IMG/VR virus record: IMGVR_UViG_3300042350_004528 | Coordinates: 234,834 to 298,833 of that record | DNA: 64,000 bases | Strand: one strand, 5' to 3' | Shown here: one piece after another, positions 1 to 64,000 of the stretch | How positions within the stretch are numbered: position 1 is the first letter of the stretch | Layout of the letters: each line of letters opens with the position of its first letter | Translations under genes and position numbers: made by a program | The notes under the pieces: model-generated | Database searches by the model: none | The model's input: only the letters and a program-made list of their open reading frames with translations | What the model was told of the DNA's origin: nothing

Positions 1-984
1 TTTATACTCACCAGGCGCATCGGATAATTGTTCTTCTCTACCACAAATAATATCAACTGGATCACCAGAGTCAGGACGAATTACTAACTTACCGTCACGA
101 GCCATGATAGCTTCTTTGTTTGCTGGTAAGTATTCAGTAATCAACTTCCACAAATCAAATGTGTCAGATACAATTGATAGGATTCCATTCGGAAAATCTA
201 CCAACCAATCGGCAATCATTTGTTGTTCACCAACAGTAAAGATTTTTGTTGTTGATACAGAGTGTTCAGATGCGTTAACCGAGTTAATGCACACTTCGTC
301 TTTTGGTTCATTATAGAAATAACGAGCCCCTGGAATACAGATGATTGTATCTGAACCACGGAACGATGTTGCATGTCCCATTCCACTAGTCAACATATCC
401 CATGGTGATAAACCACGTGCTGAAAAGTCATGACACATAAAAGGAATTAACCAAGCTGTTGATGGGTCGGTTTTCATAACCCACTCAACAACATTACGTT
501 TGTATTGCAATGCTATTGTTGCTGATGTGGATGGTTTCCAAGCCAACGAACTGATAATTGTTTCCAAATACAATGTCAACCACGCAAACCCATCGACAGT
601 ATTGATGAAAGTCATGTGTGGAACATTTGGGTTTGTTTCAATACCTTCAGGTAGTGCTTTAACACGAATAGGTAAGTAACCTAATCTGTGTAGTGCAACG
701 AAGTGTGATGCATCGTAATCCATTCCAAGATACAATGACATATCTTTTCCAAAGTTAACCGCAACTTCCTCGGGTAAACTGAAAAAGTTCTCTTGAAATT
801 CATCATGTAACCATTTAACAACCAATTGTTGTCCGAATGAAACGATTTTTGACACGCCTTTAGGTGCATACTTAACACTACGTGGAATCCATGTGCCGTA
901 CAAACGGGTGGTTCCAGGAGCTAACATTTTCTTGTGACCGATCTTATATCCGTCAGTGTAAAATAAACTTGTTGGTTTGAACAT
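1..984 (-). CDS. Nicotinamide phosphoribosyltransferase-like protein (NAMPT / NARP1 Namat-like), 3' end truncated by the window edge
   Basis: Hand translation from ATG at 984: MFKPTSLFYTDGYKIGH...HDFSARG...ASEHSV...SIVSDTFDLW...LVIRPDSGDPVDIICG; NAMPT motifs; frame open to position 1 (absent from ORF track). Confidence 0.9.
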   Translation of the reverse strand, partial: MFKPTSLFYTDGYKIGHKKMLAPGTTRLYGTWIPRSVKYAPKGVSKIVSFGQQLVVKWLHDEFQENFFSLPEEVAVNFGKDMSLYLGMDYDASHFVALHRLGYLPIRVKALPEGIETNPNVPHMTFINTVDGFAWLTLYLETIISSLAWKPSTSATIALQYKRNVVEWVMKTDPSTAWLIPFMCHDFSARGLSPWDMLTSGMGHATSFRGSDTIICIPGARYFYNEPKDEVCINSVNASEHSVSTTKIFTVGEQQMIADWLVDFPNGILSIVSDTFDLWKLITEYLPANKEAIMARDGKLVIRPDSGDPVDIICGREEQLSDAPGEYK

Positions 985-1003
985 AATAATTATTATTTTG
1001 GGG

Positions 1004-1975
1004 TTAAAATACGTTTAATTGTTTAACTAATGAGTGAATTGTTTTGTGCCTTGAAAGCGTGTCAACGATAGTTCCGTCTTGAACATCCTTCACACTATTT
1101 GTTGTGTAGATACCATCAAAATATTCACTTAGGAAATCAAACCCAGCGCTGAAGATGCCATGAGTAACTATCAAATAGTTTTTACCGTGGTGTTTTGGGT
1201 GAACAGTACTTGATATTTTTCTGGCATCATTGACAGCTTTAGCGATTTCAATGAATGTTCTACCACCATCGCAGATGTCATCAATAATGAAAATATCTTT
1301 GTCGGCATCGTTTACTGAAATTGGTACGTTAGTGTAATCAATCTTACCAGTTTCAATATTACGATGTTTTGATGCGATGATAACTTCATGTCTATATTTG
1401 AGTTGTTCAGCACAATGAAACACTTTTTTCAAAGCACCAGCATCGGGTGATACTAAACGTACACCATCGAAATTCATGGAGTCCCAAATTTCAAATCCTT
1501 TTGATAAAAAGTAATCTTTAAATGCGAAATAAAGTAAAACGGTATTGTCCCGTTTCTCAAAGTTATTGATGCATGCCTCAAGAACATCTGAGTGTGGGTC
1601 AAGGACTGTTACCTTTTCGTAACCCTGTGAGTTAATGATTGGTGCGATTACGTTCTTAACATAATTGATACCACCTTCCGTAAACTTACGGTCGCTTCTA
1701 GCACCCATACAATAAGGAATGTAAAGACGAATACGATTAACACCAACCTCTTTTAACGCTTGTGTTGCACAGATAATAATTTCCAAATCCTGGAATGTAT
1801 TTAAACGAGATTTGATTGTTATACCTTGCGAATTATCTTTAAGTGAACAAAAGGTATTGTATCCATTTTCAACCAATCTCAATGATTGTTGTCCATCGGG
1901 AAAACGACTAATCTCATATTTGAATGATAGCTTATCGTTATCGTTATGGTTAACTAAATTTAAAAGTTCCGCCAT
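1004..1975 (-). CDS. Ribose-phosphate pyrophosphokinase-like protein (PRS / NARP1 Adps-like)
   Basis: Motifs RFPDGQ, YIPYCMGARSDR, LDPHSD, VSPDAGA, IIDDICDGGRTF, VTHGIFS. Confidence 0.9.
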   Translation of the reverse strand: MAELLNLVNHNDNDKLSFKYEISRFPDGQQSLRLVENGYNTFCSLKDNSQGITIKSRLNTFQDLEIIICATQALKEVGVNRIRLYIPYCMGARSDRKFTEGGINYVKNVIAPIINSQGYEKVTVLDPHSDVLEACINNFEKRDNTVLLYFAFKDYFLSKGFEIWDSMNFDGVRLVSPDAGALKKVFHCAEQLKYRHEVIIASKHRNIETGKIDYTNVPISVNDADKDIFIIDDICDGGRTFIEIAKAVNDARKISSTVHPKHHGKNYLIVTHGIFSAGFDFLSEYFDGIYTTNSVKDVQDGTIVDTLSRHKTIHSLVKQLNVF

Positions 1976-2000
1976 TTTTTTATTTTCTTTAAATGTTGTA

Positions 2001-2008
2001 CAAAGATA
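2001..2008 (-). promoter_or_regulatory. Bacteroidota-type sigma-A -7 element TAnnTTTG (representative copy)
   Basis: TATCTTTG on the minus strand upstream of 1975. The motif recurs in intergenic gaps upstream of minus-strand genes, e.g. 5240-5247, 9383-9390, 28924-28931, 30975-30982, 40535-40542, 46195-46202, 46295-46302, 63870-63877. Confidence 0.8.
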
Positions 2009-2032
2009 AGTTAAAATTTTTAAACCACCAAA

Positions 2033-2542
2033 TTATTTAATTTTTCCAATGATATCCAACATTCTTTCGAGTTGTGGATTCTTGTGGGCTGTGGACTCAT
2101 TTAAATTTGAAGTGCCCTTGGAGATGTTAACTGGTGCTATGTTCGCACCGCTACTGAGTAAGTCTTGTAATTCACTATCCGATAATTTTTCAGCATCTAT
2201 TTCTACAAATGTACGTGGGTCATACCTTCTACCACGAAAAGATATTGGTCTATCGTAAGACTGTTGATATGCTGTACTTGCGAATGGCATCATGGACGTC
2301 CCATTATTACCAATAGTTTCAGATCTAACCATGGTTGTTGCCCCAGTTAAAATATCACCACTAGTGCCAGTTTTTTTACTTATGAACTCCTGTGACGCAG
2401 CGCTAGTTTGCTTTGGGTTATTGTTCTTTATTTTTATCGCAGATACAGTTTCGTGATTTATAGTTGCACTCGAACTCTTGGGTTCGCCAGTTTGATTTAT
2501 CAACTTGATAAATTTTGCAAGTAATCTAAAAAGAATATTCAT
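2033..2542 (-). CDS. Hypothetical protein
   Basis: 169-aa ORF, co-oriented. Confidence 0.6.
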   Translation of the reverse strand: MNILFRLLAKFIKLINQTGEPKSSSATINHETVSAIKIKNNNPKQTSAASQEFISKKTGTSGDILTGATTMVRSETIGNNGTSMMPFASTAYQQSYDRPISFRGRRYDPRTFVEIDAEKLSDSELQDLLSSGANIAPVNISKGTSNLNESTAHKNPQLERMLDIIGKIK

Positions 2543-2650
2543 TTAATCTCTATCAAAAAATGTTGTAAATACCGATAAAATAAAAATACAAACGACAATA
2601 CCAATAACTATTATCGCTGTGACTTGAGCTGCTGGGTGTAAACTTTCCAT
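2543..2650 (-). CDS. Small single-TM membrane protein (35 aa)
   Basis: Hand translation MESLHPAAQVTAIIVIGIVVCIFILSVFTTFFDRD*; fills the gap between neighbours. Confidence 0.55.
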   Translation of the reverse strand: MESLHPAAQVTAIIVIGIVVCIFILSVFTTFFDRD

Positions 2651-2662
2651 ATTATTAATTTT

Positions 2663-3217
2663 TTAATTATCAAACCAAACTATCATTCTAGAAACATAAC
2701 CATTTTCCTCAAAGGTTTTCATGGCCGATAGCAAAACCACATACTCAATAGGTGCACCAAAATCATACTCAGATGATGAGCAATATTTAGTGTAGCGATT
2801 GATTGCGGTTTCAAATTCTTTTGTGGTTAACCAAGTGTGTGAGTGCCAATCAGGATGTTCGACCCAACAAGGTTTATCATTTCTGTCCTTGATTATTTTA
2901 AGACGACCACTCTCAGCCCATCTCATCGCAGTTTCTAATGTAACGCTATTCTCAGATGGCGAATCACTTATGTAACAAACAGAATCGTTCCTCGAATAGT
3001 AACCAAGTTCCTCAAATGGTGGTAATCCTTTAGGTAATAATCCATTTTTATGATTGGATCTAACACCCTGTGAGATAAAGCCAAACATATCATAGTTTCT
3101 ACCTGGATTAATGGCACCAGCAAAATCACGCCAATATGCTGGTTTACCAGTTTTTTTAGCTTCTTTTAATTCTTCTTTTGTGGTGTACTCAAGGTACATA
3201 TGAATATCACATCCCAT
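2663..3217 (-). CDS. Conserved phage hypothetical protein (MGCDIH...HSHTWLT family)
   Basis: MGCDIH start, RNYDMFG, GLP, HSHTWLT, C-terminal VWFDN; pattern typical of phage proteins. Confidence 0.7.
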   Translation of the reverse strand: MGCDIHMYLEYTTKEELKEAKKTGKPAYWRDFAGAINPGRNYDMFGFISQGVRSNHKNGLLPKGLPPFEELGYYSRNDSVCYISDSPSENSVTLETAMRWAESGRLKIIKDRNDKPCWVEHPDWHSHTWLTTKEFETAINRYTKYCSSSEYDFGAPIEYVVLLSAMKTFEENGYVSRMIVWFDN

Positions 3218-3232
3218 ATTATTTTCTATTAG

Positions 3233-3306
3233 TGGGCCCTGCTGGGTTCGAACCAGCGACCACCTGATTATGAGTCAGACGCTCTAACCGACTGAGCTAA
3301 GGGCCC
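3233..3306 (-). tRNA. tRNA CAT, Ile2-like (lysidine type)
   Basis: GGGCCCT acceptor, TCTGA-CTCATAA-TCAGG anticodon arm, body resembles bacterial ileX; no encoded CCA. Confidence 0.85.
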
Positions 3307-3336
3307 TAATTTTATACAAAGATAGTAATTAATTTT

Positions 3337-3840
3337 TTATTTTCCAAATCCAGTATCGGTAAAAAATCTGAGCGTCTCGGCCATAAATGTATTTGTATCA
3401 AAATTTGGGTCGAATGTTAAATTATCATCCACAATAATATTATCATCCTCATCAACTTTATATTGGTACATTTCAAAACTGTTTGGGGTAGTTTTTATAG
3501 GATCAACTTTAATAATATCACCCTCAAATTGAACCCCACATAGTTCACAAAAATGTACAACTTTATAACTATTCGTATCAGGCATTGGGATTAGAATGTC
3601 TTTATGTGTTAAACTCATCGCCTTTGAACCATCTTCATTTGTGTGATTGCAACTCAATTTTATCTCATAAATTTGTTTTTCATACGAAGTTATGTGATTA
3701 TTTTTCGATTCGATTAAAATATCAACTTTTTTCTTGAGCTCTCGTTCAATGGAGTTTAGATCTCGAGTAACCTTTTCTTTATTAATCTCAAGTTCGATTA
3801 TTTTTTTACGGCCCTCTATAAACGGATTCTTTGATTCCAT
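3337..3840 (-). CDS. Hypothetical protein (coiled coil + CxH...CxxC)
   Basis: 167-aa ORF. Confidence 0.6.
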   Translation of the reverse strand: MESKNPFIEGRKKIIELEINKEKVTRDLNSIERELKKKVDILIESKNNHITSYEKQIYEIKLSCNHTNEDGSKAMSLTHKDILIPMPDTNSYKVVHFCELCGVQFEGDIIKVDPIKTTPNSFEMYQYKVDEDDNIIVDDNLTFDPNFDTNTFMAETLRFFTDTGFGK

Positions 3841-3845
3841 AAAGA

Positions 3846-4280
3846 TTAACCATTTGTATTTTTTAATTCTAATTCATAATATTTTACCATCAGAGATGCG
3901 CTGGCATAATTGGTGGCAAGTGGTATGTTATGTACATTACATATCCTCAAAAGCATGCTCACATCCACCTGATGTGGGTGGGCTTCAAGTGGGTCGATGA
4001 AAAAAACAACACCGTCAATTTTACCGTTAACAATCATAGATGCTATCTCCGCATCACCACCGTAAGGCCCAGAGTTTAACTTGGTTACATTCGTCAAACC
4101 AGCGTGTTCAACGTGTTTACCTGTGGTTCCAGTAGCATATATGTTTACGTTGTTTTTAAAGAAATCGAGACGTTTCATAATGAATGAGACCATATCCGCT
4201 TTCTTACCATCATGTGCGATAATAGCAACATTAAGTTTTTTCCGATTCTCTTTGTCAGCTAAAAATTTATTCAACAACAT
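3846..4280 (-). CDS. mgsA: Methylglyoxal synthase
   Basis: IAHDGKK, ATGTTG, SGPYGGD, FFIDPL, HPHQVDV, PLATN motifs. Confidence 0.95.
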   Translation of the reverse strand: MLLNKFLADKENRKKLNVAIIAHDGKKADMVSFIMKRLDFFKNNVNIYATGTTGKHVEHAGLTNVTKLNSGPYGGDAEIASMIVNGKIDGVVFFIDPLEAHPHQVDVSMLLRICNVHNIPLATNYASASLMVKYYELELKNTNG

Positions 4281-4282
4281 AA

Positions 4283-4804
4283 TTAAAATTTAATTCTAAG
4301 ACCCATTTTTTGCATAGCCAATAATGCCTCGGCGTTACCCATAGCATCATCAACGGGATTGTGAGTATGTTTTGTTTTTCTATACAAACGTTTCCACTCC
4401 TGGTTCTTACTAGCATCCTTAACCAAACCACAATACAAATCACCGATACGTCTGCCAGAAAACCCGAATGGGTTTCTACCGCAGTACTTATGCATGTACC
4501 AGTTAATCCACTGCCAATCAAAGGCTAAGTTATCGCTGATAAAGGTTGGTTTACCTTCGGAATTTTTAACTAACCATTTTTCGAACTCGCTCATAACCTC
4601 ATATGGTTCCCCAAACTGTTCATGCTCAGACCTTGAAAACCCACTGACAGCTAACGCATCTGGTTTGTATTGATCAGTTAATGGTCTGATCTTACCATAA
4701 AACGTTTTTGATGTGTCGGACACTTTAACAACACCGAAACATACAATTGAATGTGTACCAACTAATTCACCATCAGCCTCAACATCCACTACAAAATAAC
4801 TCAT
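4283..4804 (-). CDS. DEDDh 3'-5' exonuclease (RNase AS/Rv2179c-like)
   Basis: VDVEADG, SDNLAFDW, HTHNPVDDA. Confidence 0.8.
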   Translation of the reverse strand: MSYFVVDVEADGELVGTHSIVCFGVVKVSDTSKTFYGKIRPLTDQYKPDALAVSGFSRSEHEQFGEPYEVMSEFEKWLVKNSEGKPTFISDNLAFDWQWINWYMHKYCGRNPFGFSGRRIGDLYCGLVKDASKNQEWKRLYRKTKHTHNPVDDAMGNAEALLAMQKMGLRIKF

Positions 4805-5235
4805 ATCTTTACTAATTTTTTAATTTCTCTGTCAATATCGCGCTTTTTAATTGTCTCGCGTTTATCGTAATTCTTTTTACCCCTAGCAATAGCGATTCTA
4901 CATTTTATCTTACCAGAACCATTCAAGTAAAACCAAAACGGAACGATTGTTAAACCTTTTGTCAAACTGTTCTGAATCTTTCGGATTTCTGTTCTGTGTA
5001 AAAGTAATTTTTTATCACGATTCTCATCATGACCAAAAAATTCGCTATTTGTGGTTATTTTAAAATTTTTGATGAACATTTCGTCATCCTTGATATAGCA
5101 AAACGCATCAACTATGCTAATTTTACCATCCTTAATTGCTTTAACTTCAGAGCCAAAAAGAATAATACCAGCCTCATACTCTTGAAGGTATTCATAATCA
5201 AATTTTGCTTTTCTATTTGTAACTAAAGTTTTCAC
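4801..5235 (-). CDS. smpB: SsrA-binding protein SmpB
   Basis: NRKAKFDY, EAGIILFGSEVK, RDKKLLLH, GKKNYDKRETIKKRD. Confidence 0.95.
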   Translation of the reverse strand: MKTLVTNRKAKFDYEYLQEYEAGIILFGSEVKAIKDGKISIVDAFCYIKDDEMFIKNFKITTNSEFFGHDENRDKKLLLHRTEIRKIQNSLTKGLTIVPFWFYLNGSGKIKCRIAIARGKKNYDKRETIKKRDIDREIKKLVKI

Positions 5236-5321
5236 AATACAAATATAGTAAATGATTTGAATAAAAACAAAAAAACCCCGTAATTTTTTACGGGGTTTAG
5301 TTTATTCGATGATACGCTCGA

Positions 5322-5957
5322 TTAAAAGTAAGTTTGTTCGAAATACAATACTTCAAATTTGTTCTCTTCGTTAATTAATTCAATTGCATTAATTAAATCA
5401 TTATATTCAACGACAGATTCTTTTTGACCAGTTCTATAAGTTTGTAAGAAATCAAATGTAGTTAAGTCATTCCCGAATAGTTTTGAAGATGTTGTGTTGT
5501 ACTTCATCATCAAACCTAACTCTAACTTATAAGCTTCTCTAACTATCTCACATAATCCAGAGAAAGTTCTCTTAGTATCAACTGATGGTATAGTTGGGAT
5601 AATATTAAATCCAACCATATACTCTTGTAACCCTTTAGCGTGTACTAATTCGGTATCAGCCTCAGCGTCAAAGAAAGCGCCAGCTTTTTTATAGTTTCTA
5701 TCGTGACACCAGTTAGCGGCGTTTCTATAAAAATAATGGGCTTCATATTCATCGGCAATTCTACTAGTCAATTCAGCGACAGTTTCGCCAGGTAAGTTAT
5801 ACAACATTTGGCCCTCATCTTCCATCGGTTCAACGGAAACAGCAACGGGGGTGACATCTTCAGCATCTGGTGTCATTGTAACCTCAGCCTCAGGTAATTT
5901 ATTATCCCTTGCAATGTTCATAATCTTACTTTTCATTTCTTCTTTTGTAACATTCAT
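5322..5957 (-). CDS. ftnA: Ferritin with acidic N-terminal extension
   Basis: EYEAHYFY, FFDAEADTELVHA, EAYKLE, Q...E ferroxidase-type pattern. Confidence 0.8.
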   Translation of the reverse strand: MNVTKEEMKSKIMNIARDNKLPEAEVTMTPDAEDVTPVAVSVEPMEDEGQMLYNLPGETVAELTSRIADEYEAHYFYRNAANWCHDRNYKKAGAFFDAEADTELVHAKGLQEYMVGFNIIPTIPSVDTKRTFSGLCEIVREAYKLELGLMMKYNTTSSKLFGNDLTTFDFLQTYRTGQKESVVEYNDLINAIELINEENKFEVLYFEQTYF

Positions 5958-6002
5958 GATTAAATCTTTTACATAAATAGTTTGATTTTATAATAAATCC
6001 CC

Positions 6003-6770
6003 TTACAAATCATTAAATAACTTGATCATATCCGAGATATCAACAACACCCTTTTTCTGAATCACATGAGTTGCACATTCGTTTGCAAAGAAAATGCTAG
6101 TCTCAACATGCCTTGTTTTAATTAACGCAGCGGTGAACGCGGCGATAAAAGTATCACCAGCCCCAGCCACATCCCTAACATCAACCTTTTTTGTTGGATA
6201 GTTATTGCCATTAAGGTCACAACCATCACCACCTTTAGTGATTAATAATTTATTACTTATCTTATTGATAACGTTATTATTATGCGCTGGGTTCTTACTT
6301 TCTGAATGATTAACTTTGATATATGTTGCATTAGTTATCCACGACCCGAAAGGTTTCTTAGTGTCAACTGTCGATATGTTGCTATTCGCTATGATATACT
6401 CAATCATCTCTGTCGTTAAAAATCCCTTGTCGTAATCGGATATAATAACAGCATCATAGTTAGCAAACTCAACGCTTGATATTTTACTGAAAACCAGCGG
6501 TTCAACAACATCACCATCATCAACTCTCAATAAAATGTAATTGGATTTCTCATCTACATAACGAGTCTTAACCATGTTTGTTTCTTGGTAAATAAAATCA
6601 ACATCAATACCCAATGATTTTAAATTAGCAACAACATTACCAGCCATACCTGGATTAGTTTTGGTATCGATTGGTTTAAATACTGGTGTGGGGGCTTCTG
6701 GGTTTAACCTGGAACACTCTCCATAGATAAATTTATCTATACAAATTTCACCGATAACTAAAATTTTCAT
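6003..6770 (-). CDS. PfkB-family kinase, RfaE/HldE-like heptose-7-phosphate kinase domain
   Basis: RLNPEAPTPV, GMAGNV, ISDYDKG, DVAGAGDTF; start placed at MKILV. Confidence 0.85.
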   Translation of the reverse strand: MKILVIGEICIDKFIYGECSRLNPEAPTPVFKPIDTKTNPGMAGNVVANLKSLGIDVDFIYQETNMVKTRYVDEKSNYILLRVDDGDVVEPLVFSKISSVEFANYDAVIISDYDKGFLTTEMIEYIIANSNISTVDTKKPFGSWITNATYIKVNHSESKNPAHNNNVINKISNKLLITKGGDGCDLNGNNYPTKKVDVRDVAGAGDTFIAAFTAALIKTRHVETSIFFANECATHVIQKKGVVDISDMIKLFNDL

Positions 6771-6952
6771 ATTAAATAACAAAATTGCGATTCTTTTTCT
6801 GAAGACCTAACCTGATGAATTATACCTCGGTCTGTCCTCACAACTAATTTATTTTCTTTTGGTAGCACTTCTAAAACTACACCTGTTTTATGTTCACCGA
6901 GGAACGAGAAATTAACTGGATCCCCAACTTTATAGTCCGAAATCTTTTTCAT
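6767..6952 (-). CDS. Small SH3/KOW-like hypothetical protein
   Basis: YKVGDPV...GVV pattern, 61 aa. Confidence 0.5.
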   Translation of the reverse strand: MKKISDYKVGDPVNFSFLGEHKTGVVLEVLPKENKLVVRTDRGIIHQVRSSEKESQFCYLI

Positions 6953-7597
6953 TTAATCCCACCAACCTCTAATGTCTCTGTTTAATAACTTGAACAAAAT
7001 ATCCTGAGCCCTTTTTTCGTTGTAGTGACTAAGATTCATCGCCAATCTTCTTTTATATTCATCTTTGGTTAATTCAAAAATTTGATGTTTTTTATTGGCC
7101 AAAACTTTCCTAACAGCAGCTTTATGTTGATTAAAATACTCGTCATATCTCTCAGAGACCTCAACAATTTCTAGTTCCTTGTAATCAGGTTTATCATCCA
7201 TATCCAACCAATTGTAATTTGATTCGTGATAATCCATGTATTCCATTGAATAATATTCTTCTTGAATTTTATCAATAAGCCTAACACATAACATCATTCT
7301 TTGAGCATCGTATTTGGCTGATGTATGGATATCCCTATCACCAATATATTTGGATTGATTTTTAAGTTTAAACTTTAATATCTCCCAGATAAAATGATCA
7401 TCCCAATCCCTATCTTTCCAGATAACTGGGAACCATCTGACTAAATTTTTAATGTTACGCGAAAATTCCCTGAATCTCCACCCCAGGTTTTTCCAATAAT
7501 AATCGTAAGTTTTATCCCATAAAACTTTTAATTTATTGGGTTCCTTAACATTTTCATCAGTATCAAAATCAATATTTAGTTTATGGCTATTTCTCAT
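6953..7597 (-). CDS. Conserved phage hypothetical protein
   Basis: WFPVIWKDRDWD and C-terminal GWWD motifs. Confidence 0.7.
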   Translation of the reverse strand: MRNSHKLNIDFDTDENVKEPNKLKVLWDKTYDYYWKNLGWRFREFSRNIKNLVRWFPVIWKDRDWDDHFIWEILKFKLKNQSKYIGDRDIHTSAKYDAQRMMLCVRLIDKIQEEYYSMEYMDYHESNYNWLDMDDKPDYKELEIVEVSERYDEYFNQHKAAVRKVLANKKHQIFELTKDEYKRRLAMNLSHYNEKRAQDILFKLLNRDIRGWWD

Positions 7598-7978
7598 TCA
7601 GTTAAATAATTTAAGTTTTGTGTGTTTAAATGTTTTCTTTGTGTAAATACTTACTCGGCGTTTAAAACAACGGAATCTAATTTTCAACTCATCAATACCA
7701 TCAACACCAGCACAAACTGTTTTGTGAAACTTTAGTAGTTCTCTGATCATTTGTGGCCTCTTCTTAGCTGACTTTAAAAAGACATCGTTAAACTTACCAA
7801 AGTGCTTAATTTCGTACTTGCAACCATCAAAGTCAGCCACATTGTATGTGATGGAAAATTGATGGTCTGTGACCATAATTGATGTGGTGTCAGGTACATT
7901 TGACGTAATCCAAACGGTTAACCCATCTTCCGTATGAAAGATAGATTTGGAAACTTTTTGATTTACATTACTTTCCAT
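7598..7978 (-). CDS. Hypothetical protein
   Basis: 126-aa ORF. Confidence 0.55.
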   Translation of the reverse strand: MESNVNQKVSKSIFHTEDGLTVWITSNVPDTTSIMVTDHQFSITYNVADFDGCKYEIKHFGKFNDVFLKSAKKRPQMIRELLKFHKTVCAGVDGIDELKIRFRCFKRRVSIYTKKTFKHTKLKLFN

Positions 7979-7986
7979 TTTTATAT

Positions 7987-8595
7987 TTATATTAGATGTT
8001 TCAATATTTTTTCTTTAATACCAGATTGTTTTATACCCTCGAAATCTCTAGGCGTCCAGACAAAATTTTCTAAACCCCAATCGCGATCAAATGGGCCATA
8101 TGAACTATTCTCAACATGTATACCCATGTGTAAATCATCAACAGCGACCCAATGAGTAACTTCTGGATGATCTCTTAACCAACGAAGGATTTCAAAATGT
8201 CTTTCTTGCTCCCTATCAGAGGTTCGAGTCCACGGAAAATCGTTATGGTCAGGGACAAACCCTTCCTCTAACCAATTTGTAAAATGAAACACCTCTGTTC
8301 CATCAATTGGTCTTTTAATAATACCTTTAGATTCATAGTAGTCACCTAATTCTTCAATTGTCGCGTGTAATCGCCAATCGGAACTAACAACAATTTCAGC
8401 GCCAGTTTCTTCAAGTATTTCATTGAGCACTTTAACAGCTTTATCGTCAAAATTATCGAACCTATATTCAACAGGAATCTCTTTCGAGGTCATGGACAAC
8501 TTTCTACCACCCCACTTTTCTTGTTTTTTGTATCGACTACCCCAATTGTTTGACAAACAAATGACCCCGTCATTATCTAAAAATATAACTTTCAT
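7987..8595 (-). CDS. HAD domain protein, Swiss-Army-Knife RNA repair type (HAD_SAK_2-like)
   Basis: FLDNDGV, IVVSSDWR, WVAVDD. Confidence 0.8.
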   Translation of the reverse strand: MKVIFLDNDGVICLSNNWGSRYKKQEKWGGRKLSMTSKEIPVEYRFDNFDDKAVKVLNEILEETGAEIVVSSDWRLHATIEELGDYYESKGIIKRPIDGTEVFHFTNWLEEGFVPDHNDFPWTRTSDREQERHFEILRWLRDHPEVTHWVAVDDLHMGIHVENSSYGPFDRDWGLENFVWTPRDFEGIKQSGIKEKILKHLI

Positions 8596-8596
8596 C

Positions 8597-9169
8597 TTAA
8601 TAATTTAAATCAATGATATCTTTTTCCAACATTGCTTTTGCAATTTCATAGTAATGTTGGTTAAACCCATCTTTATTTCTTGGTGATGGTAATACATGCA
8701 CAAAATGATTACGTTGCCCGTAAAGCATATCAGAATCATCATCTATGATGATATAGTTTTCAACACCAGACTTATCCATGTACTCTTGCTGTACAACTTC
8801 ATCCCAATTAATATGGTGGAATTGTAGATCGTTATTTAGGTAATACTCTATCTCCATTCCTCGCGGAATTGAATAACCTTTGGCTCTCATACTAGGCGTG
8901 ATGCCAATGATTTTACCTGCCATCTCTTCCATCTCCCAAACCTTTCTCATAAAGTCTATACCACCGTGTCTCCAGGTTGAACTAACGACAATTTCGGCGC
9001 CAGTTTCAAGAATTAATTTGTTCATTAACTCTTTACTCCAAGAGCAAAATGTTTGATAATGATCTTTGCGGCCATCTTCCCAAACCCATTCTTTGTATTG
9101 ACACTCACCACTTCGATAAGCATTCTCGCAGTTCAACACACCGTCTATGTCAAGGAATATTACTTTCAT
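8597..9169 (-). CDS. HAD domain protein (HAD_SAK_2-like), tandem paralog
   Basis: FLDIDGVLN, IVVSSTWR, RGMEI, YIIIDDDSDML. Confidence 0.85.
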   Translation of the reverse strand: MKVIFLDIDGVLNCENAYRSGECQYKEWVWEDGRKDHYQTFCSWSKELMNKLILETGAEIVVSSTWRHGGIDFMRKVWEMEEMAGKIIGITPSMRAKGYSIPRGMEIEYYLNNDLQFHHINWDEVVQQEYMDKSGVENYIIIDDDSDMLYGQRNHFVHVLPSPRNKDGFNQHYYEIAKAMLEKDIIDLNY

Positions 9170-9378
9170 TTTTTATCATTTGATGAGAGTGAAGAATAAC
9201 CGAGCAAACCAATTAATACTTTGATACCAAGAGCTTGCCAAAACCCAATCTTTACTAAGATAGTGGGCATAGCTGGAACCAAACAAAAGTTCCATAACCA
9301 CATTATAGGTAACGCCAAGATAACCGCTAAAAGAAGCAGTAATCCGATCACAATCAAGAACGCTAATAATTTTTCCAT
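9166..9378 (-). CDS. Small membrane protein
   Basis: Two hydrophobic segments, MWLWN...IGFWQALG. Confidence 0.65.
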   Translation of the reverse strand: MEKLLAFLIVIGLLLLLAVILALPIMWLWNFCLVPAMPTILVKIGFWQALGIKVLIGLLGYSSLSSNDKK

Positions 9379-9421
9379 GTTACAAATATAATATTTTTTT
9401 ATTTAACAACAAAATTTATTT

Positions 9422-9751
9422 TTATTTTATAGTTACTTTTATGCTAACACCAATCGTATCTATTTGATAATCCGAATATATCTTGATTGTTTTTTCATTA
9501 TCTTCGTAGGTACCAGCATCACCATTAAAAAACAAAATAAACTTTTCACCAAAATAAACCTCGTTAGATTTATAATTTGTATCTTTATTGATTATCTCGT
9601 ACTTATATTCTAGTTTGTCTTTTTTATGATGGTTGTATAATAAAAAAGAAAATCCTATCAATATATGCACTGATAGGAACACACTTAAAATGAGTTTAAA
9701 ATTTTCTTTGAAAAATTCTAAGATTCGATTAGTTTTCGTCTCCTGGTTCAT
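9422..9751 (-). CDS. Hypothetical membrane-anchored protein
   Basis: N-terminal TM segment. Confidence 0.55.
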   Translation of the reverse strand: MNQETKTNRILEFFKENFKLILSVFLSVHILIGFSFLLYNHHKKDKLEYKYEIINKDTNYKSNEVYFGEKFILFFNGDAGTYEDNEKTIKIYSDYQIDTIGVSIKVTIK

Positions 9752-10274
9752 AATTCAATTGTTTAAGTATTATATAGTCGTTCGTTTGAATGTATAAGTT
9801 GTTTTTACGCATCAGGGTAATAAATGAGTCTAACGGACTTGTTAATGGGAAATATTCGATGACATCGGATGGTATCCCATAATTTATATAATTAAACCCA
9901 GATAATCTGCGATATTTCTTCTCTCTACCCATTTGTTTATAAGGTCGACCAGAATCATCAATAAAATTAAACTCTTCCCAGCCATCTGGATCGCGTTTAG
10001 GTATATCCCAAGTTTCCTCGTATTTTGGTAACTTTTCAATAACCTCATTCAATAATTCTGGGTTTTCACCACATTGTGTGACAGTACCCATTAGTTTGTA
10101 ATTTTTCGATTCCCCTGGATTAAATTCAAACAAGATGTTACCATCGCTGGTGATTTTGCCCCATGCGTGATCCATTGTGATGTTTTCTCTAGGTGAATCA
10201 ATCTCTATCAACAATAATTTGTTCTTTATTGTGTATACTTCAATTGGATTCCATATCGCTTTTAAGTCTTGCAT
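9729..10274 (-). CDS. Hypothetical protein
   Basis: 181-aa ORF. Confidence 0.55.
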   Translation of the reverse strand: MQDLKAIWNPIEVYTIKNKLLLIEIDSPRENITMDHAWGKITSDGNILFEFNPGESKNYKLMGTVTQCGENPELLNEVIEKLPKYEETWDIPKRDPDGWEEFNFIDDSGRPYKQMGREKKYRRLSGFNYINYGIPSDVIEYFPLTSPLDSFITLMRKNNLYIQTNDYIILKQLNYEPGDEN

Positions 10275-10275
10275 A

Positions 10276-10737
10276 TTAACTATTCTTTAATGTACTATCC
10301 CAAGCTACATAACAAACTAGATCGTAATTAACTTTACTGGCATCATTGTTCAATATATATGGTTCACTTGGTTTAAATTTAACGTATTCGAGTATATCCT
10401 CAGCGGGTAATAACTCACTAAGTTGTACTAATTGTTTTAAACTTAATGACTTAAAAACCAATTTACTCAACATCAAATTCTCTGGATGGAGTCTACTTGA
10501 GAAGTGATAAAAGATATTGTCTTTAGTTACTAAGTGTTCGTTTAAACAATAGTCAACCAAATACATGAACCTCAGATCTTTGAACCATTTCGGTATTGCC
10601 TGATCATTCACATCAATACCATGGACAATCTTAAATTGAATCTGGTCAATATAAACACCACGCTCAAATTTACCAGCAGTCAAGCCGTTAAATGATGGGT
10701 TTTTGGGATTCGTGGTTATGTAATTGTTTAAATCCAT
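10276..10737 (-). CDS. Hypothetical protein
   Basis: 153-aa ORF downstream of a TAnnTTTG element. Confidence 0.55.
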   Translation of the reverse strand: MDLNNYITTNPKNPSFNGLTAGKFERGVYIDQIQFKIVHGIDVNDQAIPKWFKDLRFMYLVDYCLNEHLVTKDNIFYHFSSRLHPENLMLSKLVFKSLSLKQLVQLSELLPAEDILEYVKFKPSEPYILNNDASKVNYDLVCYVAWDSTLKNS

Positions 10738-10764
10738 ACCACAAATATAATCAAAATTTTTTAA

Positions 10765-11388
10765 TTACAAAACTTTAATGACATTTTCTGGACTAATTGC
10801 ATGATAATTAGTGCCAACCGTTATTATCTTAATCCCATCAATCTCCATAATAATAGGTTTTGGGGCATCGTTTGATAAAATCATTAACTCGGAATCATGG
10901 GTGTAGCCACACTCAACCAAAGCGGTTGTTAGCCTATGAATAATATAAACGCTGAGGTAATAATCTAAAACTTTCATATGGTAATTATAATCAAGCTCCT
11001 TTTTACCCGTCATACTACCCTGTCCGCTACCATCACATTCTTTACAATCAACAATACTCTCGCAACATTCGCACTCAATCTTACCATCACCATCACATGC
11101 ATAACAATCATCGTATTCATCAATCATTGGAACCGTGTTCAACTTAGTAATTAAATCACCTAATTTTACTGGTACATTATTATCCAGTTTCTGGTTCTTT
11201 AATACAAATGAAAAATCTGGCATACCATCGGTTTTAATTGTGATCTCATCATCTGGTATTTGCTCTTTTGGTACCATAATTAAAAGTCGAGAGTCTGTTG
11301 CGCAATAATAATCTTCGTACTCAAAATACGCATTTAGTTTGTCCGCTGCAAACATTTTAGCTGCATCTAGTAATTTAATCTTACTCAT
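10765..11388 (-). CDS. Hypothetical protein with DnaJ-type Cys-rich zinc finger
   Basis: CYACDGDG...CECC...CKECDGSG; start placed at MSKIK. Confidence 0.65.
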   Translation of the reverse strand: MSKIKLLDAAKMFAADKLNAYFEYEDYYCATDSRLLIMVPKEQIPDDEITIKTDGMPDFSFVLKNQKLDNNVPVKLGDLITKLNTVPMIDEYDDCYACDGDGKIECECCESIVDCKECDGSGQGSMTGKKELDYNYHMKVLDYYLSVYIIHRLTTALVECGYTHDSELMILSNDAPKPIIMEIDGIKIITVGTNYHAISPENVIKVL

Positions 11389-11671
11389 GTTGTCTTTTAT
11401 TTTTAAATTCTTCAAGTTGTTTTTCCACAATTCTATTCCAATCCATTTCATCGTACTTTGAGCCAATGGTTCCAAAATCTTTCTTATACTCGAATATTTC
11501 TTTAACCATTAAATCTTTATCAATTGGTGTAAACTTGTCCCAGTTTGTTAATATCATATCAACCGTTCGGCTAACAATAGGGGTTCTTCTCCCTAATGCA
11601 TATCTAAAAGCTGATATCATTATAACAGAGTCGACTCTAAATATTTTTCTAAATCTCGGATCTTTCGTCAT
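11381..11671 (-). CDS. Conserved phage hypothetical protein
   Basis: SAFRYALGR motif. Confidence 0.6.
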   Translation of the reverse strand: MTKDPRFRKIFRVDSVIMISAFRYALGRRTPIVSRTVDMILTNWDKFTPIDKDLMVKEIFEYKKDFGTIGSKYDEMDWNRIVEKQLEEFKNKRQHE

Positions 11672-11672
11672 G

Positions 11673-12074
11673 TTATTCTCTATAATAATCGTTTTTTATA
11701 TGAATATGGCCATTATATATTGGTGAAAACCCATCGAAAGATTCAGCAGGTTCTTCCAATGCAAATCCCAGTAAAACCAATTTGACATCAAATTTATCGT
11801 TCACCGATGAGTAAACCAATTCTTTACCACAAAAAAATAAACAATTTTCTAAAAAATCTGGTATTATTTTTTTAAAATCGTAAGAAGCATCAAATGCTTC
11901 AATCACATCAATACCCACCCTATCAACAATATAATCAATTTTAACACCGAAATAATTTTTTCTAATCGATGTTAATGACTTAAGTGATAAAACATAAGCA
12001 CCCAGTTTACCTGTGAGTTTGTTTAATGGATCGTCTATATTAAAATTAGTATCAAGATAATGAAAAATATTCAT
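11673..12074 (-). CDS. Hypothetical protein
   Basis: 133-aa ORF. Confidence 0.5.
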   Translation of the reverse strand: MNIFHYLDTNFNIDDPLNKLTGKLGAYVLSLKSLTSIRKNYFGVKIDYIVDRVGIDVIEAFDASYDFKKIIPDFLENCLFFCGKELVYSSVNDKFDVKLVLLGFALEEPAESFDGFSPIYNGHIHIKNDYYRE

Positions 12075-12372
12075 GGTTTTTTATTACAATGTAATTTATA
12101 ATCTTATGTTTCAACACCAAATCGACAATATTTTTTTTCAAAACAAGTTTTTTAACTTTAGATTTGGATCCATCATATATGTGAAAATAAAAATCAAAGA
12201 TTTCTTTATCATAGTAATGGTAGGGCCCGATTAAATCCACCAACCCAGCTTTTTTTAGCGCCAGATAGTATTCCTCGATTTTTTCATAGTCACTTTCAGA
12301 TAACGGATTCTTTATGTTATCTAACAAAATTTTGTTGACAGAAACTTCTCTTTCTATTTCTAATACATCCAT
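12052..12372 (-). CDS. Hypothetical protein
   Basis: 106-aa ORF. Confidence 0.5.
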   Translation of the reverse strand: MDVLEIEREVSVNKILLDNIKNPLSESDYEKIEEYYLALKKAGLVDLIGPYHYYDKEIFDFYFHIYDGSKSKVKKLVLKKNIVDLVLKHKIINYIVIKNHEYFSLS

Positions 12373-12373
12373 A

Positions 12374-12970
12374 TTAAATTATTTGATCGATAACACCATT
12401 TTTCAAAGCTTCTTCTGCCGAAAAATACCAATCTTTTTTAAGATTTTTGATTTGGTCAAGTTGTTTCTGTTTCAGACGAGTACAATCAATTAAATGTGCG
12501 TCATAAACCATCATAATCCTTTTGGTTTCTTCAAGATTTTCCTTCAATATACTAAGTTTATCGTATGGCATTTGATCCAAACACTCATGATACATGTATG
12601 TCGATAACTTGTGTCCGTATCTTTTATCCCCAGATACTAATACAAGTAGAGCCATCGACATAGCAGAACCAAAACAATAAGTATAGACCTCGGTATTCGA
12701 ACTCTCTATTGCCGCGATTAAAGCAAAGCCATCATATACCGATCCCCCAAAGCTATTCACAATCAATTTTATTGGCTTACGTTCATAATCAACCAAATTC
12801 TCTTGGTTCTCGTCATCATACTCATTAATCTCAGCAATATATTGGATTATATCGCCTACGGAAGATTCATCTATCTCGCTACTTAGTGTGATCGTCCTTG
12901 ATGGATTTTCCCTATCAAAAGAAAAATACCTATTCTTCTTTTTGTTCTGGTTTTTTAATTTCATATTCAT
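12374..12970 (-). CDS. clpP: ClpP-like protease subunit (divergent copy)
   Basis: VNSFGGSVYDG, GSAMSMA (catalytic Ser), MYHE, FSAEEALKNGVID. Confidence 0.85.
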   Translation of the reverse strand: MNMKLKNQNKKKNRYFSFDRENPSRTITLSSEIDESSVGDIIQYIAEINEYDDENQENLVDYERKPIKLIVNSFGGSVYDGFALIAAIESSNTEVYTYCFGSAMSMALLVLVSGDKRYGHKLSTYMYHECLDQMPYDKLSILKENLEETKRIMMVYDAHLIDCTRLKQKQLDQIKNLKKDWYFSAEEALKNGVIDQII

Positions 12971-13268
12971 ATGTCAACCATGGTTTTTTTTGTTGGGTGT
13001 TTAGTGCCTCAACTATCTTATTATAATTTTCTTCATAAAATCTTTCACCGTCTTCCGAATTTGCCCAAAATAGAAATCCTGGTTCAGTCTGCGTCCTCCC
13101 CAGGATTTCTTTTGTTGCTCTTCTATCTTTTTTAAGAAATGAAATACTAACATAGTTCAGTATAAACTTCCCATCAGTCTTTGACCAATACGCCAGTTGG
13201 CCAAATTTTTGTTTGTTCTTTACTCTGGCATTTTCAATAATCTCTATTAAAAATTTAACATTTCCCAT
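12930..13268 (-). CDS. Hypothetical protein
   Basis: 112-aa ORF. Confidence 0.5.
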   Translation of the reverse strand: MGNVKFLIEIIENARVKNKQKFGQLAYWSKTDGKFILNYVSISFLKKDRRATKEILGRTQTEPGFLFWANSEDGERFYEENYNKIVEALNTQQKKPWLTYEYEIKKPEQKEE

Positions 13269-14650
13269 TAACTAGATTCTTCCATATCAACCACACCCGA
13301 GTCTTTAACTATACCCTCAAGAACCTTAAACTCAAAAGATTTGTGTTTGTAAATTCTAGGTACCAGACCAGATTCTAATCTGACACATACACCCTCACGG
13401 ATATGGGTATCATCGAGCATTGATTTACCTTTAGAATAAATATCAACAAGTTCAGTAATCTTGTCATTAAAATCCCTATCACCGTTTATACTTGGATAGG
13501 TTAATTCCATTTCAATTCTTCTGAAACGTGTTATCTCTGGAACATGTTTTACACCTATCTCATTACATCTTTTAACAACATCATCCCAAGTGTAATCAAC
13601 TGATTGGCCATCTGGGTTGGTCATTGTCATACGGTACACATAAAAGTCTTGTTGGGCTGTCGAACAACCATATGAGTAAACCATGTGCTTTTTATCGCCC
13701 ATGTTGGAATACTGTTTCGTGAATTCCTTATCACCCATTTTACTTGTATCAACAGATGGCATGATTGGCGTATTCTCATTCTCATAACCAACAATCTCAA
13801 GATAAACAGTCTCACCTTTTCTTAGATTACCTTTGAAAAGAGCGAAAGCTTTATCTCTTATGGTTGGATCATGGAATTGGGTTGCATTTGATTTAGCCTC
13901 CTCCAAAACAACTCTGCGTGTACCAGTTAAATAAGCCCATTCAGTCTCGTTTATCTTGATACCAAGCTTAATCAATAATCTTTCAAACCAATTTAAATCA
14001 CGGTCAACCAACACATGCCCAACTCTATGAGAAGTTCCGTGTAGTTTTTCTGTGATGACAACCAAATCCTCACGATTTATTTGATGTACATTCTTACCAA
14101 AATGTTCGGTATCAATATGTTCCTTGAACATAACCGAAGTTTTTGCCACTCTGGTTTTTTTACCTTGGTTTTGTTGAGCGGCTTTTATTGTGTTCGGGTT
14201 GATGTACTTATTACAAATTGGTACACCACCCCATTCATCAATCTCAAGACCCTCATCAACCAGACCAGTCACATAAATGAAACCAAAACTGTGTAATGGT
14301 GTCCAGAAACCATCTGAGATTTCCCCACGAAATCTCTGGGCCCTAACCCTACGGTTATCATCAAACATACCAGCTTTATCATCTGGGAATTTGTTCTTTG
14401 TTTTATCTCGATATAAGTTATTCGCATGGCAAAACTCATGAGATAACTGACCATCACATGGGAAGTATACCCCCCAATGATCTTCTTTGCAATCTAAACC
14501 AACCACCACTTGATTACCGTGGCATGTCGCTAATTGCACCTTATCCGCATTAGGATGCGGTCTAACGTTTTTAAGTTTTGTTACTATTCCTTTATACATA
14601 TTTTTTACTTTGATTCTACCATTACGTAAGTACCCTCTACCATACCCCAT
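13268..14650 (-). CDS. ATP-dependent RNA ligase with N-terminal OB/tRNA-binding-like domain (DRB0094/Rnl5-like)
   Basis: N-terminal HPNADKVQ...FPCDGQL, motif I TEKLHGTS, REGVCVR, YKHKSFEF. Confidence 0.8.
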   Translation of the reverse strand: MGYGRGYLRNGRIKVKNMYKGIVTKLKNVRPHPNADKVQLATCHGNQVVVGLDCKEDHWGVYFPCDGQLSHEFCHANNLYRDKTKNKFPDDKAGMFDDNRRVRAQRFRGEISDGFWTPLHSFGFIYVTGLVDEGLEIDEWGGVPICNKYINPNTIKAAQQNQGKKTRVAKTSVMFKEHIDTEHFGKNVHQINREDLVVITEKLHGTSHRVGHVLVDRDLNWFERLLIKLGIKINETEWAYLTGTRRVVLEEAKSNATQFHDPTIRDKAFALFKGNLRKGETVYLEIVGYENENTPIMPSVDTSKMGDKEFTKQYSNMGDKKHMVYSYGCSTAQQDFYVYRMTMTNPDGQSVDYTWDDVVKRCNEIGVKHVPEITRFRRIEMELTYPSINGDRDFNDKITELVDIYSKGKSMLDDTHIREGVCVRLESGLVPRIYKHKSFEFKVLEGIVKDSGVVDMEESS

Positions 14651-14886
14651 GAAGATTCTTCATGAAAGTAATATGTTTCTGGTACGTCTTTGTCTGTCAT
14701 AGGTCTTGTCAGATACCATAATTGTGACCCTTTCCAAGTGACATTTAACAATTTTTGACCTTTTGGTAAATGCAATGTGGCCTCACCGCCCCAGTTTTTA
14801 ACCCGAGAGTTATCAGTACAGGATGTAAATAAACAAACTGAAATAATGGCCGCCCAAATAGATGCGATGATAATAATTTTTCTCAT
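14605..14886 (-). CDS. Lipoprotein, hypothetical
   Basis: Signal peptide ending FTSC; start placed at MRKII. Confidence 0.65.
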   Translation of the reverse strand: MRKIIIIASIWAAIISVCLFTSCTDNSRVKNWGGEATLHLPKGQKLLNVTWKGSQLWYLTRPMTDKDVPETYYFHEESSWGMVEGTYVMVESK

Positions 14887-14985
14887 ATTATTTTTATTAA
14901 GGTACAAAGATAGTGATTATTTTTTTAATTCGCAAATAAAAAAACCCCACAGAGGGGGTTTTTTAAAAAAAAATTCATATTAAAT

Positions 14986-15312
14986 TTAAATAGAGAATAT
15001 TTCTGCGAGTTGATCTATGAATTTATTCTTTGGTACATAACCGCTTTTAGTAGCGATTTTTGCCCCATTCTTGTAATATAAAAGGGTTGGAATTCCTCTT
15101 ACATTATTTTTTGCAGCTAACTCTGGACAATTATCCACGTTAACTTTGCATATTTTAACGATACCAATTTGATCCGCAGTTTCTTCTAGAACTGGGGCTA
15201 AAGATTTACAAGGGCCGCACCATTCAGCGTAGAAATCAACCACTACCTTATCTTGACTTGAGATTATTTTTTCGAAATCGCTTTCATTTTCAATTGAAAT
15301 TACATTTGACAT
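14986..15312 (-). CDS. trxA: Thioredoxin
   Basis: DFYAEWCGPCK, VRGIPTL. Confidence 0.95.
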   Translation of the reverse strand: MSNVISIENESDFEKIISSQDKVVVDFYAEWCGPCKSLAPVLEETADQIGIVKICKVNVDNCPELAAKNNVRGIPTLLYYKNGAKIATKSGYVPKNKFIDQLAEIFSI

Positions 15313-15367
15313 ATTAATTTTATTAATTTTTTATTATTTTATACAACTATAAATATACAAATTTTGT

Positions 15368-16159
15368 TTATAATGATAAATCGTTTAATGAATAAATTCT
15401 TTTATAGCCAACATTATATCTTCGGTTATGTTCGCAATCCATAAGAAATGTGCATATACCAGCGTTGTTCAATTCAACAAAATTTTCATATCTATCATCA
15501 ACAAACCAATCGATACCAGATTTTTTTGCTACCTCAACTTTTGATTGGTCAAACCCGATACTATAAACTGGAACCGCTGGGAAATTCCACTTTTTTAACC
15601 ACTCTTCAGTCCATTCCCTGGGAATTGATCTTGATGTGATATAACAATGTGGCTCAAATGGTAGGTCTTTTGGGGTCACTTTGGGCTCAATGTTGAGCCA
15701 GAAATCCTTATCATCTCGCATTAATTCGAATTTTTCCTTAATATTTCTATCAAAATTCCAAAATAACACTGGTTCAATGATACCATGTCTTTTTGTCCAA
15801 GCGCCTAACCAATCAGCTAAAACTTCATCAATATCCAACCCTATCTTTGGTGGGTTAAGGTACCGATGTCGTCTATCATCACCTTGTGGGTGTATCTTAT
15901 AGAACTCGGTTAAAAAAGCTGCGTTTGTTAATACATGTGAAATATGTAACAATCCACTTTCAGGATCATGGTCTTCACCGTTCTTAAAAGCATTCAAGTG
16001 CCTCTCAAGTGATGCTATTACCTCAGACCATTGTAGGCCGTTCTCCCAATCCCTTTCGCCGTATATCTCAGCACCCTTCATAAGTGCTGTCGCTAACTGG
16101 TTATACGCAAATGGGGGAACCAGGTCATAGCGAGGTTTATCTTTTTTTTCTCTATTCAT
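15368..16159 (-). CDS. Fusion: dATP/dGTP diphosphohydrolase-like domain (DUF5664-like) + HAD 5'-nucleotidase-like domain
   Basis: N-terminal KPRYDLVP...GAEIYGERDW...DPESGLLHISH; C-terminal LDIDEVLADW...ITSR...FVDD. Confidence 0.75.
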   Translation of the reverse strand: MNREKKDKPRYDLVPPFAYNQLATALMKGAEIYGERDWENGLQWSEVIASLERHLNAFKNGEDHDPESGLLHISHVLTNAAFLTEFYKIHPQGDDRRHRYLNPPKIGLDIDEVLADWLGAWTKRHGIIEPVLFWNFDRNIKEKFELMRDDKDFWLNIEPKVTPKDLPFEPHCYITSRSIPREWTEEWLKKWNFPAVPVYSIGFDQSKVEVAKKSGIDWFVDDRYENFVELNNAGICTFLMDCEHNRRYNVGYKRIYSLNDLSL

Positions 16160-16161
16160 AG

Positions 16162-16743
16162 TTATTGATTAATGTTGAAGGCTCGATCATATGCCCCATC
16201 TAGTATAATCTTTTTATGGAGTTTCATTGTTATTTCAGCATCATATAAAGCATTATGTTGACCACCATTCTTATCCAAGCCAAGTATTAGGTGCCTATTT
16301 TTTTTAGGATCGTGATACCAAATCTTTAAAACTGTTGCCATATCATATGGTTGATATCCGTTAAAATTATTTGGTAATTTTCTGGACGGTTCTCCCATAA
16401 AATATAAATCCATGAATAAAACCCAATCAAAAGCTAAAGTATCACCCCAAAACTCAATATCCTTAAATTGTTTTAACCAAGTAACTAAAGCATCTGATAT
16501 TGTTTGTTTATCTTGTTTTATGGTGAAGGATTTATTCTCCTCGTCATTTTCAAAAAAATGAACGTATTCGGAATATGTGAGCTTGGGTATAACATTATCT
16601 TTAATCCATTGGTCACATTGTGATTCATCGTAGTCATTAAATTCAGCGTAAAATTTATGACCATTTTCTGTTATCATCCCTAAAGAAATGGGTGTGGTTG
16701 CTTTATGCAAACCAGTAAATTCAAAATCAAAAAATATTCTCAT
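16162..16743 (-). CDS. DEDDh 3'-5' exoribonuclease (Rv2179c-like), second copy
   Basis: FDFEFTG, WGDTLAFDW, QHNALYDA. Confidence 0.8.
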   Translation of the reverse strand: MRIFFDFEFTGLHKATTPISLGMITENGHKFYAEFNDYDESQCDQWIKDNVIPKLTYSEYVHFFENDEENKSFTIKQDKQTISDALVTWLKQFKDIEFWGDTLAFDWVLFMDLYFMGEPSRKLPNNFNGYQPYDMATVLKIWYHDPKKNRHLILGLDKNGGQHNALYDAEITMKLHKKIILDGAYDRAFNINQ

Positions 16744-16767
16744 GGTACAAATATAGGTTATTTATTT

Positions 16768-17184
16768 TTATTTAGCAACTTTATTTAATTTTAATACAAA
16801 TTCAGTTAAATCAGTCGTATTGTAATTAGCCATTTTCTCATCAATCGAACCATTAATAGAATCTTTAATTAAATTGTAATTTTCTTCTTTTAAAAATTTC
16901 AAAGACTCATCATCAGACCATATTTTATCGCCCCAGGGATGTATAAAAAATTGTTTCAAAGTCATATTGATTGTTGGTACTGGTTGTTTATGACCAGCAA
17001 CAATTTCAGGTATTCCTATTTCTTCGGTTAAGTAAAAAAATAGAATCGCTTTACGCTCACTAAGAATGGTGATTAATTCTTCCATCTTTGGAAGAGCTAA
17101 ACGATCGTGTATATTGCGATGATGATTAATCGTTCTATGTAAATCGTTTAGCTTTTCTACAACCTGTTCGTTTGTATAAAACAT
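16768..17184 (-). CDS. Hypothetical protein
   Basis: 138-aa ORF. Confidence 0.5.
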   Translation of the reverse strand: MFYTNEQVVEKLNDLHRTINHHRNIHDRLALPKMEELITILSERKAILFFYLTEEIGIPEIVAGHKQPVPTINMTLKQFFIHPWGDKIWSDDESLKFLKEENYNLIKDSINGSIDEKMANYNTTDLTEFVLKLNKVAK

Positions 17185-17185
17185 G

Positions 17186-17629
17186 TTAATCGATTATAGT
17201 TTCAATTGTATGGGGCACTACCCATCTAGCGCAGTCTTGGGGTAAGCGATGGATATGTTTATAGTTATTTATATAACCCATCATGTTTGCTGAACCGACA
17301 GCATTAGCTGAATGAACCATTACCTTACAAACAGGCGCACCATTCAACCACTGTTCAACTAACCATTTAGTGCAGTCCATACCAGTTTTTTCGGTGATGT
17401 TATCATAGTTCAATTGATAATTGTGATAAACATTTGTGTGCCATTCTTTCATCGCACTATCACCAAGATCATGATCAAGTGATATTAAATCAATATTCTC
17501 TAAACCAATTTCGGTTATTTTGGAAACAAACTCATCGTAGTCTCTGACAACAGTCCACTCGATTGTCATGTGTGTTGACGGGTTAGGTAAAGGCGTCCTA
17601 AGATCGTCTAAGTATATATTATATCTCAT
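17186..17629 (-). CDS. Cyclic-phosphate-processing receiver-like domain protein (cREC-like)
   Basis: YLDDLRTP, ISLDHDLG, TGMDCTKWL, VHSAN. Confidence 0.8.
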   Translation of the reverse strand: MRYNIYLDDLRTPLPNPSTHMTIEWTVVRDYDEFVSKITEIGLENIDLISLDHDLGDSAMKEWHTNVYHNYQLNYDNITEKTGMDCTKWLVEQWLNGAPVCKVMVHSANAVGSANMMGYINNYKHIHRLPQDCARWVVPHTIETIID

Positions 17630-18024
17630 AATTTTATCTCAAATCTATTTTTCATTATTTCTAATTTATCTTCTGGTACACCGTGTATGTTTTTACCACC
17701 ATGCCTATTTTCTACGATTAAAGATGTTACTTTGTAATCGTAGTATTTAGCTTTTTCGTAGTAGAAATCCATTTCCCATTCTTGGGTAAATGTGTTAGAT
17801 ACTATGATTATCGATGTATCGTTAGCCATAGCTTTTTCCGTTTGGATCATACACCAGTTGTGTGCCATTTTAATATCGGCTGGGTTAAACTTGTATTCTC
17901 CGTCCTTCATGAAATACATGTCAGCTTCAAAGTGAGCATATCCAGCACCCTTTGCACCGATTAAATCAGCGACTGTTGACTTACCACTTCCAGGCAATCC
18001 GCGTAATAATATTAAATCTTTCAT
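17626..18024 (-). CDS. P-loop kinase (AAA_33 / polynucleotide-kinase-like)
   Basis: RGLPGSGKST, EAD, VSNTFTQEWE, HGVPED. Confidence 0.85.
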   Translation of the reverse strand: MKDLILLRGLPGSGKSTVADLIGAKGAGYAHFEADMYFMKDGEYKFNPADIKMAHNWCMIQTEKAMANDTSIIIVSNTFTQEWEMDFYYEKAKYYDYKVTSLIVENRHGGKNIHGVPEDKLEIMKNRFEIKL

Positions 18025-18482
18025 TTTTTTACTTCTTTTGTTTTTATTTCTCTTAAATCTTCTGTTGGTACAATTGTTAAAACATCATACCTACCTCGTC
18101 TGCGATACATTTTATACGGTTCGGGTTCATCTGTAACAACCATCATTAATTTATCCTCAACCATCTTAATTAAATTGTCTCGTTTAACAACCAACCAAGA
18201 ATCATCAGTTTCGAATGAAATGTAATCAGCCATACCATATAACCAACCAGGTTTACCGTGAACATTTTCGATCTCAACCCAATGTATAGCTGGGTCAACA
18301 CTTGCATCCGAACGGCTAATTTTTTTCAAACCCTTTATATCAAACTTAATATTATCTATTTGAACATCCCAATGTTCATTAATATCTTGTTCGGTTGTTG
18401 GGTAAACAAGTTCGTGACCAGGTTTACTAACCAAATCAACAAACTCTTTTTCTTTTAATTTACCATCAGACAAAAACCCCAT
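18021..18482 (-). CDS. Hypothetical protein, possible PD-(D/E)XK nuclease fold
   Basis: HWD...FDIK and GWLYG patterns. Confidence 0.5.
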   Translation of the reverse strand: MGFLSDGKLKEKEFVDLVSKPGHELVYPTTEQDINEHWDVQIDNIKFDIKGLKKISRSDASVDPAIHWVEIENVHGKPGWLYGMADYISFETDDSWLVVKRDNLIKMVEDKLMMVVTDEPEPYKMYRRRGRYDVLTIVPTEDLREIKTKEVKK

Positions 18483-18961
18483 TACGCCAATCTAAACTGA
18501 TTTATAAATGTTCTAATTTTATAGTTAGTTTCACCACCAATAGCTTCAATAAACAAATCAATCTCTTCGTTAGTTGCGAATGGTTGCGGTTCTGGGTATT
18601 TTGTTTTATTAAAGATTCGTTCATCGATAATAAAAACAATCGCCGTTAACTGGTCACCCAAATCTGGTTCATAAAATGCCGCATGTGGAATACCCAGGTC
18701 TAATAAAGCCATCAAGTGTCTATTCATAGAACCAAACGGTAGGCCATCGTCAGTACTCATATTGGTATTTGTTGTACCACCATTCAGAATAATGAATGTC
18801 TTCCAATTATCAGCCCAATCTTTATAGATAGCTTCCATGTTTTTCACACCATCACAATTTCTACTATACTCAACAACAGCGTGTCCAAATTGGATGCCTT
18901 GTTGAATTGGTGATATATTATACGGAACCAACCCGTACATTCTAAGTTCTAATCTTTCCAT
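18482..18961 (-). CDS. Peptidyl-tRNA hydrolase 2-like protein
   Basis: QQGIQFGHA, ILNGG, EPDLGDQLTAI. Confidence 0.7.
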   Translation of the reverse strand: MERLELRMYGLVPYNISPIQQGIQFGHAVVEYSRNCDGVKNMEAIYKDWADNWKTFIILNGGTTNTNMSTDDGLPFGSMNRHLMALLDLGIPHAAFYEPDLGDQLTAIVFIIDERIFNKTKYPEPQPFATNEEIDLFIEAIGGETNYKIRTFINQFRLA

Positions 18962-19266
18962 TAAAAATCTAATTCAAGTTGTTTAAGTTCGGTATCAATT
19001 TCATTTAACACCAATTTATTGTATGATTTGGTTACATCGCGATCATTCAAATCAATAATAGTTGGCCCATCCTTTGATTTACCATGTGCCGCAGAAATCA
19101 ATTCATTATTCTTGTAAACGAAAACAATAGGTTGATACATCTCAAAATATTTTTGAGATTGCTCTGGTTGAGCTGGGTTACAAATATCCCAAAGGACTTT
19201 GGCGTTAGCTAATCTAACTAATTCAATCGCGTGAGCAGCATTTTTCGGTTTTCTGTATGTGTACAT
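18961..19266 (-). CDS. Hypothetical protein
   Basis: ORF; start placed at MYTY. Confidence 0.5.
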   Translation of the reverse strand: MYTYRKPKNAAHAIELVRLANAKVLWDICNPAQPEQSQKYFEMYQPIVFVYKNNELISAAHGKSKDGPTIIDLNDRDVTKSYNKLVLNEIDTELKQLELDF

Positions 19267-19310
19267 AATTTTTTTTACAAAGATAAGAATAAAATTTTTA
19301 ATATGCAAAT

Positions 19311-19826
19311 TTATGAAAAAGTTAAAATTATATCCTTAACGGTATCATCGTTTGTGTGTGTCCTGGCCGTTAATAACTTATACTTCTCAAAAAATGGGTC
19401 GTACTCTGATGAAAAATATTGATATTTATTCAACTCGTCTATATTTTTCGCAAAATATTCATTGACCATAATTCTTTCACTTGATGTGGTCTGCATAAGC
19501 ATTATGTAAACCAAGAAACCATCATCAGTTGTTAAAAAAACAACGTTATTTTTAAAATTGATTGATATGAAATTTAAAAAATCGTCATTAATCATACCCG
19601 AATATTTGAATGGGCATAATTTATACAGAACACCCATCTGGCCAATCAATATCGGTTGTATTTCTTGATTAAAAGAATTGGTGATAAATATATTATCACC
19701 ATTTTCTTCAAGGATTTTTGCAAAAAAAATATCCTTGAACACATTCTTATTTAAGTCAATATAATACTTTATGATTTTGTTAAAAGCCTCATCAAAAAAT
19801 TTTGGATCTTTCATTTTAACCATCAA
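19311..19826 (-). CDS. Hypothetical protein
   Basis: 171-aa ORF. Confidence 0.5.
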   Translation of the reverse strand: MMVKMKDPKFFDEAFNKIIKYYIDLNKNVFKDIFFAKILEENGDNIFITNSFNQEIQPILIGQMGVLYKLCPFKYSGMINDDFLNFISINFKNNVVFLTTDDGFLVYIMLMQTTSSERIMVNEYFAKNIDELNKYQYFSSEYDPFFEKYKLLTARTHTNDDTVKDIILTFS

Positions 19827-20917
19827 CTTATCGCATATATTCTTTTTCTAAAACGAATTAACAAGTCGTCAACAAATTTTCTATCAACAGAATTAGGTAG
19901 ATCTGATTTTGCGTAAAGGTCATCCAAAAGTGTGATTTTTGATTCCGCTTCGGCAAGAAGATCCTCATATTCAGCATCACCATTTCTTATTTTAAGTAAT
20001 TCCTCAGCATCTGGTCTTTTGACGATCACTTGTTTAAGTTCGGCAATCTCGGTTGCCATACGTATCAACCTAATACAGTGCATCATATTTTTTGAATCAT
20101 AACCCTTACCATGTTCTTGGTTTGTGTTATATCGATCGTCATTACGCTTTTCAACCCAATCCCAGTATTCCTTATAATCTTTACAGTAAGAAGTATAACC
20201 ATCCTTGTTATAGATAATTGTCGCAACTGGCTTTTCGCCAAATGGAATGGAACTTAATCTAACCTCATTCGATGTGTCATCATCATTGACGATGCCACGA
20301 TAACCGAGCCTAGAATTTTCTTTACTGGCGTAATGATCATAAAACATGGCGTATACATCTCTGGCATGTGGTACATTAACCAAACCACATTTGTTCTGTA
20401 CATAACCACTATTGTCCAAAAATGCTTTGAGTGGGATCGATTTATAACCATCGACAACATAGCAAAAATCCAATATAGATTTGCGCTCTTTGTCAACTGG
20501 GTTTACAATTTTTTTGTTTAACCCGCGAGCTTTTTTAATTTGTGCGACAGCGTACCCACCAAATGAATCGCGGCAAACTTTACTGATGAACTTATCCTTA
20601 TGTTGTAGAATCATATCAAACATTGGGTGTTTGTAAAGTATATTCTCTTCGGGCATATTGAATAACTCAATTATGTTTGGGTTTTGCGATTGTAATAATT
20701 GCAAGAACCTACCAATCTCATAGTAGACAGCATCATTTGTGGCATCCGAAACTTGTTCAATATAGTCATATCCCAGTACGTTATCAAGCGGTAAGTAGTA
20801 AACTCCACGATAATCGGTATCGGATGTTGGTTTGTGTGTACCATACGCCCTTGATCCAGATATTGTTTCAAACAATAAAAGTCCATTCGTTCTTAAATAA
20901 TCTATCGTTAATCGCAT
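19823..20917 (-). CDS. Pol-beta superfamily nucleotidyltransferase (RlaP/YcgL-like)
   Basis: SGSRAYG...SDTDYRGVY, NPNIIE, YDSKNMMHCIRL. Confidence 0.85.
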   Translation of the reverse strand: MRLTIDYLRTNGLLLFETISGSRAYGTHKPTSDTDYRGVYYLPLDNVLGYDYIEQVSDATNDAVYYEIGRFLQLLQSQNPNIIELFNMPEENILYKHPMFDMILQHKDKFISKVCRDSFGGYAVAQIKKARGLNKKIVNPVDKERKSILDFCYVVDGYKSIPLKAFLDNSGYVQNKCGLVNVPHARDVYAMFYDHYASKENSRLGYRGIVNDDDTSNEVRLSSIPFGEKPVATIIYNKDGYTSYCKDYKEYWDWVEKRNDDRYNTNQEHGKGYDSKNMMHCIRLIRMATEIAELKQVIVKRPDAEELLKIRNGDAEYEDLLAEAESKITLLDDLYAKSDLPNSVDRKFVDDLLIRFRKRIYAIS

Positions 20918-21393
20918 ATCATTTCTAATTTAAACCATTCGGGTATTTCTCTTTTTGTCCACTTAGCGAAATCGGCTTTAGCACCTATGTAATAATTTCG
21001 GTACGATTGAACCACCGAATAACCAACTTTATATTCGTCAGGCATAGCCATCGGTGGTGTTGTTGCACCAACATCCCTGGGTAACATTGGTACGTTCTTA
21101 GCGCACCATTCAATGATCGCTTCAGATTTATGTACCTTACCGTATCGGTATGTATATTCTTCACACAACGCTAAACCAATTTCACAAAGATACTCATAAT
21201 TCTCATCACTTTCTCTGACCCATTTTGCGCAGGGGTGGTTTTTGTGGCTAAGTTTGTATGGCGCTTCTGAACCAACCATCCAGCAAGCTCCACATAATAA
21301 TTGTGCTGTTTCAAGAATCATCTTCACAACATGCTTATCACAATGATATTCAGCAATTTTACGTGGGTTAGTGTCTAAAAAGAATATATTCAT
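20908..21393 (-). CDS. Pyrimidine-dimer DNA glycosylase-like protein
   Basis: MNIFFLD...HCDKHVVKMILETAQLL, HKNHPC, PPMAMPD, YRNYY. Confidence 0.7.
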   Translation of the reverse strand: MNIFFLDTNPRKIAEYHCDKHVVKMILETAQLLCGACWMVGSEAPYKLSHKNHPCAKWVRESDENYEYLCEIGLALCEEYTYRYGKVHKSEAIIEWCAKNVPMLPRDVGATTPPMAMPDEYKVGYSVVQSYRNYYIGAKADFAKWTKREIPEWFKLEMICD

Positions 21394-21557
21394 ACCTTAT
21401 TTTTCAACAAAGATACGCAAATATTTTTAATTCGCAAATTTTTTTGTAAAATTAGGGTATTTATGATTAAAAAGCGGTGACAGTTTGTCAGTAAGCATAA
21501 AATTAAATCTAACACATATGGACAGTGAGAGTTATAGGAGTGAAAAAAAGAGTGACA

Positions 21558-21770
21558 ATGGAGACCGTTGTGTTGATGCTGGCGACATTTTTCAACCCAC
21601 TTGGGTTCGATGCCCTATTCGCGTATGTAATGAAATTGACAGGTTCTTACTGGATTACGGATTTAATTTTTTACCTTATATCAGTTTCGTTATTTATATT
21701 ATACTTTTTCTTAAAGAAACGTTCTGATCATTCTTCTTCGTCAGTTTCGAAAAATCCATCTTTATCGTAG
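21558..21770 (+). CDS. Small two-TM membrane protein
   Basis: METVVLMLATFFNPLGFDAL...; preceded by a TATTTAT motif. Confidence 0.55.
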   Translation: METVVLMLATFFNPLGFDALFAYVMKLTGSYWITDLIFYLISVSLFILYFFLKKRSDHSSSSVSKNPSLS

Positions 21771-22093
21771 TCGTATTCAACACAAGGGTATGGCCTACCT
21801 CGTTCATCTAAGTATTGCCAAACACCGTCATCCTTTGTAATTTTTCCCATATATTCATCCCCTGGATGTTCAACCCATCTCCAATCTTTATTCTCAATAC
21901 CTTCAGGTAACTCTGGATTATCTATTGGTGGATCATATGCATTTACATTCGTGTGATGCCAATTACATGAGCATCCAATATCATCTGAGGAAGATATACA
22001 ATCATCACAAAAATAAGGGTTTGCACCACCAGAAAAACCTGGCATATAAACATATACGGCCATTTTACCGCAATCACATTTAGCTTTACTCAT
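21728..22093 (-). CDS. Cys-rich hypothetical protein
   Basis: CDC...CDDC...CSC...PC. Confidence 0.6.
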   Translation of the reverse strand: MSKAKCDCGKMAVYVYMPGFSGGANPYFCDDCISSSDDIGCSCNWHHTNVNAYDPPIDNPELPEGIENKDWRWVEHPGDEYMGKITKDDGVWQYLDERGRPYPCVEYDYDKDGFFETDEEE

Positions 22094-22482
22094 AAATGTA
22101 TCAAAACTTTTGATTGGTGAAATAAAGGTACAAATGCAACGTTTGTTAATGGATCAAAATCCTCAATTAATTCTGTATTAATATCATCAATTTCAATCCT
22201 ACAAACACCATCATTTGATTTGATTGTCTCTAAGTGATGTTTATTAAGTAGAGTGAGTCTGAATAAACCATTTTCATCCGCACCTTCATTTACCCAACCA
22301 ATGTTTTTAGGTTCCACCAATACAGGTTTAGCCCATTGAATTTGTTCACCTAATAGCTCATCAAAATTAGCAACAACTAAATTATCATTGATACAAAAAA
22401 CAAATAATTGATTATTAGAATCCTCTGATAATATATAATTCTCATCGTTAATCGTAACTAATTGTACTTCTTTTAATTTCAT
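22090..22482 (-). CDS. Hypothetical protein
   Basis: 130-aa ORF. Confidence 0.55.
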   Translation of the reverse strand: MKLKEVQLVTINDENYILSEDSNNQLFVFCINDNLVVANFDELLGEQIQWAKPVLVEPKNIGWVNEGADENGLFRLTLLNKHHLETIKSNDGVCRIEIDDINTELIEDFDPLTNVAFVPLFHQSKVLIHL

Positions 22483-22620
22483 TTACCGTATTCTTGCTTT
22501 AACATTTGTCTTACAAAGTGTTGTGTGGCTATCCTTTCAACATAACCACATAACAAATCAATTTCTTCATCAGTTAATTTTGTATCACATAAAAAATTAG
22601 ATAACTCCTCAATCACCTCA

Positions 22621-23073
22621 TTACTGATGTTGAGTTGGCGTAACCTGCTTAGGTTTTTTACCTCTATATTTCTTTTTTGTCGTGTTAGTTTTTTTAGCAA
22701 CGACTTCAGTTTTTGGTGAATCATTTGGTTCAGTTTTTTTATGTGTTTTATTAACAACTTTTTTTGGTACTGGGGTGAGAGTTACTTCCGTTGTTTGTGT
22801 TTTTGGTTTTTTCTTATAATACCTTTTTTTCTTTGGTTTTTCATCGGTAACCACAGGCCTATCATCAAAAACGTTCATTTTTAGTGTTATTTGATTTAAA
22901 TCATCCGATTTAAACTCACCCCTTAATACATTCTCGAACTCATTTTTAATATCAACACCGTGATATTTTTCCAATGTATCAACTGTTGATTGATTGATGT
23001 TTACTGTAACAGTTTTTTTAGGTTTCATACCTAAAATACGTCTAATAAAATTAGTTATATTATTCATAATCAT
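22621..23073 (-). CDS. Hypothetical protein with Lys-rich C-terminus
   Basis: 150-aa ORF with KKKRYYKKK and KKKYRGKK. Confidence 0.55.
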   Translation of the reverse strand: MIMNNITNFIRRILGMKPKKTVTVNINQSTVDTLEKYHGVDIKNEFENVLRGEFKSDDLNQITLKMNVFDDRPVVTDEKPKKKRYYKKKPKTQTTEVTLTPVPKKVVNKTHKKTEPNDSPKTEVVAKKTNTTKKKYRGKKPKQVTPTQHQ

Positions 23074-23115
23074 GTTTTTTTTGTAAATTTAAGAAAAAAA
23101 AATCAGAAAGTCAAG

Positions 23116-23565
23116 TCACTGAATGGTAAACATGGTGACCGATTGGTCTGGTTGATGCTTATCTAGTAAAACATCCAACCCACTTTCAATAAATTTAGAC
23201 ATTATTTTTTTTCTAACGAATATACCCAATTTCTTATGTGGGTAGAGATAAATCATCTTATTTGGTGTGAAGAATCTTTTATCTTGGCTAATATGTCCAC
23301 AAAAAATTAATTTATTCTTATGTAAAGACAGTTCGTTAAAAAAATCATCATCCAATTTATGACATATGGTATTCTGTTCTTTGGTTTGTGATAAAAGTAT
23401 ATTAAAATTATAGTAATTTAGATATGTTGAGATACCGCCACTTTCAAAACCTTTTAAAAATACGATAGATAATTGTTTTATTGGTTGATGTTGATACAAA
23501 TCTTCATTGAATAATAAATCATACAATTTCGGATCTATCTCAAAGTAATTTTTAGCAAGGATCAT
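23116..23565 (-). CDS. Hypothetical protein
   Basis: 149-aa ORF. Confidence 0.5.
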   Translation of the reverse strand: MILAKNYFEIDPKLYDLLFNEDLYQHQPIKQLSIVFLKGFESGGISTYLNYYNFNILLSQTKEQNTICHKLDDDFFNELSLHKNKLIFCGHISQDKRFFTPNKMIYLYPHKKLGIFVRKKIMSKFIESGLDVLLDKHQPDQSVTMFTIQ

Positions 23566-23906
23566 TAAAATTTAAAATTGAACTTATTTTCGAAATCTTT
23601 CTTTGTGACTGTATTAATACTCGAAACAATTTCATTTGGGATAACCACAATTATACCGTATGAACGGGAGAATTTTTCACAATACCCCATATATTTGTTG
23701 GTAATTTTTCGCCCCTCGATTAAATCAAAATATACTTTACCATTGATAATAAACTCTGGTTTCATCAAAACCGTTTCGGTAATAAAAAACACCTCGTTAT
23801 TTGGTTGTATCGTTAAACCATTGTCAACACACCACTGGTTTAATATGTGGTAATTACCCATCTGGCCTCGTTTAACACCCGTAAAAACTTTAAGTTTTTC
23901 TGACAT
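23565..23906 (-). CDS. Hypothetical protein
   Basis: ORF; start placed at MSEKL. Confidence 0.5.
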   Translation of the reverse strand: MSEKLKVFTGVKRGQMGNYHILNQWCVDNGLTIQPNNEVFFITETVLMKPEFIINGKVYFDLIEGRKITNKYMGYCEKFSRSYGIIVVIPNEIVSSINTVTKKDFENKFNFKF

Positions 23907-23978
23907 AGTGAATATTTTTTTTACAAATATAAATATAATCCAAAAAAATTCCATACCTTTGCGTGATATTTATGTAAA

Positions 23979-26063
23979 ATGGCACAAAAAGTATCATATA
24001 CAGGGGTTTTCTTGGACAAGGATTCAAGAGCCGTATTAGAAAAAGAGTTCAAATCGCAGGTTCCTGATGGATGGGAGTGGATTGCGCATCATATGACCAT
24101 AACTTTAGGGGAAATGGTTGATAAATCGGAATTGGGTAAACAAGTTGCCCTTAATATAGTTTCATTTGGTAAAGATGATAAAGTCATGGCAATTGGTGTC
24201 AAGGGTTACCCTAGTAAAAATGAAAAACCGCACATTACTTTAGCCGTTAATCGCGCTGAGGGTGGTAAACCTTATATGAGTAATTTAATTAAGGAATGGG
24301 TACCATACTCGATCGGTGCCATATTAACTGGTGTTGTCAGTGAATACCCGCCACAATCTAAAGAAACACTTAATGAAGCTTATGATATTAAATCATTACC
24401 GTTCTATAACGATGTTATCAATAAAAACGGTAAAATATATCAGGTTGGTGGGGCTGTTAGAGATTTGTATCTGGGTAAACAATCTAAAGACCTTGACATC
24501 GTTATTAGTGGAATACCAGCTAAGGAACTCGAAGATGTGTTGAAAAAATATGGTAAAGTTGATATGGTTGGTGCGTCATTTGGTGTTATTAAGTTCACAC
24601 CACCAGATGGTGAAGAAATTGATATTGCAATACCAAGAACTGAAAAGAAGAGTGGTGTTGGTTATCAGGGTTTTGATGTGTCGGCTGATCACACTCTCCC
24701 TATCGAAAAGGATCTTGAGAGAAGAGATTTCACAATAAATTCAATCGCTAAAGATAGTGATGGGAATGTTATTGATCCATTCGGTGGGTTAAAGGATCTT
24801 GATTCGAAGGTTATCAAATTAACAAACCCTAAGGCTTTTTCAGATGACCCATTAAGGATGTTAAGGGCGATTCAATTTGCGTCTAGGTTTGGTTTTAAAA
24901 TAGATGAGGAAACGTTTGATGCTATTAAAAAGAATGCGATGACTATTGACGAAATATCAAAAGAGAGAATATTGATAGAGTTTGATAAAATCGTAAACAA
25001 AGGTAATCCCAGAGTCGGAGCTGAGTTATTAGTTTCAAGTGGATTGTACAGGGGCATATTCGGTACCGAGTTTGATGGTGATTTTGAACCGTTTGACCAA
25101 GTAACTAGGAACAGTGAGTTCGCTTACTGGTTGATCCAATCGTTCACCGAACAACCAGACCAATACTATAAGAATATAATGAAAGGTGACATCGATACGG
25201 CTAGAGAGATATCAGCTTTGGCTTATATGTATAACAACTTACCTGGTAACGACAAAGCAAAACAAAGATTTGTTTATTTTAATATAAATAAGATATCACC
25301 ACAGATGTTTAATAGTAATTTCGTGAGAAGTATATTGAGTGATGTTATCAATGACTTTGATTCTCAAAAATACCCAGCTGGTTATTCGGATTTAAAAGTC
25401 AATGGTAATGATTTAATGGCAATGGGTTTAAAAGGTAAAGCTGTTGGTGATATGTTAAATAAATTAATCTCTGCAATATATTCTGATAAAATTGAAAATA
25501 CAAAGAATGGTTTGTTGGGTTTTGTTGAGAGGAATAAGGATATGTTAAATGAATCTGTTGGTGGTACAAATAAGAATAGAGTTGTGTTTTATGATTTTGA
25601 TGGTACTTTAATGGATAGTCCACTTCCTGACACAGGTAAACAAATCTATAAAGAAAAAACTGGTAATGTATACCCACATCAAGGTTGGTGGGGTCGTGCT
25701 GAGAGTTTGGATTTAAATGTCTTCGACATAAAAACAAATCCAGATGTTGAGGCTAAATTTAGAGCTGACTCATCGGATCCAAATACGCATGTTGTTTTAT
25801 TAACCAATAGGTTGTCAAAACTTGAGGAACCAATTAAAAAAGTTCTTGACAAACATAATATGGTATTCGATTTTTATTCTTTTAAAAATGATGGTCGTGA
25901 AAAGGGTGAACGTGTTTTGGATATTTTAGCCAAAGTATATCCGAATACGAATGAAATTGAATTTTATGATGACGATGAGCGACACATTCAAAATGTAAGA
26001 GATAATTTAATCGACACCGATTACGATTTCAAGGTGAATCAAGTTATTGATGGTAGATTATAA
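23979..26063 (+). CDS. Three-domain RNA end-repair protein: 2H phosphoesterase + CCA-adding/poly(A)-pol-type nucleotidyltransferase + HAD phosphatase
   Basis: HHMT and PHIT (2H); VGGAVRD...DLDIV, RRDFTINS, DDPLRMLRA (class II NTase); FYDFDGTL...LLTNR...FYDD (HAD). Confidence 0.85.
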   Translation: MAQKVSYTGVFLDKDSRAVLEKEFKSQVPDGWEWIAHHMTITLGEMVDKSELGKQVALNIVSFGKDDKVMAIGVKGYPSKNEKPHITLAVNRAEGGKPYMSNLIKEWVPYSIGAILTGVVSEYPPQSKETLNEAYDIKSLPFYNDVINKNGKIYQVGGAVRDLYLGKQSKDLDIVISGIPAKELEDVLKKYGKVDMVGASFGVIKFTPPDGEEIDIAIPRTEKKSGVGYQGFDVSADHTLPIEKDLERRDFTINSIAKDSDGNVIDPFGGLKDLDSKVIKLTNPKAFSDDPLRMLRAIQFASRFGFKIDEETFDAIKKNAMTIDEISKERILIEFDKIVNKGNPRVGAELLVSSGLYRGIFGTEFDGDFEPFDQVTRNSEFAYWLIQSFTEQPDQYYKNIMKGDIDTAREISALAYMYNNLPGNDKAKQRFVYFNINKISPQMFNSNFVRSILSDVINDFDSQKYPAGYSDLKVNGNDLMAMGLKGKAVGDMLNKLISAIYSDKIENTKNGLLGFVERNKDMLNESVGGTNKNRVVFYDFDGTLMDSPLPDTGKQIYKEKTGNVYPHQGWWGRAESLDLNVFDIKTNPDVEAKFRADSSDPNTHVVLLTNRLSKLEEPIKKVLDKHNMVFDFYSFKNDGREKGERVLDILAKVYPNTNEIEFYDDDERHIQNVRDNLIDTDYDFKVNQVIDGRL

Positions 26064-26120
26064 AAAAAGCCGAGAATATTCTCGGCTCTTTATTTTTAGA
26101 TCTGAATCTATCTATCGAAA

Positions 26121-26729
26121 TTAAACTATATCTGTTGATTCTAGCAAAGTGTAACTAAATTTGTTACCGTGTATTTTTGATGCTTTTCTACATATCTGCA
26201 TAAAAATATCGAAATCAATAACTCTTTTAAAAACCTGACACCCCTCAGACCAATTTTCAACCCAAGTTGAATCTCGACCAGCTTTGTGTATATTGATACC
26301 AAACATACCAGTATCTGTTACTGTTTCTTGAAAAGTTAAATCTCTATTAGCATCTCTGTAAACCGTAACATTGCCATTTCTTTGGCATAATGCGGAATAC
26401 TTTCCTTGATGTAAATCGATAGACCAAACACTTCTATATTGGCCTGGAACTAATCTAGCAACCCCTTTGTTATTGTGAAATTCCATAACGCCCTTCTTAC
26501 CAGGATCAGTTGTTGCATTCCAGCAGTAGAATTTCCAAGTGCCAGTTTCGTCTTTGTATGATATTGTCAAACAATCATCAAACACATTTGTTACTTTGTC
26601 AGCAACAGATGGTGTGTTTAACCTAACACCAACTATGTTGACATCATACGTTTTATTTTTATCATCGTTAAACCAAACATAATTTTTTGATTTAACAGCC
26701 CTCTCAATTTGTTCTCTCGTATAACACAT
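26121..26729 (-). CDS. Putative cell-wall enzyme (YkuD/L,D-transpeptidase-like His...Cys motif)
   Basis: GINIHKAG...WSEGCQV; lies next to lysis genes. Confidence 0.5.
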   Translation of the reverse strand: MCYTREQIERAVKSKNYVWFNDDKNKTYDVNIVGVRLNTPSVADKVTNVFDDCLTISYKDETGTWKFYCWNATTDPGKKGVMEFHNNKGVARLVPGQYRSVWSIDLHQGKYSALCQRNGNVTVYRDANRDLTFQETVTDTGMFGINIHKAGRDSTWVENWSEGCQVFKRVIDFDIFMQICRKASKIHGNKFSYTLLESTDIV

Positions 26730-26731
26730 AT

Positions 26732-27022
26732 TTAATCTCTAGTTGGGAAAATACCCTGAAGGGCGATGCATGTTTCCATGTACGGTTTACCTTGGTAAAT
26801 ATCACCAATATTTAACTGAACCAAATTACCGTGTTCATCTTTTGGTCTTAAATCTGGTAACGCAAATGTCGTAACACCATCGCCACCATAATATGTACCC
26901 AATAGAGCAAATAATGCTGTGTTTTGTGAAATTGATAATAATTGTCCGTGGCAGAAAGCCCAACCACGTGGTGCAAATGGGAATCCAAATTGTTGAATTT
27001 GCCCTAAAAATTGTTCATCCAT
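26732..27022 (-). CDS. Stand-alone tail-collar domain protein
   Basis: LGQIQQFGFPFAPRGWAFCHGQLLSI...LLGTYYGGDG...FALPDLR. Confidence 0.85.
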   Translation of the reverse strand: MDEQFLGQIQQFGFPFAPRGWAFCHGQLLSISQNTALFALLGTYYGGDGVTTFALPDLRPKDEHGNLVQLNIGDIYQGKPYMETCIALQGIFPTRD

Positions 27023-27053
27023 ATTTAATTTTTTTTATTTAATTTTATTTATT

Positions 27054-27344
27054 TTAAAATTTAGCATCTGCGATAAGTTTTTTTCGGTATAATGGTGTGG
27101 TTAACTTACTCTCATTAACATATTCACCGATTATTGCTATGTAATAAAGTGGTAACCCCATTGCCATAGCTTGGCTATTAAAGTCTGGTAAAGAAAAATT
27201 TTGCGCACTATCACCACCATAAGTATTTCCAATCACAGCGTACAACGCTTTACTTGATGGTTCCGCACGTGAACCATCACACGGGGCCCAGATCATTGGG
27301 TTTGGGGTGTAAGCAAACTGTCTTATTTCTCCAATTGTTATCAT
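27054..27344 (-). CDS. Stand-alone tail-collar domain protein (paralog)
   Basis: IGEIRQF...WAPCDG...LYAVIGNTYGGD...FSLPD. Confidence 0.75.
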   Translation of the reverse strand: MITIGEIRQFAYTPNPMIWAPCDGSRAEPSSKALYAVIGNTYGGDSAQNFSLPDFNSQAMAMGLPLYYIAIIGEYVNESKLTTPLYRKKLIADAKF

Positions 27345-28078
27345 TGTAATAAGTTATTAAATTTTTTGAAATATTTTAGTCTATCATCTAAACCATTTGT
27401 TCCACCATTAACTCTTTTTGTTACTGAAATAACAGTTGCATCGTCAGCTCCTCTATCACAGATAGTCCATAGTTTATTGCTATTAAAAAAATATGCCGCA
27501 GACATCATTGGGTATTTTGTTGCAACCAAATCTGGATTGGCGACACAATCTTCACCGCAGAACTTAGAAAATTTACCATAATTTGCCCTACCAGTTAATT
27601 GTATATAACCTCTTCCTTTAAATCTTACACCATCACCTGGTTGTGTGTTACCAAGATCTTTTCTACCCTCATATGCAGCACCTGACGCAAATTCAACAAC
27701 CCATTTAAAGTTACCAGATTCGTGTGCACATTGCGCTAAAAAGTGAGCTAATCTTAAATTAGTTGTTATATTAAATTTTGCGGCTGTATCTGGTATCTGA
27801 GCTAAAACGTTATCTGGTATTTGTCCTTTTAATTTATCAAGATTTAAACCAGAGTTGTTTGAAATAACTGTTTCAGTTTTTTTAGGTTCTGGAAACATTT
27901 TACCCCAGGTTATATCACCCACAATACCATCATCAAGTAATCCATTGGCTTTCTGCCATGCTTTCACAGCGGCCTCAGTTTTTGGGCCAAAAGTCCCAAG
28001 TGCTTTACCAGCATCTACACCCAAAAAGTTCTGTAATTTTTTTACATCTTCACCTTTTGATCCAATCTTTAACAACAT
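27341..28078 (-). CDS. Endolysin: peptidoglycan-binding domain + GH19
   Basis: LKIGSKGEDVKKLQ...DGIVG; HFLAQCAHES, FKGRGYIQLTG, VTKRVNGG. Confidence 0.9.
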   Translation of the reverse strand: MLLKIGSKGEDVKKLQNFLGVDAGKALGTFGPKTEAAVKAWQKANGLLDDGIVGDITWGKMFPEPKKTETVISNNSGLNLDKLKGQIPDNVLAQIPDTAAKFNITTNLRLAHFLAQCAHESGNFKWVVEFASGAAYEGRKDLGNTQPGDGVRFKGRGYIQLTGRANYGKFSKFCGEDCVANPDLVATKYPMMSAAYFFNSNKLWTICDRGADDATVISVTKRVNGGTNGLDDRLKYFKKFNNLLQ

Positions 28079-28138
28079 ACTTCTTTATTTTATTATAAAT
28101 AGTATGAGATAAATAAAAGTAATAAAAAATTAGATTTG

Positions 28139-28209
28139 AGCTGGTAGTTGGAATCGAACCAATCTCTATAAGTTTTGCAGACTTATTGCACTCCATGTAC
28201 ATTACCAGC
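28139..28209 (-). tRNA. tRNA-Cys(GCA)
   Basis: TAAGT-CTGCAAA-ACTTA, U73. Confidence 0.85.
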
Positions 28210-28216
28210 ATATTAG

Positions 28217-28287
28217 CACGGGTGGAAGGATTCGAACCTCCATCGCTGGTTTTGGAGACCAGCATTCTACCATTGAAATACACCCGT
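28217..28287 (-). tRNA. tRNA-Trp(CCA)
   Basis: CTGGT-CTCCAAA-ACCAG. Confidence 0.9.
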
Positions 28288-28293
28288 ATATTG

Positions 28294-28363
28294 TGGACAC
28301 AGTGGGAATCGAACCCAAACGATCTCCTTGCAAGGGAGTCGACCTGCCTTCGGTATCTGGCCC
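28294..28363 (-). tRNA. tRNA-Ala(TGC), atypical
   Basis: CTCC-CTTGCAA-GGAG, G3:U70 kept, irregular acceptor and D arm. Confidence 0.7.
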
Positions 28364-28366
28364 ATA

Positions 28367-28453
28367 TGGCGGAGAGCGGAGTACTCGAAACTCATACCCG
28401 AAAGTACCACTCGCTTAGCAGGCGGTGACAGCACCCTGGCTGTGTCACTCTCC
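28367..28453 (-). tRNA. tRNA-Ser(GCT), atypical, CCA encoded
   Basis: CGC-CTGCTAA-GCG, long variable arm, G73, 5-bp D-stem. Confidence 0.75.
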
Positions 28454-28458
28454 ATTTG

Positions 28459-28534
28459 TCGGGAAAGCTGGATTCGAACCAGCGATCTCTCGCGTCCAAG
28501 GCGAGCGAGGATGACCTGACTCCTCCATTTCCCG
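28459..28534 (-). tRNA. tRNA-Pro(TGG)
   Basis: CTCGC-CTTGGAC-GCGAG, C1-G72, A73. Confidence 0.9.
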
Positions 28535-28539
28535 TTTTG

Positions 28540-28612
28540 TAGGGTAGACAGGGTTCGAACCTGCGACCCCGTGCTCCCAAAGCACGTGCGCTACCAACTG
28601 CGCTACTACCCT
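28540..28612 (-). tRNA. tRNA-Pro(TGG), second copy
   Basis: CGTGC-TTTGGGA-GCACG, A1-U72. Confidence 0.9.
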
Positions 28613-28619
28613 ATGTTTG

Positions 28620-28705
28620 TCGGAGTGGAGGGATTCGAACCCCCTGAGTTTCCAATGTGCCAGATTTACAGTCTGGTGCCCATCCGCCGTCTGAGCAGCA
28701 CTCCG
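28620..28705 (-). tRNA. tRNA-Tyr(GTA)
   Basis: CCAGA-CTGTAAA-TCTGG, long variable arm, C1-G72. Confidence 0.9.
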
Positions 28706-28720
28706 AAATGATATAAAACA

Positions 28721-28752
28721 AAAAACCCTGAGATTTTGTCCCAGGGCTTCTA
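28721..28752 (-). terminator. Intrinsic terminator of attenuator A
   Basis: CCCTGGGA-CAAAA-TCTCAGGG followed by a U tract; its 5' arm (TAGAAGCCCTG) is complementary to 28801-28811 in the leader ORF. Confidence 0.85.
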
Positions 28753-28785
28753 CTATTTTATATAATTAGTTTCCAAAAAAAATCG

Positions 28786-28884
28786 TTAACTAAAAGACAA
28801 TAGAAGCCCTGTTCCAGCTGGATATGCTGGAGCTGCTGGACAACTATACGGCCATGCCACGATATTTTTGTTCAAATTTTTCAT
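28786..28884 (-). CDS. Leader peptide A (32 aa) MKNLNKNIVAWPYSCPAAPAYPAGTGLLLSFS
   Basis: Hand translated; codons 10-23 are all Ala/Trp/Pro/Tyr/Ser(AGT)/Cys, the species in the downstream array. Confidence 0.8.
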   Translation of the reverse strand: MKNLNKNIVAWPYSCPAAPAYPAGTGLLLSFS

Positions 28885-28985
28885 TTTGTCTTTATAAATA
28901 GTGTGTTCTTTTAAAAAGTGATACAAATATAAGCACAGTTTTTTAAATAAGCAAGTTTTTTTAAAAATTAATCATAAATTTCTGT

Positions 28986-29029
28986 TATATCGGTCATGTG
29001 ATACAAATATATCGGTCATGTGATACAAA
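28986..29029. repeat. 22-bp tandem duplication
   Basis: TATATCGGTCATGTGATACAAA x2. Confidence 0.9.
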
Positions 29030-29051
29030 CCAGGCGCTTACCACTCACAAT

Positions 29052-29129
29052 TGGGGCGAACGATGAGGTTCGAACTCACGACCTCCTGAACCACAATCAG
29101 GCGCTCTAACCAACTGAGCTACGTCCGCC
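29052..29129 (-). tRNA. tRNA-His(GTG) with encoded G-1, C73 and CCA
   Basis: CCTGA-TTGTGGT-TCAGG. Confidence 0.92.
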
Positions 29130-29139
29130 ATGTAATCCC

Positions 29140-29982
29140 CTACCTGTTGGTGGGGATTAAGTTATTTAAATATTCTCTATTTTGAGTAAAGATTGGTGTT
29201 TCGACATCCAATTCCCAAGCGCTTCTGGTGTAAACATCCTTTGGATCAATCACAACCGTATCACGATTGACTTCCGCATTGGCACTTTTACGAACAAACG
29301 TCTTTTCAATTTTTCTGATTATACCACCACGTTTTTCTCTTGGTGAGTAATCATTCCAATTTGTACCAGCCTGAAATATCAATTCTTGCATACCATCGGT
29401 CTTAACCCCATGTAATTGTTTTGGTGAGTATAAACTCTGAGCGACCGATGAAATTGAATTTCTGGTCGCATCTTGTTGTCTCCAGATGAAATAATTCTCA
29501 ACCTCAACTTTTTGTGGGATTTGAAATACCCTGGCATCAAACATAGCCAATTTAGGTTCGCTGGCGTATCTTTTATCCGTCACAGACTTTCTCTCGATAA
29601 CATGTAGATTCTTAATATAACGATCCATTCTCAATTTATTAAAGATGGCTGTTGCCATTGAGGCTGAAACGCTCGCCATTTTCTGTAAGTTATTATCGAA
29701 CCAAGCTTGTGTGCCCTCATCTTCAAAATCGGTGATCAAAATTGAAATCTCATCTGATTGCACATACGCAAACTTAGCACCCATAATGTTTTTACATAGA
29801 TATGCCGCTGTCTCATCCATATCATCAATCAAATCCAAATCAAATGGCCTTCTCAAACCTTTTGTATAGGTGTGAAAAGCCTTACCATCAATTCTGATAA
29901 TGGTGTAACCTCTTCTTGGTAATGAAATACGAGTTCTATCCTCATAGTTCGATTTCATTCTGTCTCCTAATGCGTCTTTCAT
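29140..29982 (-). CDS. thg1: Thg1-like tRNA(His) guanylyltransferase / 3'-5' polymerase
   Basis: RIDGKAFHTYT, YVQSDEIS, FDARVF, WRQQDATRNSIS. Confidence 0.92.
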   Translation of the reverse strand: MKDALGDRMKSNYEDRTRISLPRRGYTIIRIDGKAFHTYTKGLRRPFDLDLIDDMDETAAYLCKNIMGAKFAYVQSDEISILITDFEDEGTQAWFDNNLQKMASVSASMATAIFNKLRMDRYIKNLHVIERKSVTDKRYASEPKLAMFDARVFQIPQKVEVENYFIWRQQDATRNSISSVAQSLYSPKQLHGVKTDGMQELIFQAGTNWNDYSPREKRGGIIRKIEKTFVRKSANAEVNRDTVVIDPKDVYTRSAWELDVETPIFTQNREYLNNLIPTNR

Positions 29983-30413
29983 TTTATTTCTTGGTTAATT
30001 TTATATTCTTCTTCTGTTGCTATTCTAATTGGTACGAACAGCGCATACCCATCATCATCCTCAAAATGGTTACAATCGTCTTCATAAGTCATATTAAACT
30101 TAGTTCGATTGTAGATGAACTTGTTTTGTTTGACATCCCATTTTGCTATGGTGGCTCTCCTATGATCACCCGCATAAAACTGACCGTCAACCAAATTTTT
30201 TTTCTGAATAGCCCCAGCGCCAATTAATTTTGGTACATAAAAGTTATTCCACTCATCAGTTTCAACTCGTGGTAATTCGGGTATATCATTAACACCAGCG
30301 AATGGTTTTAATGTCTCCCAATATTCACGAATACGTTGTTCCCTTTCAGCTTTTTCAATTTCTCGTTTAGCTTTCAGTTCAGCGAATATCATATCTTTAT
30401 CAATCTGTTCCAT
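29979..30413 (-). CDS. Hypothetical protein
   Basis: 144-aa ORF. Confidence 0.6.
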
Positions 30414-30427
30414 AACAAATCATTTTG

Positions 30428-30512
30428 CGGAGAGGGAGGGATTCGAACCCCCGTTACCTTTCGGTAAAACGGTTTTCAAGACCGCCGCGATCAACCGCTC
30501 TGCCACCTCTCC
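30428..30512 (-). tRNA. tRNA-Ser(TGA)
   Basis: GCGGT-CTTGAAA-ACCGT, long variable arm, G73. Confidence 0.92.
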
Positions 30513-30561
30513 AATATTTCACAAATATAAGAATAAAAATGTTAATTAACAAGTTTATTTT

Positions 30562-30638
30562 TGGTAGGCATGGTAGGACTCGAACCTACGACCTTCTGCG
30601 TATCAGACAGACGCTCTAACCAACTGAGCTACATGCCT
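30562..30638 (-). tRNA. tRNA-Ile(GAT), CCA encoded
   Basis: TCTGT-CTGATAC-GCAGA. Confidence 0.92.
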
Positions 30639-30645
30639 ATATTTG

Positions 30646-30719
30646 TACACCCTGATGGATTCGAACCACCGACCCCCTGCATGTAAGGCAGGTGCTCTAA
30701 CCAACTGAGCTAAGGATGC
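30646..30719 (-). tRNA. tRNA-Val(TAC)
   Basis: CCTGC-CTTACAT-GCAGG. Confidence 0.92.
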
Positions 30720-30725
30720 AAATTG

Positions 30726-30799
30726 TGACCCCATCGGGACTCGAACCCGAAACCTTCGCATTAAAAGTGCGAAGCTCTAACCAATTGAGCTACGAGGTC
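30726..30799 (-). tRNA. tRNA-Lys(TTT)
   Basis: TCGCA-CTTTTAA-TGCGA. Confidence 0.92.
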
Positions 30800-30808
30800 A
30801 TATAAAAC

Positions 30809-30837
30809 AAAAAACCCAGGTGGTTTACCTGGGTTTT
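30809..30837 (-). terminator. Intrinsic terminator of attenuator B
   Basis: AAAACCCAGGT-AAACC-ACCTGGGTTTT + U tract; AACCCAG is complementary to CTGGGTT in leader B (30885-30891). Confidence 0.85.
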
Positions 30838-30862
30838 CTTTTCTAACTCTATGTTCTTTAGT

Positions 30863-30949
30863 TTAACATAAATTAGGCAATACTAACCCAGCCCAGTTTT
30901 TCACCGAGATATGTTTAATTGACTTAATAATGTTAACCATTGTGTTCAT
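30863..30949 (-). CDS. Leader peptide B (28 aa) MNTMVNIIKSIKHISVKNWAGLVLPNLC
   Basis: Codons 5-17 dominated by Val/Ile/Lys/Ser(TCN)/His, matching downstream tRNAs. Confidence 0.75.
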   Translation of the reverse strand: MNTMVNIIKSIKHISVKNWAGLVLPNLC

Positions 30950-31022
30950 TTTACTGATTTTTAAATATATAGTGCAAAAGTAAGCAAAGTTTTTTAAATA
31001 TGCAAGTTTTTTCAAAAAAAAA

Positions 31023-31415
31023 TTAAAAAATTTCTCTTTTACCTCTAGATACTGGCTCCAAACCTTTATTTCTGTCAATATAGATCCAGTCATATTCAAC
31101 CAAACCGAACTCATTGAGATGGTCTAATACGGTCTCAATACTATATTCTTTACATGAATAAATGTCAAATTGAACCAAACTTGGTGTATTTGCATCCCAA
31201 ATATGAATCGCAGCATGTGAGGTTGCAAGGGTTATTGTCCCAGTAATACCCTCATTACCTGGCTCGTCAACATAAATGGACGTTGGGCCAGCAACGACAA
31301 CCATACCAACTTTATTTACCAACGAGGTTAACCATGCGTCTAAAACCTCTTCCTTCTTTGGTGGATTTAAAACGTATCCACGGACGATTAAATGCAAGTG
31401 ATTTGGATTGAACAT
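31023..31415 (-). CDS. speD: S-adenosylmethionine decarboxylase proenzyme-like
   Basis: HLHLI, GITG...LATSHAAIHIW, DIYSC. Confidence 0.8.
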   Translation of the reverse strand: MFNPNHLHLIVRGYVLNPPKKEEVLDAWLTSLVNKVGMVVVAGPTSIYVDEPGNEGITGTITLATSHAAIHIWDANTPSLVQFDIYSCKEYSIETVLDHLNEFGLVEYDWIYIDRNKGLEPVSRGKREIF

Positions 31416-31479
31416 TTTCTATAATATTTACTGAAATAAATATTAAGAATTAGCGTTAAAAACAAAAAAACCGAATTAT

Positions 31480-31863
31480 TTATTCGGTTTTTGCGTTATT
31501 TTTGAATTTTGGTTTTAATGATTTTTTATCAATTTCCATTGTAAAATGGTATCGTAATAAATCATCATCCGTATAATCACCTGACGATGAAAAATTTAAA
31601 GACTTAATGTCAAAACTAAAACCACCGATGATTTCACCAGTGGGGTCAAGGTATTCTAATTCAATTCTCGATAAATTAAATAAATCGGTTGGAATAATAT
31701 GGTCATTAACTGTTTCATAACAAGATGTTTCAAACATTAATCTATCACCATCATTATATAGTTTATATTTTGAAAATAAGTAGGGGTGAATCTCAACACC
31801 AACCGTTTTAATTAACCAGCGATTTGTTTTTTTCGGTTCAATTGGGAATTTTTCGATATTCAT
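31480..31863 (-). CDS. Hypothetical protein, possible short tail-tube (gp19-like) paralog
   Basis: EPKKTNRW and LEYLDPTG resemble tail-tube motifs recalled from related phages. Confidence 0.4.
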   Translation of the reverse strand: MNIEKFPIEPKKTNRWLIKTVGVEIHPYLFSKYKLYNDGDRLMFETSCYETVNDHIIPTDLFNLSRIELEYLDPTGEIIGGFSFDIKSLNFSSSGDYTDDDLLRYHFTMEIDKKSLKPKFKNNAKTE

Positions 31864-31884
31864 GATTAAATTTTATTTTTTTTA

Positions 31885-33537
31885 TTATAAACTGTAAATT
31901 CCAAAAGGCGTAATTAAATAATCAATGATTTTATTTTTTAAATGAGTCATAGCTTCTTCGGGACGATTTACTATTGGCTCGTTATGAACATTAAATGAAG
32001 TATTTACCAAACAACCAAAACCTGTTTGATTTTTATAAGATTTCAAAATATGATAAAATAATGGATTTGAATTTTTAGTTACAATTTGAATACGTGCCGT
32101 TTTGTCCACAGGATGGACAACAGTTGGTAACTTATCTTTCCATTCATCTCGTGTTTCAAAACATAATGTCATAAACTCAGCGGCATATCTAGATTTATTC
32201 ACTATAAACAATCGATTAGCATCCTCATCTATTACTGCTGGCGCAAAAGGCATAAAATCGTTACGTTGTAACTTATCATTAATTAATTTATAAGTTTCGG
32301 GGTGAGTGGCGTCACAAATAATACTTCTATTACCTAAAGCTCTAGGGCCGTGTTCAAATTTGCCCTGAAATAATCCTAATATTTTTTTATTAAGTAATAA
32401 AACAGTAATAAAATCTATATTAAAAGGAATATAATTATATGTTCCTAAAATATTTTTTGCCGCTTCATCTACGTGTTCTTTATCATACTCATTCCCAAAA
32501 AACACATTATTTAATCTAAAAGGTTTAAAATCAGGATGAAGTTGTTTAATCGTTCCTAAAACACACCCTAAAGCTAACCCCTCATCACCCATTGGGGGGG
32601 CTATAAATACTTCATCCACCCATTCTAGTTCATTAATTAATTTATTCATTTTTACATTAGCAAAAATACCTCCAGCCATTGCCACTTTTTTAACATGAGG
32701 ATATTTTTGATGTAAATTATTAAGTATTTTTAAGATTTTTTCCTCAAATACTTTCTGTCCAGTATAAGCAATGTTTTTAATAGTTTCATGATTCTTCCAA
32801 TATCGAGAACCCATTGATTTAAAAAAGTTTTGATAAGTTTTTAAAAAAACATTTCCCCCAGCTAAATCACTATCATCAGAAAAAGGTGAAATTTCTGTTT
32901 GAAGACCATCAATTTTAATAACTTCGTTAAAAGCATCATATATTTCAGGTATTAGTCCTCCATGCCCAGCCATACCCACTACTTTACCTTCATCTTTTAA
33001 TCTTTTAAATCCTATTAATTCTGTAATAGCGGCATAAAATAGTCCTAAAGAATCTCTATTTAATAAAATCCCATCGATATACTCTAAATTACCATTTTTA
33101 CCTAAATAATACTTAGCTGAATGATTTTCTCCTGAACCATCAATAGCCACAACTAATGTATCTTCTTGAAAGTTAGATAAGTAATATGCTGTATTAATAT
33201 GAGAATCGTGGTGTTCGATTTTAATATATTTTTCTTTTTCTAAATTAAAATTAATGGTCATTTTAAAAATATCTCTGATTATTTCGTAATCGTAAAAACT
33301 AGTGAAATAATTTACTTTTCCTAAATCTACATCATGTTTAACTATTAATTCAGTAAGAGAAGCTAAAGGATATCTAAAATAATTATTTTCAAAATCTTTA
33401 TAAGGTTTAATCCTATTTAATCTTTCTTCCTCTAAGACTACTTTTAAATCGCCATTTTCAAAATAAGCTAACCCACAGCTGTGAGAACCACCAATAATTC
33501 CTAATATTCGATAGGAAGAATTTTCGTACAATTTCAT
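31885..33537 (-). CDS. Carbamoyltransferase (NodU/CmcH family)
   Basis: EEERLNRIK, EHHDSH, DGSGE, EGKVVGMAG, GGIFANVK, GDEGLALG, EHGPRALGNRSI, FMPFAP, NTSFNVHNEPIV. Confidence 0.92.
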   Translation of the reverse strand: MKLYENSSYRILGIIGGSHSCGLAYFENGDLKVVLEEERLNRIKPYKDFENNYFRYPLASLTELIVKHDVDLGKVNYFTSFYDYEIIRDIFKMTINFNLEKEKYIKIEHHDSHINTAYYLSNFQEDTLVVAIDGSGENHSAKYYLGKNGNLEYIDGILLNRDSLGLFYAAITELIGFKRLKDEGKVVGMAGHGGLIPEIYDAFNEVIKIDGLQTEISPFSDDSDLAGGNVFLKTYQNFFKSMGSRYWKNHETIKNIAYTGQKVFEEKILKILNNLHQKYPHVKKVAMAGGIFANVKMNKLINELEWVDEVFIAPPMGDEGLALGCVLGTIKQLHPDFKPFRLNNVFFGNEYDKEHVDEAAKNILGTYNYIPFNIDFITVLLLNKKILGLFQGKFEHGPRALGNRSIICDATHPETYKLINDKLQRNDFMPFAPAVIDEDANRLFIVNKSRYAAEFMTLCFETRDEWKDKLPTVVHPVDKTARIQIVTKNSNPLFYHILKSYKNQTGFGCLVNTSFNVHNEPIVNRPEEAMTHLKNKIIDYLITPFGIYSL

Positions 33538-33539
33538 AA

Positions 33540-34220
33540 TTAATCTAATTCTTTTATAATTTCTTTTTTATTAAAATCATATTTCCACCAAGAATTTTCA
33601 CCAGGTGTAGAAATGTATGACACATGAGTCATGTGCGCTTTTTTTACACACATTTGTTTATATTTATTTTGGTTTGTAATTCTGTTAGACCATTGAGCGT
33701 CAGTTGACGCGAGATATTGGGTGATGCCTTGAATATCGTTAGCGGCAATAGTGTGATAAGGGTGTTCTAACCAAATGTGTCTCCTAATTCCAGTAAAAAA
33801 CCAACCAGTAAACGACACTTCAAATTCATCTGGTAGGGCATCCATTTCATATGTTTTAAAAAATTTATTATATTTTTCCATCAAAGGAAGTTGCCCTCCC
33901 TGACAATGTATCCATTGTTTGCCTTGAGAATGAATTGTTGCTAAATAACTATTTTGCCTAACACACGACCACCCTGTAACTATTTCGTGTCTATGTAACG
34001 CTTCTTCTAAATAGGCAAAATTTTCAGGACTAATAATAACATCATCAGAAACAATAAAATAATTATCATAATTTGTTTCTTCAATGAAGGAAGGAATATG
34101 TGTATTGAGTTCATATTCCCTAAACCCCTTAAACCAAACTTTAGGGACTTTTAATTTTGAGATGGCGTGTTTTATGATTTCTTCATCTCTAACACTCATT
34201 ATCATTAAACAATTTTTCAT
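33540..34220 (-). CDS. Putative glycosyltransferase (GT-A-like)
   Basis: SDD motif, position in the sugar island. Confidence 0.5.
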   Translation of the reverse strand: MKNCLMIMSVRDEEIIKHAISKLKVPKVWFKGFREYELNTHIPSFIEETNYDNYFIVSDDVIISPENFAYLEEALHRHEIVTGWSCVRQNSYLATIHSQGKQWIHCQGGQLPLMEKYNKFFKTYEMDALPDEFEVSFTGWFFTGIRRHIWLEHPYHTIAANDIQGITQYLASTDAQWSNRITNQNKYKQMCVKKAHMTHVSYISTPGENSWWKYDFNKKEIIKELD

Positions 34221-34900
34221 AATTTATTCGAAAAAAATCCTAAAATATCTTCAATAATTTCTAAAGAATTTTTATTAACAATTCCATCTGGGTTATAAAA
34301 ATAATCGGGAACGCTCTCCGTACCAAATTTTCCCACATTATACCCAGCATAAAATTGATTGAAATCACTACCCCAAGGTAAATAAGCTGTAACCCAATCA
34401 TATTTTTTTGTTTCGTGCAGATAACCATTAATGATAGAAATGTTACAATTATGTTCTTTTCTAAATCTATCTATTACGCACATCCAAACGTGAAGCTCTT
34501 CTGGGTTTTCACTGTGTAACGTAAAATTAACTAATTTATATCTTAAATCTAGCTTGTCTTCAAGTAAGATCTCTCTAGTATGTGGATTAAGAATTTTAAC
34601 CTCATAAGGGACAAATCCTTTATAAAACCACCTTAAATACGAATGATTTGGTATATTGGCGGCTTCCCAAAGAATTTTAAAATCTTCTGAATTTATTATT
34701 TCCTCTTCAATTGACTTTGAACCTGAGGCGTTGTAATTGTACTTTAATTTTTTTACAACTTTGGTTTTTTCAATAGATATTTCTACACGAAATTCATTAA
34801 GTTTATTATCATCATCGTGTACATGAACACATAAACCATCTCGGTAATCTACCATAAATCTATAATTCATATTTTTGTTTTTAAAATTTATTTTATCCAA
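34217..34900 (-). CDS. Hypothetical protein (sugar island)
   Basis: 227-aa ORF. Confidence 0.55.
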   Translation of the reverse strand: MDKINFKNKNMNYRFMVDYRDGLCVHVHDDDNKLNEFRVEISIEKTKVVKKLKYNYNASGSKSIEEEIINSEDFKILWEAANIPNHSYLRWFYKGFVPYEVKILNPHTREILLEDKLDLRYKLVNFTLHSENPEELHVWMCVIDRFRKEHNCNISIINGYLHETKKYDWVTAYLPWGSDFNQFYAGYNVGKFGTESVPDYFYNPDGIVNKNSLEIIEDILGFFSNKL

Positions 34901-35618
34901 AGCAACTCATTGTGCTATAATTTTTCATTTCAAATATATAATTAACCCTAATATCCGAAGGATCCATTTCAATAGTCCTGTTCGTATTACAAGCCATGGC
35001 AATAGCGGACGTTGCTGTTAAATTACCTAAAAAATGGTCACAAGAAGCTATTGCTGTTGTCATATCTTTTAATAAAGGTAAATATAGCATAGGTATTTTA
35101 TTAAAAAAAGGAGAAGTTGTATATTGTTCGATATATGAACAAACAAAGTAAGCTTTATCTTTCCAATATTCAATGTAATTTAAATAATATTGAATAGTAT
35201 CTAAATGCGGTAAAGGTTTAAAATTTCTATTTATTAATAATAAGTCTTTGAATGCGCTGTCTTTTTTAACCTCTAACCAAGAATAATTAAAAGGTATTTC
35301 AATGTTTGGGTTAATATAATTGCGGAGGTACAATTCATTCCACGATGCTGTGAACAAATTTGGGTCGGTTCTAAATCTGGTGAGATCAATATCTATTTCT
35401 TGGTTCGCCCAAATTTCAAAGTTATTAACATAAGATTGATTTGATACTATGGGGGATAATTCATTAAAACTATTTTCTACCCCCGAAGCAAATACTTCAT
35501 GGTCGTGATTACAAATATATATGTTAAATTTTTCCCCTGTGGTTTCAAAAAGATATTTGGGTAAAATTAAAGCGTGAATAAAATCACCTAGTTTTCCACC
35601 AATTAATATATTTCTCAT
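34893..35618 (-). CDS. Putative GT9/heptosyltransferase-like protein
   Basis: GGKLGDFIH, IASCDHFLGNLT. Confidence 0.55.
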   Translation of the reverse strand: MRNILIGGKLGDFIHALILPKYLFETTGEKFNIYICNHDHEVFASGVENSFNELSPIVSNQSYVNNFEIWANQEIDIDLTRFRTDPNLFTASWNELYLRNYINPNIEIPFNYSWLEVKKDSAFKDLLLINRNFKPLPHLDTIQYYLNYIEYWKDKAYFVCSYIEQYTTSPFFNKIPMLYLPLLKDMTTAIASCDHFLGNLTATSAIAMACNTNRTIEMDPSDIRVNYIFEMKNYSTMSCFG

Positions 35619-35869
35619 TTTTTACCGTACATTTTAGTTGCACCTTGTTTATATAATTTTTGTTGTTTTCCAGTTGCCACCATTTCATTAATACTTTCAT
35701 CAATTTCTTGTATTAAATCTGTTCGATATGTGTTAGCAACATTTGTAACTCGAGTAGCATCTGCTATTTGTTTATCGGAGGCATTGGGATCACGTTTAAT
35801 GTCTTCGGCCATCCAAATACGAATATTAGCTATTGTAAGTTTGTCAATTAAATTTCCTATTGTTTCCAT
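35615..35869 (-). CDS. Small helical protein (DUF4254-like)
   Basis: TIGNLIDKLTI...R...IQEID. Confidence 0.6.
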   Translation of the reverse strand: METIGNLIDKLTIANIRIWMAEDIKRDPNASDKQIADATRVTNVANTYRTDLIQEIDESINEMVATGKQQKLYKQGATKMYGKK

Positions 35870-35872
35870 AGT

Positions 35873-36496
35873 TTATTTTTTAATGTAAATATAATTATAT
35901 TCTACAGTTTTATCCAATTTATAACCAATTAAATCCATATAATCATTATAAGATTCTAAATATATATAATTTTCAAGTATAACAACTTTAGGATTATATT
36001 TAGTATGATTAAATCCTTTCATTACTTCTAATTCCCAGCCTTCTGTATCAATAATTAGAATATCTATTTCTTGTTCTAATTTAGCTTCTTCTAAAACTAA
36101 ATCTAAAGTAGTAATATTAACATTAATATTCTGAATAAAACCAGGATCTCCTTCTTTATCTATATATTCTTGTTTTATGTTAATTGATGAAAAAGATTCA
36201 TAAGTTAAATCTCCATCTTCAGGATATCTCCATTTTGTTATTTGAAAGTTAGCGTTTTCTTCAATGTAATCAGCACAAGCATAAGGATATATTTCATTTC
36301 CTACTTTTTTATGAAATTCTACAAAATATGGGTTTGGTTCAACACTAATACATCTCCATCCATCTTCCCTAAATATTTTTGAAAAACTAAGTATTTCAGG
36401 GTGTGCTGCTCCTACTTCAACTAATATTCCTTTAGATTTAAAAAATCTACTATATTGATCTTTTACAATATCATCTATATCAAATTCAGCGTACAT
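35873..36496 (-). CDS. FkbM-family methyltransferase
   Basis: VEVGA, VEPNP, IDTEGWELEVMKG. Confidence 0.85.
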   Translation of the reverse strand: MYAEFDIDDIVKDQYSRFFKSKGILVEVGAAHPEILSFSKIFREDGWRCISVEPNPYFVEFHKKVGNEIYPYACADYIEENANFQITKWRYPEDGDLTYESFSSINIKQEYIDKEGDPGFIQNINVNITTLDLVLEEAKLEQEIDILIIDTEGWELEVMKGFNHTKYNPKVVILENYIYLESYNDYMDLIGYKLDKTVEYNYIYIKK

Positions 36497-36497
36497 A

Positions 36498-37721
36498 TTA
36501 TTTTCCTCCTATAATTTCAAAACGTGGGCAAGGTACAATAAATTGCCCACCATTATTTAAATAATCTTGTTCACGAGAAACAAACTCATTAATAAAATGC
36601 CAAGGTAATACTAACATATAATCTGGTGGTGACTGTCTCATTTCTTCTTCTGAAATAATTGGAATGTTGGTTCCAATGGTTTTTAATCCAAATTTATAAG
36701 GACTGCGTTCAACCATAGCGGAGATTAAACTGCTATCTAAACCAAAATATTGAAGTAATGTATTTCCTTTAGTAGAGGCGCCATAGCCATAAACTGTTTT
36801 TCCTTTAGCCACCTCTTCTTTAATAAACGCTACCGTTTGTTCTTTTAAAGCATCAATATCTTTCTGAAATTGTTCCCACACTTCAGGAGACTCGACATCA
36901 AATTTTTCTTCTAACGATAAGATAGATTCCATTCTAAATTGGCAAACATCTCTTAAAGGAGAAGTTCCAAATGAAGTGATGGGGGCGTTATCTTTTTGAA
37001 CATAAACTCTAAAACTACCTCCGTTTACATCATTTAGTTCACAATCCACCACTTTTAAATTATGTTTAGCGAATAAATTTTTAATTGTTTTTAAAGAATA
37101 GTAATATCTATGCTCGTGGCATATATTATCAAACGCTAACTGTTTTACCATTAATGGTGTATAACTTAATTGAAGTACCCAAACACCATCATCCGCCAAA
37201 ATTTCATTTATATCGTTAATAAATGGATGTGGGTCGGATAAATCATAAAACATAGCAATAGTTGTAATTACTTTAGCTTTTTTATCACCATATCCTGTTT
37301 TTTGATAGGCGTCATAACTAAAATAATCTTGAATTACTGTGCCATATTTACTAGATTCATTATAAAAAGTATCATCACAAGGATCGATCCCTAATTTAAT
37401 AAATTCGTTAGGAATTTGTCTCATCATCGTTCCATCATTACAGGCAATATCTAACCACACATCATCTTTTTTATATTTAATTCTAGAACATATTTCATTA
37501 ACAATATTACCAAGTTCTTTGGTCATAGTTGCGTTGATACCAGAACGATACCAATATTTACCCCACATTGTTTCATTTGGGGCATCCTCAATTAATCTAA
37601 CAGCTCCCGTCACCTCTTCTATTTGAAGGTCAAGACTGTATTTATTTTTACCATCATAATCGGTATCTGATTTAATAAAATCAGAGACATAATGGGAACC
37701 AATTTCTAATATTTTTTTCAT
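36498..37721 (-). CDS. NDP-sugar C-methyltransferase-like class I SAM-dependent methyltransferase
   Basis: YWYRSG, LDIACNDG, FDNICHEH, YGASTKGNTLLQ, VLPWHF. Confidence 0.88.
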   Translation of the reverse strand: MKKILEIGSHYVSDFIKSDTDYDGKNKYSLDLQIEEVTGAVRLIEDAPNETMWGKYWYRSGINATMTKELGNIVNEICSRIKYKKDDVWLDIACNDGTMMRQIPNEFIKLGIDPCDDTFYNESSKYGTVIQDYFSYDAYQKTGYGDKKAKVITTIAMFYDLSDPHPFINDINEILADDGVWVLQLSYTPLMVKQLAFDNICHEHRYYYSLKTIKNLFAKHNLKVVDCELNDVNGGSFRVYVQKDNAPITSFGTSPLRDVCQFRMESILSLEEKFDVESPEVWEQFQKDIDALKEQTVAFIKEEVAKGKTVYGYGASTKGNTLLQYFGLDSSLISAMVERSPYKFGLKTIGTNIPIISEEEMRQSPPDYMLVLPWHFINEFVSREQDYLNNGGQFIVPCPRFEIIGGK

Positions 37722-37780
37722 TTTTTTTATAAATTTTGTATAACTTAAAATTAAGTTAAAATAATTGATAAGTAAAGTAT

Positions 37781-38248
37781 TTAATACAATTTTTTATATT
37801 TAATTATAGAATCACTACAAACACCATAACAACCAGAAACGTCATCGTTATTTAATTCTGGTAAAACCGCAACGCTTTTTTTAATTGGTTGTTTACCAGG
37901 GTAAGCCCAAATATAACCTTTACTTGTTATGGTCAGTGTATCATGTTCATGCCAAAAATAATGTAGATATGCCCCTCTCGAGTCCAACTCATTAAATCTT
38001 TCAATTACAACTATATCTTTACAGTGTAACCATAATTTGCTGTGATGCTTCTCCAACCAATCAATATCTAATTGGTATTGTGGTTGATCGTGACCCAAAA
38101 AAAGTTTGTTGTTATGTAATCTAACATCAATTTTACAATCAAATCCCAAATTGATTGCGTTTTCTATATATGAGGGGTTATTCTCATATTCCTTTTGTAC
38201 GCCATCTAAATTACCTCTGTGGGATATAAGTTTCACAATTTTAACCAC
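37781..38248 (-). CDS. GDPD/PI-PLC-like phosphodiesterase
   Basis: ISHRGN, EN, LGHD, WLHCK. Confidence 0.7.
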   Translation of the reverse strand: MVKIVKLISHRGNLDGVQKEYENNPSYIENAINLGFDCKIDVRLHNNKLFLGHDQPQYQLDIDWLEKHHSKLWLHCKDIVVIERFNELDSRGAYLHYFWHEHDTLTITSKGYIWAYPGKQPIKKSVAVLPELNNDDVSGCYGVCSDSIIKYKKLY

Positions 38249-38251
38249 ATT

Positions 38252-38701
38252 CTATTTTAGGGCCTCAAATTCCATTTCTTCTGGAGTTAATAAACCCTTA
38301 TTATATTTCTGAACTCGATCGAAATACCTTTGTTTTACTTTACTAGATATTGGTATCGGGTTACCTTCTTCGTCAATTCTAACAAATTTAATATTTGTGT
38401 ATGTCACAATTTCTTGTGTGCCCGTGTGAACATTGTGTTTTCTAACTTCAATATATAGGGATAACGATGTTTTACCAAACTCTAAAACTTTACCATAAAT
38501 TTTAAGCAAATTATTAACCTTAACTGGTTTTTTAAAAACCAGTTGATCAATCATAATAGTAACAACTCTTGGGGTATCACAAATCTGAGCGGCGTAAGCT
38601 GCTGATGCGTCATCTATTAATGACACCAAAGTACCCCCGAACATATTATCATGGACTCCAATGTCGCCTTTTTTACAGATATACGTTGTGATTAATTCCA
38701 T
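38252..38701 (-). CDS. Acyl-CoA thioesterase (HotDog fold)
   Basis: NMFGGTLVSLIDDA, FKKPVK, FVRIDEEG; start placed at MELIT. Confidence 0.85.
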   Translation of the reverse strand: MELITTYICKKGDIGVHDNMFGGTLVSLIDDASAAYAAQICDTPRVVTIMIDQLVFKKPVKVNNLLKIYGKVLEFGKTSLSLYIEVRKHNVHTGTQEIVTYTNIKFVRIDEEGNPIPISSKVKQRYFDRVQKYNKGLLTPEEMEFEALK

Positions 38702-38776
38702 GCGACAATAGTAATAAAAAATGTGGATAAAACAAATAAAAAAAGGGTAAAATATTTTACCCTTTTTAAATTTCTG

Positions 38777-39152
38777 TGGAGTCGGAGGGATTCGAACCCT
38801 CGTCTCGTTTAGCCATTCAATAATTCTCATTCACATGCTTAGTTCATTTTTCTAAACAAACAAAATATTTGTCTTCACTAACCCAGAAGTTCAATAAAAC
38901 TGGAATACCTTTTTTGGAGTTCCCACCTCCCACCTGGCATCTAAGGGTTTTTGCAGTTTTAACTGACAGTTGTTGGCTTACGCCAATTCGTAGTCTGCAA
39001 ACTCAACTGGCTGACCGTTCAACACGATGTTGCCTTCAGCGTCAATGTAGCTTTCGCCATCTGAAATTGTGTATAGGTTATTTAAGTGTTTCCGATACTA
39101 ACACCACATGCAAATTAAAGAACGAATCTACCGATCGATTCCAGTCGACCCC
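38777..39152 (-). ncRNA. ssrA: tmRNA; tag ORF 39058-38978 = GESYIDAEGNIVLNGQPVEFADYELA*
   Basis: 5' GGGGTCGACTGGAATCGA; 3' T-arm GAGGGTTCGAATCCCTC + CGACTCCA with G3:U70. Confidence 0.92.
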
Positions 39153-39183
39153 ATATGTATAAATACCGTAATATTTTACTTTG

Positions 39184-39267
39184 TACCGAGGATGGGAGTC
39201 GAACCCACACGGCCTTTTGGGCCAAGGGATTTTAAGTCCCTCATGTCTACCATTCCATCACCTCGGC
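39184..39267 (-). tRNA. tRNA-Leu(TAA)
   Basis: AGGGA-CTTAAAA-TCCCT, long variable arm. Confidence 0.92.
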
Positions 39268-39318
39268 ATTACGATGATTTACACCACAATATTACGAAAT
39301 TATTTTTAAAAAACAAAA

Positions 39319-39891
39319 TTATTTTCTAAATAGAAACGCATTTTTTATTCCAGGTATCATTGATTCAGAATAAAATGAAATATTTTCTTTTAAACCGTAA
39401 TATGTTTTAAAATTAATCACGTTATCTTCATTATCTTTTTTTATTGAAAATAAAAATGGTGCGTGTGTTTCAAATTCTTTTATTTCATATGTTAAATTAT
39501 ATTTTTTGATTAAATCGTTAACAGCGGTTACCGATCCAGTAAAATAATAATCAACATCAAAACCTAATGATGTTATATCATAACCAATTATTACAAAATT
39601 TAAATTATCATCATTATTGAGATAATCAGCGTAAATTTTTATACCCACAATATTTTCATGTTCATCTGTTTTAATCGCATATTGTTTAAATACTGGTTTA
39701 TCTAATATATTAAACATAGCATTAATATCATGAACTCTACTTTGTAAGTCATCAATATTGTCTATCAAATAATATTGGCTGTTAAGTTTTTCAGTTGTGG
39801 TTAAAAACTTAGCAAAGTTATTATCCCCAGTTGATGCCTTTACATCACCATTCAGATCAATGTAAAAATCTTTGAAGTCTGTTATTTCCAT
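39319..39891 (-). CDS. Hypothetical protein
   Basis: 190-aa ORF. Confidence 0.55.
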   Translation of the reverse strand: MEITDFKDFYIDLNGDVKASTGDNNFAKFLTTTEKLNSQYYLIDNIDDLQSRVHDINAMFNILDKPVFKQYAIKTDEHENIVGIKIYADYLNNDDNLNFVIIGYDITSLGFDVDYYFTGSVTAVNDLIKKYNLTYEIKEFETHAPFLFSIKKDNEDNVINFKTYYGLKENISFYSESMIPGIKNAFLFRK

Positions 39892-39928
39892 AAAACAAAT
39901 ATAAACAATTTTTTTTAAAAAACAAATG

Positions 39929-39999
39929 TTGTCGGGGGTGGATTCGAACCACCGTAAACTCCTTCAAAGGGAGTTGTCCTGCCGCTAGACGACCCGACA
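39929..39999 (-). tRNA. tRNA-Gln(TTG)
   Basis: ACTCC-CTTTGAA-GGAGT, U1-A72. Confidence 0.9.
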
Positions 40000-40005
40000 A
40001 TTTAG

Positions 40006-40091
40006 TACCTGGAGAGGGATTCGAACCCTCACGCCCCTTTCAGAGCACTGGATTTTAAGTCCAGCGTGACTACCAGTTCCACCATCCAGGC
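40006..40091 (-). tRNA. tRNA-Leu(TAA)
   Basis: CTGGA-CTTAAAA-TCCAG. Confidence 0.92.
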
Positions 40092-40096
40092 ATTTG

Positions 40097-40177
40097 TACC
40101 CTCGGTCGGATTCGAACCGACACGCCTCGCGACACTGGTTTCTAAGACCAGCGGGTCTACCGTTCCCCCACGAGGGC
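40097..40177 (-). tRNA. tRNA-Leu(TAG)
   Basis: CTGGT-CTTAGAA-ACCAG. Confidence 0.92.
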
Positions 40178-40182
40178 ATTTG

Positions 40183-40255
40183 TGGCTTTAACAGGATTCG
40201 AACCCATACTTTATCGTCCGTAGCGATAAGTGCTATCCAGTTACACCATAAAGCC
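40183..40255 (-). tRNA. tRNA-Arg(ACG)
   Basis: TATCG-CTACGGA-CGATA. Confidence 0.9.
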
Positions 40256-40262
40256 ATAAAAT

Positions 40263-40295
40263 AAAAAACCCTGAGTTGCTTAGCACCCCAGGGTT
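40263..40295 (-). terminator. Intrinsic terminator of attenuator C
   Basis: AACCCTGGG...CTCAGGGTT + U tract immediately upstream of tRNA-Arg. Confidence 0.8.
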
Positions 40296-40320
40296 GATTT
40301 TTCATAGTTAAAATCTTTGT

Positions 40321-40401
40321 TTACATATGAACATAGCTTACCCCAGGCTCTTTTGTCAAGAGTTGTAATTGTAACTGGCGTTGTAAGCTTAGTGTTCTCA
40401 T
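40321..40401 (-). CDS. Leader peptide C (26 aa) MRTLSLQRQLQLQLLTKEPGVSYVHM
   Basis: 11 of codons 4-15 are Leu/Gln/Arg(CGC), matching downstream Leu(TAA,TAG), Gln, Arg(ACG). Confidence 0.8.
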   Translation of the reverse strand: MRTLSLQRQLQLQLLTKEPGVSYVHM

Positions 40402-40442
40402 GTCTATATAAATATGTTCGTTTTTAAAAAAGTGCAACTATC

Positions 40443-40524
40443 GGACTAACCTTTACAAACTTTCCGAAGAAAGCTTTTGGGGTTGAACCAAATTTAACCA
40501 GAGTTAGTTGCTGAATTTAGTCCC
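40443..40524 (-). ncRNA. Stem + TTCAGCAA motif small RNA candidate
   Basis: GGACTAA/TTAGTCC closing stem, TTCAGCAA after the 5' arm, starts just after a TAnnTTTG promoter. Confidence 0.55.
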
Positions 40525-40580
40525 AATTGCGATACAAAGATAAGAAATGTTTTTTTAATAAACAAGTATTTTTGAAAATT

Positions 40581-41621
40581 TTATTTATTATATCTGTTGA
40601 ATGAGTTTTGCGATATTTCAATACACTCTGGCTTACCCACAAACTCATTCAAGTTAAGCGCATCGGTATAGCTCATAGCAGATTTAAGATAGTGTGAAAA
40701 ATTTTCAACCCAACCTGGTATTGTATATTCAACTTTTTGTTTTTTGACAATACCCTCGGATGTTTTAATGTCACTCTTACCCCAATCTCTTTGAACCTCT
40801 TTGGTTGACATACCTCTGAATGATTTATACAACGGTATATCGCAATCCAAATAATTTCTGGCTATTTGCGAATATTGATCAATAATTTCACCACTATCAT
40901 TTGTAGTTGTCCCAGAACTTTCCAAAGCCTTATTGAAAATAGAACCCAACATGACGTAATCCGCACCGAGTGCCAATGCTTTGATAACATCCGAATATTT
41001 TTTAAAGCCGCCGTCAGCAACAATTTTGGCTGGTTCCATTAATGTACACGATTCAGAATATACTTCTCGAATCAGGGATGCCATAGGGAAACCGATACCA
41101 GTTTGTACGGTTGTTAAACAACCACCACCGTTACCAATACCAATTCTAACATAGTCAGCGCCAGCAATGGACAAATCAACATATGTTTGTGGGTTAGCAA
41201 CATTTCCAGCCATTATAACTAGTTCGGAGCGGTATTTGTTTTTCGCTTCATTTACAGCATCTATCAAAGCTGGCATGTGCCCATTTGCCACATCAATCAA
41301 AGCATACATTGTTGCACCACGATTATAACTATCGGGTGTGTTTTGTAAAAAAATTTGTTTAAACTCAGTCAATCCATATGACCTCCAACAAACTGGTGAT
41401 GTTGATATATCATCACTATAACTATGTGGTTTCCTAGGTAGGATTACCCTGATATGATTATTAATAAAGAAATCAGCATTTTCATCACTAACCACAGTAT
41501 CCATTGGTGCGGTAAAAATTGGCAACATATCCATATTGTCCAAAATCTCGATTTCGGATCTGGTGTTGATTCTTGTTCTAACCGCAGGTTTAATCAGGAT
41601 GTCATCAAAGTCAATTTTCAT
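40581..41621 (-). CDS. IMP dehydrogenase / GMP reductase family protein
   Basis: FDDILIKP, TAPMDTV, IDVANGH, GNVAN, IGIGNGGGCLT, IVADGG, VMLGS, FRGMST, SAMSY. Confidence 0.9.
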   Translation of the reverse strand: MKIDFDDILIKPAVRTRINTRSEIEILDNMDMLPIFTAPMDTVVSDENADFFINNHIRVILPRKPHSYSDDISTSPVCWRSYGLTEFKQIFLQNTPDSYNRGATMYALIDVANGHMPALIDAVNEAKNKYRSELVIMAGNVANPQTYVDLSIAGADYVRIGIGNGGGCLTTVQTGIGFPMASLIREVYSESCTLMEPAKIVADGGFKKYSDVIKALALGADYVMLGSIFNKALESSGTTTNDSGEIIDQYSQIARNYLDCDIPLYKSFRGMSTKEVQRDWGKSDIKTSEGIVKKQKVEYTIPGWVENFSHYLKSAMSYTDALNLNEFVGKPECIEISQNSFNRYNK

Positions 41622-41648
41622 TCTTTTTCGTGTTTAATAAAAAATAAT

Positions 41649-42257
41649 TTATAAAATATAAAAGTCGTTTACTTCGTGCCTTCTAATTTTACGGTAACCA
41701 AATGAAGTTAAGTATTCTTCAATTTCGGGATCGTTAAAATTGTTTTCAATGCAAAACAATCTGACATTCCATTTTGCGATATCAAAACCCTTTAAAACAT
41801 TTAATTCCGTACCCTCGGTATCAATTGATATAAAATCGATACGATTTATCCAATTAAAATCAGAAATTATATTATCTAAAGTGCGTTCGGGTACTTTAAT
41901 TACATTTATTTGCGGATTATAAATAGCATGAGATAAAATTAATCTTTCATCAATTTCCAACCCACTTATCGCCGTTTGGTTACCACCATCTAGAGTAACT
42001 ACATTAAATTCTACTTCTTTATTATTATGTAACCCAACCGCACAATGAACTGTATTTGCACGATTTTGTTGAAGTAATGGAATCATTTTTGGATTGGCTT
42101 CCACACAAATACATTTCCAACCATTTTGTTCAAAATGATAAGTATTAGACAAATCTATACCATCGGTAGCACCAATGTCTATACAAATACCTTTATATGT
42201 TGGGTCAAAATATTTAGCGATAAAAACATCTTCGCCAAATTGTGAATAAGAGTGCAT
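41649..42257 (-). CDS. FkbM-family methyltransferase
   Basis: YSQFGED, IDIGATDG, VEANP, IDTEGTELNVLKG. Confidence 0.9.
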   Translation of the reverse strand: MHSYSQFGEDVFIAKYFDPTYKGICIDIGATDGIDLSNTYHFEQNGWKCICVEANPKMIPLLQQNRANTVHCAVGLHNNKEVEFNVVTLDGGNQTAISGLEIDERLILSHAIYNPQINVIKVPERTLDNIISDFNWINRIDFISIDTEGTELNVLKGFDIAKWNVRLFCIENNFNDPEIEEYLTSFGYRKIRRHEVNDFYIL

Positions 42258-42324
42258 ATTTTTAGTGATTTTTTTTAATTAAAAATTATAAAACCCCCAA
42301 GCTATTAACCTGGGGGTTTTGAAC

Positions 42325-42675
42325 TTAGATACCGTAACGTTCCATCAATCGGCCAACGGTTCTTGCCGATACACCCAAGGCTTCTCCTGTTCTTGTTTTA
42401 ACATAATCGTTTTGTTTCAAGATACGAGAAAAAGTTTTCTTGTTGATAGACGAGATGTATTGTGCACGATTGTACATATTTGTTGGCACAACACGTTCAA
42501 TAACGACTTCACCCTTTCGGTTTTTGGTTACATTATATTCGTAACCAGAGTTGTTATTGGTAATTGCGTTAACGGTGTTAACGACTTCGTTGCGATTGGC
42601 TCCAGAGAGTTTCATCGACTCACCAGCGACCATCGACTTGATGGCGGCTGACAAGGTTTTGTTGGTGTTAGACAT
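42325..42675 (-). CDS. Small protein with C-terminal Fis-type HTH
   Basis: TRTGEALGVSARTVGRLMERYGI. Confidence 0.6.
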   Translation of the reverse strand: MSNTNKTLSAAIKSMVAGESMKLSGANRNEVVNTVNAITNNNSGYEYNVTKNRKGEVVIERVVPTNMYNRAQYISSINKKTFSRILKQNDYVKTRTGEALGVSARTVGRLMERYGI

Positions 42676-42742
42676 AAATAATGATTTTATAAGACAATAA
42701 TAAGAAAGAAAGTTTGAAATACCAAATATTGGTGAAAAAAAG

Positions 42743-42816
42743 TTGGCGGGATGGGACTTGAACCCATGACCTTGACCTTATAAGAGTCCTGCGCTAACCA
42801 ACTGCGCCACCCGCCA
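42743..42816 (-). tRNA. tRNA-Ile(TAT)
   Basis: GGACT-CTTATAA-GGTCA, A73. Confidence 0.85.
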
Positions 42817-42823
42817 GTCGAAT

Positions 42824-42898
42824 TGGAGCGGTAAGACAGAATCGAACTGTCGTCCTCAGCTTGGAAGGCTGATGTAATAGCCACTATACGACTACCGC
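42824..42898 (-). tRNA. tRNA-Gly(TCC), CCA encoded
   Basis: TCAGC-CTTCCAA-GCTGA, U73. Confidence 0.92.
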
Positions 42899-43175
42899 AA
42901 GATGCCTCATTCTGGGGTTTGATTGAGGTCTAGTTACATCGGTTTCTTTCGCTGTTTCAAGAACCTGCCGCACTTCTGCTGGTAAAACCCGTCAACACTA
43001 CTCGGCGGAGATGTGTCGCTCTCCGTTACTCCGACCCCCAGCATTTTAACTATAAAGGCTCATTACCACCCTATGAGCGGATGATTGCTCTCCAGTACAG
43101 TTTTCGGTTACCATCTGGGTATTAACCGTGATCCTTTAGTGAGATCCAAACACTCTGAGTACCCCTTACTCGTTG

Positions 43176-43248
43176 AGCGGTAGACAGGATTCGAACCTGC
43201 GACCCTCACCTTGGCAAGGTGATGCTCTACCAACTGAGCTACTACCGC
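43176..43248 (-). tRNA. tRNA-Gly(GCC)
   Basis: TCACC-TTGCCAA-GGTGA. Confidence 0.92.
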
Positions 43249-43362
43249 TTAAAAGACAGCCCACAACGTCCACATTATACCGTTGGTGGGGAATGACGAC
43301 CAGTCAAGTTGTGGTTCTTACTTTATGTCGCCTGCAACAGGTGCCACCCACTTCTGTCTTAG

Positions 43363-43452
43363 CACTCGACATGGGAATCGAACCCACCACCCTTAGCGCA
43401 CCACTGTTATGGTGATTCGAACACCGCTACTAAGGGCTGACCCCAATCGAGT
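43363..43452 (-). ncRNA. tRNA-like RNA with two T-loop hairpins and no D arm or anticodon
   Basis: ACTCGAT/GTCGAGT acceptor; GGTG-TTCGAAT-CACC and GTGGG-TTCGATT-CCCAT. Confidence 0.6.
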
Positions 43453-43665
43453 AAGTTGGGGAACCTATTTACAAGCTTTTGGTTCCCCGATTGATCAAGT
43501 TATTTAATTATTTTAACCTCAAATAAGGCATTCACATCGCCAATAAAGGGGATCGGCTTTAAGGTTTAACCGCCATAACTCTCAGATACGCTCGTCATGT
43601 GACTCTTTCTCCGTTTATTTTAAGATGCACGGATCCCTCTCTGATGGGAGTACAAAACATCTGCT

Positions 43666-43743
43666 TGGTTGCGGGAACGGGATTCGAACCCGTGTAATTC
43701 GGCTTATGAGACCGAGCTGGAACCAACTCCAGTCCACCCCGCA
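43666..43743 (-). tRNA. tRNA-Met(CAT), atypical, CCA encoded
   Basis: TCGGT-CTCATAA-GCCGA; fMet-like 5' end, extended D-stem. Confidence 0.85.
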
Positions 43744-44285
43744 GTAATGAAAGGCTCTGAATCGTCCCTGCGCCATTCTCAGGAGAGCCTTTCGGTTTTA
43801 AATAGATTCGGCGATCGATTATTCCCACTGATATACCTAAGATTCGTTAGATCATAGTAACCATCCACAATGGGCCTATACTCTTACACTCCGTCCGTAT
43901 TTACTCACCTAATCAAATGCGTCATAGGTATTTCAGATACAGCGTTCAGTGCTACCCTCAGGACTTCTTCACCCTACCCCCATAGTTACGTGGCAGATCT
44001 CGCTCGGAAGAAAAGAGCGTGTATCGTAGAATTGTCCAGTATTTCTACGACTTGTGGATTACAACACGACCAATTAAGGCCCCTTACCCTCTCAATCCAT
44101 AATGAGGGACTCGGTCATACTCGTTCCCAACGTATCCGACTGAACTTCCCCATGTCGGTAAACCCCGTTTATTAGAGGTTATACGAATTTCACTTCTTGT
44201 GTGACCTTCCCCATAGCCTTGGAGCCTTCTAGCCAGGTTCACACACCATAACGGATGAGTACGTCCGTTAATCGTGGGGTCTTTT

Positions 44286-44377
44286 GCTGATTAAAGGGAA
44301 TTGAACCCAATCCTCCAGCCCTGTCCACTTCTATCCTGAAGCAACTAGGGCCAGTGTGCCCATTACACTATAACCAA
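44286..44377 (-). ncRNA. tRNA-like RNA with a 24-nt insert replacing the anticodon loop
   Basis: TTGGTTA/TAATCAG acceptor, GTGT/ACAC D-stem, GGCCCT/AGGGCT stem, GGG-TTCAATT-CCC T-arm. Confidence 0.6.
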
Positions 44378-44426
44378 TCGAGAGTTTCGAACCTCTCAGA
44401 CTCAAGTTAATTACTCTTGAGTTTTG

Positions 44427-44498
44427 TAGCGGGGGTGGGAATCGAACCCACGACCTCCAGGTTATGAGCCTGGCGAGCTACCTCTGCTCTACCCCGCA
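44427..44498 (-). tRNA. tRNA-fMet(CAT)
   Basis: U1xU72 mismatch, A11-U24, CCAGG-CTCATAA-CCTGG. Confidence 0.88.
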
Positions 44499-44504
44499 AT
44501 GTTG

Positions 44505-44576
44505 TACTCCCTACGGGAATCGAACCCGTCTTTTCAGGATGAAAACCTGATGTCCTAACCGATAGACGAAAGGAGC
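44505..44576 (-). tRNA. tRNA-Glu(TTC)
   Basis: TCAGG-TTTTCAT-CCTGA. Confidence 0.92.
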
Positions 44577-44953
44577 GTAAATTGATGATTCGACCACATT
44601 TCTTACCAGAGCGGAACTAAGGGGTCTATTGGTACCGTACCCTCATGCACTCGATTGGGATTGCAGCCCCGTGAGTCTCCCGATGCGCCAGATTGTCTTT
44701 CCTATACTTTCGCTAACCTATCTGTTATTGGGTTCTGGCAGTGTCCCAGTTAGCATACTCCCATAGTACTTTTTCCTCATCAATTCTTTTTTTTTGCCTT
44801 TACCTTTCAAAGACTAAGTAGGTTTAGTTGCGGACTTTCACGTCTTATGCGTCCATAAGACTCCTTCCTCTGAGTGCTTCTCTTTTTACAGTCTTTAAAC
44901 TATCAAGGTACGTTATCTCAGTTTTCAACACAAAACCACTGTGTTAGCAATCG

Positions 44954-45027
44954 CGATCCCGATAGGATTCGAACCTATGACCTACTGCTTAGAAGGCAGT
45001 TGCTCTATCCAGCTGAGCTACGGGATC
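44954..45027 (-). tRNA. tRNA-Arg(TCT)
   Basis: ACTGC-CTTCTAA-GCAGT. Confidence 0.92.
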
Positions 45028-45036
45028 GTAAATTTC

Positions 45037-45098
45037 GGGTTGATCTTTTTAGTCGGATTTACAAGTCTGATTTTTTAAGATTTGCTGAACTCAACCCC
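45037..45098 (-). ncRNA. Stem + TTCAGCAA motif small RNA candidate
   Basis: GGGTTGA/TCAACCC closing stem, TTCAGCAAA, internal CAGACTTGTAAATCC resembling the Tyr anticodon arm with one extra nt. Confidence 0.55.
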
Positions 45099-45116
45099 AA
45101 TAAGTAAATAAAACAC

Positions 45117-45235
45117 AGGATGCGTTTATACGTGCTCTAACCAACTGAGCTATCGACCTCATACGAAGCCGAGTGGGACTCGAACCCACGACCCCGAGGT
45201 TGACATCCTAAAGTTTAATTTGCGGAATGCATCCT
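45117..45235 (-). ncRNA. Circularly permuted tRNA-like RNA (YrlA/Y-RNA-like)
   Basis: AGGATGC/GCATCCT terminal stem + TTCCGCAAA; T-arm precedes D-arm; acceptor stem closed by a GTAT loop. Confidence 0.75.
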
Positions 45236-45249
45236 CTTTGTTTTATTTG

Positions 45250-45321
45250 CGGTCTATGCGGGAATCGAACCCGCCTCACCGCCGTGACAGGGCGGCATCC
45301 TAGCCGATGAACGAATAGACC
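45250..45321 (-). tRNA. tRNA-Asp(GTC)
   Basis: CCGCC-CTGTCAC-GGCGG, G73. Confidence 0.92.
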
Positions 45322-45327
45322 GTTTAG

Positions 45328-45449
45328 AGCCCAGAGCTGGATTCGAACCAGCGCCTTTTTTTTCCATAAAAAATTGTTAGATAGTGATTTGCTGAAATCA
45401 TCCACACTGGATGACTCTTTTTTTAATGCTACCGCTACACCATCTGGGC
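45328..45449 (-). ncRNA. tRNA-like RNA with anticodon arm replaced by a hairpin + TTCAGCAA module
   Basis: GCCCAGA/TCTGGGC acceptor, D-loop-like segment, TCATCCA-GTG-TGGATGA hairpin + TTTCAGCAAA, GCTGG-TTCGAAT-CCAGC. Confidence 0.7.
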
Positions 45450-45453
45450 TTTG

Positions 45454-45527
45454 CTCCCCCGTCAGGGCTCGAACCTGAGACCTACTGATTAACAGTCAGT
45501 TGCTCTAACCAGCTGAGCTACAGAGGA
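45454..45527 (-). tRNA. tRNA-Asn(GTT)
   Basis: ACTGA-CTGTTAA-TCAGT. Confidence 0.92.
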
Positions 45528-45710
45528 ATATTTGATGGTGTCACAACTATATACCATCAGCTACGGAACCCTTCTGTTAATAAGTAAGTAGGAGATTTAA
45601 AAATCTCGTCCGTATCAAATCCACGCCATTGGTTACGTTGTCTCACGACAAGAGGCTTTACCAAGGCAAAGTTTTAATTTTTTCACCAATATGTCAAAGA
45701 ACAATCTTTG

Positions 45711-45783
45711 AGCCACATGACGGGATCGAACCGCCGACCTACTGATTACAAATCAGTTGCTCTACCAGCTGAGCTAATGTGGC
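45711..45783 (-). tRNA. tRNA-Thr(TGT)
   Basis: ACTGA-TTTGTAA-TCAGT. Confidence 0.92.
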
Positions 45784-45788
45784 ATCTG

Positions 45789-45861
45789 TGGTGCGGGGAG
45801 GAATCGAACCTCCGACACAGGGATTTTCAGTCCCTTGCTCTACCAACTGAGCTACCGCACC
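45789..45861 (-). tRNA. tRNA-Phe(GAA)
   Basis: AGGGA-CTGAAAA-TCCCT. Confidence 0.92.
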
Positions 45862-46001
45862 AAGTAAAGATAATGGTTGGATTCCCGTTACACCCAACTC
45901 TGTACTGCTTCTTGAGTTTTACAAGCGCTTGGCAGAGGGAGCTGATTTCTTCGGCCCAAACTCGCTTGTCGACAGCTTATTTGGAGAAACCCATTATCTT
46001 C

Positions 46002-46100
46002 GTAGCGTATGTGGGATTCGAACCTAAACCAACTATTCATGCTTCGTTGGCCACCTGTACACGGGCTCATGACTGCGCCGTGCTCTCCAAGAGTACGCTA
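46002..46100 (-). ncRNA. tRNA-like RNA (acceptor + T-loop, non-canonical core)
   Basis: TAGCGTA/TACGCTA acceptor, GG-TTCGAAT-CC T-loop, internal TCATG/CATGA stem; no 7-nt anticodon loop found. Confidence 0.5.
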
Positions 46101-46334
46101 TGTATTTTAAAAGTTACAATTCATCGGAATGTGTTTGTTTTCCATTAAAAGTAGAGTTTGTATTATTTGCCGAATACATTCCCGAATTGTGGTACAAAAG
46201 TAAGAACAAAATTTTTAACCTGCAAATACTTTTGAAACTTTTTTCATTTTTTTTCAAAGAACTTATTTTAACGCTTGCTCTCGCAATTGTGGTACAAATG
46301 TAAGAACGAAACTTCAAACTCGCAAACTTTCAAC

Positions 46335-46369
46335 AAAAAAAAACCCGAACTTTTGGTTCGGGCTTTCTA
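46335..46369 (-). terminator. Intrinsic terminator of attenuator D
   Basis: GCCCGAAC-CAAAA-GTTCGGGT + long U tract; TAGAAAGCCCG is perfectly complementary to 46401-46411 in leader D. Confidence 0.88.
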
Positions 46370-46391
46370 CTATGGTTTACACAATGAATAA

Positions 46392-46469
46392 TTACACCAA
46401 TAGAAAGCCCGTAGATGAGTCCTCGCCTCTTCCAAAGAATCTATTCGTTGTATTTATCACTCTTTTCAT
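46392..46469 (-). CDS. Leader peptide D (25 aa) MKRVINTTNRFFGRGEDSSTGFLLV
   Basis: 14 of codons 3-17 are read by tRNAs in the 42743-45861 array. Confidence 0.8.
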   Translation of the reverse strand: MKRVINTTNRFFGRGEDSSTGFLLV

Positions 46470-46604
46470 TGAATGTTTTATAAGTTTTGTATAAATATAG
46501 GTAACTTTATAAAAAAGTCAAGTTTTTGAAAAAAAATATTTTTATCTACGATAAATACTTTATTATTGGTTGATATAACTTATATTTAAGTTATATTTTT
46601 TTTA

Positions 46605-47591
46605 ATGAAAAAAGCTTTAATTACTGGAATTACTGGTCAAGACGGGTCTTACTTGGCAGAATTTTTATTATCTAAAAACTATGAAGTACATGGTACTATA
46701 AAAAGAAACTCAATTAATGAAAATAATTTTGAGCGAATAATTCATATTAAAGATAATATTATACTACACTATGCGGATTTAACTGATTTATCTTCATTAT
46801 TATTAGTTTTACAAAAAGTAAAACCAGATGAGGTTTATAATTTAGCGGCACAATCGGACGTTAGAGTATCTTTTGATCAACCAATTTACACAATCCAAGC
46901 AACTGGTGTTGGGACGATTAATTTGTTAGAAGCTATTAGGCAATTAAACATATCGCCAAAAATTTATCAAGCATCTTCATCAGAAATGTTTGGTAATTCG
47001 ATTGATTCTGATGGGTATCAGAGAGAAACGACACCCATGCATCCCGTTTCACCTTATGGGTGTGCTAAAGTATTATCTTATAATATATGTAGAAATTATA
47101 GAAATGCTTATCATATGCATATATCAAATGGTATTCTTTTTAATCACGAGTCTCCTAGAAGAGGTACTAATTTTGTTACAAATAAAGTATGTAAGGAAGC
47201 CGTCAAGATTTATTTAGGGTTATCTAAAGAATTAAGATTAGGTAATTTAAATGCGACAAGGGATTGGGGCCACGCTAAGGATTATGTTAAAGCTATGTGG
47301 TTAATCTTACAACAAGACAAACCAGATGATTTTGTTTGCTCAACAGGTATATCACATTCGGTTAAAGATTTAGTTGAATATGTTTTTAGTAAATTGGGGT
47401 TAGATTGGACTCAATATGTTAAAGAAGATGCTGAGTTTTTACGAACAGAAGAGTTAAACAATTTAAAAGGTGATTGTACAAAATTAAAAATAAAAACTGA
47501 GTGGGCGCCAACATATTCTTTTGAAAAAATGTTAGATGAAATGATTAATTATTGGTTGGTGAGGTACAACAACGTAATCGATACAAAATAA
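46605..47591 (+). CDS. gmd: GDP-mannose 4,6-dehydratase
   Basis: ITGITGQDGSYLA, YNLAAQSDV, YQASSSEMFG, SPYGCAK, FNHESPRR, RDWGHAKDYV. Confidence 0.96.
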   Translation: MKKALITGITGQDGSYLAEFLLSKNYEVHGTIKRNSINENNFERIIHIKDNIILHYADLTDLSSLLLVLQKVKPDEVYNLAAQSDVRVSFDQPIYTIQATGVGTINLLEAIRQLNISPKIYQASSSEMFGNSIDSDGYQRETTPMHPVSPYGCAKVLSYNICRNYRNAYHMHISNGILFNHESPRRGTNFVTNKVCKEAVKIYLGLSKELRLGNLNATRDWGHAKDYVKAMWLILQQDKPDDFVCSTGISHSVKDLVEYVFSKLGLDWTQYVKEDAEFLRTEELNNLKGDCTKLKIKTEWAPTYSFEKMLDEMINYWLVRYNNVIDTK

Positions 47592-47614
47592 CATTTTTAT
47601 AAAATTTTATACAC

Positions 47615-48415
47615 ATGAATTTAGTTGTTGGAAATACTAGTCAATTATTCCCATATTTTAAAGAATATGATCCAAATATACTTGGTGTGTCTTCACGTAA
47701 TTTTAATTACGATGATTTAAAAAAATATAATTTTGATAAAGCGTTTTTGGTATTTGCCGAACAACAAATTCACTTAAACGAATCTGTTGATTTTTTTAGT
47801 AAGACTAATGTTGATTATACATTAGAAGTTATTAATAAATTAAAACAAAATACAAACACAATAATCATTTATTTATCATCCGATATGTGGGATTTATGTG
47901 AAGGTGGTATTACATTAAACACGCCGTTTAAAAACAGAAAAACTTCATATATTATTTCAAAAGAAATGTTAAAAAAAGAAGTTGAGGAGTTAAGGTTAAA
48001 AGAAGGTTTAGATATAAGAATCGTATACCCATTTAATTTTAATTCGCCATACAGAAGGCCAAATTTTGTTTTTTATAAATTTATGGATATAATAATAAAT
48101 AAAAATAAAATCCAAGTTGGTGACTTAGATTTTGAACGCGATATCGTACACCCAAAAATTATTGTGGACAGAAGTTTTAATTGTATTGGTGATGAAATAG
48201 TAGGTTCTGGAGTTTTAACACATGTCAAAACATTTTATTCTGAAATACTTAAACATTTTGGGTTTGATTATAATGAGTATGTTACAGAACATTTTGATAA
48301 TTTTCCAAATGTGAGGAAAACTTTTTACTACGAAACTCAAAATAAATACCTAAATTTATTGGATGATACGATCAAGGATATTGAAAAATACATACACATT
48401 AATACAAAAATATAA
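47615..48415 (+). CDS. NAD-dependent epimerase/dehydratase-like (extended SDR)
   Basis: YxxxK (YIISK), YPFNFNS, RDIVH; follows gmd. Confidence 0.65.
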   Translation: MNLVVGNTSQLFPYFKEYDPNILGVSSRNFNYDDLKKYNFDKAFLVFAEQQIHLNESVDFFSKTNVDYTLEVINKLKQNTNTIIIYLSSDMWDLCEGGITLNTPFKNRKTSYIISKEMLKKEVEELRLKEGLDIRIVYPFNFNSPYRRPNFVFYKFMDIIINKNKIQVGDLDFERDIVHPKIIVDRSFNCIGDEIVGSGVLTHVKTFYSEILKHFGFDYNEYVTEHFDNFPNVRKTFYYETQNKYLNLLDDTIKDIEKYIHINTKI

Positions 48416-48446
48416 AAATTCAAAGGGTTAGTTAAATAAAATATTT

Positions 48447-48914
48447 TTATCTACAATAATTATCTGCTGCGCATGACGCCGCCCAGGCATGTGGTTTACC
48501 AACCGCATCGTAACCCATAGACTTAGCATATCCAATACCAGCTTCGTATAGTTGGTTTGATTTTTCATTCTGTTTTGAATTGTAATCAACATGGACTGTT
48601 ATCTTTTTATCGATACCTTTAAGTTGATCCGCAACCTCAACCGATTTCACAACCTCGTTCCACAATTTGGGTTGCATGTTTGCAATTGGGTTATGATTCC
48701 TGGCTCTGGGTTCAGATTCTTTTTTATAGATAACGTGTACACCATGACCAATCTCATATAAACAAACCGTTGTGACATAGTTAATCTTAGCCCCAACTTC
48801 TTGTGAATCGCAGCCAATGTATATTTCACTCTTTGGGTATCTCTCAACCCAATTCTTTACATACTCAAATAAGTTTTCAATAGTTTTACCGTCTGTTTGT
48901 TTAAAATTTTTCAT
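48447..48914 (-). CDS. RNase H-like YkuK (DUF458) family protein
   Basis: YIGCDSQ, EVVKS, VHVDYN, KPHAWAASCAAD. Confidence 0.85.
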   Translation of the reverse strand: MKNFKQTDGKTIENLFEYVKNWVERYPKSEIYIGCDSQEVGAKINYVTTVCLYEIGHGVHVIYKKESEPRARNHNPIANMQPKLWNEVVKSVEVADQLKGIDKKITVHVDYNSKQNEKSNQLYEAGIGYAKSMGYDAVGKPHAWAASCAADNYCR

Positions 48915-48927
48915 AAAATATTAACCT

Positions 48928-50523
48928 TTAATACTCAAAGGTCGTGAATCCCATCATTCCCTCCGAATCTTTTACAAAATTAATGTGTTGCGCTTTACCA
49001 TCCTTATGGATAATAACGTGTGATTGTAACCAAGAACTTGGGCCATTATTATAACCAACCCTTAACTTTGTTGATGTTCCAACAGCCAAAGCACCATCTT
49101 TTCTACCTGGTGAATGGTAATGCCCGATTACAATCTTTGTGTTTAAATTTCGATACTGTTGCAACGAACCTCTGGATCCGTTTGACCCAATATCACCATG
49201 TTGCCCTAATTCCCAGTTTTTTACCCTGTATGAGTCGTTTCTACCTAAAGTTTTATACTTGGGGTACTTCTCATTTATCAAAGCTGGGATTACACCCTTA
49301 ACAGCATGTGGGTTCTCAGCATATTGGCCCAAGAGTATATCTGAGAGTTGCATATACAATCTTGAATTTTTCGGTGTTGGTTGTTTTTTCCAATCCTCAT
49401 TCTTCAACCAACGATCCAAAAAATCATCGTGATTACTTCTCACAACAACCACATTATTATACTTTTCAAAGTCTTTTAACCCATCCATCATCATATCAAG
49501 TTCTCTCTTTAAATCGTTGGTTCCGTTTATTTCTTTACCATATTGTATAAACGGATCTTTCATTTGATGATGACTTATTGAATCGCCATCAAAAACATCA
49601 TGTAAAATCACATGGTTTGGTGTCAATTTATTCATAAAATCATGCGTGACAGATAAAACATTATGATCATGGCTACCATAGTGTAGGTCACCCAAAATAA
49701 TCGCTTCAATAGTATCTATTTTTTCAACATCACCAGATTTAACAGAATAACATAAATCTGTGAAATCACCAGTCTTATCATCGGCTGTGACTTGTCTAAC
49801 ATAAAAAGTATCTTTATCCTTTATCTCAACAATCGCAAAACCGTAAGTATGATGAAACTCACCTTTTTTACCTGACTTAGAGTCCGTGTAATTCATTTTG
49901 GTTACAGCACCAGTTGTTAACATCATTTTAGGTTTATTACCCTCTAAAACTGGAATCATTTCCATTTGAACTTTTGGTGCGCCAAAAACACAAGAATTAA
50001 TACCACTCATGCCCTGCAATCCGCTCATTGGATTTGTTGCTGTGGGTTGAATTTTGATATCAGACATAATCGCCAAATATTTGTGTAGGTTATGTCTATT
50101 CGCATCCAGATACGGTAATACAGCATCATCCCAAGTATCAAAATCTCTGTCTGTAAATACGGATGTTGGATTTTTGTATCTACCAGCAATCACGTGAATG
50201 TCGGCATTTAAAAATTCAGCATAGGCTTTTATATTTTTTAATAAACCATTGTGTACTGGGGTGTCATTTTGCGCCCAAGTTATAATAAACTTATTCTGTT
50301 CTTTGTTTAACTGTTTTTGTTTTGCCAATTCATATTGCTCAGAAACAACATCAACTTTTTCTTTAAAGTTTAATTTTTCAGAGCACCATTTTCTAACCGT
50401 TCTTTCAGACTTACCAAAAAGTTCCATTAAAGCTTTCATTCTATCATCCCAGGCTAACTCTTTGTTAACGTAAATGTTTTTAGCTTTTTCTATTTGTTCT
50501 TCTGTTAATTCATTAAATTTCAT
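48928..50523 (-). CDS. Phage protein with N-terminal HTH and metallophosphoesterase-like C-terminal domain
   Basis: GKSERTVRKW; GDLHYG, HDVFDG, RSNHDDFL, HGDIG, GHYHSP. Confidence 0.7.
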   Translation of the reverse strand: MKFNELTEEQIEKAKNIYVNKELAWDDRMKALMELFGKSERTVRKWCSEKLNFKEKVDVVSEQYELAKQKQLNKEQNKFIITWAQNDTPVHNGLLKNIKAYAEFLNADIHVIAGRYKNPTSVFTDRDFDTWDDAVLPYLDANRHNLHKYLAIMSDIKIQPTATNPMSGLQGMSGINSCVFGAPKVQMEMIPVLEGNKPKMMLTTGAVTKMNYTDSKSGKKGEFHHTYGFAIVEIKDKDTFYVRQVTADDKTGDFTDLCYSVKSGDVEKIDTIEAIILGDLHYGSHDHNVLSVTHDFMNKLTPNHVILHDVFDGDSISHHQMKDPFIQYGKEINGTNDLKRELDMMMDGLKDFEKYNNVVVVRSNHDDFLDRWLKNEDWKKQPTPKNSRLYMQLSDILLGQYAENPHAVKGVIPALINEKYPKYKTLGRNDSYRVKNWELGQHGDIGSNGSRGSLQQYRNLNTKIVIGHYHSPGRKDGALAVGTSTKLRVGYNNGPSSWLQSHVIIHKDGKAQHINFVKDSEGMMGFTTFEY

Positions 50524-50526
50524 ATT

Positions 50527-50907
50527 TTATCTTTTTAAATTCTCAATTCTAATATAAGTATCTTCAAATTCTTTTATGAGCGTTTGATGCTCGTCTATTA
50601 ATCCGTTTATATCATTTAGTTTATCAAACCATAATTTAGTTATAGTACCTCTACCCCACCCTTCTTTACTTTCACTAAGAGCACCGAATAATGTTGGCTC
50701 AATCATAGCTAATAAATCTCTTTGGTTGTCTATGATTTCGGCACGTTTTATTGATAACGCACCTTGTAAATTTATTAATTGGTTTGATACCACTTCCAAT
50801 TCAACCTCTTTTTTTGTTTTTGGGTTTAGCTTTGTAATATCAACACCACGTGCTTTTAATATTCTCAAGAACCATTCGGTCATCGCAAATAATAGTTTTG
50901 TAGTCAT
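50527..50907 (-). CDS. Hypothetical protein
   Basis: 126-aa ORF. Confidence 0.55.
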   Translation of the reverse strand: MTTKLLFAMTEWFLRILKARGVDITKLNPKTKKEVELEVVSNQLINLQGALSIKRAEIIDNQRDLLAMIEPTLFGALSESKEGWGRGTITKLWFDKLNDINGLIDEHQTLIKEFEDTYIRIENLKR

Positions 50908-50957
50908 TGTATAAAGTTAGTTTTTTGTTGTTTAATGTATCGCAATCCACCAAATTT

Positions 50958-51365
50958 TTAATCAGTTAAAAGTTCTGCTGATTGGCTTGGTTGTTCTTGA
51001 TTTATTCTAGGTAACTTTCGATAAACGTTATCAAAACGCTTATCTAATTGTTTTTCGAATTCTCGCATGACATCATCAATCCTATCATGAATATGTTTTG
51101 ATTCCTGATGAATTTGATTATGTATGTGATCGAATTCTCTTGTCATGTCATTTCTGACATCTTTTATTATTTCATTGTTTTTACGATCATAGTTCTCAAA
51201 TTCGCGATAAACAACATCGAATCGAGTACCAACATCCGCACGAAAACCCTCTAGCTCAGAGACCTTTCGCTTTAAACTAACAATCGCCCAGATGCCCGCA
51301 CCTAAGCCGATTACCGCAACCGTAGATAAAACGGTCACTAAGATTGTAGCTATTATTGTATCCAT
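50958..51365 (-). CDS. Membrane-anchored coiled-coil protein
   Basis: N-terminal TM followed by heptad-like region. Confidence 0.6.
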   Translation of the reverse strand: MDTIIATILVTVLSTVAVIGLGAGIWAIVSLKRKVSELEGFRADVGTRFDVVYREFENYDRKNNEIIKDVRNDMTREFDHIHNQIHQESKHIHDRIDDVMREFEKQLDKRFDNVYRKLPRINQEQPSQSAELLTD

Positions 51366-51520
51366 ATAATTTCTGTTTTTAAAAATATTTTATTTTATAT
51401 GGTAGATCGCGATACATTTCACAACACAAACAATATTAAACAATATTTTGAAATAAAACAACATTCGGGCAAAAAAAAATCCGACTCTATGGTCGGATTT
51501 TTAATTAAAGTCTATTTTTA

Positions 51521-51787
51521 TTATTCTGTCGGTGTATCACCACTCGTCTCATTTTTGTTCTTTTTAAATGAAAACTTGTCAAGAGTATCACTACCCATAC
51601 CAATTGCTGTAATCACCAATACAGCATCCACTAAAGTGTCTGATGGTGAAAATCCAGAATGTGATAATGAATTTACTACCATGGAAACACAAAGAAAAAC
51701 CGCTCCCATAAATGCAATAACTGGTTTCACTGATGTTGATCCTCTCTCGTCTTTAAATAAATCGATAACCCATTTTTTAAATGTCAT
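51521..51787 (-). CDS. Two-TM small membrane protein (holin-like candidate)
   Basis: DERGSTSVKP followed by two hydrophobic helices. Confidence 0.55.
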   Translation of the reverse strand: MTFKKWVIDLFKDERGSTSVKPVIAFMGAVFLCVSMVVNSLSHSGFSPSDTLVDAVLVITAIGMGSDTLDKFSFKKNKNETSGDTPTE

Positions 51788-51863
51788 AATTGTATTGTTT
51801 TTGTTTGTTTATTTTACCCATATATAAATATTTTCATAAACTGGTAAAACACAAAAAATACAA

Positions 51864-52124
51864 TTATTCTTTTTCAGGTACAATCACATCTTTAATCTTT
51901 CTAAGTGTGATTGAAATAGCTTCAGATTCCTCGACAGAAAAAACACCAGATGCTTGGGCATACCTCAAAGCTGAGTGTATTGTAATCAATACATCGTGTA
52001 CCGATTTAGCATTTAATCTTTCGATATATTGCTCAAATTCTTCTTCGTTATTATATGCTAACACACCAAACAAAACACCCATTGGTTTTTGCTCTTCTGT
52101 GATATTTTCATTTTCCTTACTCAT
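51864..52124 (-). CDS. Hypothetical protein
   Basis: 86-aa ORF. Confidence 0.6.
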   Translation of the reverse strand: MSKENENITEEQKPMGVLFGVLAYNNEEEFEQYIERLNAKSVHDVLITIHSALRYAQASGVFSVEESEAISITLRKIKDVIVPEKE

Positions 52125-52797
52125 ATGTTGTAAAAAAGTTTACGCCTAAAACATGAAACATCGTATCTTCATATCTTTCAGACCTGGTTGTATGAAAGTG
52201 TCCATAAAACCAATGTTTTATTTTATTGTTTTCGTTTAAAATATTATACATTTCATTGAAACGATTCCTCTCATCGGTTAAATCTTGTATGAGTTTAGAA
52301 TCATAACTGGCGAATGATAGAACGAGGCTATTAAAAGTTTGTGGAAAAACAAAATGTGGCGCACTGTGCGTTATCACCGTATCAATGTCCCTAAACTCCG
52401 ATAATTTTTCGGAATCAAAATTAAAAACCTCGTCTTTCCACCAGCTCACATTTTCAGTTCGTTGTAATCTATCAATTGATATCGCACCGCCAACCAATAG
52501 TATTCTTTTACCCTCAATTTCTAATACGGTATAATCTGGAAGTAATTTAATATTACTCCAATTATAATCTCCATTAAAAAATTTTGGATCATCGTGATTA
52601 CCTCTTATTGCATATAGAGTAACATTATTGTATGCTAATTCGGTATTGAGATATTCCATATCATCTATAAAAGATGATCTAAACCCAGCGCCAAAATCAC
52701 CAACCTGTATAAGATTGATGGGCTCCTGTGTTTCATTTCTTTTGGAGAAATAATAAATCTCTTGGAAGTCTCCATGTATATCACCTAATAGTACCAT
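52117..52797 (-). CDS. Calcineurin-like metallophosphoesterase
   Basis: GDIHG, VGDFG, RGNHD, THSAP, YGHFH. Confidence 0.9.
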   Translation of the reverse strand: MVLLGDIHGDFQEIYYFSKRNETQEPINLIQVGDFGAGFRSSFIDDMEYLNTELAYNNVTLYAIRGNHDDPKFFNGDYNWSNIKLLPDYTVLEIEGKRILLVGGAISIDRLQRTENVSWWKDEVFNFDSEKLSEFRDIDTVITHSAPHFVFPQTFNSLVLSFASYDSKLIQDLTDERNRFNEMYNILNENNKIKHWFYGHFHTTRSERYEDTMFHVLGVNFFTTYE

Positions 52798-52817
52798 GGG
52801 ACAAATATAGATATTGT

Positions 52818-53078
52818 TTAAGAAATAAACAACTCTTTTTTCTTTGTTTTTTTGTGAACCTTATCGGCGTAACTTTTCATTGGTACCGATCTCTTAAAAA
52901 GACTTTCAGATTTTTTATAACGTATTTCCATCACACTAATATATAAAGATGGTAAATAAACTAAGTAGAATATCGCAACAAATTTTTCAACACCATGGTC
53001 AAGCAAAAGTACAAACGGTGAGAATATGATCATCAGATCAAGTATGCATTTAATAGTCTCAAAATTCTTTTTTATCAT
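52818..53078 (-). CDS. Small membrane protein
   Basis: Two hydrophobic segments. Confidence 0.5.
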   Translation of the reverse strand: MIKKNFETIKCILDLMIIFSPFVLLLDHGVEKFVAIFYLVYLPSLYISVMEIRYKKSESLFKRSVPMKSYADKVHKKTKKKELFIS

Positions 53079-54238
53079 GCTGAAACAACTCTTCTAACTT
53101 TACCTTCAAGAAAGGCTTTATAATTAGGGCCTCTAAGAATAAGAATCTCGTTACCCTCTCGTTTAAAACGGAAAATCCCAGCAGCTTCTGCTGAGTCCAA
53201 TAAAGTTTGTAGATAACCTTGTTTATGTTTTAAGTTATTTGCTTCAAAGAAGTCGTCCAGGATCGGTTTTTTAGCTGTGCTAATGAAACTAATTAAGTCT
53301 AAGATAATTTTGTTTTTGTTTGGTGTACTGAATGAATATGAGAAGTTTGGATTATCTGTTTTCCAAAATACAAAGTTTTTGTTAAAAGGGTCTATTTGTA
53401 TAACACTGGTATCAATATATTTTTTTAATAACGAAAATACTGTTTTTCTAAAAAATTTCTCGGCGATAACTTCATGCGTTGGGATTCGGTAAATTTCAAA
53501 AAAAGTGTTTAATAAAACCTCACCCTTTCTATTTTTAACATCGACAATAATTTTATTACTATCGTTCGGAAAAACCAAACATTCGATGTATATTGATGGC
53601 TCTTTAACACTTTCCCAGGTTATTAATAATTTACCATCTTTACTCAAAGATTTAATCGCTTTCCAACCACCAATATCAGTTTTCATCTCATAATTTAAAA
53701 ACTTATCATCAAATACATTTTTAATTATCAAATCAACCCTTTTCGGGTTTTGTGTTTTTTCTACTTTTGCTGCAATTGGGATGTTTGGTGTTTGCCTTTG
53801 TGTCGGTTCTTTTGTAATAGGGATATTTGAAGCCTTATTTGGTGTGTTTGATTTAGGTTGTTGTGAGTTTAATTGACCATCTATCTCATCAAACAACTCA
53901 ATAATTGGGTTGTAATTTTCTTTAATTAAAGGGAGGTTAAGTTCATACCCATCATAATAATTTGTTGATGTGAGGTCAAGTTCGGATTCGTTTATACTAA
54001 AACCAAACTCACCTAAAACCCCACCGATTCTTTCACCAACTAATTCATCCAAAAATTCAATGACGGAGCTGTGCGTTGTAAAGTTTTCTGTGATATTTTC
54101 TATCTCATCCAAAGTTATAACCTCGGAATAAGTTCCATATCTACCACTTAAGGTCAAATTAAGACGATTATTGTCCTGTCTACCCTCAGTTAAAATCTTA
54201 TTAATTAAATTCTTTCTATACAGATCAGCTCTTTTCAT
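53075..54238 (-). CDS. Hypothetical protein
   Basis: 387-aa ORF preceded by a TATTTAT motif. Confidence 0.65.
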   Translation of the reverse strand: MKRADLYRKNLINKILTEGRQDNNRLNLTLSGRYGTYSEVITLDEIENITENFTTHSSVIEFLDELVGERIGGVLGEFGFSINESELDLTSTNYYDGYELNLPLIKENYNPIIELFDEIDGQLNSQQPKSNTPNKASNIPITKEPTQRQTPNIPIAAKVEKTQNPKRVDLIIKNVFDDKFLNYEMKTDIGGWKAIKSLSKDGKLLITWESVKEPSIYIECLVFPNDSNKIIVDVKNRKGEVLLNTFFEIYRIPTHEVIAEKFFRKTVFSLLKKYIDTSVIQIDPFNKNFVFWKTDNPNFSYSFSTPNKNKIILDLISFISTAKKPILDDFFEANNLKHKQGYLQTLLDSAEAAGIFRFKREGNEILILRGPNYKAFLEGKVRRVVSA

Positions 54239-54314
54239 TAAAAATGAATTTACTTATAAATAGTTTAAAAAATCCATTTATACTCTCAAAATTTTTTTTT
54301 ATTATTGTTTCTAT

Positions 54315-54524
54315 ATGAGAATAATAATCAAAGAATTACCAAAGATAAATCACATATATCTATTTGATCAAACAATGCGCCCACTCTTTATGGACATTGT
54401 AAGTAAAAGGAATACAAAATCTTATATAAAAAAAATGATAAAAAAGTACGATATTATTGATTTTGATTTTGTTTCTGCGATAGATTTATCAAATACTACC
54501 GATAGTTTTAGGGGCCATATTTGA
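54315..54524 (+). CDS. Hypothetical protein
   Basis: 69-aa ORF diverging from 54238. Confidence 0.4.
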   Translation: MRIIIKELPKINHIYLFDQTMRPLFMDIVSKRNTKSYIKKMIKKYDIIDFDFVSAIDLSNTTDSFRGHI

Positions 54525-56181
54525 TAATAGAAACAGTACCATTGCTGTTATTTTCCATAATTTGCTTGGTTTCTTGGCTGATTTTTGTGTCATCAATACA
54601 GATTGCGACAATATGAGGTAATTTACTCAATCCAACTGGTATTTTATCCAACTTAAGGTTCATATGAACATCCACGAGAAACAAATCATTACAGTTTGTT
54701 ATATCCTCTTTTATTTCCCTTAAATCGCAACTCGATGCGGTTAATCTAACTAGTTTTTTAAGTTTACCGATGTTAGCGGGTAGTTGTTTGAGTTTTTGGT
54801 TATTATCCAAAACCAACTCAGTCAATTTTTCACATTCACCAAGATCGCCAATTTCTCTGATATCACATCCAGCACAATCAAGATACTCCAAAGATTTTAA
54901 CTCGGAGAACCACTCAGGTACTGAGGTAATTTTCTTGTTGTTTCTAAATTTAATCTTTTTTAGGTTTTTCAAGTCTTTAATCGACTCTGGTAAAAAAGTT
55001 ATACCACAGTCACTTAAATCAAGACTTTTTATACTAGTAATCTCACCTATTTTTTCAAGATATTCCGATTCAATTTTATGACCAGAAAAATCAACGGTTT
55101 CTGGTTTAGATTCCTTGAATATTTTGATGATCTCATCTCCAAAGCCAAGATTCAATAAATATTTAATATCATCAACCTGTTTGTTGTTTTTCTTTTGGCG
55201 ATACGCTAAGACACGCTTAATGATGTAGTTTCTAAAATACAATTTAATATCTTTATTGTTGAAAAGAAATTCATTGATGTTTATACTTTTATCGTTCGCA
55301 TCCATATATTGATTATCCTCAAAATGGAATTGTAGGCGATATTCGGGGTGTTTTGATATGGCTTTTTTGGAACCATACCCTTTCTTAATTAAAACGAATA
55401 ATTCACCTCGGCTATGATAACTATCAAACATATTACCATAACGAGTACCAGCAGTGCACCAGGTTGTGTATTTACCAAACTCAATATTTGCTTGGCGATC
55501 ATGGGTGATTACTATAACCCATTCACTATTTTCAAAAACAAGTTCAGCTTTACCCTCGACTTTCTTATTATCGACAAAATTTTGGATACAGGTTATTTCT
55601 TTATGGTCTAAAGTATGAATCGAATCATCGCCAGTATCGGTACTCATATATGGTTTAACCATATTAACAAATTCATTGATGTCTTTAAATCGATTAATAT
55701 CGCGATTCTCAACAGAAAGTACATTTGTTTTCTTTAAGAATGAAAATACCTCTAGTGCTTCAATAACTTTAGATTGCAAATCCTCAAAAAAGTTTTGGTA
55801 TTCTGGTCTTATCTCAGCGACCGAATTTTCTTTGCTTGCTAGATAAGCATCATCAATTCTATCTCTAATGATATTTTTATACAAGTTAATAAACCAACTA
55901 ACGTATTCTTTATTATGGCTTGGGTCACACTCAACAAAAAAGTTAAATAATAACTCCATTGGGGTTTTACCTTCCAAATATGTACCGTTTCTTTGATATT
56001 GGTTGCGATAAAACTCCATAAATAAATTATCACCGTCATACATTTTAACAGAGTCAACAACAAACTCTTTATCTGGGACTACATGTTTACCATAGATATT
56101 TTTATCAACGGCCTTTTTATGATATTTCTTAAAGATATCAAAAACGTACTCTAATCGTGTTTTCTTGTCCTGTTCAGTCAT
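54508..56181 (-). CDS. Protein with central TTWCTA-type phage domain and C-terminal leucine-rich repeats
   Basis: LDLSDCGITFLPESIKDLKNL, LDCAGCDI, LVLDNNQKLKQLPANIGKLKKL repeats. Confidence 0.8.
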   Translation of the reverse strand: MTEQDKKTRLEYVFDIFKKYHKKAVDKNIYGKHVVPDKEFVVDSVKMYDGDNLFMEFYRNQYQRNGTYLEGKTPMELLFNFFVECDPSHNKEYVSWFINLYKNIIRDRIDDAYLASKENSVAEIRPEYQNFFEDLQSKVIEALEVFSFLKKTNVLSVENRDINRFKDINEFVNMVKPYMSTDTGDDSIHTLDHKEITCIQNFVDNKKVEGKAELVFENSEWVIVITHDRQANIEFGKYTTWCTAGTRYGNMFDSYHSRGELFVLIKKGYGSKKAISKHPEYRLQFHFEDNQYMDANDKSININEFLFNNKDIKLYFRNYIIKRVLAYRQKKNNKQVDDIKYLLNLGFGDEIIKIFKESKPETVDFSGHKIESEYLEKIGEITSIKSLDLSDCGITFLPESIKDLKNLKKIKFRNNKKITSVPEWFSELKSLEYLDCAGCDIREIGDLGECEKLTELVLDNNQKLKQLPANIGKLKKLVRLTASSCDLREIKEDITNCNDLFLVDVHMNLKLDKIPVGLSKLPHIVAICIDDTKISQETKQIMENNSNGTVSIIKYGP

Positions 56182-56260
56182 ATTGTTCTATTTTGGATAC
56201 AAATGTAGGGTAAAAATGTTTAATAAGCAAATTTTCTTTAAAAAAAATGTATTTATCTAT

Positions 56261-56455
56261 ATGATAATTATTGATGTCAAAAAAACGGGTGGATTAGACC
56301 GAGCCCTTAAAAAGTACAAATATAAAGTTGCTAAGATAAAAATGATTGATGATTTGCGTGAAAAACAAGATTTTACAAAAAAATCTGTAAAAAGACGTGA
56401 TGAAATTAAAAAAGCAACATACATCCAAAAGAAAAAACAAGAAGAATTAGGTTAA
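56261..56455 (+). CDS. rpsU: Ribosomal protein bS21
   Basis: MIIIDVKK...LDRALKKYK...LREKQDFTKKSVKRR; start placed at ATG 56261. Confidence 0.85.
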   Translation: MIIIDVKKTGGLDRALKKYKYKVAKIKMIDDLREKQDFTKKSVKRRDEIKKATYIQKKKQEELG

Positions 56456-56887
56456 TTTACCCTCGAAAAGGTTTTTACCCATCTCATCTTGTTTAATGAA
56501 TGTCTTAACCAGGGAACCTGCTCTTGCATTAGCCTCATCTTCAATCTCACCCCCAATGTCTTGTACTGGATATTCAATTCTACCTTCTTGGTGCTGTAAT
56601 TGATGTACAAGTTCGTGTGCAATACTTCTTAAAATATCACCCAACATTCTGTTTTTACCGTACACAACAACCAACTTATCATCATCTCTATAATATGCTG
56701 TTGTTTTAACCCCATTTGATTCGCGATCAAAAACTATTTTACATGTAAACTTATCAGCTAACCCTAGTTCATTACAACAAAAATTGAGAAATTTATTTGT
56801 CGTGGCTATTTTCTTATCATCAAATGATAGGTCTTCATCCACCAATAACTCAAATTTTTCTTTTAATAAAGTTTCAAATAATTTCAT
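56447..56887 (-). CDS. Hypothetical protein with HExxH metallopeptidase-like motif
   Basis: AHELVHQLQ...EDEAN; start placed at MKLF (TAATG overlap with upstream gene). Confidence 0.65.
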   Translation of the reverse strand: MKLFETLLKEKFELLVDEDLSFDDKKIATTNKFLNFCCNELGLADKFTCKIVFDRESNGVKTTAYYRDDDKLVVVYGKNRMLGDILRSIAHELVHQLQHQEGRIEYPVQDIGGEIEDEANARAGSLVKTFIKQDEMGKNLFEGKLT

Positions 56888-57762
56888 TATAATAGATTGT
56901 TTATATTTCGTTCGATGTAACATGTATCAAATAACGGATCGACATTATTATCTAATTCAATAAAGTTTTTAGCATTCAGCGCAACATAACCTTGTTTGAC
57001 CATGTTGGTAACTAAATAATCATATCCATCCCAAATTATTTCAACACTCTCCATAGTTTCGAGAGGCAAGAAATAACTATCATTATATTTGGTTTTAATA
57101 TTAGTTGCTATTATTCTTTCAATAGGGCTGAACACCATTAAATATTTATCTAAATTAGTGTTATCATTACTTTTTGCTATTATTTTATATATTATACCAG
57201 CATCATTAACGGTTAAACCAGTTGGTAAAAAAACTAAATGATGATAATCTTCGGATGTATTTAAATCTATAACCACAATGTTCTGCTTTGCCGCTTGAGT
57301 TAGGTCACCAAAAATTACATCATAAGTATTATATGTATCGCCACTAATAACTTCTTGTGTCCAACCACTTGTTATCAATTGATAGCTATGGTTAGATACA
57401 CCTATTGAATATTGCGGGCCATTTAATTCAACATCATTTATATCAATATTAAATGAGCCACCATCCCCCATGCCAATTGTGGCGATTGTACCATTTAGTG
57501 TGTAACCAGTTATTGCCGCACCCTCAGCTAATTTATACCAGTTGCTTAAAGTTGTTGCTGGTAATGTTTTTAACAACCAAACTCCATTTTGATCTGGGTC
57601 TGGATCACTTGTTACAGCAACGGTCATACCCAAATAAGGGTAAGGTAAAGAGTTGTTTGTTAGCTCAGATAATGTTACTACCGTAGCTCTCGCATCTAAC
57701 GGCCCCGCAATTAACGCTTCAAAGTTAGCAGAAAAATTAAAAACACCAGGTACTCTAGCCAT
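56887..57762 (-). CDS. Putative virion structural protein
   Basis: GPLDAR...YLGMTV N-terminal pattern; Thr/Gly/Asn-rich. Confidence 0.5.
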   Translation of the reverse strand: MARVPGVFNFSANFEALIAGPLDARATVVTLSELTNNSLPYPYLGMTVAVTSDPDPDQNGVWLLKTLPATTLSNWYKLAEGAAITGYTLNGTIATIGMGDGGSFNIDINDVELNGPQYSIGVSNHSYQLITSGWTQEVISGDTYNTYDVIFGDLTQAAKQNIVVIDLNTSEDYHHLVFLPTGLTVNDAGIIYKIIAKSNDNTNLDKYLMVFSPIERIIATNIKTKYNDSYFLPLETMESVEIIWDGYDYLVTNMVKQGYVALNAKNFIELDNNVDPLFDTCYIERNINNLL

Positions 57763-57764
57763 AA

Positions 57765-59159
57765 TTAAAATACTAATCTAATTCTTCTAGCACCAGCGGC
57801 TAACCCAGTGTGTGTGTACCTAGTGTAATTAACACTATTACCTTGAATAGTATTTGTTACAGCACTTGTGCTAAATTCACTTATTTTATTTGCCGAATCA
57901 AATTGGTTTGAAACCACGTTAAAATAATTAACCGCAACCAAAGGTCTAGCAGTTGTCCAAGCAACTGGTATCTCAAATTTATGCTTAACAGAATTATCTT
58001 CTGGTTCCGCAACAAAAAGAATCTCAATATTATTACTGTACAACATTGACACTAAAGTTTGTTTTGTCAACGTGTTAATGTTAACTGTTGTTCCAAACAA
58101 AGGATAAACACCCTCAAATAAAGCGTTTGCGTTAACCGTACCAGCATTTGTAAAATTAGTATCGATAAAGTTTGATCCGTCATCATAAACTGGTTGTTGA
58201 CCAACATTATAATCGACAGCAAGTTGCCATTGATTTAGACCTTGAACAACTACATAATTATTTATTGTGGTGCTGTCAGTTAATGAGCTACTAACATTAG
58301 TAATCGTACCAACAATACCTTGACCCGTATAATTGTAATCAATTGGGTTACCCATGTATTTAACTGGTTGGCCTGTCACTGTCGATTGGCCTCTGGTATA
58401 TCCAGCGTTAAGTGTTAAATTATTTGTGTAGCCAATTTCGATTAGAGAAGCGTTAAACGGCGCCCCTTCACTTAAAGATGCTGAGCTATAAAATATCGTT
58501 GGTGCTATTGCTGGATAAAATATTTCTTGTATAATTTCGTGTATCGTCTTACCACCAACAAACGGGCTCGAATTTATCGTTATACCACCGACCGTTTTTT
58601 TAACTGGGTTTGGGTTTTCAAAAGTAAACGCTGGAGCCAAATCGATTACAATCGTGCCACCACCAGCTTGTTCTAAAATTTCTGTAATATTTGTAGTTCC
58701 ACCTGTTGTTGCATTTGTGGTACCACCTGTTATTTCAGTATCGCCACCAGATGCGTTTATGGTTACAATTGTTTTGCCACTGATAGGATCGTCTGTTACT
58801 GTAACATTATCACCAACAAAATTTAATACAGTTCGCTCTACTAATGGTATACCTTCGTCTTCAATTGTAACATAACCGCCAGGTACTCCAGTTCCAATTT
58901 GTCTCCAAACTGTATATGTGGTTGGGCCTTCTGTATAAGATGTGATAAAATTACCAGAACCATACTGATTATACACATATTCAGTATGTGTCATTTCGCA
59001 GTAGTAAATTATACCAACCGCGTCAATTTTTCTCAACACATATTGACCCTCTAAATAACCTTTTTTAGTCCACTCCGCGATATTAAGGTAGACTAAGTTA
59101 CCATCTAATTCGGTGTGACTTAAAGGCCTGGGTAAATTGTTTCTTAAAATTAATGACAT
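57765..59159 (-). CDS. Putative virion structural/fibre protein
   Basis: RPLSHTELDGNL start, T/G/N-rich beta-type composition. Confidence 0.55.
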   Translation of the reverse strand: MSLILRNNLPRPLSHTELDGNLVYLNIAEWTKKGYLEGQYVLRKIDAVGIIYYCEMTHTEYVYNQYGSGNFITSYTEGPTTYTVWRQIGTGVPGGYVTIEDEGIPLVERTVLNFVGDNVTVTDDPISGKTIVTINASGGDTEITGGTTNATTGGTTNITEILEQAGGGTIVIDLAPAFTFENPNPVKKTVGGITINSSPFVGGKTIHEIIQEIFYPAIAPTIFYSSASLSEGAPFNASLIEIGYTNNLTLNAGYTRGQSTVTGQPVKYMGNPIDYNYTGQGIVGTITNVSSSLTDSTTINNYVVVQGLNQWQLAVDYNVGQQPVYDDGSNFIDTNFTNAGTVNANALFEGVYPLFGTTVNINTLTKQTLVSMLYSNNIEILFVAEPEDNSVKHKFEIPVAWTTARPLVAVNYFNVVSNQFDSANKISEFSTSAVTNTIQGNSVNYTRYTHTGLAAGARRIRLVF

Positions 59160-59244
59160 TTATCGTGTATGCTTGGATATTCTTAAATTATTATCTATCC
59201 ATAAATAGTTCGATACACGATAAATGTCACCACAAATTCATATC

Positions 59245-59910
59245 TTATTTTTTCTTTCTTTCAAGAATCGAGTCAATCATACCATATTCTTTAGCTTCTG
59301 GTGATCTCATCCAATAATCCCTCTCAGAATCTTTATATACTTTGTCATAATCCTGGCCAGTATGTTTAGATATGATCTCATAAAGTTCGGTTTTTAACTT
59401 ACCAATTTCCTTTGCTGTGATTTCAATATCAGTGGCTTGACCCTCAGCGCCCCCCAAAGGTTGGTGGATCATTATTCTTGAGTGGGGTAAGGCATATCTT
59501 TTACCCTTTGCCCCAGCACAAAGTAACACAGCGGCCATAGATGCGGCTAAACCCGTACATATTGTTGATATTTCTGGTTTAATATACTGCATTGTATCGT
59601 AAATACCCAAACCAGCATAAACAGAACCACCAGGTGAGTTTACATAGATCTGAATTGGGGCTTCTTTGTCAATTGATTCCAGGTATAATAACTGAGCTTC
59701 TATAATATTGGAAACTCGATCATCAATCGCCGTACCCAAAAATATAACTCTTTCCATCATTAATCTGGAAAACACGTCAATTTGAGCGACATTTAATTCG
59801 CGTTCTTCCATAATGTATGGAGTAACCGAACTCCTGTAATCACTTAATGTGATACTTGAAATACCCATATGCTTCGTTGCATAGTTTTTAAAATCGTTAC
59901 CAATATTCAT
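59245..59910 (-). CDS. clpP: ATP-dependent Clp protease proteolytic subunit
   Basis: DVFSRLM, YVNSPGGSV, GLAASMA, MIHQPLGG, ERDYWM. Confidence 0.96.
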   Translation of the reverse strand: MNIGNDFKNYATKHMGISSITLSDYRSSVTPYIMEERELNVAQIDVFSRLMMERVIFLGTAIDDRVSNIIEAQLLYLESIDKEAPIQIYVNSPGGSVYAGLGIYDTMQYIKPEISTICTGLAASMAAVLLCAGAKGKRYALPHSRIMIHQPLGGAEGQATDIEITAKEIGKLKTELYEIISKHTGQDYDKVYKDSERDYWMRSPEAKEYGMIDSILERKKK

Positions 59911-59937
59911 ATTTGTTTTTTTATAAATTTAATTAAT

Positions 59938-61614
59938 TTAGTTTAAATAATCAACCCACATTTTATGATTTACACCCATTTTTTCACAAAAAGATTCAAA
60001 AGTTTTTTTCGAATAAACAAATCTAAAATTAACACTAGAGGCTAAGTTATTATTGTTATTCTGAAAAGCTTGTGTGAAATTACTATGTGTGTATTTCATT
60101 TTGAGATTATTATCGTTAGTTATTCTAACCCTTTCGTATGCTGACATAGTGATTGGATTAAAGTATATTGTTGATATTACGTTTTTGTTTTTAACAATGT
60201 TAAAAGATAATTTAATACTATCAAAATTAAAAACGCCGTGTCTAATAAAATTAAAATCTTCTTCTGGTATTTTATTAATGTTTCTTAAAGAATAATTAAC
60301 ACTTATCTTTTCGTCTTTTTTAAAATATCTACCAAACCTTTTTAGTGTTTTATCATCAATTTTATAAGTACCAATGGCTACCGCTTCGAATAAACAATTT
60401 GCAATTTTTTTAAGTATTACTTCACAGTTTTTATAAGTCCATGTTGTGAGAAGAGTATTCTCATGATTGTTTATTTTTATTTTTATACCAAAAAATTCAA
60501 ATATTTTAAGCACCTTAAATATGTGGCCATCACCAGAATCTTTAAAACGTGAAATATCATAATAGTTTAGATTGTACATTTTAGAGTATTTTTCCATTAA
60601 ATCATACTCAGCGATTTCATTATTACTTGTAAAAAGTGTTGGTTTAAACACATTTTGATTTAACTTACCGCCATTAAATTCATAAGCTAGTCTTAATTCG
60701 GTATAATCAATCCCATTTAACGCATGTGCATAACTTGTGGGATAACCAGCGCCATTTGGTTTTAAAAGGAATTCGTTTTCCTGGTTAACAATCAAACGCT
60801 TATACTTAAAAAGCAAACTGAAAAGTAATTCTTTGTCTTTGATTTTATAATAATCACTCATGTAATCGACTATACCCAGTCCACGATATTTAGCTTTGTT
60901 TCTATTAAAAATATGTTGAAAATAGTATATAAAATTATATGAGATAATATCTATACTGTTTACCTTAAGATAATTTAAAAATGGGAACAACTCTAAAGCG
61001 GATGTATTTGGTGGGGTATATATAGGTTCCTCATCAAAAAAAGTTTTAACAATTGCTTTATAATCATTTGTTAGATTATGATAACCCAATTTACCATAAA
61101 ACAACCTTATTGCCGTGTCCATATTCAAGTTATTTCTACTATCACTGATCATGCAATTTAGTATTCGAGATGTCTCCATATTTGAGACATTTTTACGAAT
61201 AAAGGTAGAATACCTTTTACCCATTTTTGATTTCCTATAAACACTGTAATCACCAGTTGTTTTATTAATTGTTAAGATCCTGGATGTTTTGGTTGTGATT
61301 TTAAATCTTTTGTATTTCAACTTTTTAACTGGCACCAATGTTTTGGCGAAAAGATATTGTTTTAACGATATCGTGTTGTTGGTTAAATTTTCTGAAACAA
61401 CAAAAGTTTCCCGATAAACGGTAACCTCACCATTGTTAGCCATTTCTTTTTTAAACTCATCCGAATCGACCTCAATGTGTTTTTGTCGCTCAAACGTGTG
61501 CTCAGATCCCCCCTCATCTTCCGAAAAAATTGCCTGAATGGTTGATACCACTGTTTCGGTTACTGATTTTGTAAGCTTCTCATCAACAAATTTGTAATGA
61601 ATGATTTCTTCCAT
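59938..61614 (-). CDS. Hypothetical protein
   Basis: 558-aa ORF. Confidence 0.6.
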   Translation of the reverse strand: MEEIIHYKFVDEKLTKSVTETVVSTIQAIFSEDEGGSEHTFERQKHIEVDSDEFKKEMANNGEVTVYRETFVVSENLTNNTISLKQYLFAKTLVPVKKLKYKRFKITTKTSRILTINKTTGDYSVYRKSKMGKRYSTFIRKNVSNMETSRILNCMISDSRNNLNMDTAIRLFYGKLGYHNLTNDYKAIVKTFFDEEPIYTPPNTSALELFPFLNYLKVNSIDIISYNFIYYFQHIFNRNKAKYRGLGIVDYMSDYYKIKDKELLFSLLFKYKRLIVNQENEFLLKPNGAGYPTSYAHALNGIDYTELRLAYEFNGGKLNQNVFKPTLFTSNNEIAEYDLMEKYSKMYNLNYYDISRFKDSGDGHIFKVLKIFEFFGIKIKINNHENTLLTTWTYKNCEVILKKIANCLFEAVAIGTYKIDDKTLKRFGRYFKKDEKISVNYSLRNINKIPEEDFNFIRHGVFNFDSIKLSFNIVKNKNVISTIYFNPITMSAYERVRITNDNNLKMKYTHSNFTQAFQNNNNNLASSVNFRFVYSKKTFESFCEKMGVNHKMWVDYLN

Positions 61615-61686
61615 ACTTTGATTTATTTCAGCAAATATAAGGAAGAATTTTTAATAAACAAAAAAAAATGGGGGAAATTTCCCCCA

Positions 61687-62070
61687 TTATTTAATCTCGA
61701 CAGTCACACTTTTTGTTTCTTCTTTTTTTCTCAATGGTACTTTGATTTTAAGTAACCCATTTTCCATTTTAGCTTCAGTTTTACTCAGATCGTGTGAGCT
61801 TGATAAGTAGTAACTGTATGAATTATCAACATAGCGCTTAACAAAACCTTCAGCGTTTTTAATATTAGTTTTAACAATTAATGTCCTACCAGAAACCTCA
61901 ATTGATAAATGTTCTTTATCCAATCCTGGTAAAGGTAATTCCGTTAAAAACTCCTTGTCGCTTGGAATGTCATAAGATGTTCTAAAATCCTCATTGAAGA
62001 TGTTAAATAATTCATCAAAGCTTTGCCATAAATTCTTTTGGCTTCTCATGTTTGTTCTTAGTGTGTTCAT
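61687..62070 (-). CDS. Small heat-shock protein (Hsp20)
   Basis: LPGLDKEHLSIEV, AKMENGLLKIKVP. Confidence 0.85.
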   Translation of the reverse strand: MNTLRTNMRSQKNLWQSFDELFNIFNEDFRTSYDIPSDKEFLTELPLPGLDKEHLSIEVSGRTLIVKTNIKNAEGFVKRYVDNSYSYYLSSSHDLSKTEAKMENGLLKIKVPLRKKEETKSVTVEIK

Positions 62071-62171
62071 ATTTTTTTATTTTTAAATTTTTATTATACT
62101 GAAAATAAATTTACCAATTAAATGCCAAATTAATTTAAAAGACATTTTGTCTTAATTTGGTTAATTTAAAT

Positions 62172-62200
62172 AAAAAAGGACTGACAAAATGCCAGTCCTT
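62172..62200 (-). terminator. Intrinsic terminator closing the TROVE-like transcript
   Basis: AAGGACTGGC-ATTTT-GTCAGTCCTT + U tract. Confidence 0.8.
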
Positions 62201-62206
62201 AATTTC

Positions 62207-62266
62207 TGAGTGGGGGTCTATTGTATTTGGCTTTTCAATTTAAATAACAATTGCTGTAACCACTCA
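62207..62266 (-). ncRNA. Stem + TACAGCAA motif small RNA candidate
   Basis: TGAGTGG/CCACTCA closing stem, TTACAGCAA after the 5' arm. Confidence 0.6.
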
Positions 62267-62276
62267 CATTAAATTC

Positions 62277-62440
62277 GAGGTACTATCGGAATCGTTTGAA
62301 TCTTAAAGTGATCCGTCCTAGCTGGGTAAAACTTCCTTAGCTAAGGGAAGAGTTGGTTATGGCATCCGAAGATCCATAAACCTTTCTGTATAGCATAATT
62401 AATATTTAGTTAATTTTGCTGCAATTATTCCCAATACCTC
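62277..62440 (-). ncRNA. Stem + TGCAGCAA motif RNA candidate
   Basis: GAGGTA..GGAAT / ATTCC..TACCTC terminal helix with internal hairpins; starts a few nt after the stop of the TROVE-like gene. Confidence 0.6.
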
Positions 62441-62446
62441 AATATT

Positions 62447-63847
62447 TTAAGCTGTAATAGGCTCGTAACGTGCACTATGTACAGTTTTATTCATGATGCT
62501 GATTGGTGACATATCCTCACCAGTCAACAATGATTTTAAAATTGCTGGAGAAAACCCACTCACCAATGCAGTACCGTTGTCGGTAGTCTGAACTGGGTAG
62601 TTTCCACCATTTCTGCTTTGAATGTTCCAGAATACCAATTTTGGCATTGTGTAACCAGCGGACTCGTATTGTTCACGAATCATATCCAAAGCGCTGTTTT
62701 TATAACGAGTTGCTGAATTGAACTCCATATCTGACATAATCAGAATAGTTGTTGGCATCTCAGACTCTGGTAAGCTGAATTTTTTAGCTTGATTCAAGAT
62801 CAAATTAAAAACCGCTTCCAAATTTGTACTCATACCCCAGTCAGCTCTCGCCAATTGCATGTGGCGATCACTTAAGTTACCGTTAAGGTATTGCAATTGT
62901 GGGTTTTCACTAAAAGTTATGAAAGCGTCTTTAAACTTACCTTCATTTCTTTCTGAAATGTAAAGACCCAAAGAGATACAAACATCCATACATGTAACGT
63001 TAGCGTTACCACCAGCTGGTGAACTCATTGATCCAGATACATCGCATACTGGTAAAACTCGCTCATTGTTACCTTCCATGTAATTAGGGAGTGAAGCCCA
63101 TTGCTTCATAGCCATGGTTTTGTCCCCTCTAACTAATGTTTTCAACACATCATATGGATATACCGCAGATGCGTTTACCTTAGTATCGCCAGTTTTGTAG
63201 GCTGTAAAACGTTCAGCATCGTGTTTACCAAATGCTTTAGTATAACGAGCCATAGCAACAGATGGTACGTGTTCATATGTAACAACACCCCATTGATTTG
63301 AGCACATAAGTTGTTCAACCACCTTGGTTTTTTCAACCAACATCTTACGATATTGTTTAGGTGATAGCTTCATATAACGCTCCAATGCGATTGCTTCTTT
63401 ACCTTTACGAGGCATCCATTTAGCGCAAAGACCATTATTTTCGTTAAGAGCATTAACGATAAGGTTTTTTGCCTGGGTATCCAATGAGGTGCCAAATAAC
63501 ACTAAAAGATCGTCCCAACGTCCATATTCTGGAACGTATGATAGGTTTTTAGCCAAAGCCTCGTTATGGTTTTCAACCAAATAAAGCATTAAATCCTTGA
63601 AAATTTGACGCTCACCCGCACCACCACGAACGTCACGAGCCCAGAACATAGTTCTAAGAGCGGTTAATGGACTTTCGTTGAAAGCTTTTGAAAAGTTAGC
63701 GATTAATCTTCCCTTATCTTGACCACGCATCGCACCGATGGTGAAAAATAAATCAACACAAGCGTTCAATGATGAACTGTTAGTAACCATTCCGTTTTCG
63801 GTTACATTGTCTCTTGTTCTAAGAGCATTTACTAATGAGTTTGCCAT
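62447..63847 (-). CDS. DUF2828-type TROVE/Ro60-like protein with C-terminal vWA domain
   Basis: FWARDVRGGAGER, YGRWDDLL, AKWMPR; MIDAS DVSGS, SDMEFN, VFWNI, VSGFSP. Confidence 0.8.
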   Translation of the reverse strand: MANSLVNALRTRDNVTENGMVTNSSSLNACVDLFFTIGAMRGQDKGRLIANFSKAFNESPLTALRTMFWARDVRGGAGERQIFKDLMLYLVENHNEALAKNLSYVPEYGRWDDLLVLFGTSLDTQAKNLIVNALNENNGLCAKWMPRKGKEAIALERYMKLSPKQYRKMLVEKTKVVEQLMCSNQWGVVTYEHVPSVAMARYTKAFGKHDAERFTAYKTGDTKVNASAVYPYDVLKTLVRGDKTMAMKQWASLPNYMEGNNERVLPVCDVSGSMSSPAGGNANVTCMDVCISLGLYISERNEGKFKDAFITFSENPQLQYLNGNLSDRHMQLARADWGMSTNLEAVFNLILNQAKKFSLPESEMPTTILIMSDMEFNSATRYKNSALDMIREQYESAGYTMPKLVFWNIQSRNGGNYPVQTTDNGTALVSGFSPAILKSLLTGEDMSPISIMNKTVHSARYEPITA

Positions 63848-63981
63848 ACAATAGGTTTTAATTAGGGTACAAAAGTAATAAAGATTTTTTAAATAGTCAA
63901 GTTTTTGGGCGTTTTTTTTTCAATTTTTTTTCAAACGCTACTTTAACCTCCTCATTTATAGAGTATAAGAGTCCACCATCT

Positions 63982-64000
63982 AATGATACGGCGACCACCG
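63982..64000 (+). other. Illumina P5 adapter sequence (assembly artefact)
   Basis: Exact AATGATACGGCGACCACCG at the window end. Confidence 0.92.

What the first reader, a model, noticed from the sequence alone, without database searches (positions are those of the whole stretch)
40443..63847. Candidate phage Ro60/Y-RNA-like system: TROVE-like protein plus six RNAs sharing a stem-CAGCAA motif
Seen: a helix strand immediately followed by TTCAGCAA / TTCCGCAA / TACAGCAA / TGCAGCAA at 40443-40524, 45037-45098, 45117-45235, 45328-45449, 62207-62266 and 62277-62440, all on the minus strand. Two lie between the DUF2828/vWA gene stop and its terminator; two carry tRNA elbow modules. Established: bacterial Ro60 (Rsr) genes are flanked by Y RNAs, and YrlA RNAs are a Ro-binding stem fused to a D/T/closed-acceptor tRNA mimic; Ro systems associate with RNA repair. 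Inference: CAGCAA is the binding site of this TROVE-like protein and the RNAs are tethers or decoys.
Basis: partly seen in the sequence, partly recalled or inferred. Interest (0 to 1): 0.88.

Follow-up and report, generated by a model that had tools for sequence, protein, structure and literature searches.

The report
Phage Ro60-like protein with CAGCAA RNAs
A jumbo phage encodes a ring-shaped Ro60-like protein and at least seven small RNAs that share a short helix followed by CAGCAA; the same protein-RNA pairing recurs in hundreds of phages, including Felix O1, and appears to be an undescribed branch of the Ro60/Y-RNA particle family.

Summary
All six RNAs sit at the stated coordinates on the minus strand, and a covariance model found a seventh at 46116-46190.

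The 466-aa DUF2828/DUF7788 protein (62447-63847, minus strand) does not match Pfam TROVE. Its AlphaFold2 model (pLDDT 93.6) nevertheless matches only Ro60/TROVE structures over its full length (Foldseek E 1.6e-8 to 5.6e-6, TM 0.53-0.63).

The RNAs share one module: a covarying 6-9 bp helix, 1-5 nt, then C-N-GCAA, with a G after the 3' strand. This module accompanies DUF2828 genes in all 55 distinct metagenomic loci examined. It is also present in Felix O1, Listeria LMTA-57, Enterococcus EFDG1, Campylobacter F355 and mycobacteriophage LeBron (33-43% protein identity), always on the gene strand.

A protein-blind search for CAGCAA plus a T-loop retrieved DUF2828 genes in 21 of 117 loci, against 0 of 118 for a scrambled control.

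The module is attached to:
- minimal hairpins;
- a four-way junction;
- a YrlA-like tRNA mimic;
- a circularly permuted version of that mimic with native tRNA ends.

No Rfam family covers these RNAs; the YrlA model scores 34-46 bits against a cut-off of 69.

My best reading is a new variant of the Ro60/Y-RNA ribonucleoprotein. Binding of the RNAs by the protein is inferred, not shown.

The parts
62447..63847 (-). 466-aa DUF2828 (N-terminal helical repeats) plus DUF7788 (C-terminal vWA) protein with a predicted Ro60-like ring fold
   Evidence: Pfam DUF7788 2e-51 and DUF2828 3e-35, with no TROVE hit even at E<=10. PHROG 850 'RNA-binding protein'. AlphaFold2 pLDDT 93.6, pTM 0.92. The top nine Foldseek PDB hits are all Ro60/TROVE. 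MIDAS residues D269, S271, S273, T341 and D373 are invariant in 64 homologues.
62277..62440 (-). RNA6: long RNA starting 7 nt after the stop codon. It has a two-part terminal stem with a GA bulge, then AAUUGCAGCAA, then a multi-hairpin body.
   Evidence: Sequence. Fold -45.3 kcal/mol, z -3.7, 0 of 200 shuffles as stable. Orthologues in L004, L005, L006 and L008 keep the stem with entirely different lower-helix sequences.
62206..62267 (-). RNA5: short RNA, UGAGUGG-UUA-CAGCAA...CCACUCA-G
   Evidence: Covariance model R1 35.8 bits (this RNA was in the training set). Orthologues in L002 and L004.
62171..62200 (-). Intrinsic terminator hairpin plus U-run that closes the gene-RNA6-RNA5 transcription unit
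   Evidence: Read directly from the sequence. Equivalent terminators follow the RNAs in L004-L008.
46116..46190 (-).
   Evidence: R1 33.5 bits, E 2e-6, not in the training set. Sequence. The fold shows the bulged stem.
45328..45449 (-). RNA4: tRNA-shaped RNA with an open acceptor stem and D and T arms. The anticodon arm is replaced by a capped helix (UCAUCC/GGAUGA) plus UUUCAGCAA plus a V-arm. It is a circular permutation of the RNA3 type.
   Evidence: Rfam tRNA model 39.6 bits with a 55-nt insert. Not called by ARAGORN. A consensus fold of 25 such RNAs gives acceptor, D arm, capped helix and T arm, with compensatory changes in 20 of 22 pairs.
45116..45235 (-). RNA3: YrlA-like tRNA mimic. Order: closing helix GAGGAUGC/GCAUCCUG, AUUCCGCAA, T arm, closed acceptor hairpin, D arm.
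   Evidence: Rfam YrlA 45.9 bits, below the 69-bit cut-off. It aligns with 28 relatives from other phages. RNAalifold predicts closing helix, T arm, acceptor hairpin and D arm, with compensatory changes in 21 of 23 pairs.
45028..45098 (-). RNA2: short RNA GGGGUUGA-GUU-CAGCAA...UCAACCC-GAAAU, immediately 5' of tRNA-Arg
   Evidence: R1 45.7 bits (this RNA was in the training set).
40427..40530 (-). RNA1: two-part terminal stem with a GA bulge, AUUCAGCAA, a T-arm-like hairpin (UUUGG-UUCAACC-CCAAA, 40476-40492), a UUCG hairpin and a 3' U-run
   Evidence: Fold z -2.1. R1 21.1 bits, E 0.005, not in the training set.

Best explanation
This is a phage ribonucleoprotein of the Ro60/Y-RNA kind, built from a divergent Ro60-like protein (the DUF2828/DUF7788 family) and its own class of Y-like RNAs.

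**Shown:**
- The protein is predicted to fold as a Ro60-type helical-repeat ring closed by a vWA domain with a complete metal-binding (MIDAS) site.
- Every RNA carries the same compact module: a 6-9 bp helix of free but covarying sequence, 1-5 nt, the near-invariant single-stranded C-N-GCAA (mostly CAGCAA), and a G after the 3' strand.
- The module co-occurs with the gene, on the gene's strand, across phages whose proteins are only 33% identical.

**Inferred:**
- The module is the docking site for the ring.
- The variable remainder of each RNA (minimal A-rich loop, four-way junction, T-arm, or a complete tRNA elbow in either of two circular permutations) decides what the particle is tethered to or mimics.
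- The likely partners are tRNA-recognising enzymes or nucleases. This follows from the RNAs being embedded in tRNA arrays and, in Listeria phages, lying near an RtcB ligase.

**Expression.** The RNAs are transcribed with the gene or with the tRNA arrays and are cut out as stable RNAs. The permuted, tRNA-ended form would be released by the ordinary tRNA-processing enzymes.
For: **Protein**
- AlphaFold2 model: pLDDT 93.6, pTM 0.92.
- Foldseek against the PDB: ranks 1-9 are all Ro60/TROVE entries (9kop, 2i91, the Thermus phage phiLo Ro60 9l5y, 9nep, 1yvp), aligned over about 500 columns, E 1.6e-8 to 5.6e-6. From rank 10 on, hits are isolated vWA domains only.
- A sequence profile of the family ranks Ro60 and TROVE chains first in the PDB, weakly (E 0.017-0.034), aligned at the MIDAS site.
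- Many invariant Arg/Lys residues in the helical part, and DxSxS...T...D in the vWA domain.

**RNA module**
- Closing helix of 23 short RNAs: 98.8% paired, 6 of 7 pairs with compensatory changes, covariation score 0.915 against 0.205 for shuffles and at most 0.21 for slid controls.
- YrlA-like class: 21 of 23 pairs compensatory.
- Permuted class: 20 of 22 pairs compensatory.

**Linkage**
- 55 of 55 distinct loci have the motif within 600 nt downstream of the gene. CAGCAA occurs 94 times on the gene strand and 2 times on the other.
- 82 of 82 model hits lie on the gene strand next to the gene.
- Control loci: 2 hits in 911 kb. Motif loci: 52 hits in 853 kb.
- Protein-blind search: DUF2828 in 21/117 motif loci against 0/118 control loci, p 1.6e-7.
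- The module is present beside the gene in Felix O1, LMTA-57, LeBron, F355 and EFDG1. It lies upstream or downstream of the gene but always on the same strand.

**Precedent**
- Rsr/YrlA in 254 bacteria and 22 phages (PMC4201824).
- phiLo Ro60 binds Yrl1 and Yrl2 and the host PNPase (PMC12135203).
Against: - There is no direct evidence of binding, and no evidence that the RNAs are expressed or processed.
- The protein is not a Pfam TROVE member, and its TM-scores to Ro60 are moderate (0.53-0.63).
- The module does not resemble the canonical Ro-binding motif (GNCGAAN0-1G or GGUCCGA on the 5' strand). Recognition would therefore have to differ.
- Five of the seven window RNAs lie 16-22 kb from the gene.
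- The short-RNA training instances were picked with a helix filter, so their percentage paired is partly built in. The acceptor stems of the permuted set were also filtered.
- CAGCAA is invariant in the protein-blind set by construction.
- Model E-values come from a shortened calibration.
Confidence: 0.66

Rival explanations
1. The CAGCAA RNAs work in the same pathway as the DUF2828 protein but are bound by another factor, for example a tRNA-modifying, tRNA-repair or nuclease protein of the phage or host. The Ro-like ring would act on different RNAs, such as damaged tRNA ends.
For: The module differs from every known Ro-binding motif (PMC4201824). The RNAs sit in tRNA arrays. RtcB lies 1.3 kb from the gene in LMTA-57. 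Ro60 rings also bind misfolded RNA ends independently of Y RNA (PDB titles).
Against: Across all lineages examined, the DUF2828 protein is the only gene seen consistently with the RNAs. The neighbouring genes differ in every lineage. The motif is invariant in phages of hosts with very different RNase and tRNA-enzyme sets (E. coli, Listeria, Mycobacterium, Campylobacter). That argues for a phage-encoded reader.
Confidence: 0.17
2. The elements act in cis, as untranslated-region structures that autoregulate or stabilise the DUF2828 mRNA, or as processing or termination signals for the tRNA operons. They would not be free RNAs.
For: RNA6 and RNA5 lie inside the gene's transcription unit, before its terminator. 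In Listeria, Campylobacter and Enterococcus phages the elements lie in the 5' leader. RNA1 ends in a U-run.
Against: The same module occurs 16-22 kb away from the gene inside tRNA arrays. It occurs on either side of the gene in different phages. It comes in 2-4 copies with different bodies. It is fused to complete tRNA-like domains in two circular permutations, one of which has native tRNA ends. None of this is expected of a cis-acting signal.
Confidence: 0.09
3. They are decaying tRNA genes or remnants of mobile elements in tRNA arrays and have no function of their own.
For: Some genome records annotate them as 'tRNA-OTHER' or pseudo-tRNA. Homing endonuclease genes populate these arrays.
Against: There is extensive compensatory covariation. 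The hexamer stays invariant at 33% protein identity. The strand bias is absolute and the elements are linked to one gene.
Confidence: 0.03

Closest known systems
Bacterial Rsr (Ro60) with YrlA/YrlB Y RNAs (Chen et al. 2014, PMC4201824; Rfam RF02553)
   Same: A ring-plus-vWA protein encoded next to, and on the same strand as, several small RNAs. One RNA carries T arm, closed acceptor-like hairpin and D arm in that order. The 5' and 3' ends form the presumed protein-binding stem. There are several RNAs per locus.
   Different: The protein belongs to DUF2828/DUF7788, not Pfam TROVE. The RNAs lack GNCGAAN0-1G and instead carry helix plus CAGCAA at the junction with the variable-arm region. The stem is short (7-9 bp). 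They score 34-46 bits against the 69-bit cut-off. Extra classes exist: minimal hairpins and a permuted form with tRNA ends.
Thermus phage phiLo Ro60 with Yrl1/Yrl2 and host PNPase (PMC12135203; PDB 9l5y, 9kop)
   Same: A phage-encoded Ro60-fold protein with neighbouring Y-like RNAs. It is among the four best structural matches of the window protein.
   Different: phiLo Ro60 is a recognisable TROVE protein. Its RNAs carry the CGAA motif in a stem-bulge-stem and have no tRNA-like domain or CAGCAA. Binding has been shown experimentally for phiLo and not here.
Bas63 gp130 (PhageMaP preprint, 10.1101/2024.10.10.617714) and the 'Ro-like RNA binding protein' / PHROG 850 annotations
   Same: This is probably the same protein family. 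Bas63 gp130, like the Felix O1 DUF2828 gene, lies directly upstream of a tRNA array. The authors noted structural similarity to Ro60 and guessed that some of the 'tRNAs' are Y RNAs. They reported gp130 as a counter to the ppl defence system.
   Different: That Bas63 gp130 is a DUF2828 member is my inference from synteny, not a test. In the literature I could search, no RNA partner, motif or structure has been described.
Deinococcus radiodurans Yrn1
   Same: Chen et al. noted that the order of the T- and D-like arms relative to the RNA ends differs between Yrn1 and YrlA. Permuted topologies among Y RNAs therefore have a precedent.
   Different: Here both permutations occur within one family, often in one phage, and share the same sequence module.

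Membership tests
Ro60 / TROVE protein family | Helical-repeat (HEAT-like) ring closed by a C-terminal vWA domain | tested here: met
   AlphaFold2 pLDDT 93.6. The nine best PDB matches are all Ro60/TROVE, aligned full-length, TM 0.53-0.63.
Ro60 / TROVE protein family | Sequence match to Pfam TROVE (PF05731) | tested here: not met
   Only DUF2828 and DUF7788 are found, even at E<=10. The family profile reaches Ro60 chains only weakly, E 0.017.
Ro60 / TROVE protein family | MIDAS motif (DxSxS...T...D) in the vWA domain | tested here: met
   D269, S271, S273, T341 and D373 are invariant in 64 homologues and align to the Ro60 MIDAS site.
Ro60 / TROVE protein family | Binds Y RNA on the outer surface and RNA 3' ends in the central hole | not testable with these tools
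   Needs biochemistry or a protein-RNA co-structure.
YrlA (Rfam RF02553) | T arm, closed acceptor-like hairpin and D arm, in that order, inside a stem formed by the two ends | tested here: met
   RNA3 alignment to the model. Consensus fold of 29 relatives.
YrlA (Rfam RF02553) | Score at or above the curated cut-off of 69 bits | tested here: not met
   45.9 bits in the window. 34.2, 39.8 and 44.9 bits in EFDG1 and LeBron.
YrlA (Rfam RF02553) | GNCGAAN0-1G motif near the 5' end (proposed Rsr site) | tested here: not met
   The 5' strand of RNA3 reads GAGGAUGC-AUUCCGCAA. The family consensus has CAGCAA at that place.
YrlA (Rfam RF02553) | Encoded within about 4 kb of, and on the same strand as, the Ro60 gene | tested here: inconclusive
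   The strand is always the same. RNA5 and RNA6 are adjacent to the gene, but RNA3 is about 17 kb away. In Felix O1, LeBron and EFDG1 the YrlA-like RNA is within about 1 kb.
Y RNA (general) | Long stem formed by the 5' and 3' ends, interrupted by a bulge, plus a variable loop region | tested here: met
   RNA1, RNA6 and RNA7 fold into two-part stems with a 2-nt GA bulge.
tRNA | Anticodon arm with a 7-nt loop; recognised by tRNA finders | tested here: not met
   RNA4 is not called by ARAGORN. In place of the anticodon arm it has a 55-nt insert with a 6-bp hairpin and a short loop.

The most novel reading that the evidence does not exclude
DUF2828/DUF7788 proteins form a second major branch of Ro60 particles with their own RNA code (helix plus CAGCAA). 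They are among the most widespread ribonucleoproteins of large phages, found in 710 of 50,697 phage records, with relatives in giant viruses. Their modular RNAs, including tRNA mimics in two circular permutations, act as counter-defence tethers or decoys against host systems that sense or cut tRNAs and other RNAs.
Probability: 0.35. Interest if true: 0.9.

Novelty: new variant of a known kind. Interest (0 to 1): 0.78.

Why it matters
- Ro60/Y-RNA particles are conserved from bacteria to humans, and what their Y RNAs do is still poorly understood.
- This work points to a large branch of the system with no described RNA partners, present in well-studied model phages: Felix O1 and its relatives, A511/P100-like Listeria phages, cluster L mycobacteriophages and Campylobacter phages.
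- It supplies a crisp, mutable RNA signature and natural modular variants: the same docking module on a minimal hairpin, on a tRNA mimic, and on a permuted tRNA mimic.
- The question of what a Y RNA tethers Ro to therefore becomes testable by ordinary phage genetics.
- It would explain the function of a very common phage gene of unknown role, including a reported anti-defence phenotype.
- It would also explain many 'pseudo-tRNA' calls in phage genomes.

Tried and rejected
- **Rfam at curated thresholds** on the window and on 20 related loci found only tRNAs and a tmRNA. E-value scans of the RNA5/RNA6 and RNA1 regions gave only noise.
- **Single-sequence search of the PDB** with the protein found nothing meaningful.
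- **DNA-level search of cultured phages** found no close relative of the window phage.
- **The 3'-strand octamer UCCGAUAG** is not enriched when one mismatch is allowed, and it is not general across the family. I dropped it as a defining feature.
- **Rfam's alignment of RNA3** paired the 3' strand with a second GGAUG copy (45204-45208). Comparison with 28 relatives shows that the first copy, followed by AUUCCGCAA, is the family-conforming helix.
- **RNA4 as an intron-containing tRNA:** rejected, because there is no anticodon stem-loop on either side of the insert and the same architecture recurs with covariation.
- **Aeromonas phage Aeh1** has no motif RNA next to its gene. I did not scan the rest of that genome.
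- **Papers I could not read:** Burroughs and Aravind 2016, and the 2020 Annual Review on bacterial Ro60. I therefore cannot exclude that DUF2828 was assigned to the Ro/TROVE superfamily there.
- **Literature searches** for DUF2828, DUF7788, Ro60-like and Ro-like found no description of the RNAs.

Full report
**Context.** The window is part of a 298.8-kb viral contig (IMGVR_UViG_3300042350_004528). It has about 33% G+C. It carries 27 tRNA genes in three clusters and a tmRNA, all on the minus strand. No cultured phage is close at the DNA level.

**The observation.**
- Each element has a helix strand followed after 1-5 nt by CAGCAA. RNA3 has CCGCAA instead.
- RNA6 starts 7 nt after the stop codon of the DUF2828 gene. 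RNA5 follows it, and then comes a terminator hairpin at 62171-62200.
- RNA3 matches the Rfam YrlA model (45.9 bits, cut-off 69, local E 3e-9) with T arm, closed acceptor hairpin and D arm.
- RNA4 matches the tRNA model (39.6 bits) with a 55-nt insert where the anticodon arm should be. ARAGORN does not call it.
- The octamer TNCAGCAA occurs 16 times in the window against 7.7 expected.

A covariance model (R1) built from 23 short RNAs gives stronger evidence. Run over the window with filters off, its six best hits are all on the minus strand and all non-coding. Like RNA1 and RNA6, it has a two-part terminal stem with a GA bulge.

**The protein.**
- Pfam assigns ORF 62447-63847 to DUF2828 plus DUF7788, not TROVE, even at E<=10.
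- PHROGs calls the family 'RNA-binding protein'.
- The family is very large: 6,694 cluster representatives at E<=0.001.
- With 64 diverse homologues, AlphaFold2 gives pLDDT 93.6 and pTM 0.92.
- In Foldseek against the PDB, ranks 1-9 are all Ro60/TROVE entries: Xenopus and human Ro60, a TROVE-domain crystal structure, and the Ro60 of Thermus phage phiLo. They align over about 500 columns with E 1.6e-8 to 5.6e-6 and TM 0.53-0.63. From rank 10 on, only isolated vWA domains match.
- The family profile also ranks Ro60 and TROVE chains first in the PDB, weakly (E 0.017-0.034), aligned at the MIDAS motif.
- The MIDAS residues (D269, S271, S273, T341, D373) and many Arg/Lys residues in the helical part are invariant.

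So the protein has the Ro60 fold but is not a TROVE member by sequence.

**The RNA module is conserved next to the gene.** I fetched 80 viral loci encoding homologues of 58-100% identity.
- The non-coding DNA just downstream of the gene shows the same architecture in clade after clade, with different helix sequences. Examples are GGGAAU/AUUCC, GGAUCG/CGAUCC, GGAUAG/CUAUCC, GAAUGA/UCAUUC, UGGUUCC/GGAACCA and AGGUGUA/UACACUU. In each, the 5' strand is followed by N1-5 and C-N-GCAA, and the 3' strand by a G.
- Orthologues of RNA6 keep the bulged two-part stem while the lower helix changes completely.
- All 55 distinct loci with at least 300 nt of downstream sequence carry the motif on the gene strand. 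CAGCAA occurs 94 times on that strand, 2 times on the other, and 8 times by expectation.
- In the closing helix of the short RNAs, 98.8% of cells are paired and 6 of 7 pairs show compensatory changes. The covariation score is 0.915, against 0.205 for shuffles and at most 0.21 for slid controls. One caveat applies: the instances were picked with a helix filter.
- R1 finds 82 hits (E<=0.1) in 82 loci. All are on the gene strand beside the gene, and none is on the opposite strand.

**A test that does not start from the protein.**
- I scanned IMG/VR for CAGCAA followed 25-50 nt later by a T-loop (117 loci). As a control I scanned for a scrambled hexamer, ACACGA, with the same T-loop (118 loci).
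- A DUF2828 homologue lies within the retrieved flanks in 21/117 motif loci against 0/118 control loci (Fisher p 1.6e-7).
- Among loci with at least three tRNAs the counts are 13/48 against 0/37. The link is therefore not just a by-product of tRNA arrays.
- Only about 6 of the 133 motif matches are ordinary tRNAs.
- R1 finds 52 further short RNAs in the motif loci (853 kb) and 2 in the control loci (911 kb). The RNA classes therefore cluster together.

**Distant, cultured phages.** tblastn finds the protein in 710 of 50,697 phage records. They include Felix O1-like phages, Listeria, Staphylococcus and Enterococcus phages, Campylobacter phages, KVP40-like vibriophages and cluster L mycobacteriophages. 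In cluster L the gene is annotated 'Ro-like RNA binding protein'.
- **Felix O1:** three short motif RNAs and one YrlA-like CAGCAA RNA lie in the tRNA array just downstream of the gene. This locus is conserved in 260 records.
- **Listeria LMTA-57:** three motif RNAs lie between a promoter and the gene. An RtcB ligase gene lies 1.3 kb downstream of the gene.
- **LeBron:** three motif RNAs lie downstream of the gene, and one is YrlA-like.
- **Campylobacter F355:** two lie upstream.
- **Enterococcus EFDG1:** three lie upstream. Two are YrlA-like, and one of those has CAGCGA.

The hexamer is thus kept at 33-43% protein identity, across hosts with very different RNase repertoires. This argues that the reader of the motif is phage-encoded. 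Rfam's YrlA model scores these RNAs at 34-45 bits, always below its cut-off.

**Two permutations of the tRNA mimic.**
- An alignment of 29 YrlA-like CAGCAA RNAs, including RNA3, gives a consensus of closing helix, CAGCAA, V-arm, T arm, closed acceptor hairpin, D arm, A-rich linker and closing helix. Compensatory changes occur in 21 of 23 pairs.
- RNA4 has the same parts in the same circular order, but it is opened at the acceptor stem and closed at the CAGCAA helix.
- I found the same form in about 20 other loci, including Citrobacter phage Ci1. The short loop there joins what are the 3'-terminal ...CCUG and the 5'-terminal (U)AGG... of the unpermuted form.
- Their consensus fold gives acceptor stem, D arm, capped helix and T arm, with compensatory changes in 20 of 22 pairs. 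The acceptor stems were filtered for pairing. The capped helix was not.
- That the module survives circular permutation is good evidence that it is a self-contained functional unit.

**Mechanism.**
- Shown: a Ro60-fold protein, a covarying RNA family with an invariant single-stranded hexamer, and tight genomic linkage between the two.
- Inferred: the ring docks on helix plus CAGCAA, and the variable body of each RNA tethers the particle to, or mimics a substrate of, tRNA-recognising factors.

This inference follows the precedent of Rsr/Y RNA/PNPase (PMC4201824) and of phiLo Ro60/Yrl/PNPase (PMC12135203). A preprint reports that Bas63 gp130 is Ro60-like, sits upstream of the tRNA genes, and counters the ppl defence system (10.1101/2024.10.10.617714). 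By synteny with Felix O1 it is probably the same family, but I did not test that.

A purely cis-acting role is unlikely. The module occurs on either side of the gene, and also 16-22 kb away from it, in several copies and fused to complete tRNA-like bodies.

**Novelty.** Phage Ro60/Y-RNA systems are known for canonical TROVE proteins. The Ro-likeness of this family is recorded in annotations and in one preprint. The RNA partners, their CAGCAA module and the permuted tRNA mimics are not in Rfam 15. I also found no description of them in any paper I could search. Two relevant reviews could not be read. I therefore rate this a new variant of a known kind.

**Limits.**
- There are no binding or expression data.
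- The module is unlike known Ro-binding motifs.
- Structural similarity to Ro60 is moderate.
- Parts of the covariation sets were selected with pairing filters.
- The covariance model's E-values are rough.
- Only flanks, not whole contigs, could be checked for the gene.

Noticed in passing
window 38774-39152 (-): A phage-encoded tmRNA (Rfam 78.8 bits) sits beside the tRNA clusters. The window holds 27 tRNA genes in all.
   Followed up: no
window 45995-46100 (-): A tRNA-shaped element with a 7-bp acceptor-like stem and a GGUUCGAAUCC T-loop. Neither ARAGORN nor Rfam recognises it, and it has no CAGCAA. It lies between RNA7 and tRNA-Phe.
   Followed up: partly
window 46185-46207 and 46285-46307 (-): A 23-nt direct repeat, GTTCTTACNTTTGTACCACAATT, present only twice in the window. 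The second copy overlaps the 5' end of RNA7. It could be a local duplication or a phage promoter.
   Followed up: partly
window 40438-40445 and 62283-62290 (-): The 3' strands of RNA1 and RNA6 share UCCGAUAG, and these are the only two exact copies in the window. RNA7 has UCCGAUG and RNA2 has CCCGAAAU. This resembles the GGUCCGA/CGAA Ro-binding motif of canonical Y RNAs but lies on the opposite strand of the stem. It is not general across the family. Unexplained.
   Followed up: partly
window 45204-45208 (-): RNA3 contains a second GGAUG that could also pair with the 3' strand, and Rfam's alignment used it. This may be an alternative conformation or a remnant of a canonical YrlA stem.
   Followed up: partly
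L319 1422-1973 (Listeria phage LMTA-57): A 1-kb stretch with no annotated gene matches ROOL RNA (88.5 bits, cut-off 99.1, E 1e-16). It lies between a tRNA and the CAGCAA RNAs and DUF2828 gene. An RtcB 'tRNA-splicing ligase' gene lies at 5802-7013.
   Followed up: no
L322 2340-2780 (Enterococcus phage EFDG1): Each of the three motif RNAs is preceded by a conserved hairpin of about 45 nt (...AGUUCC...GGAAC-AUAAAGAA). It may be a processing signal.
   Followed up: no
L010 6360-6482: A tRNA-model hit with an insert of about 50 nt in the anticodon region and no CAGCAA. Other kinds of insert-bearing tRNA-like RNAs therefore exist in these arrays.
   Followed up: no
window 54508-56181, 59245-59910, 61687-62070 (-): A leucine-rich-repeat protein, a ClpP protease and an Hsp20 chaperone are encoded downstream of the Ro-like gene. 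The Hsp20 gene lies directly after the terminator.
   Followed up: no
Foldseek BFVD hits: Close structural relatives of the protein occur in giant viruses of eukaryotes (Pithovirus, Marseillevirus, Cafeteria roenbergensis virus, Bodo saltans virus). Whether these carry CAGCAA-type RNAs was not examined.
   Followed up: no
L259 5755-5826 and 6682-6749: These are the only two short-RNA model hits in the 911-kb control set. Both fall in one 10-kb contig in which no DUF2828 gene was seen. The gene may lie beyond the contig end.
   Followed up: no

What the first reader, a model, noticed from the sequence alone, without database searches (positions are those of the whole stretch)
43363..43452. tRNA-like RNA with two T-loops and no D arm or anticodon
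A 7-bp acceptor and a normal terminal T-arm enclose a CCCTTAG/CTAAGGG stem carrying a second GGTG-TTCGAAT-CACC T-loop hairpin, with an alternative CACCA/TGGTG pairing. Two T-loops recall the interdigitated T-loop elbow-binding motifs of T-box and RNase P RNAs (analogy only).
Basis: partly seen in the sequence, partly recalled or inferred. Interest (0 to 1): 0.6.

Follow-up and report, generated by a model that had tools for sequence, protein, structure and literature searches.

The report
Conserved phage tRNA-like RNA, two T-arms
A 90-base gene in the tRNA cluster of a lake-water jumbo phage makes a tRNA-shaped RNA that has a second T-arm-like hairpin where the anticodon loop should be; three diverged phages keep it with compensating base changes, so it is a real RNA gene of unknown job and not tRNA debris.

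Summary
On the minus strand of window 43363-43452 lie a 7-bp acceptor stem, a canonical T-arm, a 7-bp central stem and an inner GGUG/UUCGAAU/CACC hairpin. The window is the end of a 298.8-kb lake jumbo phage with 27 tRNAs and a tmRNA.

The element is not unique. Pattern scans and a covariance model found three near-identical strains and two diverged homologs (L145, L151). Across them 98% of proposed pairs hold. Twelve pairs change on both sides: 4 in the acceptor stem, 7 in the central helix, 1 in the T-stem. Between window and L145 the 9-nt linker and 33-nt apical domain are identical, while the flanks are unalignable. This refutes "decayed fragments".

The central helix extends to about 11 bp. 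It is built from D-side and variable-side nucleotides, so no D-arm or variable arm can form.

The second "T-loop" sits exactly at nt 32-38, the anticodon-loop position. ARAGORN reads two homologs as a poor tRNA-Ser(CGA), so "no anticodon" is not settled.

Best reading: a tRNA-derived, tRNA-processed, probably non-decoding mimic. Function is unknown and expression was not shown. The family is rare and accessory; the nearest relatives lack it.

The parts
43363..43452 (-). The whole tRNA-like RNA gene: 90 nt, RNA position p = 43453 minus the window coordinate.
   Evidence: Conservation begins and ends at these borders. The flanks are unalignable between window and L145 while the core is identical. 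Covariance model hits: 117 bits here, 110 bits in L145, 63-88 bits in L151.
43446..43452 (-). Acceptor stem, 5' strand (nt 1-7).
   Evidence: Pairs with nt 83-89. Four of the 7 pairs changed on both sides among lineages and none is broken.
43364..43370 (-). Acceptor stem, 3' strand (nt 83-89). Window 43363 is the discriminator-like G90. No CCA is encoded.
   Evidence: Strain L147 turns U7.G83 into U7-A83. Position 90 is G, A and G in the three lineages. It could pair with the U that precedes nt 1 in all three.
43437..43445 (-). Linker nt 8-16 (UGGGGUCAG) that replaces the D-arm. It contains a GG.
   Evidence: Identical in window and L145. UG and GGUCAG are kept in L151. That it acts as a D-loop analogue docking on the T-loop is inference.
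43426..43436 (-). Central helix, 5' strand (nt 17-27; A25 bulged).
   Evidence: Pairs with nt 54-63. Seven pairs changed on both sides, including G26-C55 becoming A-U in L151. The helix is also predicted when acceptor and T-arm are enforced.
43390..43399 (-). Central helix, 3' strand (nt 54-63).
43411..43425 (-). Apical hairpin (nt 28-42): GGUG stem, 7-nt loop UUCGAAU at nt 32-38 (window 43415-43421), CACC stem. It is T-arm-like and lies at the anticodon-loop position.
   Evidence: Stem invariant. Loop is UUCGAAU in window and L145 and UUCGAGU in L151. ARAGORN reads CGA as the anticodon in L145 and L151.
43400..43410 (-). Conserved 11-nt strand (nt 43-53): AUAA...GGU. It can pair back to CACC as the alternative hairpin.
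   Evidence: AUAA and GGU are invariant in all lineages. The alternative hairpin is 96% paired but shows no compensatory change.
43371..43387 (-). Canonical T-arm (nt 66-82), loop UUCGAUU (UUCGAGU in all other copies). The preceding junction UG (window 43388-43389) is invariant.
   Evidence: One pair changed on both sides and one changed on one side only; none is broken.
43458..43488 (-). Stable hairpin in the 5' leader, ending 5 nt before nt 1.
   Evidence: A hairpin of different sequence ends 3-5 nt upstream of the element in window, L145 and L151 (-14.8, -17.3 and -16.3 kcal/mol; z = -2.9, -2.7 and -5.3). Its role is unexplained.

Best explanation
This is a genuine, selectively maintained small RNA gene. 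It is a tRNA-derived RNA of class II tRNA size, carried as an accessory gene in the tRNA arrays of a few freshwater jumbo phages.

Shown:
- A covarying 7-bp acceptor stem stacked on a canonical T-arm.
- A conserved GG-containing linker in place of the D-arm.
- A covarying central helix of about 11 bp built from D-side and variable-side nucleotides.
- At its tip, an invariant hairpin (G-UUCGA(A/G)U-C, the T-arm consensus) followed by a conserved AUAA...GGU strand.

Inferred:
- Transcribed with the array, it would be matured like a tRNA. The acceptor plus T-arm is what RNase P needs for 5' cleavage. The 3' end would be trimmed and given CCA; the phage encodes its own CCA-adding and repair enzyme.
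- It does not decode. It acts as a tRNA mimic.
- The apical hairpin, with the GG of the returning strand, may form a second elbow-like knob. The RNA would then offer tRNA-recognising factors (processing, modification or repair enzymes, or a host tRNA-targeting defence) an acceptor/T-arm domain with no usable anticodon.
For: Homologs and covariation:
- Homologs exist in three near-identical strains and two diverged phage contigs.
- 98.4% of pair cells are kept, and 12 pairs changed on both sides against 3.5 in shuffles.
- Window versus L145: 20 of 42 outer-stem columns differ but only 2 of 50 other columns (Fisher p = 8e-7). The flanks are unalignable.

Against decoding:
- No D-stem or variable-arm hairpin can form, because their nucleotides make the covarying central helix.
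- ARAGORN's own drawings show a weak D-stem (four weak or partial pairs in L145, 2 bp in L151) and, in L151, an unpaired variable region.
- The acceptor sequence is free to vary (ACUCGAU, GGUUGGU, CCCCGAU). Every canonical tRNA-Ser in the related phages starts with GG, mostly GGAG or GGAA.
- The loop's sixth position varies A/G, as T-loop position 59 does.
- The arm is about 15 bp long, against about 10 bp in a tRNA.
- The phage's tRNA set otherwise holds almost only U34 or G34 anticodons.

Context:
- The phage encodes a CCA-adding enzyme fused to repair domains, and a Thg1-like enzyme.
- A YrlA-like tRNA mimic lies in the same array.
Against: - No RNA evidence. Three metatranscriptomes that hold contigs of neighbouring RNAs have none over 43404-43659, and only foreign T-loop matches at 43363-43403. 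tRNA-sized RNAs are usually lost in such libraries.
- The loop sits exactly at nt 32-38 with U33 and a purine at 37, and the total length fits a class II tRNA. ARAGORN calls two copies tRNA-Ser(CGA).
- Only three independent lineages are known, so covariation rests on two divergence events.
- The inner hairpin and its alternative are invariant, so neither is proven.
- The gene is dispensable. It is absent from the nearest relatives L002 and L003 and from a co-occurring strain.
- No binding partner is known.
Confidence: 0.55

Rival explanations
1. It is a working but structurally aberrant tRNA that decodes UCG with anticodon CGA. It would be a D-armless tRNA with an extended anticodon arm, comparable to mitochondrial tRNA-Ser(AGY).
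For: - The loop lies at nt 32-38 with U33, C34-G35-A36 and a purine at 37. The length is 90-91 nt, as in class II tRNAs.
- ARAGORN calls the L145 and L151 copies tRNA-Ser(cga) at default settings.
- G at the discriminator position in 2 of 3 lineages.
- The linker keeps a GG for the elbow.
- UCG is used at 7.6 per 1000 codons.
- Irregular tRNAs are known in phage clusters (PMC5389517).
Against: - The variable-arm hairpin, the main SerRS determinant by established knowledge, does not form, and the D-stem does not form either.
- Acceptor pairs 1:72 to 4:69 are not conserved, unlike the canonical tRNA-Ser of relatives.
- An 11-12-nt bulge sits directly 3' of a 4-bp stem, and the arm is about 5 bp too long.
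- A37/G37 variation and U38 are unusual for readers of UCN codons (own knowledge).
- tRNA-Ser(UGA) is already present.
Confidence: 0.25
2. It is a conformational switch or trans-acting regulatory RNA. The conserved CACC segment alternates between two GGUG partners, or the apical domain pairs with another RNA such as the large structured RNA that accompanies it in all three lineages.
For: - The mutually exclusive pairings GGUG/CACC and CACCA/UGGUG both survive in all lineages, and the segment is invariant.
- All three element-bearing lineages also carry the large RNA.
- In the window the large RNA holds an exact 8-nt complement of CACCAUAA.
Against: - Duplex energy with the large RNA is no better than shuffles in L145 and L151, and the complement is degraded there.
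- Seven of eight viral contigs with the large RNA lack the element in the sequence held.
- Invariance alone does not show switching.
Confidence: 0.12
3. It is a decayed or chimeric tRNA pseudogene: fragments left by recombination in a variable part of the array, with no function.
For: - It lies in a stretch of about 1 kb with no counterpart in the nearest relative L003.
- It is absent from L002 and L003 and from a strain seen in run X15.
- No RNA contig covers it.
Against: - There are 12 compensated pairs and no broken helix across lineages whose flanks no longer align.
- The 44-nt core is identical between window and L145.
Confidence: 0.04
4. It is an intron-containing tRNA-Ala(UGC). ARAGORN with introns allowed and a lowered threshold proposes a 28-nt intron at 33/34, and the phage lacks tRNA-Ala.
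For: - ARAGORN -i -ps80 call.
- Ala is the only amino acid with no tRNA in the 298.8-kb genome.
Against: - The proposed UGC is not conserved in L151, and G54 and C55 covary as partners of C27 and G26.
- There is no G3:U70 in any lineage.
- ARAGORN's acceptor stem for that model is mostly mismatched.
Confidence: 0.02

Closest known systems
Canonical class II tRNA, in particular tRNA-Ser(CGA)
   Same: 7-bp acceptor stem, 5-bp T-stem with a consensus T-loop, length of about 90 nt, a 7-nt loop at nt 32-38 with U33 and a purine at 37, location in a tRNA array, no encoded CCA (like its neighbours).
   Different: No D-stem and no variable-arm hairpin; their nucleotides pair with each other instead. 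The stem under the loop has 4 bp and is followed by an 11-12-nt bulge. The acceptor sequence is unconstrained. It is below the Rfam tRNA threshold and is not called by ARAGORN in the window.
D-armless mitochondrial tRNAs such as tRNA-Ser(AGY) (own knowledge)
   Same: The D-arm is replaced by a short connector. The anticodon-side helix is lengthened by pairs between connector and variable-region nucleotides. The T-arm is kept.
   Different: Those are decoders that work with specialised mitochondrial factors. Here the helix is longer, carries a large bulge, and ends in a loop that copies the T-arm consensus. The setting is a bacterial virus.
tRNA-like domain of tmRNA
   Same: Acceptor stem plus T-arm, a D-loop analogue without a stem, and a long helix leaving where the anticodon arm would be. 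These phages also encode tmRNA, and L145 encodes SmpB.
   Different: No G3:U70, no message-like reading frame, no pseudoknots, and about 90 nt instead of about 380. Rfam tmRNA matches only the T-loop, at 12 bits.
YrlA / bacterial Y RNA-like tRNA mimics (Rfam RF02553; PMC4201824)
   Same: Non-decoding RNAs that imitate the tRNA elbow (T-arm plus a D-like element). They occur in phages, and some are cut by RNase P and given CCA. A YrlA-like RNA lies 1.6 kb away in this array.
   Different: The topology is permuted: in YrlA the ends form the Ro-binding stem. There is no Rfam YrlA match to this element, and no Ro60/TROVE gene in the phage.
Irregular phage tRNAs and allo-tRNAs (PMC5389517), and the T4 stable RNAs species 1 and 2 (own knowledge)
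   Same: Odd tRNA-shaped genes embedded in phage tRNA clusters. Some are suspected to be regulatory and not decoding.
   Different: allo-tRNAs have 8/4 or 9/3 acceptor/T branches, a long D-stem and a long variable arm. This RNA has 7/5 (possibly 8/5) and neither arm. The T4 RNAs could not be compared here.

Membership tests
tRNA (Rfam RF00005 / ARAGORN cloverleaf) | 7-bp acceptor stem stacked on a 5-bp T-stem with a 7-nt UUCRANY loop | tested here: met
   Both helices are fully paired in all five sequences and show compensatory changes.
tRNA (Rfam RF00005 / ARAGORN cloverleaf) | D-arm: a stem between nt 10-13 and 22-25 | tested here: not met
   nt 17-27 pair with nt 54-63, and 7 of these pairs are compensated. 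ARAGORN's D-stems in the homologs are weak: four weak or partial pairs in L145, 2 bp in L151.
tRNA (Rfam RF00005 / ARAGORN cloverleaf) | 5-bp anticodon stem with a 7-nt loop (U33, purine 37) at nt 27-43 | tested here: inconclusive
   The loop is at nt 32-38 with U33 and R37. However, the stem has 4 bp, 27x43 is a C-A mismatch, and C27 pairs with G54 instead.
tRNA (Rfam RF00005 / ARAGORN cloverleaf) | Score above the family threshold | tested here: not met
   No Rfam tRNA hit even at E <= 10. ARAGORN at default settings is silent in the window, although it calls the L145 and L151 copies.
tRNA-Ser (class II identity) | Long variable-arm hairpin | tested here: not met
   The window has no hairpin. 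The L145 hairpin is not conserved, and the region is unpaired in L151. These nucleotides form the central helix.
tRNA-Ser (class II identity) | Conserved acceptor pairs and G73, as in the canonical tRNA-Ser of related phages | tested here: not met
   Acceptor 5' strands are ACUCGAU, GGUUGGU and CCCCGAU. The discriminator is G, A and G. The canonical tRNA-Ser all begin with GG, mostly GGAG or GGAA.
tRNA-Sec (Rfam RF01852) | Family score, UCA anticodon, and a 13-bp 8/5 branch with a 6-bp D-stem | tested here: not met
   14 bits against a threshold of 47. No UCA anticodon. An eighth acceptor pair (U0 with R90) is possible in all lineages, but there is no D-stem.
tmRNA (Rfam RF00023) | G3:U70, a message-like domain with a tag reading frame, pseudoknots | tested here: not met
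   Pair 3:70 is U-A, U-A and C-G. The RNA is 90 nt. Rfam gives 12 bits, on the T-loop only.
YrlA / Y RNA-like (Rfam RF02553) | Family score, a Ro-binding terminal stem, and a Ro60 (TROVE) partner gene | tested here: not met
   No YrlA hit on the element at E <= 10. No TROVE match in the phage genome.
Interdigitated double T-loop module (T-box stem I, RNase P, L1 stalk) | Two T-loops in a bulge and the apical loop of one short distal helix, packed head to tail | tested here: not met
   Tested at the level of secondary structure only. The two loops cap different arms and are separated by 32 nt and by the covarying central helix. The 3D arrangement is not testable with these tools.
allo-tRNA (PMC5389517) | 8/4 or 9/3 acceptor/T branch, a long D-stem with a tetraloop, a long variable arm | tested here: not met
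   The branch is 7/5 (or 8/5). GGG-UCAG-CCC could form in the window, but it conflicts with the compensated pairs 18:62 and 19:61.

The most novel reading that the evidence does not exclude
This would be the first natural RNA in which a tRNA body carries a second T-arm/elbow module at the anticodon tip. Phages would use such a 'two-elbow' tRNA mimic to engage or titrate machinery that recognises the tRNA elbow or the acceptor/T-arm domain. Candidates are RNase P, the CCA-adding and repair enzymes, the ribosomal L1 stalk, or a host tRNA-targeting defence nuclease. It would be a new class of phage regulatory or counter-defence RNA.
Probability: 0.2. Interest if true: 0.8.

Novelty: new variant of a known kind. 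Interest (0 to 1): 0.62.

Why it matters
Phage tRNA arrays are usually read as codon-supply or anti-defence kits made of ordinary tRNAs. This case shows that a gene the standard tools skip or mislabel (silent in the window, "tRNA-Ser(CGA)" in two relatives) is a separately evolving RNA family under selection.

Its architecture has not been described. The D and variable regions are fused into one helix, and the loop at the anticodon position is T-arm-like.

If it is a non-decoding mimic, it adds a new design to the short list of tRNA mimics (tmRNA, Y RNA-like RNAs, viral tRNA-like ends). It also gives a small, tractable RNA for asking what phages gain from imitating the tRNA elbow. If it decodes, it would be a D-armless tRNA working on bacterial ribosomes, which would also be unusual.

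The same array holds a large, strongly covarying, expressed RNA with no Rfam family. These freshwater jumbo phages are therefore a rich source of uncharted structured RNAs.

Tried and rejected
**Searches for relatives that found nothing or only chance matches**
- Sequence search of the public phage collection found only T-loop matches.
- Exact and spaced patterns in IMG/VR gave nothing or chance hits.
- A two-T-loop pattern in IMG/VR returned 74 loci, but none had this architecture. Most were ordinary tRNAs followed by an orphan T-arm hairpin.
- BLAST, nhmmer and the single-sequence model found no member in 68 loci of related phages. The improved model found none in 48 other related viral records.
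- GTDB genomes gave one hit in an Opitutia MAG. It is a lone T-arm-like word and not a member.

**Models rejected**
- Intron-containing tRNA-Ala: rejected.
- Origin from a tRNA of the same phages: the best global similarity is to tRNA-Trp, only about 3 SD above the mean, and the A1-U72/G73 features are not conserved in homologs.
- The other 90-nt acceptor plus T-arm family in relatives (L055, L005, L008) folds differently and is not homologous.
- Pairing of the apical domain with the neighbouring large RNA is not better than shuffles in 2 of 3 lineages.
- The promoter and terminator scan of 43150-44500 found no promoter and nothing informative near the element.

**Expression**
- Contigs from three metatranscriptomes do not cover the element. 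This is no verdict, because these are assembled contigs and tRNA-sized RNAs are poorly captured.

**Literature**
- Two full-text searches found no description of such an RNA.

Full report
**Setting**

The window is the last 64 kb of a 298,833-bp IMG/VR virus record rated complete. The DNA has 34% G+C. The same DNA is present at essentially 100% of sampled words in at least 14 lake or freshwater metagenome runs.

All 27 ARAGORN tRNAs and a tmRNA lie on the minus strand between about 3.2 and 45.9 kb. Nineteen amino acids are covered; only Ala is missing.

The phage also encodes a CCA-adding enzyme fused to phosphoesterase and HAD "RNA repair" domains and a Thg1-like enzyme. It invests heavily in tRNA maturation and repair.

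**The observation**

On the minus strand, window 43452 down to 43363 reads as a 90-nt RNA with these features:
- Acceptor stem 1-7/83-89.
- T-arm 66-82, directly abutting the acceptor 3' strand.
- A perfect 7-bp stem 17-23/57-63.
- An inner hairpin 28-42 whose loop is UUCGAAU.
- The competing CACCA/UGGUG pairing.

Standard tools do not recognise it. ARAGORN at default settings is silent, Rfam tRNA has no hit at E <= 10, and the only hit is tRNA-Sec at 14 bits. The unconstrained minimum-energy fold destroys the T-arm. With acceptor and T-arm enforced, the best fold (-31.1 kcal/mol) has a 9-bp central stem, two further pairs (26:55 and 27:54) and the alternative hairpin.

**Is it unique?**

At first it looked so. 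Nothing turned up in the phage collection, in IMG/VR by exact word, or in 68 loci of related jumbo phages fetched through a neighbouring gene.

Synteny with the nearest relatives L003 and L002 shows that the element sits in a stretch of about 1,065 nt (44420-43356) that they lack. L003 has a plain tRNA-Met at that position, followed by the same conserved downstream sequence. A metatranscriptome contig from run X15 joins window 43679 to 43362, so a related strain lacks the 316 nt holding the spacer and the element. The gene is therefore accessory.

A 20-nt word from the core, scanned over JGI metagenome contigs, then found four loci. Three are strains 98.5-99.8% identical to the window over kilobases (L144, L146, L147). 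The fourth, L145, is a diverged phage contig. A motif of the neighbouring large RNA brought in eight more viral contigs. The covariance model found a third, more diverged copy in one of them, L151 (63 bits; 88 bits with the improved model).

No further member was found in 48 other related viral records, in further IMG/VR pattern scans, or in GTDB genomes, where the single hit was a chance match.

**Evidence for selection**

Window and L145 differ at 22 of 90 positions. Twenty of these fall in the acceptor stem, central stem and T-stem, and every one preserves pairing. The 9-nt linker, the 33-nt apical domain and the UG junction are identical. Outer-stem columns differ at 20 of 42 positions against 2 of 50 elsewhere (p = 8e-7). 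The flanks do not align at all.

On the five-sequence alignment, 98.4% of 125 pair cells are standard pairs. Twelve pairs changed on both sides: 4 in the acceptor stem, 7 in the central helix and 1 in the T-stem. Shuffles give a mean of 3.5, and slid controls give at most 3.

L151 extends the central helix. G26-C55 becomes A-U and U24.G56 becomes C-G, which confirms the longer helix of the constrained fold. Strain L147 converts U7.G83 into U-A.

A caveat applies. There are only three independent lineages, so the counts reflect two divergence events. Even so, no helix is broken; only a 2x2 mismatch appears, in L151.

**Anatomy that follows**

- *No D-arm or variable arm.* Nucleotides 17-27, where the 3' half of a D-arm and position 26 would lie, pair with nt 54-63, where the 3' half of a long variable region would lie. 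Neither a D-stem nor a variable-arm hairpin can form.
- *The linker.* What remains of the D region is the conserved linker UG..GGUCAG. Its GG could serve as the D-loop analogue for the canonical T-loop (inference).
- *The tip.* The central helix of about 11 bp is capped by the invariant hairpin GGUG/CACC. Its loop is UUCGAAU in two lineages and UUCGAGU in the third. The conserved strand AUAA....GGU then returns to the helix.
- *T-arm likeness.* The loop plus its closing G-C pair matches the T-arm consensus at all nine positions. The one variable position is the sixth, which corresponds to the variable T-loop position 59. The second, canonical T-loop varies at the same position among strains.
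- *Undecided inner fold.* The inner hairpin and its alternative are both fully compatible with all sequences. Neither shows compensatory change, so they remain undecided.
- *Leader hairpin.* A stable hairpin of unrelated sequence ends 3-5 nt upstream of the 5' end in all three lineages. A similar leader hairpin precedes tRNA-Gly in L002 and L003, so it may be a general processing feature of these arrays.

**Anticodon or T-loop?**

The apical loop lies exactly at nt 32-38 with U33 and a purine at position 37. The RNA has the length of a class II tRNA. ARAGORN at default settings calls the L145 and L151 copies tRNA-Ser(cga). The family probably descends from a class II tRNA, and a decoding role cannot be excluded.

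Several points argue against decoding:
- ARAGORN's own drawings show a weak D-stem (four weak or partial pairs in L145, 2 bp in L151) and, for L151, no variable-arm pairing. The L145 variable hairpin is not conserved.
- The acceptor sequence is unconstrained, whereas every canonical tRNA-Ser in the related phages begins with GG, mostly GGAG or GGAA.
- The arm is about 5 bp longer than the D plus anticodon stack, and it carries an 11-12-nt bulge next to a 4-bp stem.
- A/G variation at position 37, together with U38, is unusual for readers of UCN codons (own knowledge).
- The phage's tRNA set is built almost entirely from U34 and G34 anticodons and already holds tRNA-Ser(UGA).

The intron-containing tRNA-Ala idea fails. 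The putative UGC is not conserved in L151, its G and C covary as helix partners, and no copy has G3:U70.

**Mechanism**

Shown: a covarying tRNA-like fold with a sequence-constrained tip.

Inferred from established knowledge:
- An acceptor plus T-arm minihelix is sufficient for RNase P, for 3' processing and for CCA addition.
- The RNA should therefore be matured like its neighbours. Like them, it encodes no CCA.

I consider a non-decoding tRNA mimic most likely, with probability about 0.55. The sub-hypothesis that the apical T-arm and the GG of nt 51-52 form a second elbow-like knob is speculative. A sequence-constrained tip with two exclusive pairings also fits a switch or a trans-pairing role. 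Pairing with the co-occurring large RNA, however, is not supported in two of three lineages.

**Expression**

Three metatranscriptomes hold contigs of the phage's neighbouring RNAs (about 43761-44276 and 42938-43163). They hold none over 43404-43659, and only foreign T-loop matches at 43363-43403. Because these are assembled contigs and tRNA-sized RNAs are poorly captured, this is no verdict.

**Comparison with known families**

It works like a tRNA in its probable maturation. It resembles the tmRNA tRNA-like domain and D-armless mitochondrial tRNAs in topology, and YrlA in being a phage-borne tRNA mimic. It fails a defining feature of each family tested (see the membership table).

The interdigitated T-loop analogy is not supported at the level of secondary structure.

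I file it as a new variant of a known kind: tRNA-like small RNAs in phage tRNA clusters.

**Handling notes**

Noticed in passing
window ~43755-44285 (- strand); homologs L145 6232-6725, L151 963-1455, L152 2895-3390, L153 5725-6145, L154 7900-8365(-), L156 4540-5080(-): A large structured RNA of about 420-530 nt inside the tRNA array.
- Metatranscriptome contigs from three independent runs cover it; one contig carries adapters at both ends.
- Across seven diverged members, 116 pairs are predicted and 36 have compensatory changes on both sides. There are long invariant blocks, two optional insertions, and a terminal hairpin followed by a U-run.
- No Rfam family matches at E <= 10, and there is no hit in the phage collection.
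- It looks like an undescribed RNA family and may be more notable than the element itself.
   Followed up: partly
window 44282-44420 (- strand); L145 459-640; L151 ~827-975: A conserved stretch of about 140 nt ('region A') directly follows a tRNA or tRNA-like gene. In window and L151 it directly precedes the large RNA. It holds two T-arm-like hairpins (GAGAG-GUUCGAAA-CUCUC and GGG-UUCAAUU-CCC). It is not called by ARAGORN or Rfam.
   Followed up: partly
window 45099-45221 (- strand): A Y RNA-like (YrlA, RF02553) match lies between tRNA-Arg(tct) and tRNA-Asp. It scores 45.9 bits (threshold 69), E = 3e-9, with T-arm, acceptor-like stem and D-arm in YrlA order. It is conserved in L003. The phage has no Ro60/TROVE gene.
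   Followed up: partly
window 45328-45449 (- strand); L003 5391-5512; L031 2414-2535: A 121-nt tRNA-like gene with acceptor stem, D-arm and T-arm, but with an A-rich insert of about 50 nt and a hairpin where the anticodon arm should be. Rfam tRNA scores 39.6 bits in a local scan, and ARAGORN does not call it. L055 4942 has a similar design.
   Followed up: no
window 43666-43743 (- strand): An odd tRNA-Met(cat): 78 nt, an over-long D-arm, an encoded CCA, and only 34.8 bits in Rfam. A related strain in run X15 has a different 3' end here and lacks the next 316 nt.
   Followed up: partly
window 42938-43163 and 43250-43355 (- strand): Two intergenic stretches of the array are conserved with L003 and L002 at 86-94%. 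Metatranscriptome contigs in two runs cover the first. They may be further small RNAs.
   Followed up: no
window 23979-26063 (+) and 29140-29982 (-): A 694-aa protein combines a CCA-adding (poly A polymerase head) domain, 2H phosphoesterase-like and HAD 'Swiss Army Knife RNA repair' domains. There is also a Thg1-like 3'-5' polymerase. Together they form a phage tRNA repair kit. L145 encodes SmpB next to an RNase H-like protein.
   Followed up: partly
whole genome G000; L145 6165-6239: The phage has tRNAs for 19 amino acids but none for Ala, although Ala codons make up 48 per 1000. The relative L145 carries a tRNA with anticodon CUA (amber-suppressor type; ARAGORN labels it 'Pyl') immediately before its copy of the large RNA.
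   Followed up: no
L055 6396-6485, L005/L006/L063 4560-4649, L008 274-363; L019 2778-2981; L011 493-598; L049 3179-3279; L145 ~1003-1124: Related jumbo phages hold several other acceptor plus T-arm genes of 90-122 nt that ARAGORN does not call. They include a conserved 90-nt family with a GNRA hairpin in its body. Non-canonical tRNA-like genes seem common in this phage group.
   Followed up: partly
IMG/VR loci L070-L143: A lone T-arm hairpin 22-38 nt downstream of a complete tRNA gene recurs in many unrelated viral contigs, for example L076, L090 and L113. They could be attachment-site remnants or minimal tRNA-like elements. This was not examined.
   Followed up: no

Follow-up and report, generated by a model that had tools for sequence, protein, structure and literature searches.

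A 535-nt element in the tRNA array of a jumbo phage (43749..44283, on the − strand, which is that of the tRNAs; limits from the ends of BLAST homology and from alignment A3) most probably belongs to an uncatalogued family of large noncoding RNAs that sit as single copies in jumbo-phage tRNA arrays. The element is 402-536 nt long in the other members, and it is present in at least 22 jumbo-phage genomes. It is discrete, with the same edges in every genome beside differing tRNA neighbours. Its fold is conserved and comprises about 20 helices, grouped into a 5' domain, a core, a variable arm and a 3' domain, and two pseudoknots hold the terminal hairpin of the 3' domain. As a real gene in the tRNA-array niche that matches nothing in Rfam 15, it looks like a new counterpart to GOLLD and ROOL.

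The window analysed here is the terminal 64 kb (64,000 nucleotides) of the 298,833-bp IMG/VR virus record IMGVR_UViG_3300042350_004528, which CheckV rates as 100% complete and which comes from a jumbo phage of about 30% GC. This phage carries 27 tRNAs called by ARAGORN, one tmRNA (full length, 38774-39152, 78.8 bits) and one Thg1-like gene (29140-29982, − strand), which belongs to the Thg1 family of tRNA-His guanylyltransferases and lies immediately upstream of tRNA-His (29052-29128). The densest tRNA array of the phage (42742-45861, − strand) holds the element. An earlier note, made from the sequence of the window alone, had marked positions 43744-44285 as a GC-elevated, hairpin-dense, noncoding block and had proposed that it was either GOLLD or ROOL or else a new class of large structured RNA. 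The limits given there lie close to the edges defined by homology, as BLAST matches to 20 IMG/VR loci stop at 44283/4 and 43746/50.

Homologues of the element in other jumbo phages

A first collection, assembled via neighbouring proteins, comprised 82 loci, in which nhmmer and BLAST found no homologue of the block. In the closest syntenic array, that of L003, the individual modules are 86-91% identical to those of the window, but the stretch corresponding to 1,065 nt of the window (43356-44420) is just 171 nt long; other array gaps, unlike the block at that point, were clearly conserved modules. Seen through this synteny-based collection the block was provisionally an orphan insertion, a view overturned by the homologues that a word search brought in. 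Three metagenome contigs from near-identical strains carry the block at 99% identity and are too similar to be informative on covariation. BLAST over 49 whole related records gave no homologue and missed the diverged copy in G009 that is described below, and it is therefore too insensitive here.

An 18-nt loop word from the hairpin at 44051-44023 (P7) led to 20 IMG/VR contigs, each with the whole element at 76-85% identity to the window by BLAST. These 20 records (18 distinct sequences) and the G009 copy make 21 homologous loci beyond the window, and pairwise identity within the family ranges from 66 to 96%, with a median of 74.5%. Exact-word scans of IMG/VR with 18-mers from other hairpins, and further word or pattern scans of viral contigs, returned nothing or chance matches (L084, L092, L093). 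The sample of about 21 sequences includes several close ones and is phylogenetically non-independent, and because all but one were retrieved via one exact 18-mer, it under-samples the diversity of the family.

Word scans of 185,579 prokaryote species genomes gave 0 matches, also for a 23-mer that is invariant among close members, and a search of INPHARED phages in distant mode gave tRNA matches only and no homologue of the element. It is thus so far confined to uncultured jumbo phages. The carriers are known from metagenomes only, measure about 200-320 kb and have a GC content of about 30-36%. Every record that was searched whole holds one copy, among them a 100%-complete genome of 293,850 bp and the window's own genome. 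Searches of the syntenic arrays of the nearest relatives by protein similarity (L002, L003, L088/89), and of the near-complete relatives G039, G042 and G047, turned up no copy, and the element is therefore dispensable for the wider phage group. Proteins common to the window phage and the element-bearing phages are only 34-71% identical in amino-acid sequence, which makes the RNA the better conserved feature.

A conserved fold with two pseudoknots

Alignment A3, with 20 rows, displays long invariant runs, an optional insert of about 80 nt and a variable arm. RNAalifold placed 78 pairs on the alignment, 34 of them with compensatory double changes and 98.1% of cells canonical; none of 300 shuffles reached these counts, and slid partners gave 4-12 compensatory pairs. 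The earlier note had made its proposal depend on covariation, and this is pervasive: in a curated set of 20 helices and 111 pairs (97.3% canonical cells), 55 pairs are compensatory, compared with 11-17 in slid controls, and the pseudoknots covary as well. G-U pairs are frequent (UG:19 and GU:20 at single pairs), and their abundance fixes the RNA strand as the − strand, on which all features below are read.

The 5' domain (44199..44279; 98-100% canonical) is made up of P1 (44279-44275/44213-44209), the P2 hairpin (44270-44265/44254-44249), P3 (44244-44240/44203-44199) and the inner hairpin P3a (44235-44233/44222-44220), with two compensatory pairs each in P2 and P3a. An optional Y-shaped insert domain (44131..44185) is present in 8 of the 20 rows of A3, one of them partial, and is missing as a clean gap of about 80 columns in 11 sequences of the same alignment. 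It is a three-way junction of P4 (44185-44181/44135-44131), P4a (44180-44175/44166-44161) and P4b (44158-44153/44141-44136), and compensatory changes are found in all three arms.

The core (43976..44108) is the most conserved part, with long invariant runs in A3. It comprises P5 (44108-44104/44091-44087), P6 (44099-44095/44059-44055) enclosing P6a (44081-44078/44071-44068), P7 (44051-44043/44031-44023) with an 11-nt loop, P8 (44019-44016/44004-44001) and P9 (43998-43991/43982-43976), whose loop contains an invariant CGUAACU. Parts of the core are invariant and so say nothing on pairing; compensatory changes do occur in P5 (U-A to C-G) and P6 (A-U to G-C). For these two helices RNAalifold offered a long-range pairing as an alternative, and a scan for covarying stacks favoured the local P5 and P6 hairpins. 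The variable-length arm P10 (43886..43952; A3 columns 356-424) is long in the window and a short hairpin in five members, and its closing helix (43952-43948/43890-43886) changes from CACU/AGUG to CCCU/GGG among members.

The 3' domain (43749..43874) was counted on a separate alignment, A5, and contains P11 (43874-43868/43830-43824), P12 (43852-43847/43840-43835), P13 (43793-43784/43758-43749) and P13a (43783-43779/43770-43766). Two pseudoknots engage its terminal hairpin: PK1 forms between the P12 loop (43845-43841) and the internal loop of P13 (43763-43759), and PK2 between the strand 43813-43809 and the apical loop of P13a (43775-43771). The 27 nested pairs of this domain are 99.8% paired and 23 have changes on both sides; none of 500 shuffles reached the observed values, and slid controls gave 3-6. 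In the covarying-stack scan, all five pairs of PK1 and four of the five of PK2 are compensatory, each pseudoknot with at least 4-5 distinct complementary variants. All members reach 110-137 bits with R2, a covariance model built on the 3' domain, which has no match in 17 arrays from protein-level relatives. The window itself, which is in the seed of the model, scores 122.2 bits (E 3.5e-22), and it matches the A3 profile with an nhmmer E of 6e-137.

All six helices that the earlier note had named are present in the sequence, and each coincides with a comparatively supported helix: GAAAGGCTCT/AGAGCCTTTC is P13, TCGTAGAA/TTCTACGA is P7, CCCTC/GAGGG is P5, CCGAC/GTCGG is P4b, GTGTGA/TCACAC is P3 and TAACGGA/TCCGTTA is P2.

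A more diverged copy comes from G009, a complete relative of 320,934 bp. R2 matches it at 39.7 bits (E 1.6e-5), and the 5' domain and core adjoin this match (A3 profile, nhmmer E 1.9e-31). The G009 copy keeps P5, P6, P9 and nine of nine P7 pairs, with six new P7 pair types, and its P7 loop differs from the one that is invariant in the other 20. Its P12, P13, P13a, PK1 and PK2, read by eye from the sequences, are complementary with new sequence. The existence of such a copy indicates that the word-seeded sample under-represents the family. Roughly 7-13 nt downstream of the G009 copy lies a type-II-tRNA-like locus (L114 ~2330-2612, − strand, roughly G009:C1:288829-289111) in two halves, a 5' acceptor and D-arm, then about 250 nt, then a T-arm and 3' acceptor with CCA. 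This locus appears to be split by a long insertion, and Rfam finds no tRNA and no group I intron in it.

Rather than one large RNA, the block might be a row of separate small RNA modules or processing hairpins, a reading that would account for several features of the family: array gaps in relatives are mosaics of shuffling 70-210-nt modules, the Y domain and the P10 arm are gained and lost as units, and the strongly supported helices all span at most 100 nt, with PK1, at about 85 nt, the longest supported contact. No covarying pair was seen between any two of the main domains (5' domain, core and 3' domain). However, these three domains occur together, in the same order and in single copy, in 21 of 21 complete copies, the G009 copy included (two further copies, cut by contig ends, are outside this count), and no domain was seen alone in 82 other array loci. 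The homology edges, too, are common to the copies. Finally, GUAACU in the P9 loop is complementary to GGUUAC between P11 and P12, and this invariant pair of 6-mers could connect the core with the 3' domain. The proposed status of the element as one RNA relies on this strict co-linearity and on the invariant complementarity, and we consider a string of separate modules improbable.

Placement in the tRNA array

In all members with called tRNAs, the element lies inside the tRNA array and on the tRNA strand. The upstream neighbour may be a tRNA for Leu, Ser, Glu or Cys or a tRNA with a CUA anticodon, and the downstream neighbour a tRNA for Phe, Glu, Asp or Met. The distance from the end of P13 to the 5' end of the next tRNA is 5-10 nt in 10 of 18 copies by ARAGORN, and also in L113 by Rfam. 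No neighbouring protein gene that could be a partner is conserved across the family.

In the window, the element has a tRNA-Met gene on either side, and immediately upstream of it is a tRNA-like element. The downstream tRNA-Met(CAT) (43666..43743, − strand; ARAGORN; 34.8 bits with Rfam, 52 bits with a model built from the phage's own tRNAs) is unusual in its long D-arm and carries an encoded CCA, and its 5' end is 5 nt past the last P13 pair. The upstream tRNA-like element (44288..44376, − strand; tRNA model 16 bits, E 5e-4) is degenerate, has an extended anticodon arm and is called by ARAGORN only under intron or low-score options; ahead of it are a hairpin and a T-arm-like minihelix (44379-44420, − strand). 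In two members (L112 and L101), BLAST homology to the window continues through this tRNA-like element.

A consensus scan for terminator-like sites placed hairpins at 46368-46338 and 42320-42290 that bracket a putative transcription unit (42290..46368, − strand), with a 116-aa ORF (42675-42325, − strand) between the array and the second hairpin. The scan found no terminator-like site inside the block, so that the block is most simply part of the − strand transcript of the array.

These features bear on whether the element acts in cis, as a terminator, an insulator or a platform for precursor processing, rather than as a trans-acting RNA. Such a role would suit its invariable position within or at the edge of tRNA arrays and the terminator-like shape of P13, which has an A-run and a U-run and is followed by U-rich tracts in several copies (L104, L106, L109, L111 and G009 among them). 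However, a conserved pseudoknotted structure of about 400-500 nt far exceeds what a terminator needs, the loops of P13 are engaged in covarying pseudoknots, P13 of the window is followed by only three U and then the tRNA, and the neighbouring tRNA differs from genome to genome. We therefore regard a purely cis-acting array element as quite unlikely.

Several other features of these arrays are of note in their own right. Between tRNA-Glu and tRNA-Arg(TCT) lies another conserved element that is not a tRNA and measures about 206 nt (44580-44785, − strand). Its identity is 85% in L006/8/9/11/12 and 76% in L005; it has a 9-bp closing stem and inner helices with compensatory changes, and it matches neither Rfam nor the tRNA model. 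Eight of its 49 predicted pairs are compensatory, a count that comes from only three distinct sequences. In an otherwise 99.7%-identical metagenome strain (L085), positions 44580-44912 (333 nt), this element included, are cleanly absent, and natural strains thus differ in the array modules that they carry. A 62-nt module (43294-43355, − strand) is 93.5% identical to L003 6542-6603 and in both phages directly follows the 3' end of a tRNA or tRNA-like element. The array transcription unit (42268-46554) is 98.7% identical in metagenome contigs L086/L087, with flanks at only 91-94%, and these contigs are without the sugar-nucleotide genes found at 46605-48415 in the window; the array behaves as a recently exchanged cassette.

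Odd tRNA-like sequences are a further feature. Five gap elements on the − strand (45327-45407, 43362-43422, 45164-45238, 45104-45159 and 44288-44376) score 14-28 bits with the own-tRNA model, and some of these are called by ARAGORN only with a 19-38-nt 'intron' in the anticodon arm. Several are 70-87% conserved in relatives and so may be functional odd tRNAs instead of relics. Elsewhere, L036 (6066-6189 and 6284-6400), L037 (5635-5759 and 5854-5970) and L005 (14311-14425) carry tRNAs, significant in Rfam, that measure 115-125 nt and so contain insertions of about 40-50 nt, which is unusual for bacterial phages. Tracts with CUA-anticodon (amber-reading) tRNAs and ARAGORN calls with 4-nt anticodons are present in the arrays of element-bearing and related phages, namely in L109 (2506-2580), L111 (6806-6899), L017 (15241-15325) and L037 (8402-8494), and in L109 the CUA-anticodon tRNA directly abuts the 5' end of the element. 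In one subgroup (L094, L096, L100, L102 and L103), a conserved stop-free stretch of 100-130 codons is found about 100-520 nt upstream of the element on the opposite strand; it could be a noncoding module rather than a gene.

Comparison with known RNA families

We ran cmscan with all 4227 families of Rfam 15 at E<=10, as the earlier note had proposed, both on the block alone and on 43200-45000; only tRNAs were returned, and no family matched within the block. At gathering thresholds, the window likewise gave tRNAs only and no family in the block. No family overlapped the element in six other members at E<=5 or in the G009 copy at E<=1.

Searches of the 298,833-bp genome with individual models were equally negative. 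The ROOL model (RF03087; 574 positions, gathering threshold 99.1 bits) had no match at E<=10 among 10 candidates scored, and it also rang in 0 of 14 control genomes. The GOLLD model (RF02032; conserved 3' region, 416 positions, gathering threshold 150 bits) had none at E<=10 among 44 candidates scored. The part of the earlier proposal that named these two families is thus dropped. The bacterial RNase P models RNaseP_bact_a and RNaseP_bact_b (RF00010 and RF00011), which ring in 11 of the 14 control genomes, found no match in this genome at E<=10, and RF01998 (group-II-D1D4-1) gave no match. For a tRNA or tRNA relic (RF00005), the highest score of the own-tRNA model within the block, with filters off, was 6.3 bits (E 0.74). 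The same model detects degenerate relics in neighbouring gaps; these flank the block, and none is inside it.

In kind, the element nevertheless resembles ROOL and GOLLD, being phage-encoded, tRNA-adjacent and several hundred nucleotides long, with a complex conserved structure that includes pseudoknots. Both are encoded by phages, frequently close to tRNA islands, and both form RNA-only homo-oligomeric cages (10.1101/2024.12.08.627333). ROOL is about 580 nt long and has an elaborate fold with multiple pseudoknots and no known protein partner or function, while GOLLD is a giant ornate RNA first met in lake metagenomes, with tRNAs sometimes inside its locus, and one GOLLD is located downstream of a Met-tRNA (10.1101/2024.12.08.627333). 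Like ROOL, the element is large, pseudoknotted, encoded by phages and near tRNA islands, here as read from sequence; ROOL, however, comes from rumen samples and Lactobacillales (and from prophages as well as phages), whereas the element is found only in metagenomic jumbo phages of about 30-36% GC. Like GOLLD, it is phage-encoded and beside tRNAs, in this case between two tRNA-Met genes, but GOLLD often exceeds 800 nt and has a universally conserved 3' half, whereas the element measures 402-536 nt and has a different domain order.

RNase P RNA (RF00010, RF00011) is of a similar size class, pseudoknotted and tied to tRNA precursors, and a tRNA array would be a sensible place for a phage to encode one; the element, however, lacks a terminal P1 helix between its 5' and 3' ends as well as P4-type conserved sequences. 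T4 offers a simpler comparison. Its 'species 1 and 2' (rnaC and rnaD) are stable non-tRNA RNAs encoded in the T4 tRNA gene cluster, co-transcribed with the phage tRNAs and matured by tRNA-processing enzymes, a route like the one proposed below for the element, but they are simple RNAs the size of a tRNA, no longer than about 120-140 nt.

The shared tRNA-island setting, together with a few short words that by eye recall conserved regions of RNase P, would fit a very diverged member of one of the known large families (GOLLD, ROOL, group I introns or RNase P RNA). Yet the complete set of Rfam families, searched at the permissive threshold given above, is silent on the element, and its ends do not close in a P1-type helix; we find a cryptic relative of this sort very unlikely, a little more so than a cis-acting element. 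In the literature we found no description of this RNA, and an IMG/VR-wide csRNA survey has motifs of at most 151 nt (PMC10690425). What stands of the earlier proposal, then, is the idea that a phage tRNA array holds a large structured RNA, as the conserved multi-domain covarying fold and the array context support, and its alternative of a new class, for which 21 further loci, the covariation, the two pseudoknots, the conserved array context and strand, and the silence of Rfam all argue.

Composition, coding potential and single-sequence folding

The block has a GC content of 0.46-0.48, compared with about 0.30 in flanking coding DNA, and this equals the rest of the array (42800-46100), every gap included. 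The GC elevation described in the earlier note therefore holds against the genome of about 30% GC and not against the array, which is equally GC-rich throughout. Its description of the block as hairpin-dense is borne out for perfect stems of at least 7 bp, of which there are 4 against 0.96 expected (2 of 300 shuffles reach 4), but not for stems of 5-6 bp, which are at chance level. The minimum free energy has a z-score of -0.50 on the array strand, where 30 of 100 shuffles fold equally well, and of -2.47 on the + strand. The single-sequence signal is only weakly above chance, and the convincing evidence is the covariation across homologues, not the hairpin count. As a practical warning, single-sequence folding statistics and synteny-based collection both missed this family, and a word search with a conserved loop found it. 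We detected no repeats or inverted repeats that would define a mobile element.

We found no coding signal on the array strand, in line with the earlier statement that it holds no plausible ORF. ORFs inside the block match nothing in Pfam or PHROG, variable columns lack 3-periodicity (56/57/56 across codon phases), and core indels between homologues measure 1 nt in 40 of 41 cases.

A non-functional spacer of decayed tRNA genes or recombination debris, GC-rich by origin, would be compatible with the unremarkable single-sequence folding, with the degenerate tRNA-like relics that do occur in the array, and with the position of the block in a stretch that is mostly absent from L003. This reading is effectively refuted, as sequence identity of 66-96% is retained among phages whose shared proteins are 34-71% identical, compensatory changes pervade the fold and the tRNA model finds nothing significant in the block. 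A protein encoded on the + strand, for which one could cite a 101-aa ORF (43870-44175) and antisense stop-free stretches of 49-115 codons in all members, is likewise effectively refuted, because the + strand ORFs are without Pfam or PHROG match, the open frame and its length vary among members, indels and codon phases behave as stated above, substitutions are base-pair compensatory, and open frames are what is expected of a G-poor strand.

Discussion

Collectively, our data point to a discrete RNA gene, in single copy and under strong structural constraint, on the tRNA strand of these jumbo-phage arrays. We propose that the element would be transcribed with the tRNAs in the polycistronic precursor of the array and released by the tRNA-processing machinery. 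The RNase P cut at the tRNA 5-10 nt past P13 would then create the 3' end of the element, and P13, with the U-run that follows it in some members, may protect this end or terminate transcription. The pseudoknot-locked P13 might in addition stabilise the RNA, and the GUAACU/GGUUAC contact may join the core and the 3' domain into a single folded RNA. Of this scheme, co-transcription and release by tRNA processing are, in our view, more likely than not.

What the RNA might do is more speculative. A trans-acting role during infection, in translation, in tRNA biology or as an RNA-only particle like those of ROOL and GOLLD, is conceivable by analogy, and we put it forward tentatively. With similar reserve, the element might represent a third independent class of giant ornate phage RNA, an autonomous RNA that would act as an RNA-only particle or as a ribozyme or decoy on tRNA precursors, tRNAs or the ribosome, and whose placement in the array would serve its maturation by the tRNA-processing machinery.

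To our knowledge, very few bacterial or phage RNAs longer than 400 nt have elaborate conserved folds. They include the rRNAs, RNase P, tmRNA, group I and II introns, OLE, GOLLD, ROOL, HEARO and raiA. Each of these has proved informative, and the cages of GOLLD and ROOL are unprecedented and still without known function. The family provides natural variants for structure-function work, with and without the Y domain, with a long or short P10, and in the diverged form of G009. An independent third family in the same niche would make the question of why large phages place giant RNAs in tRNA islands more testable, since with three unrelated folds the features that are shared, such as placement, processing, timing and size, may be separated from those that are specific to one family.
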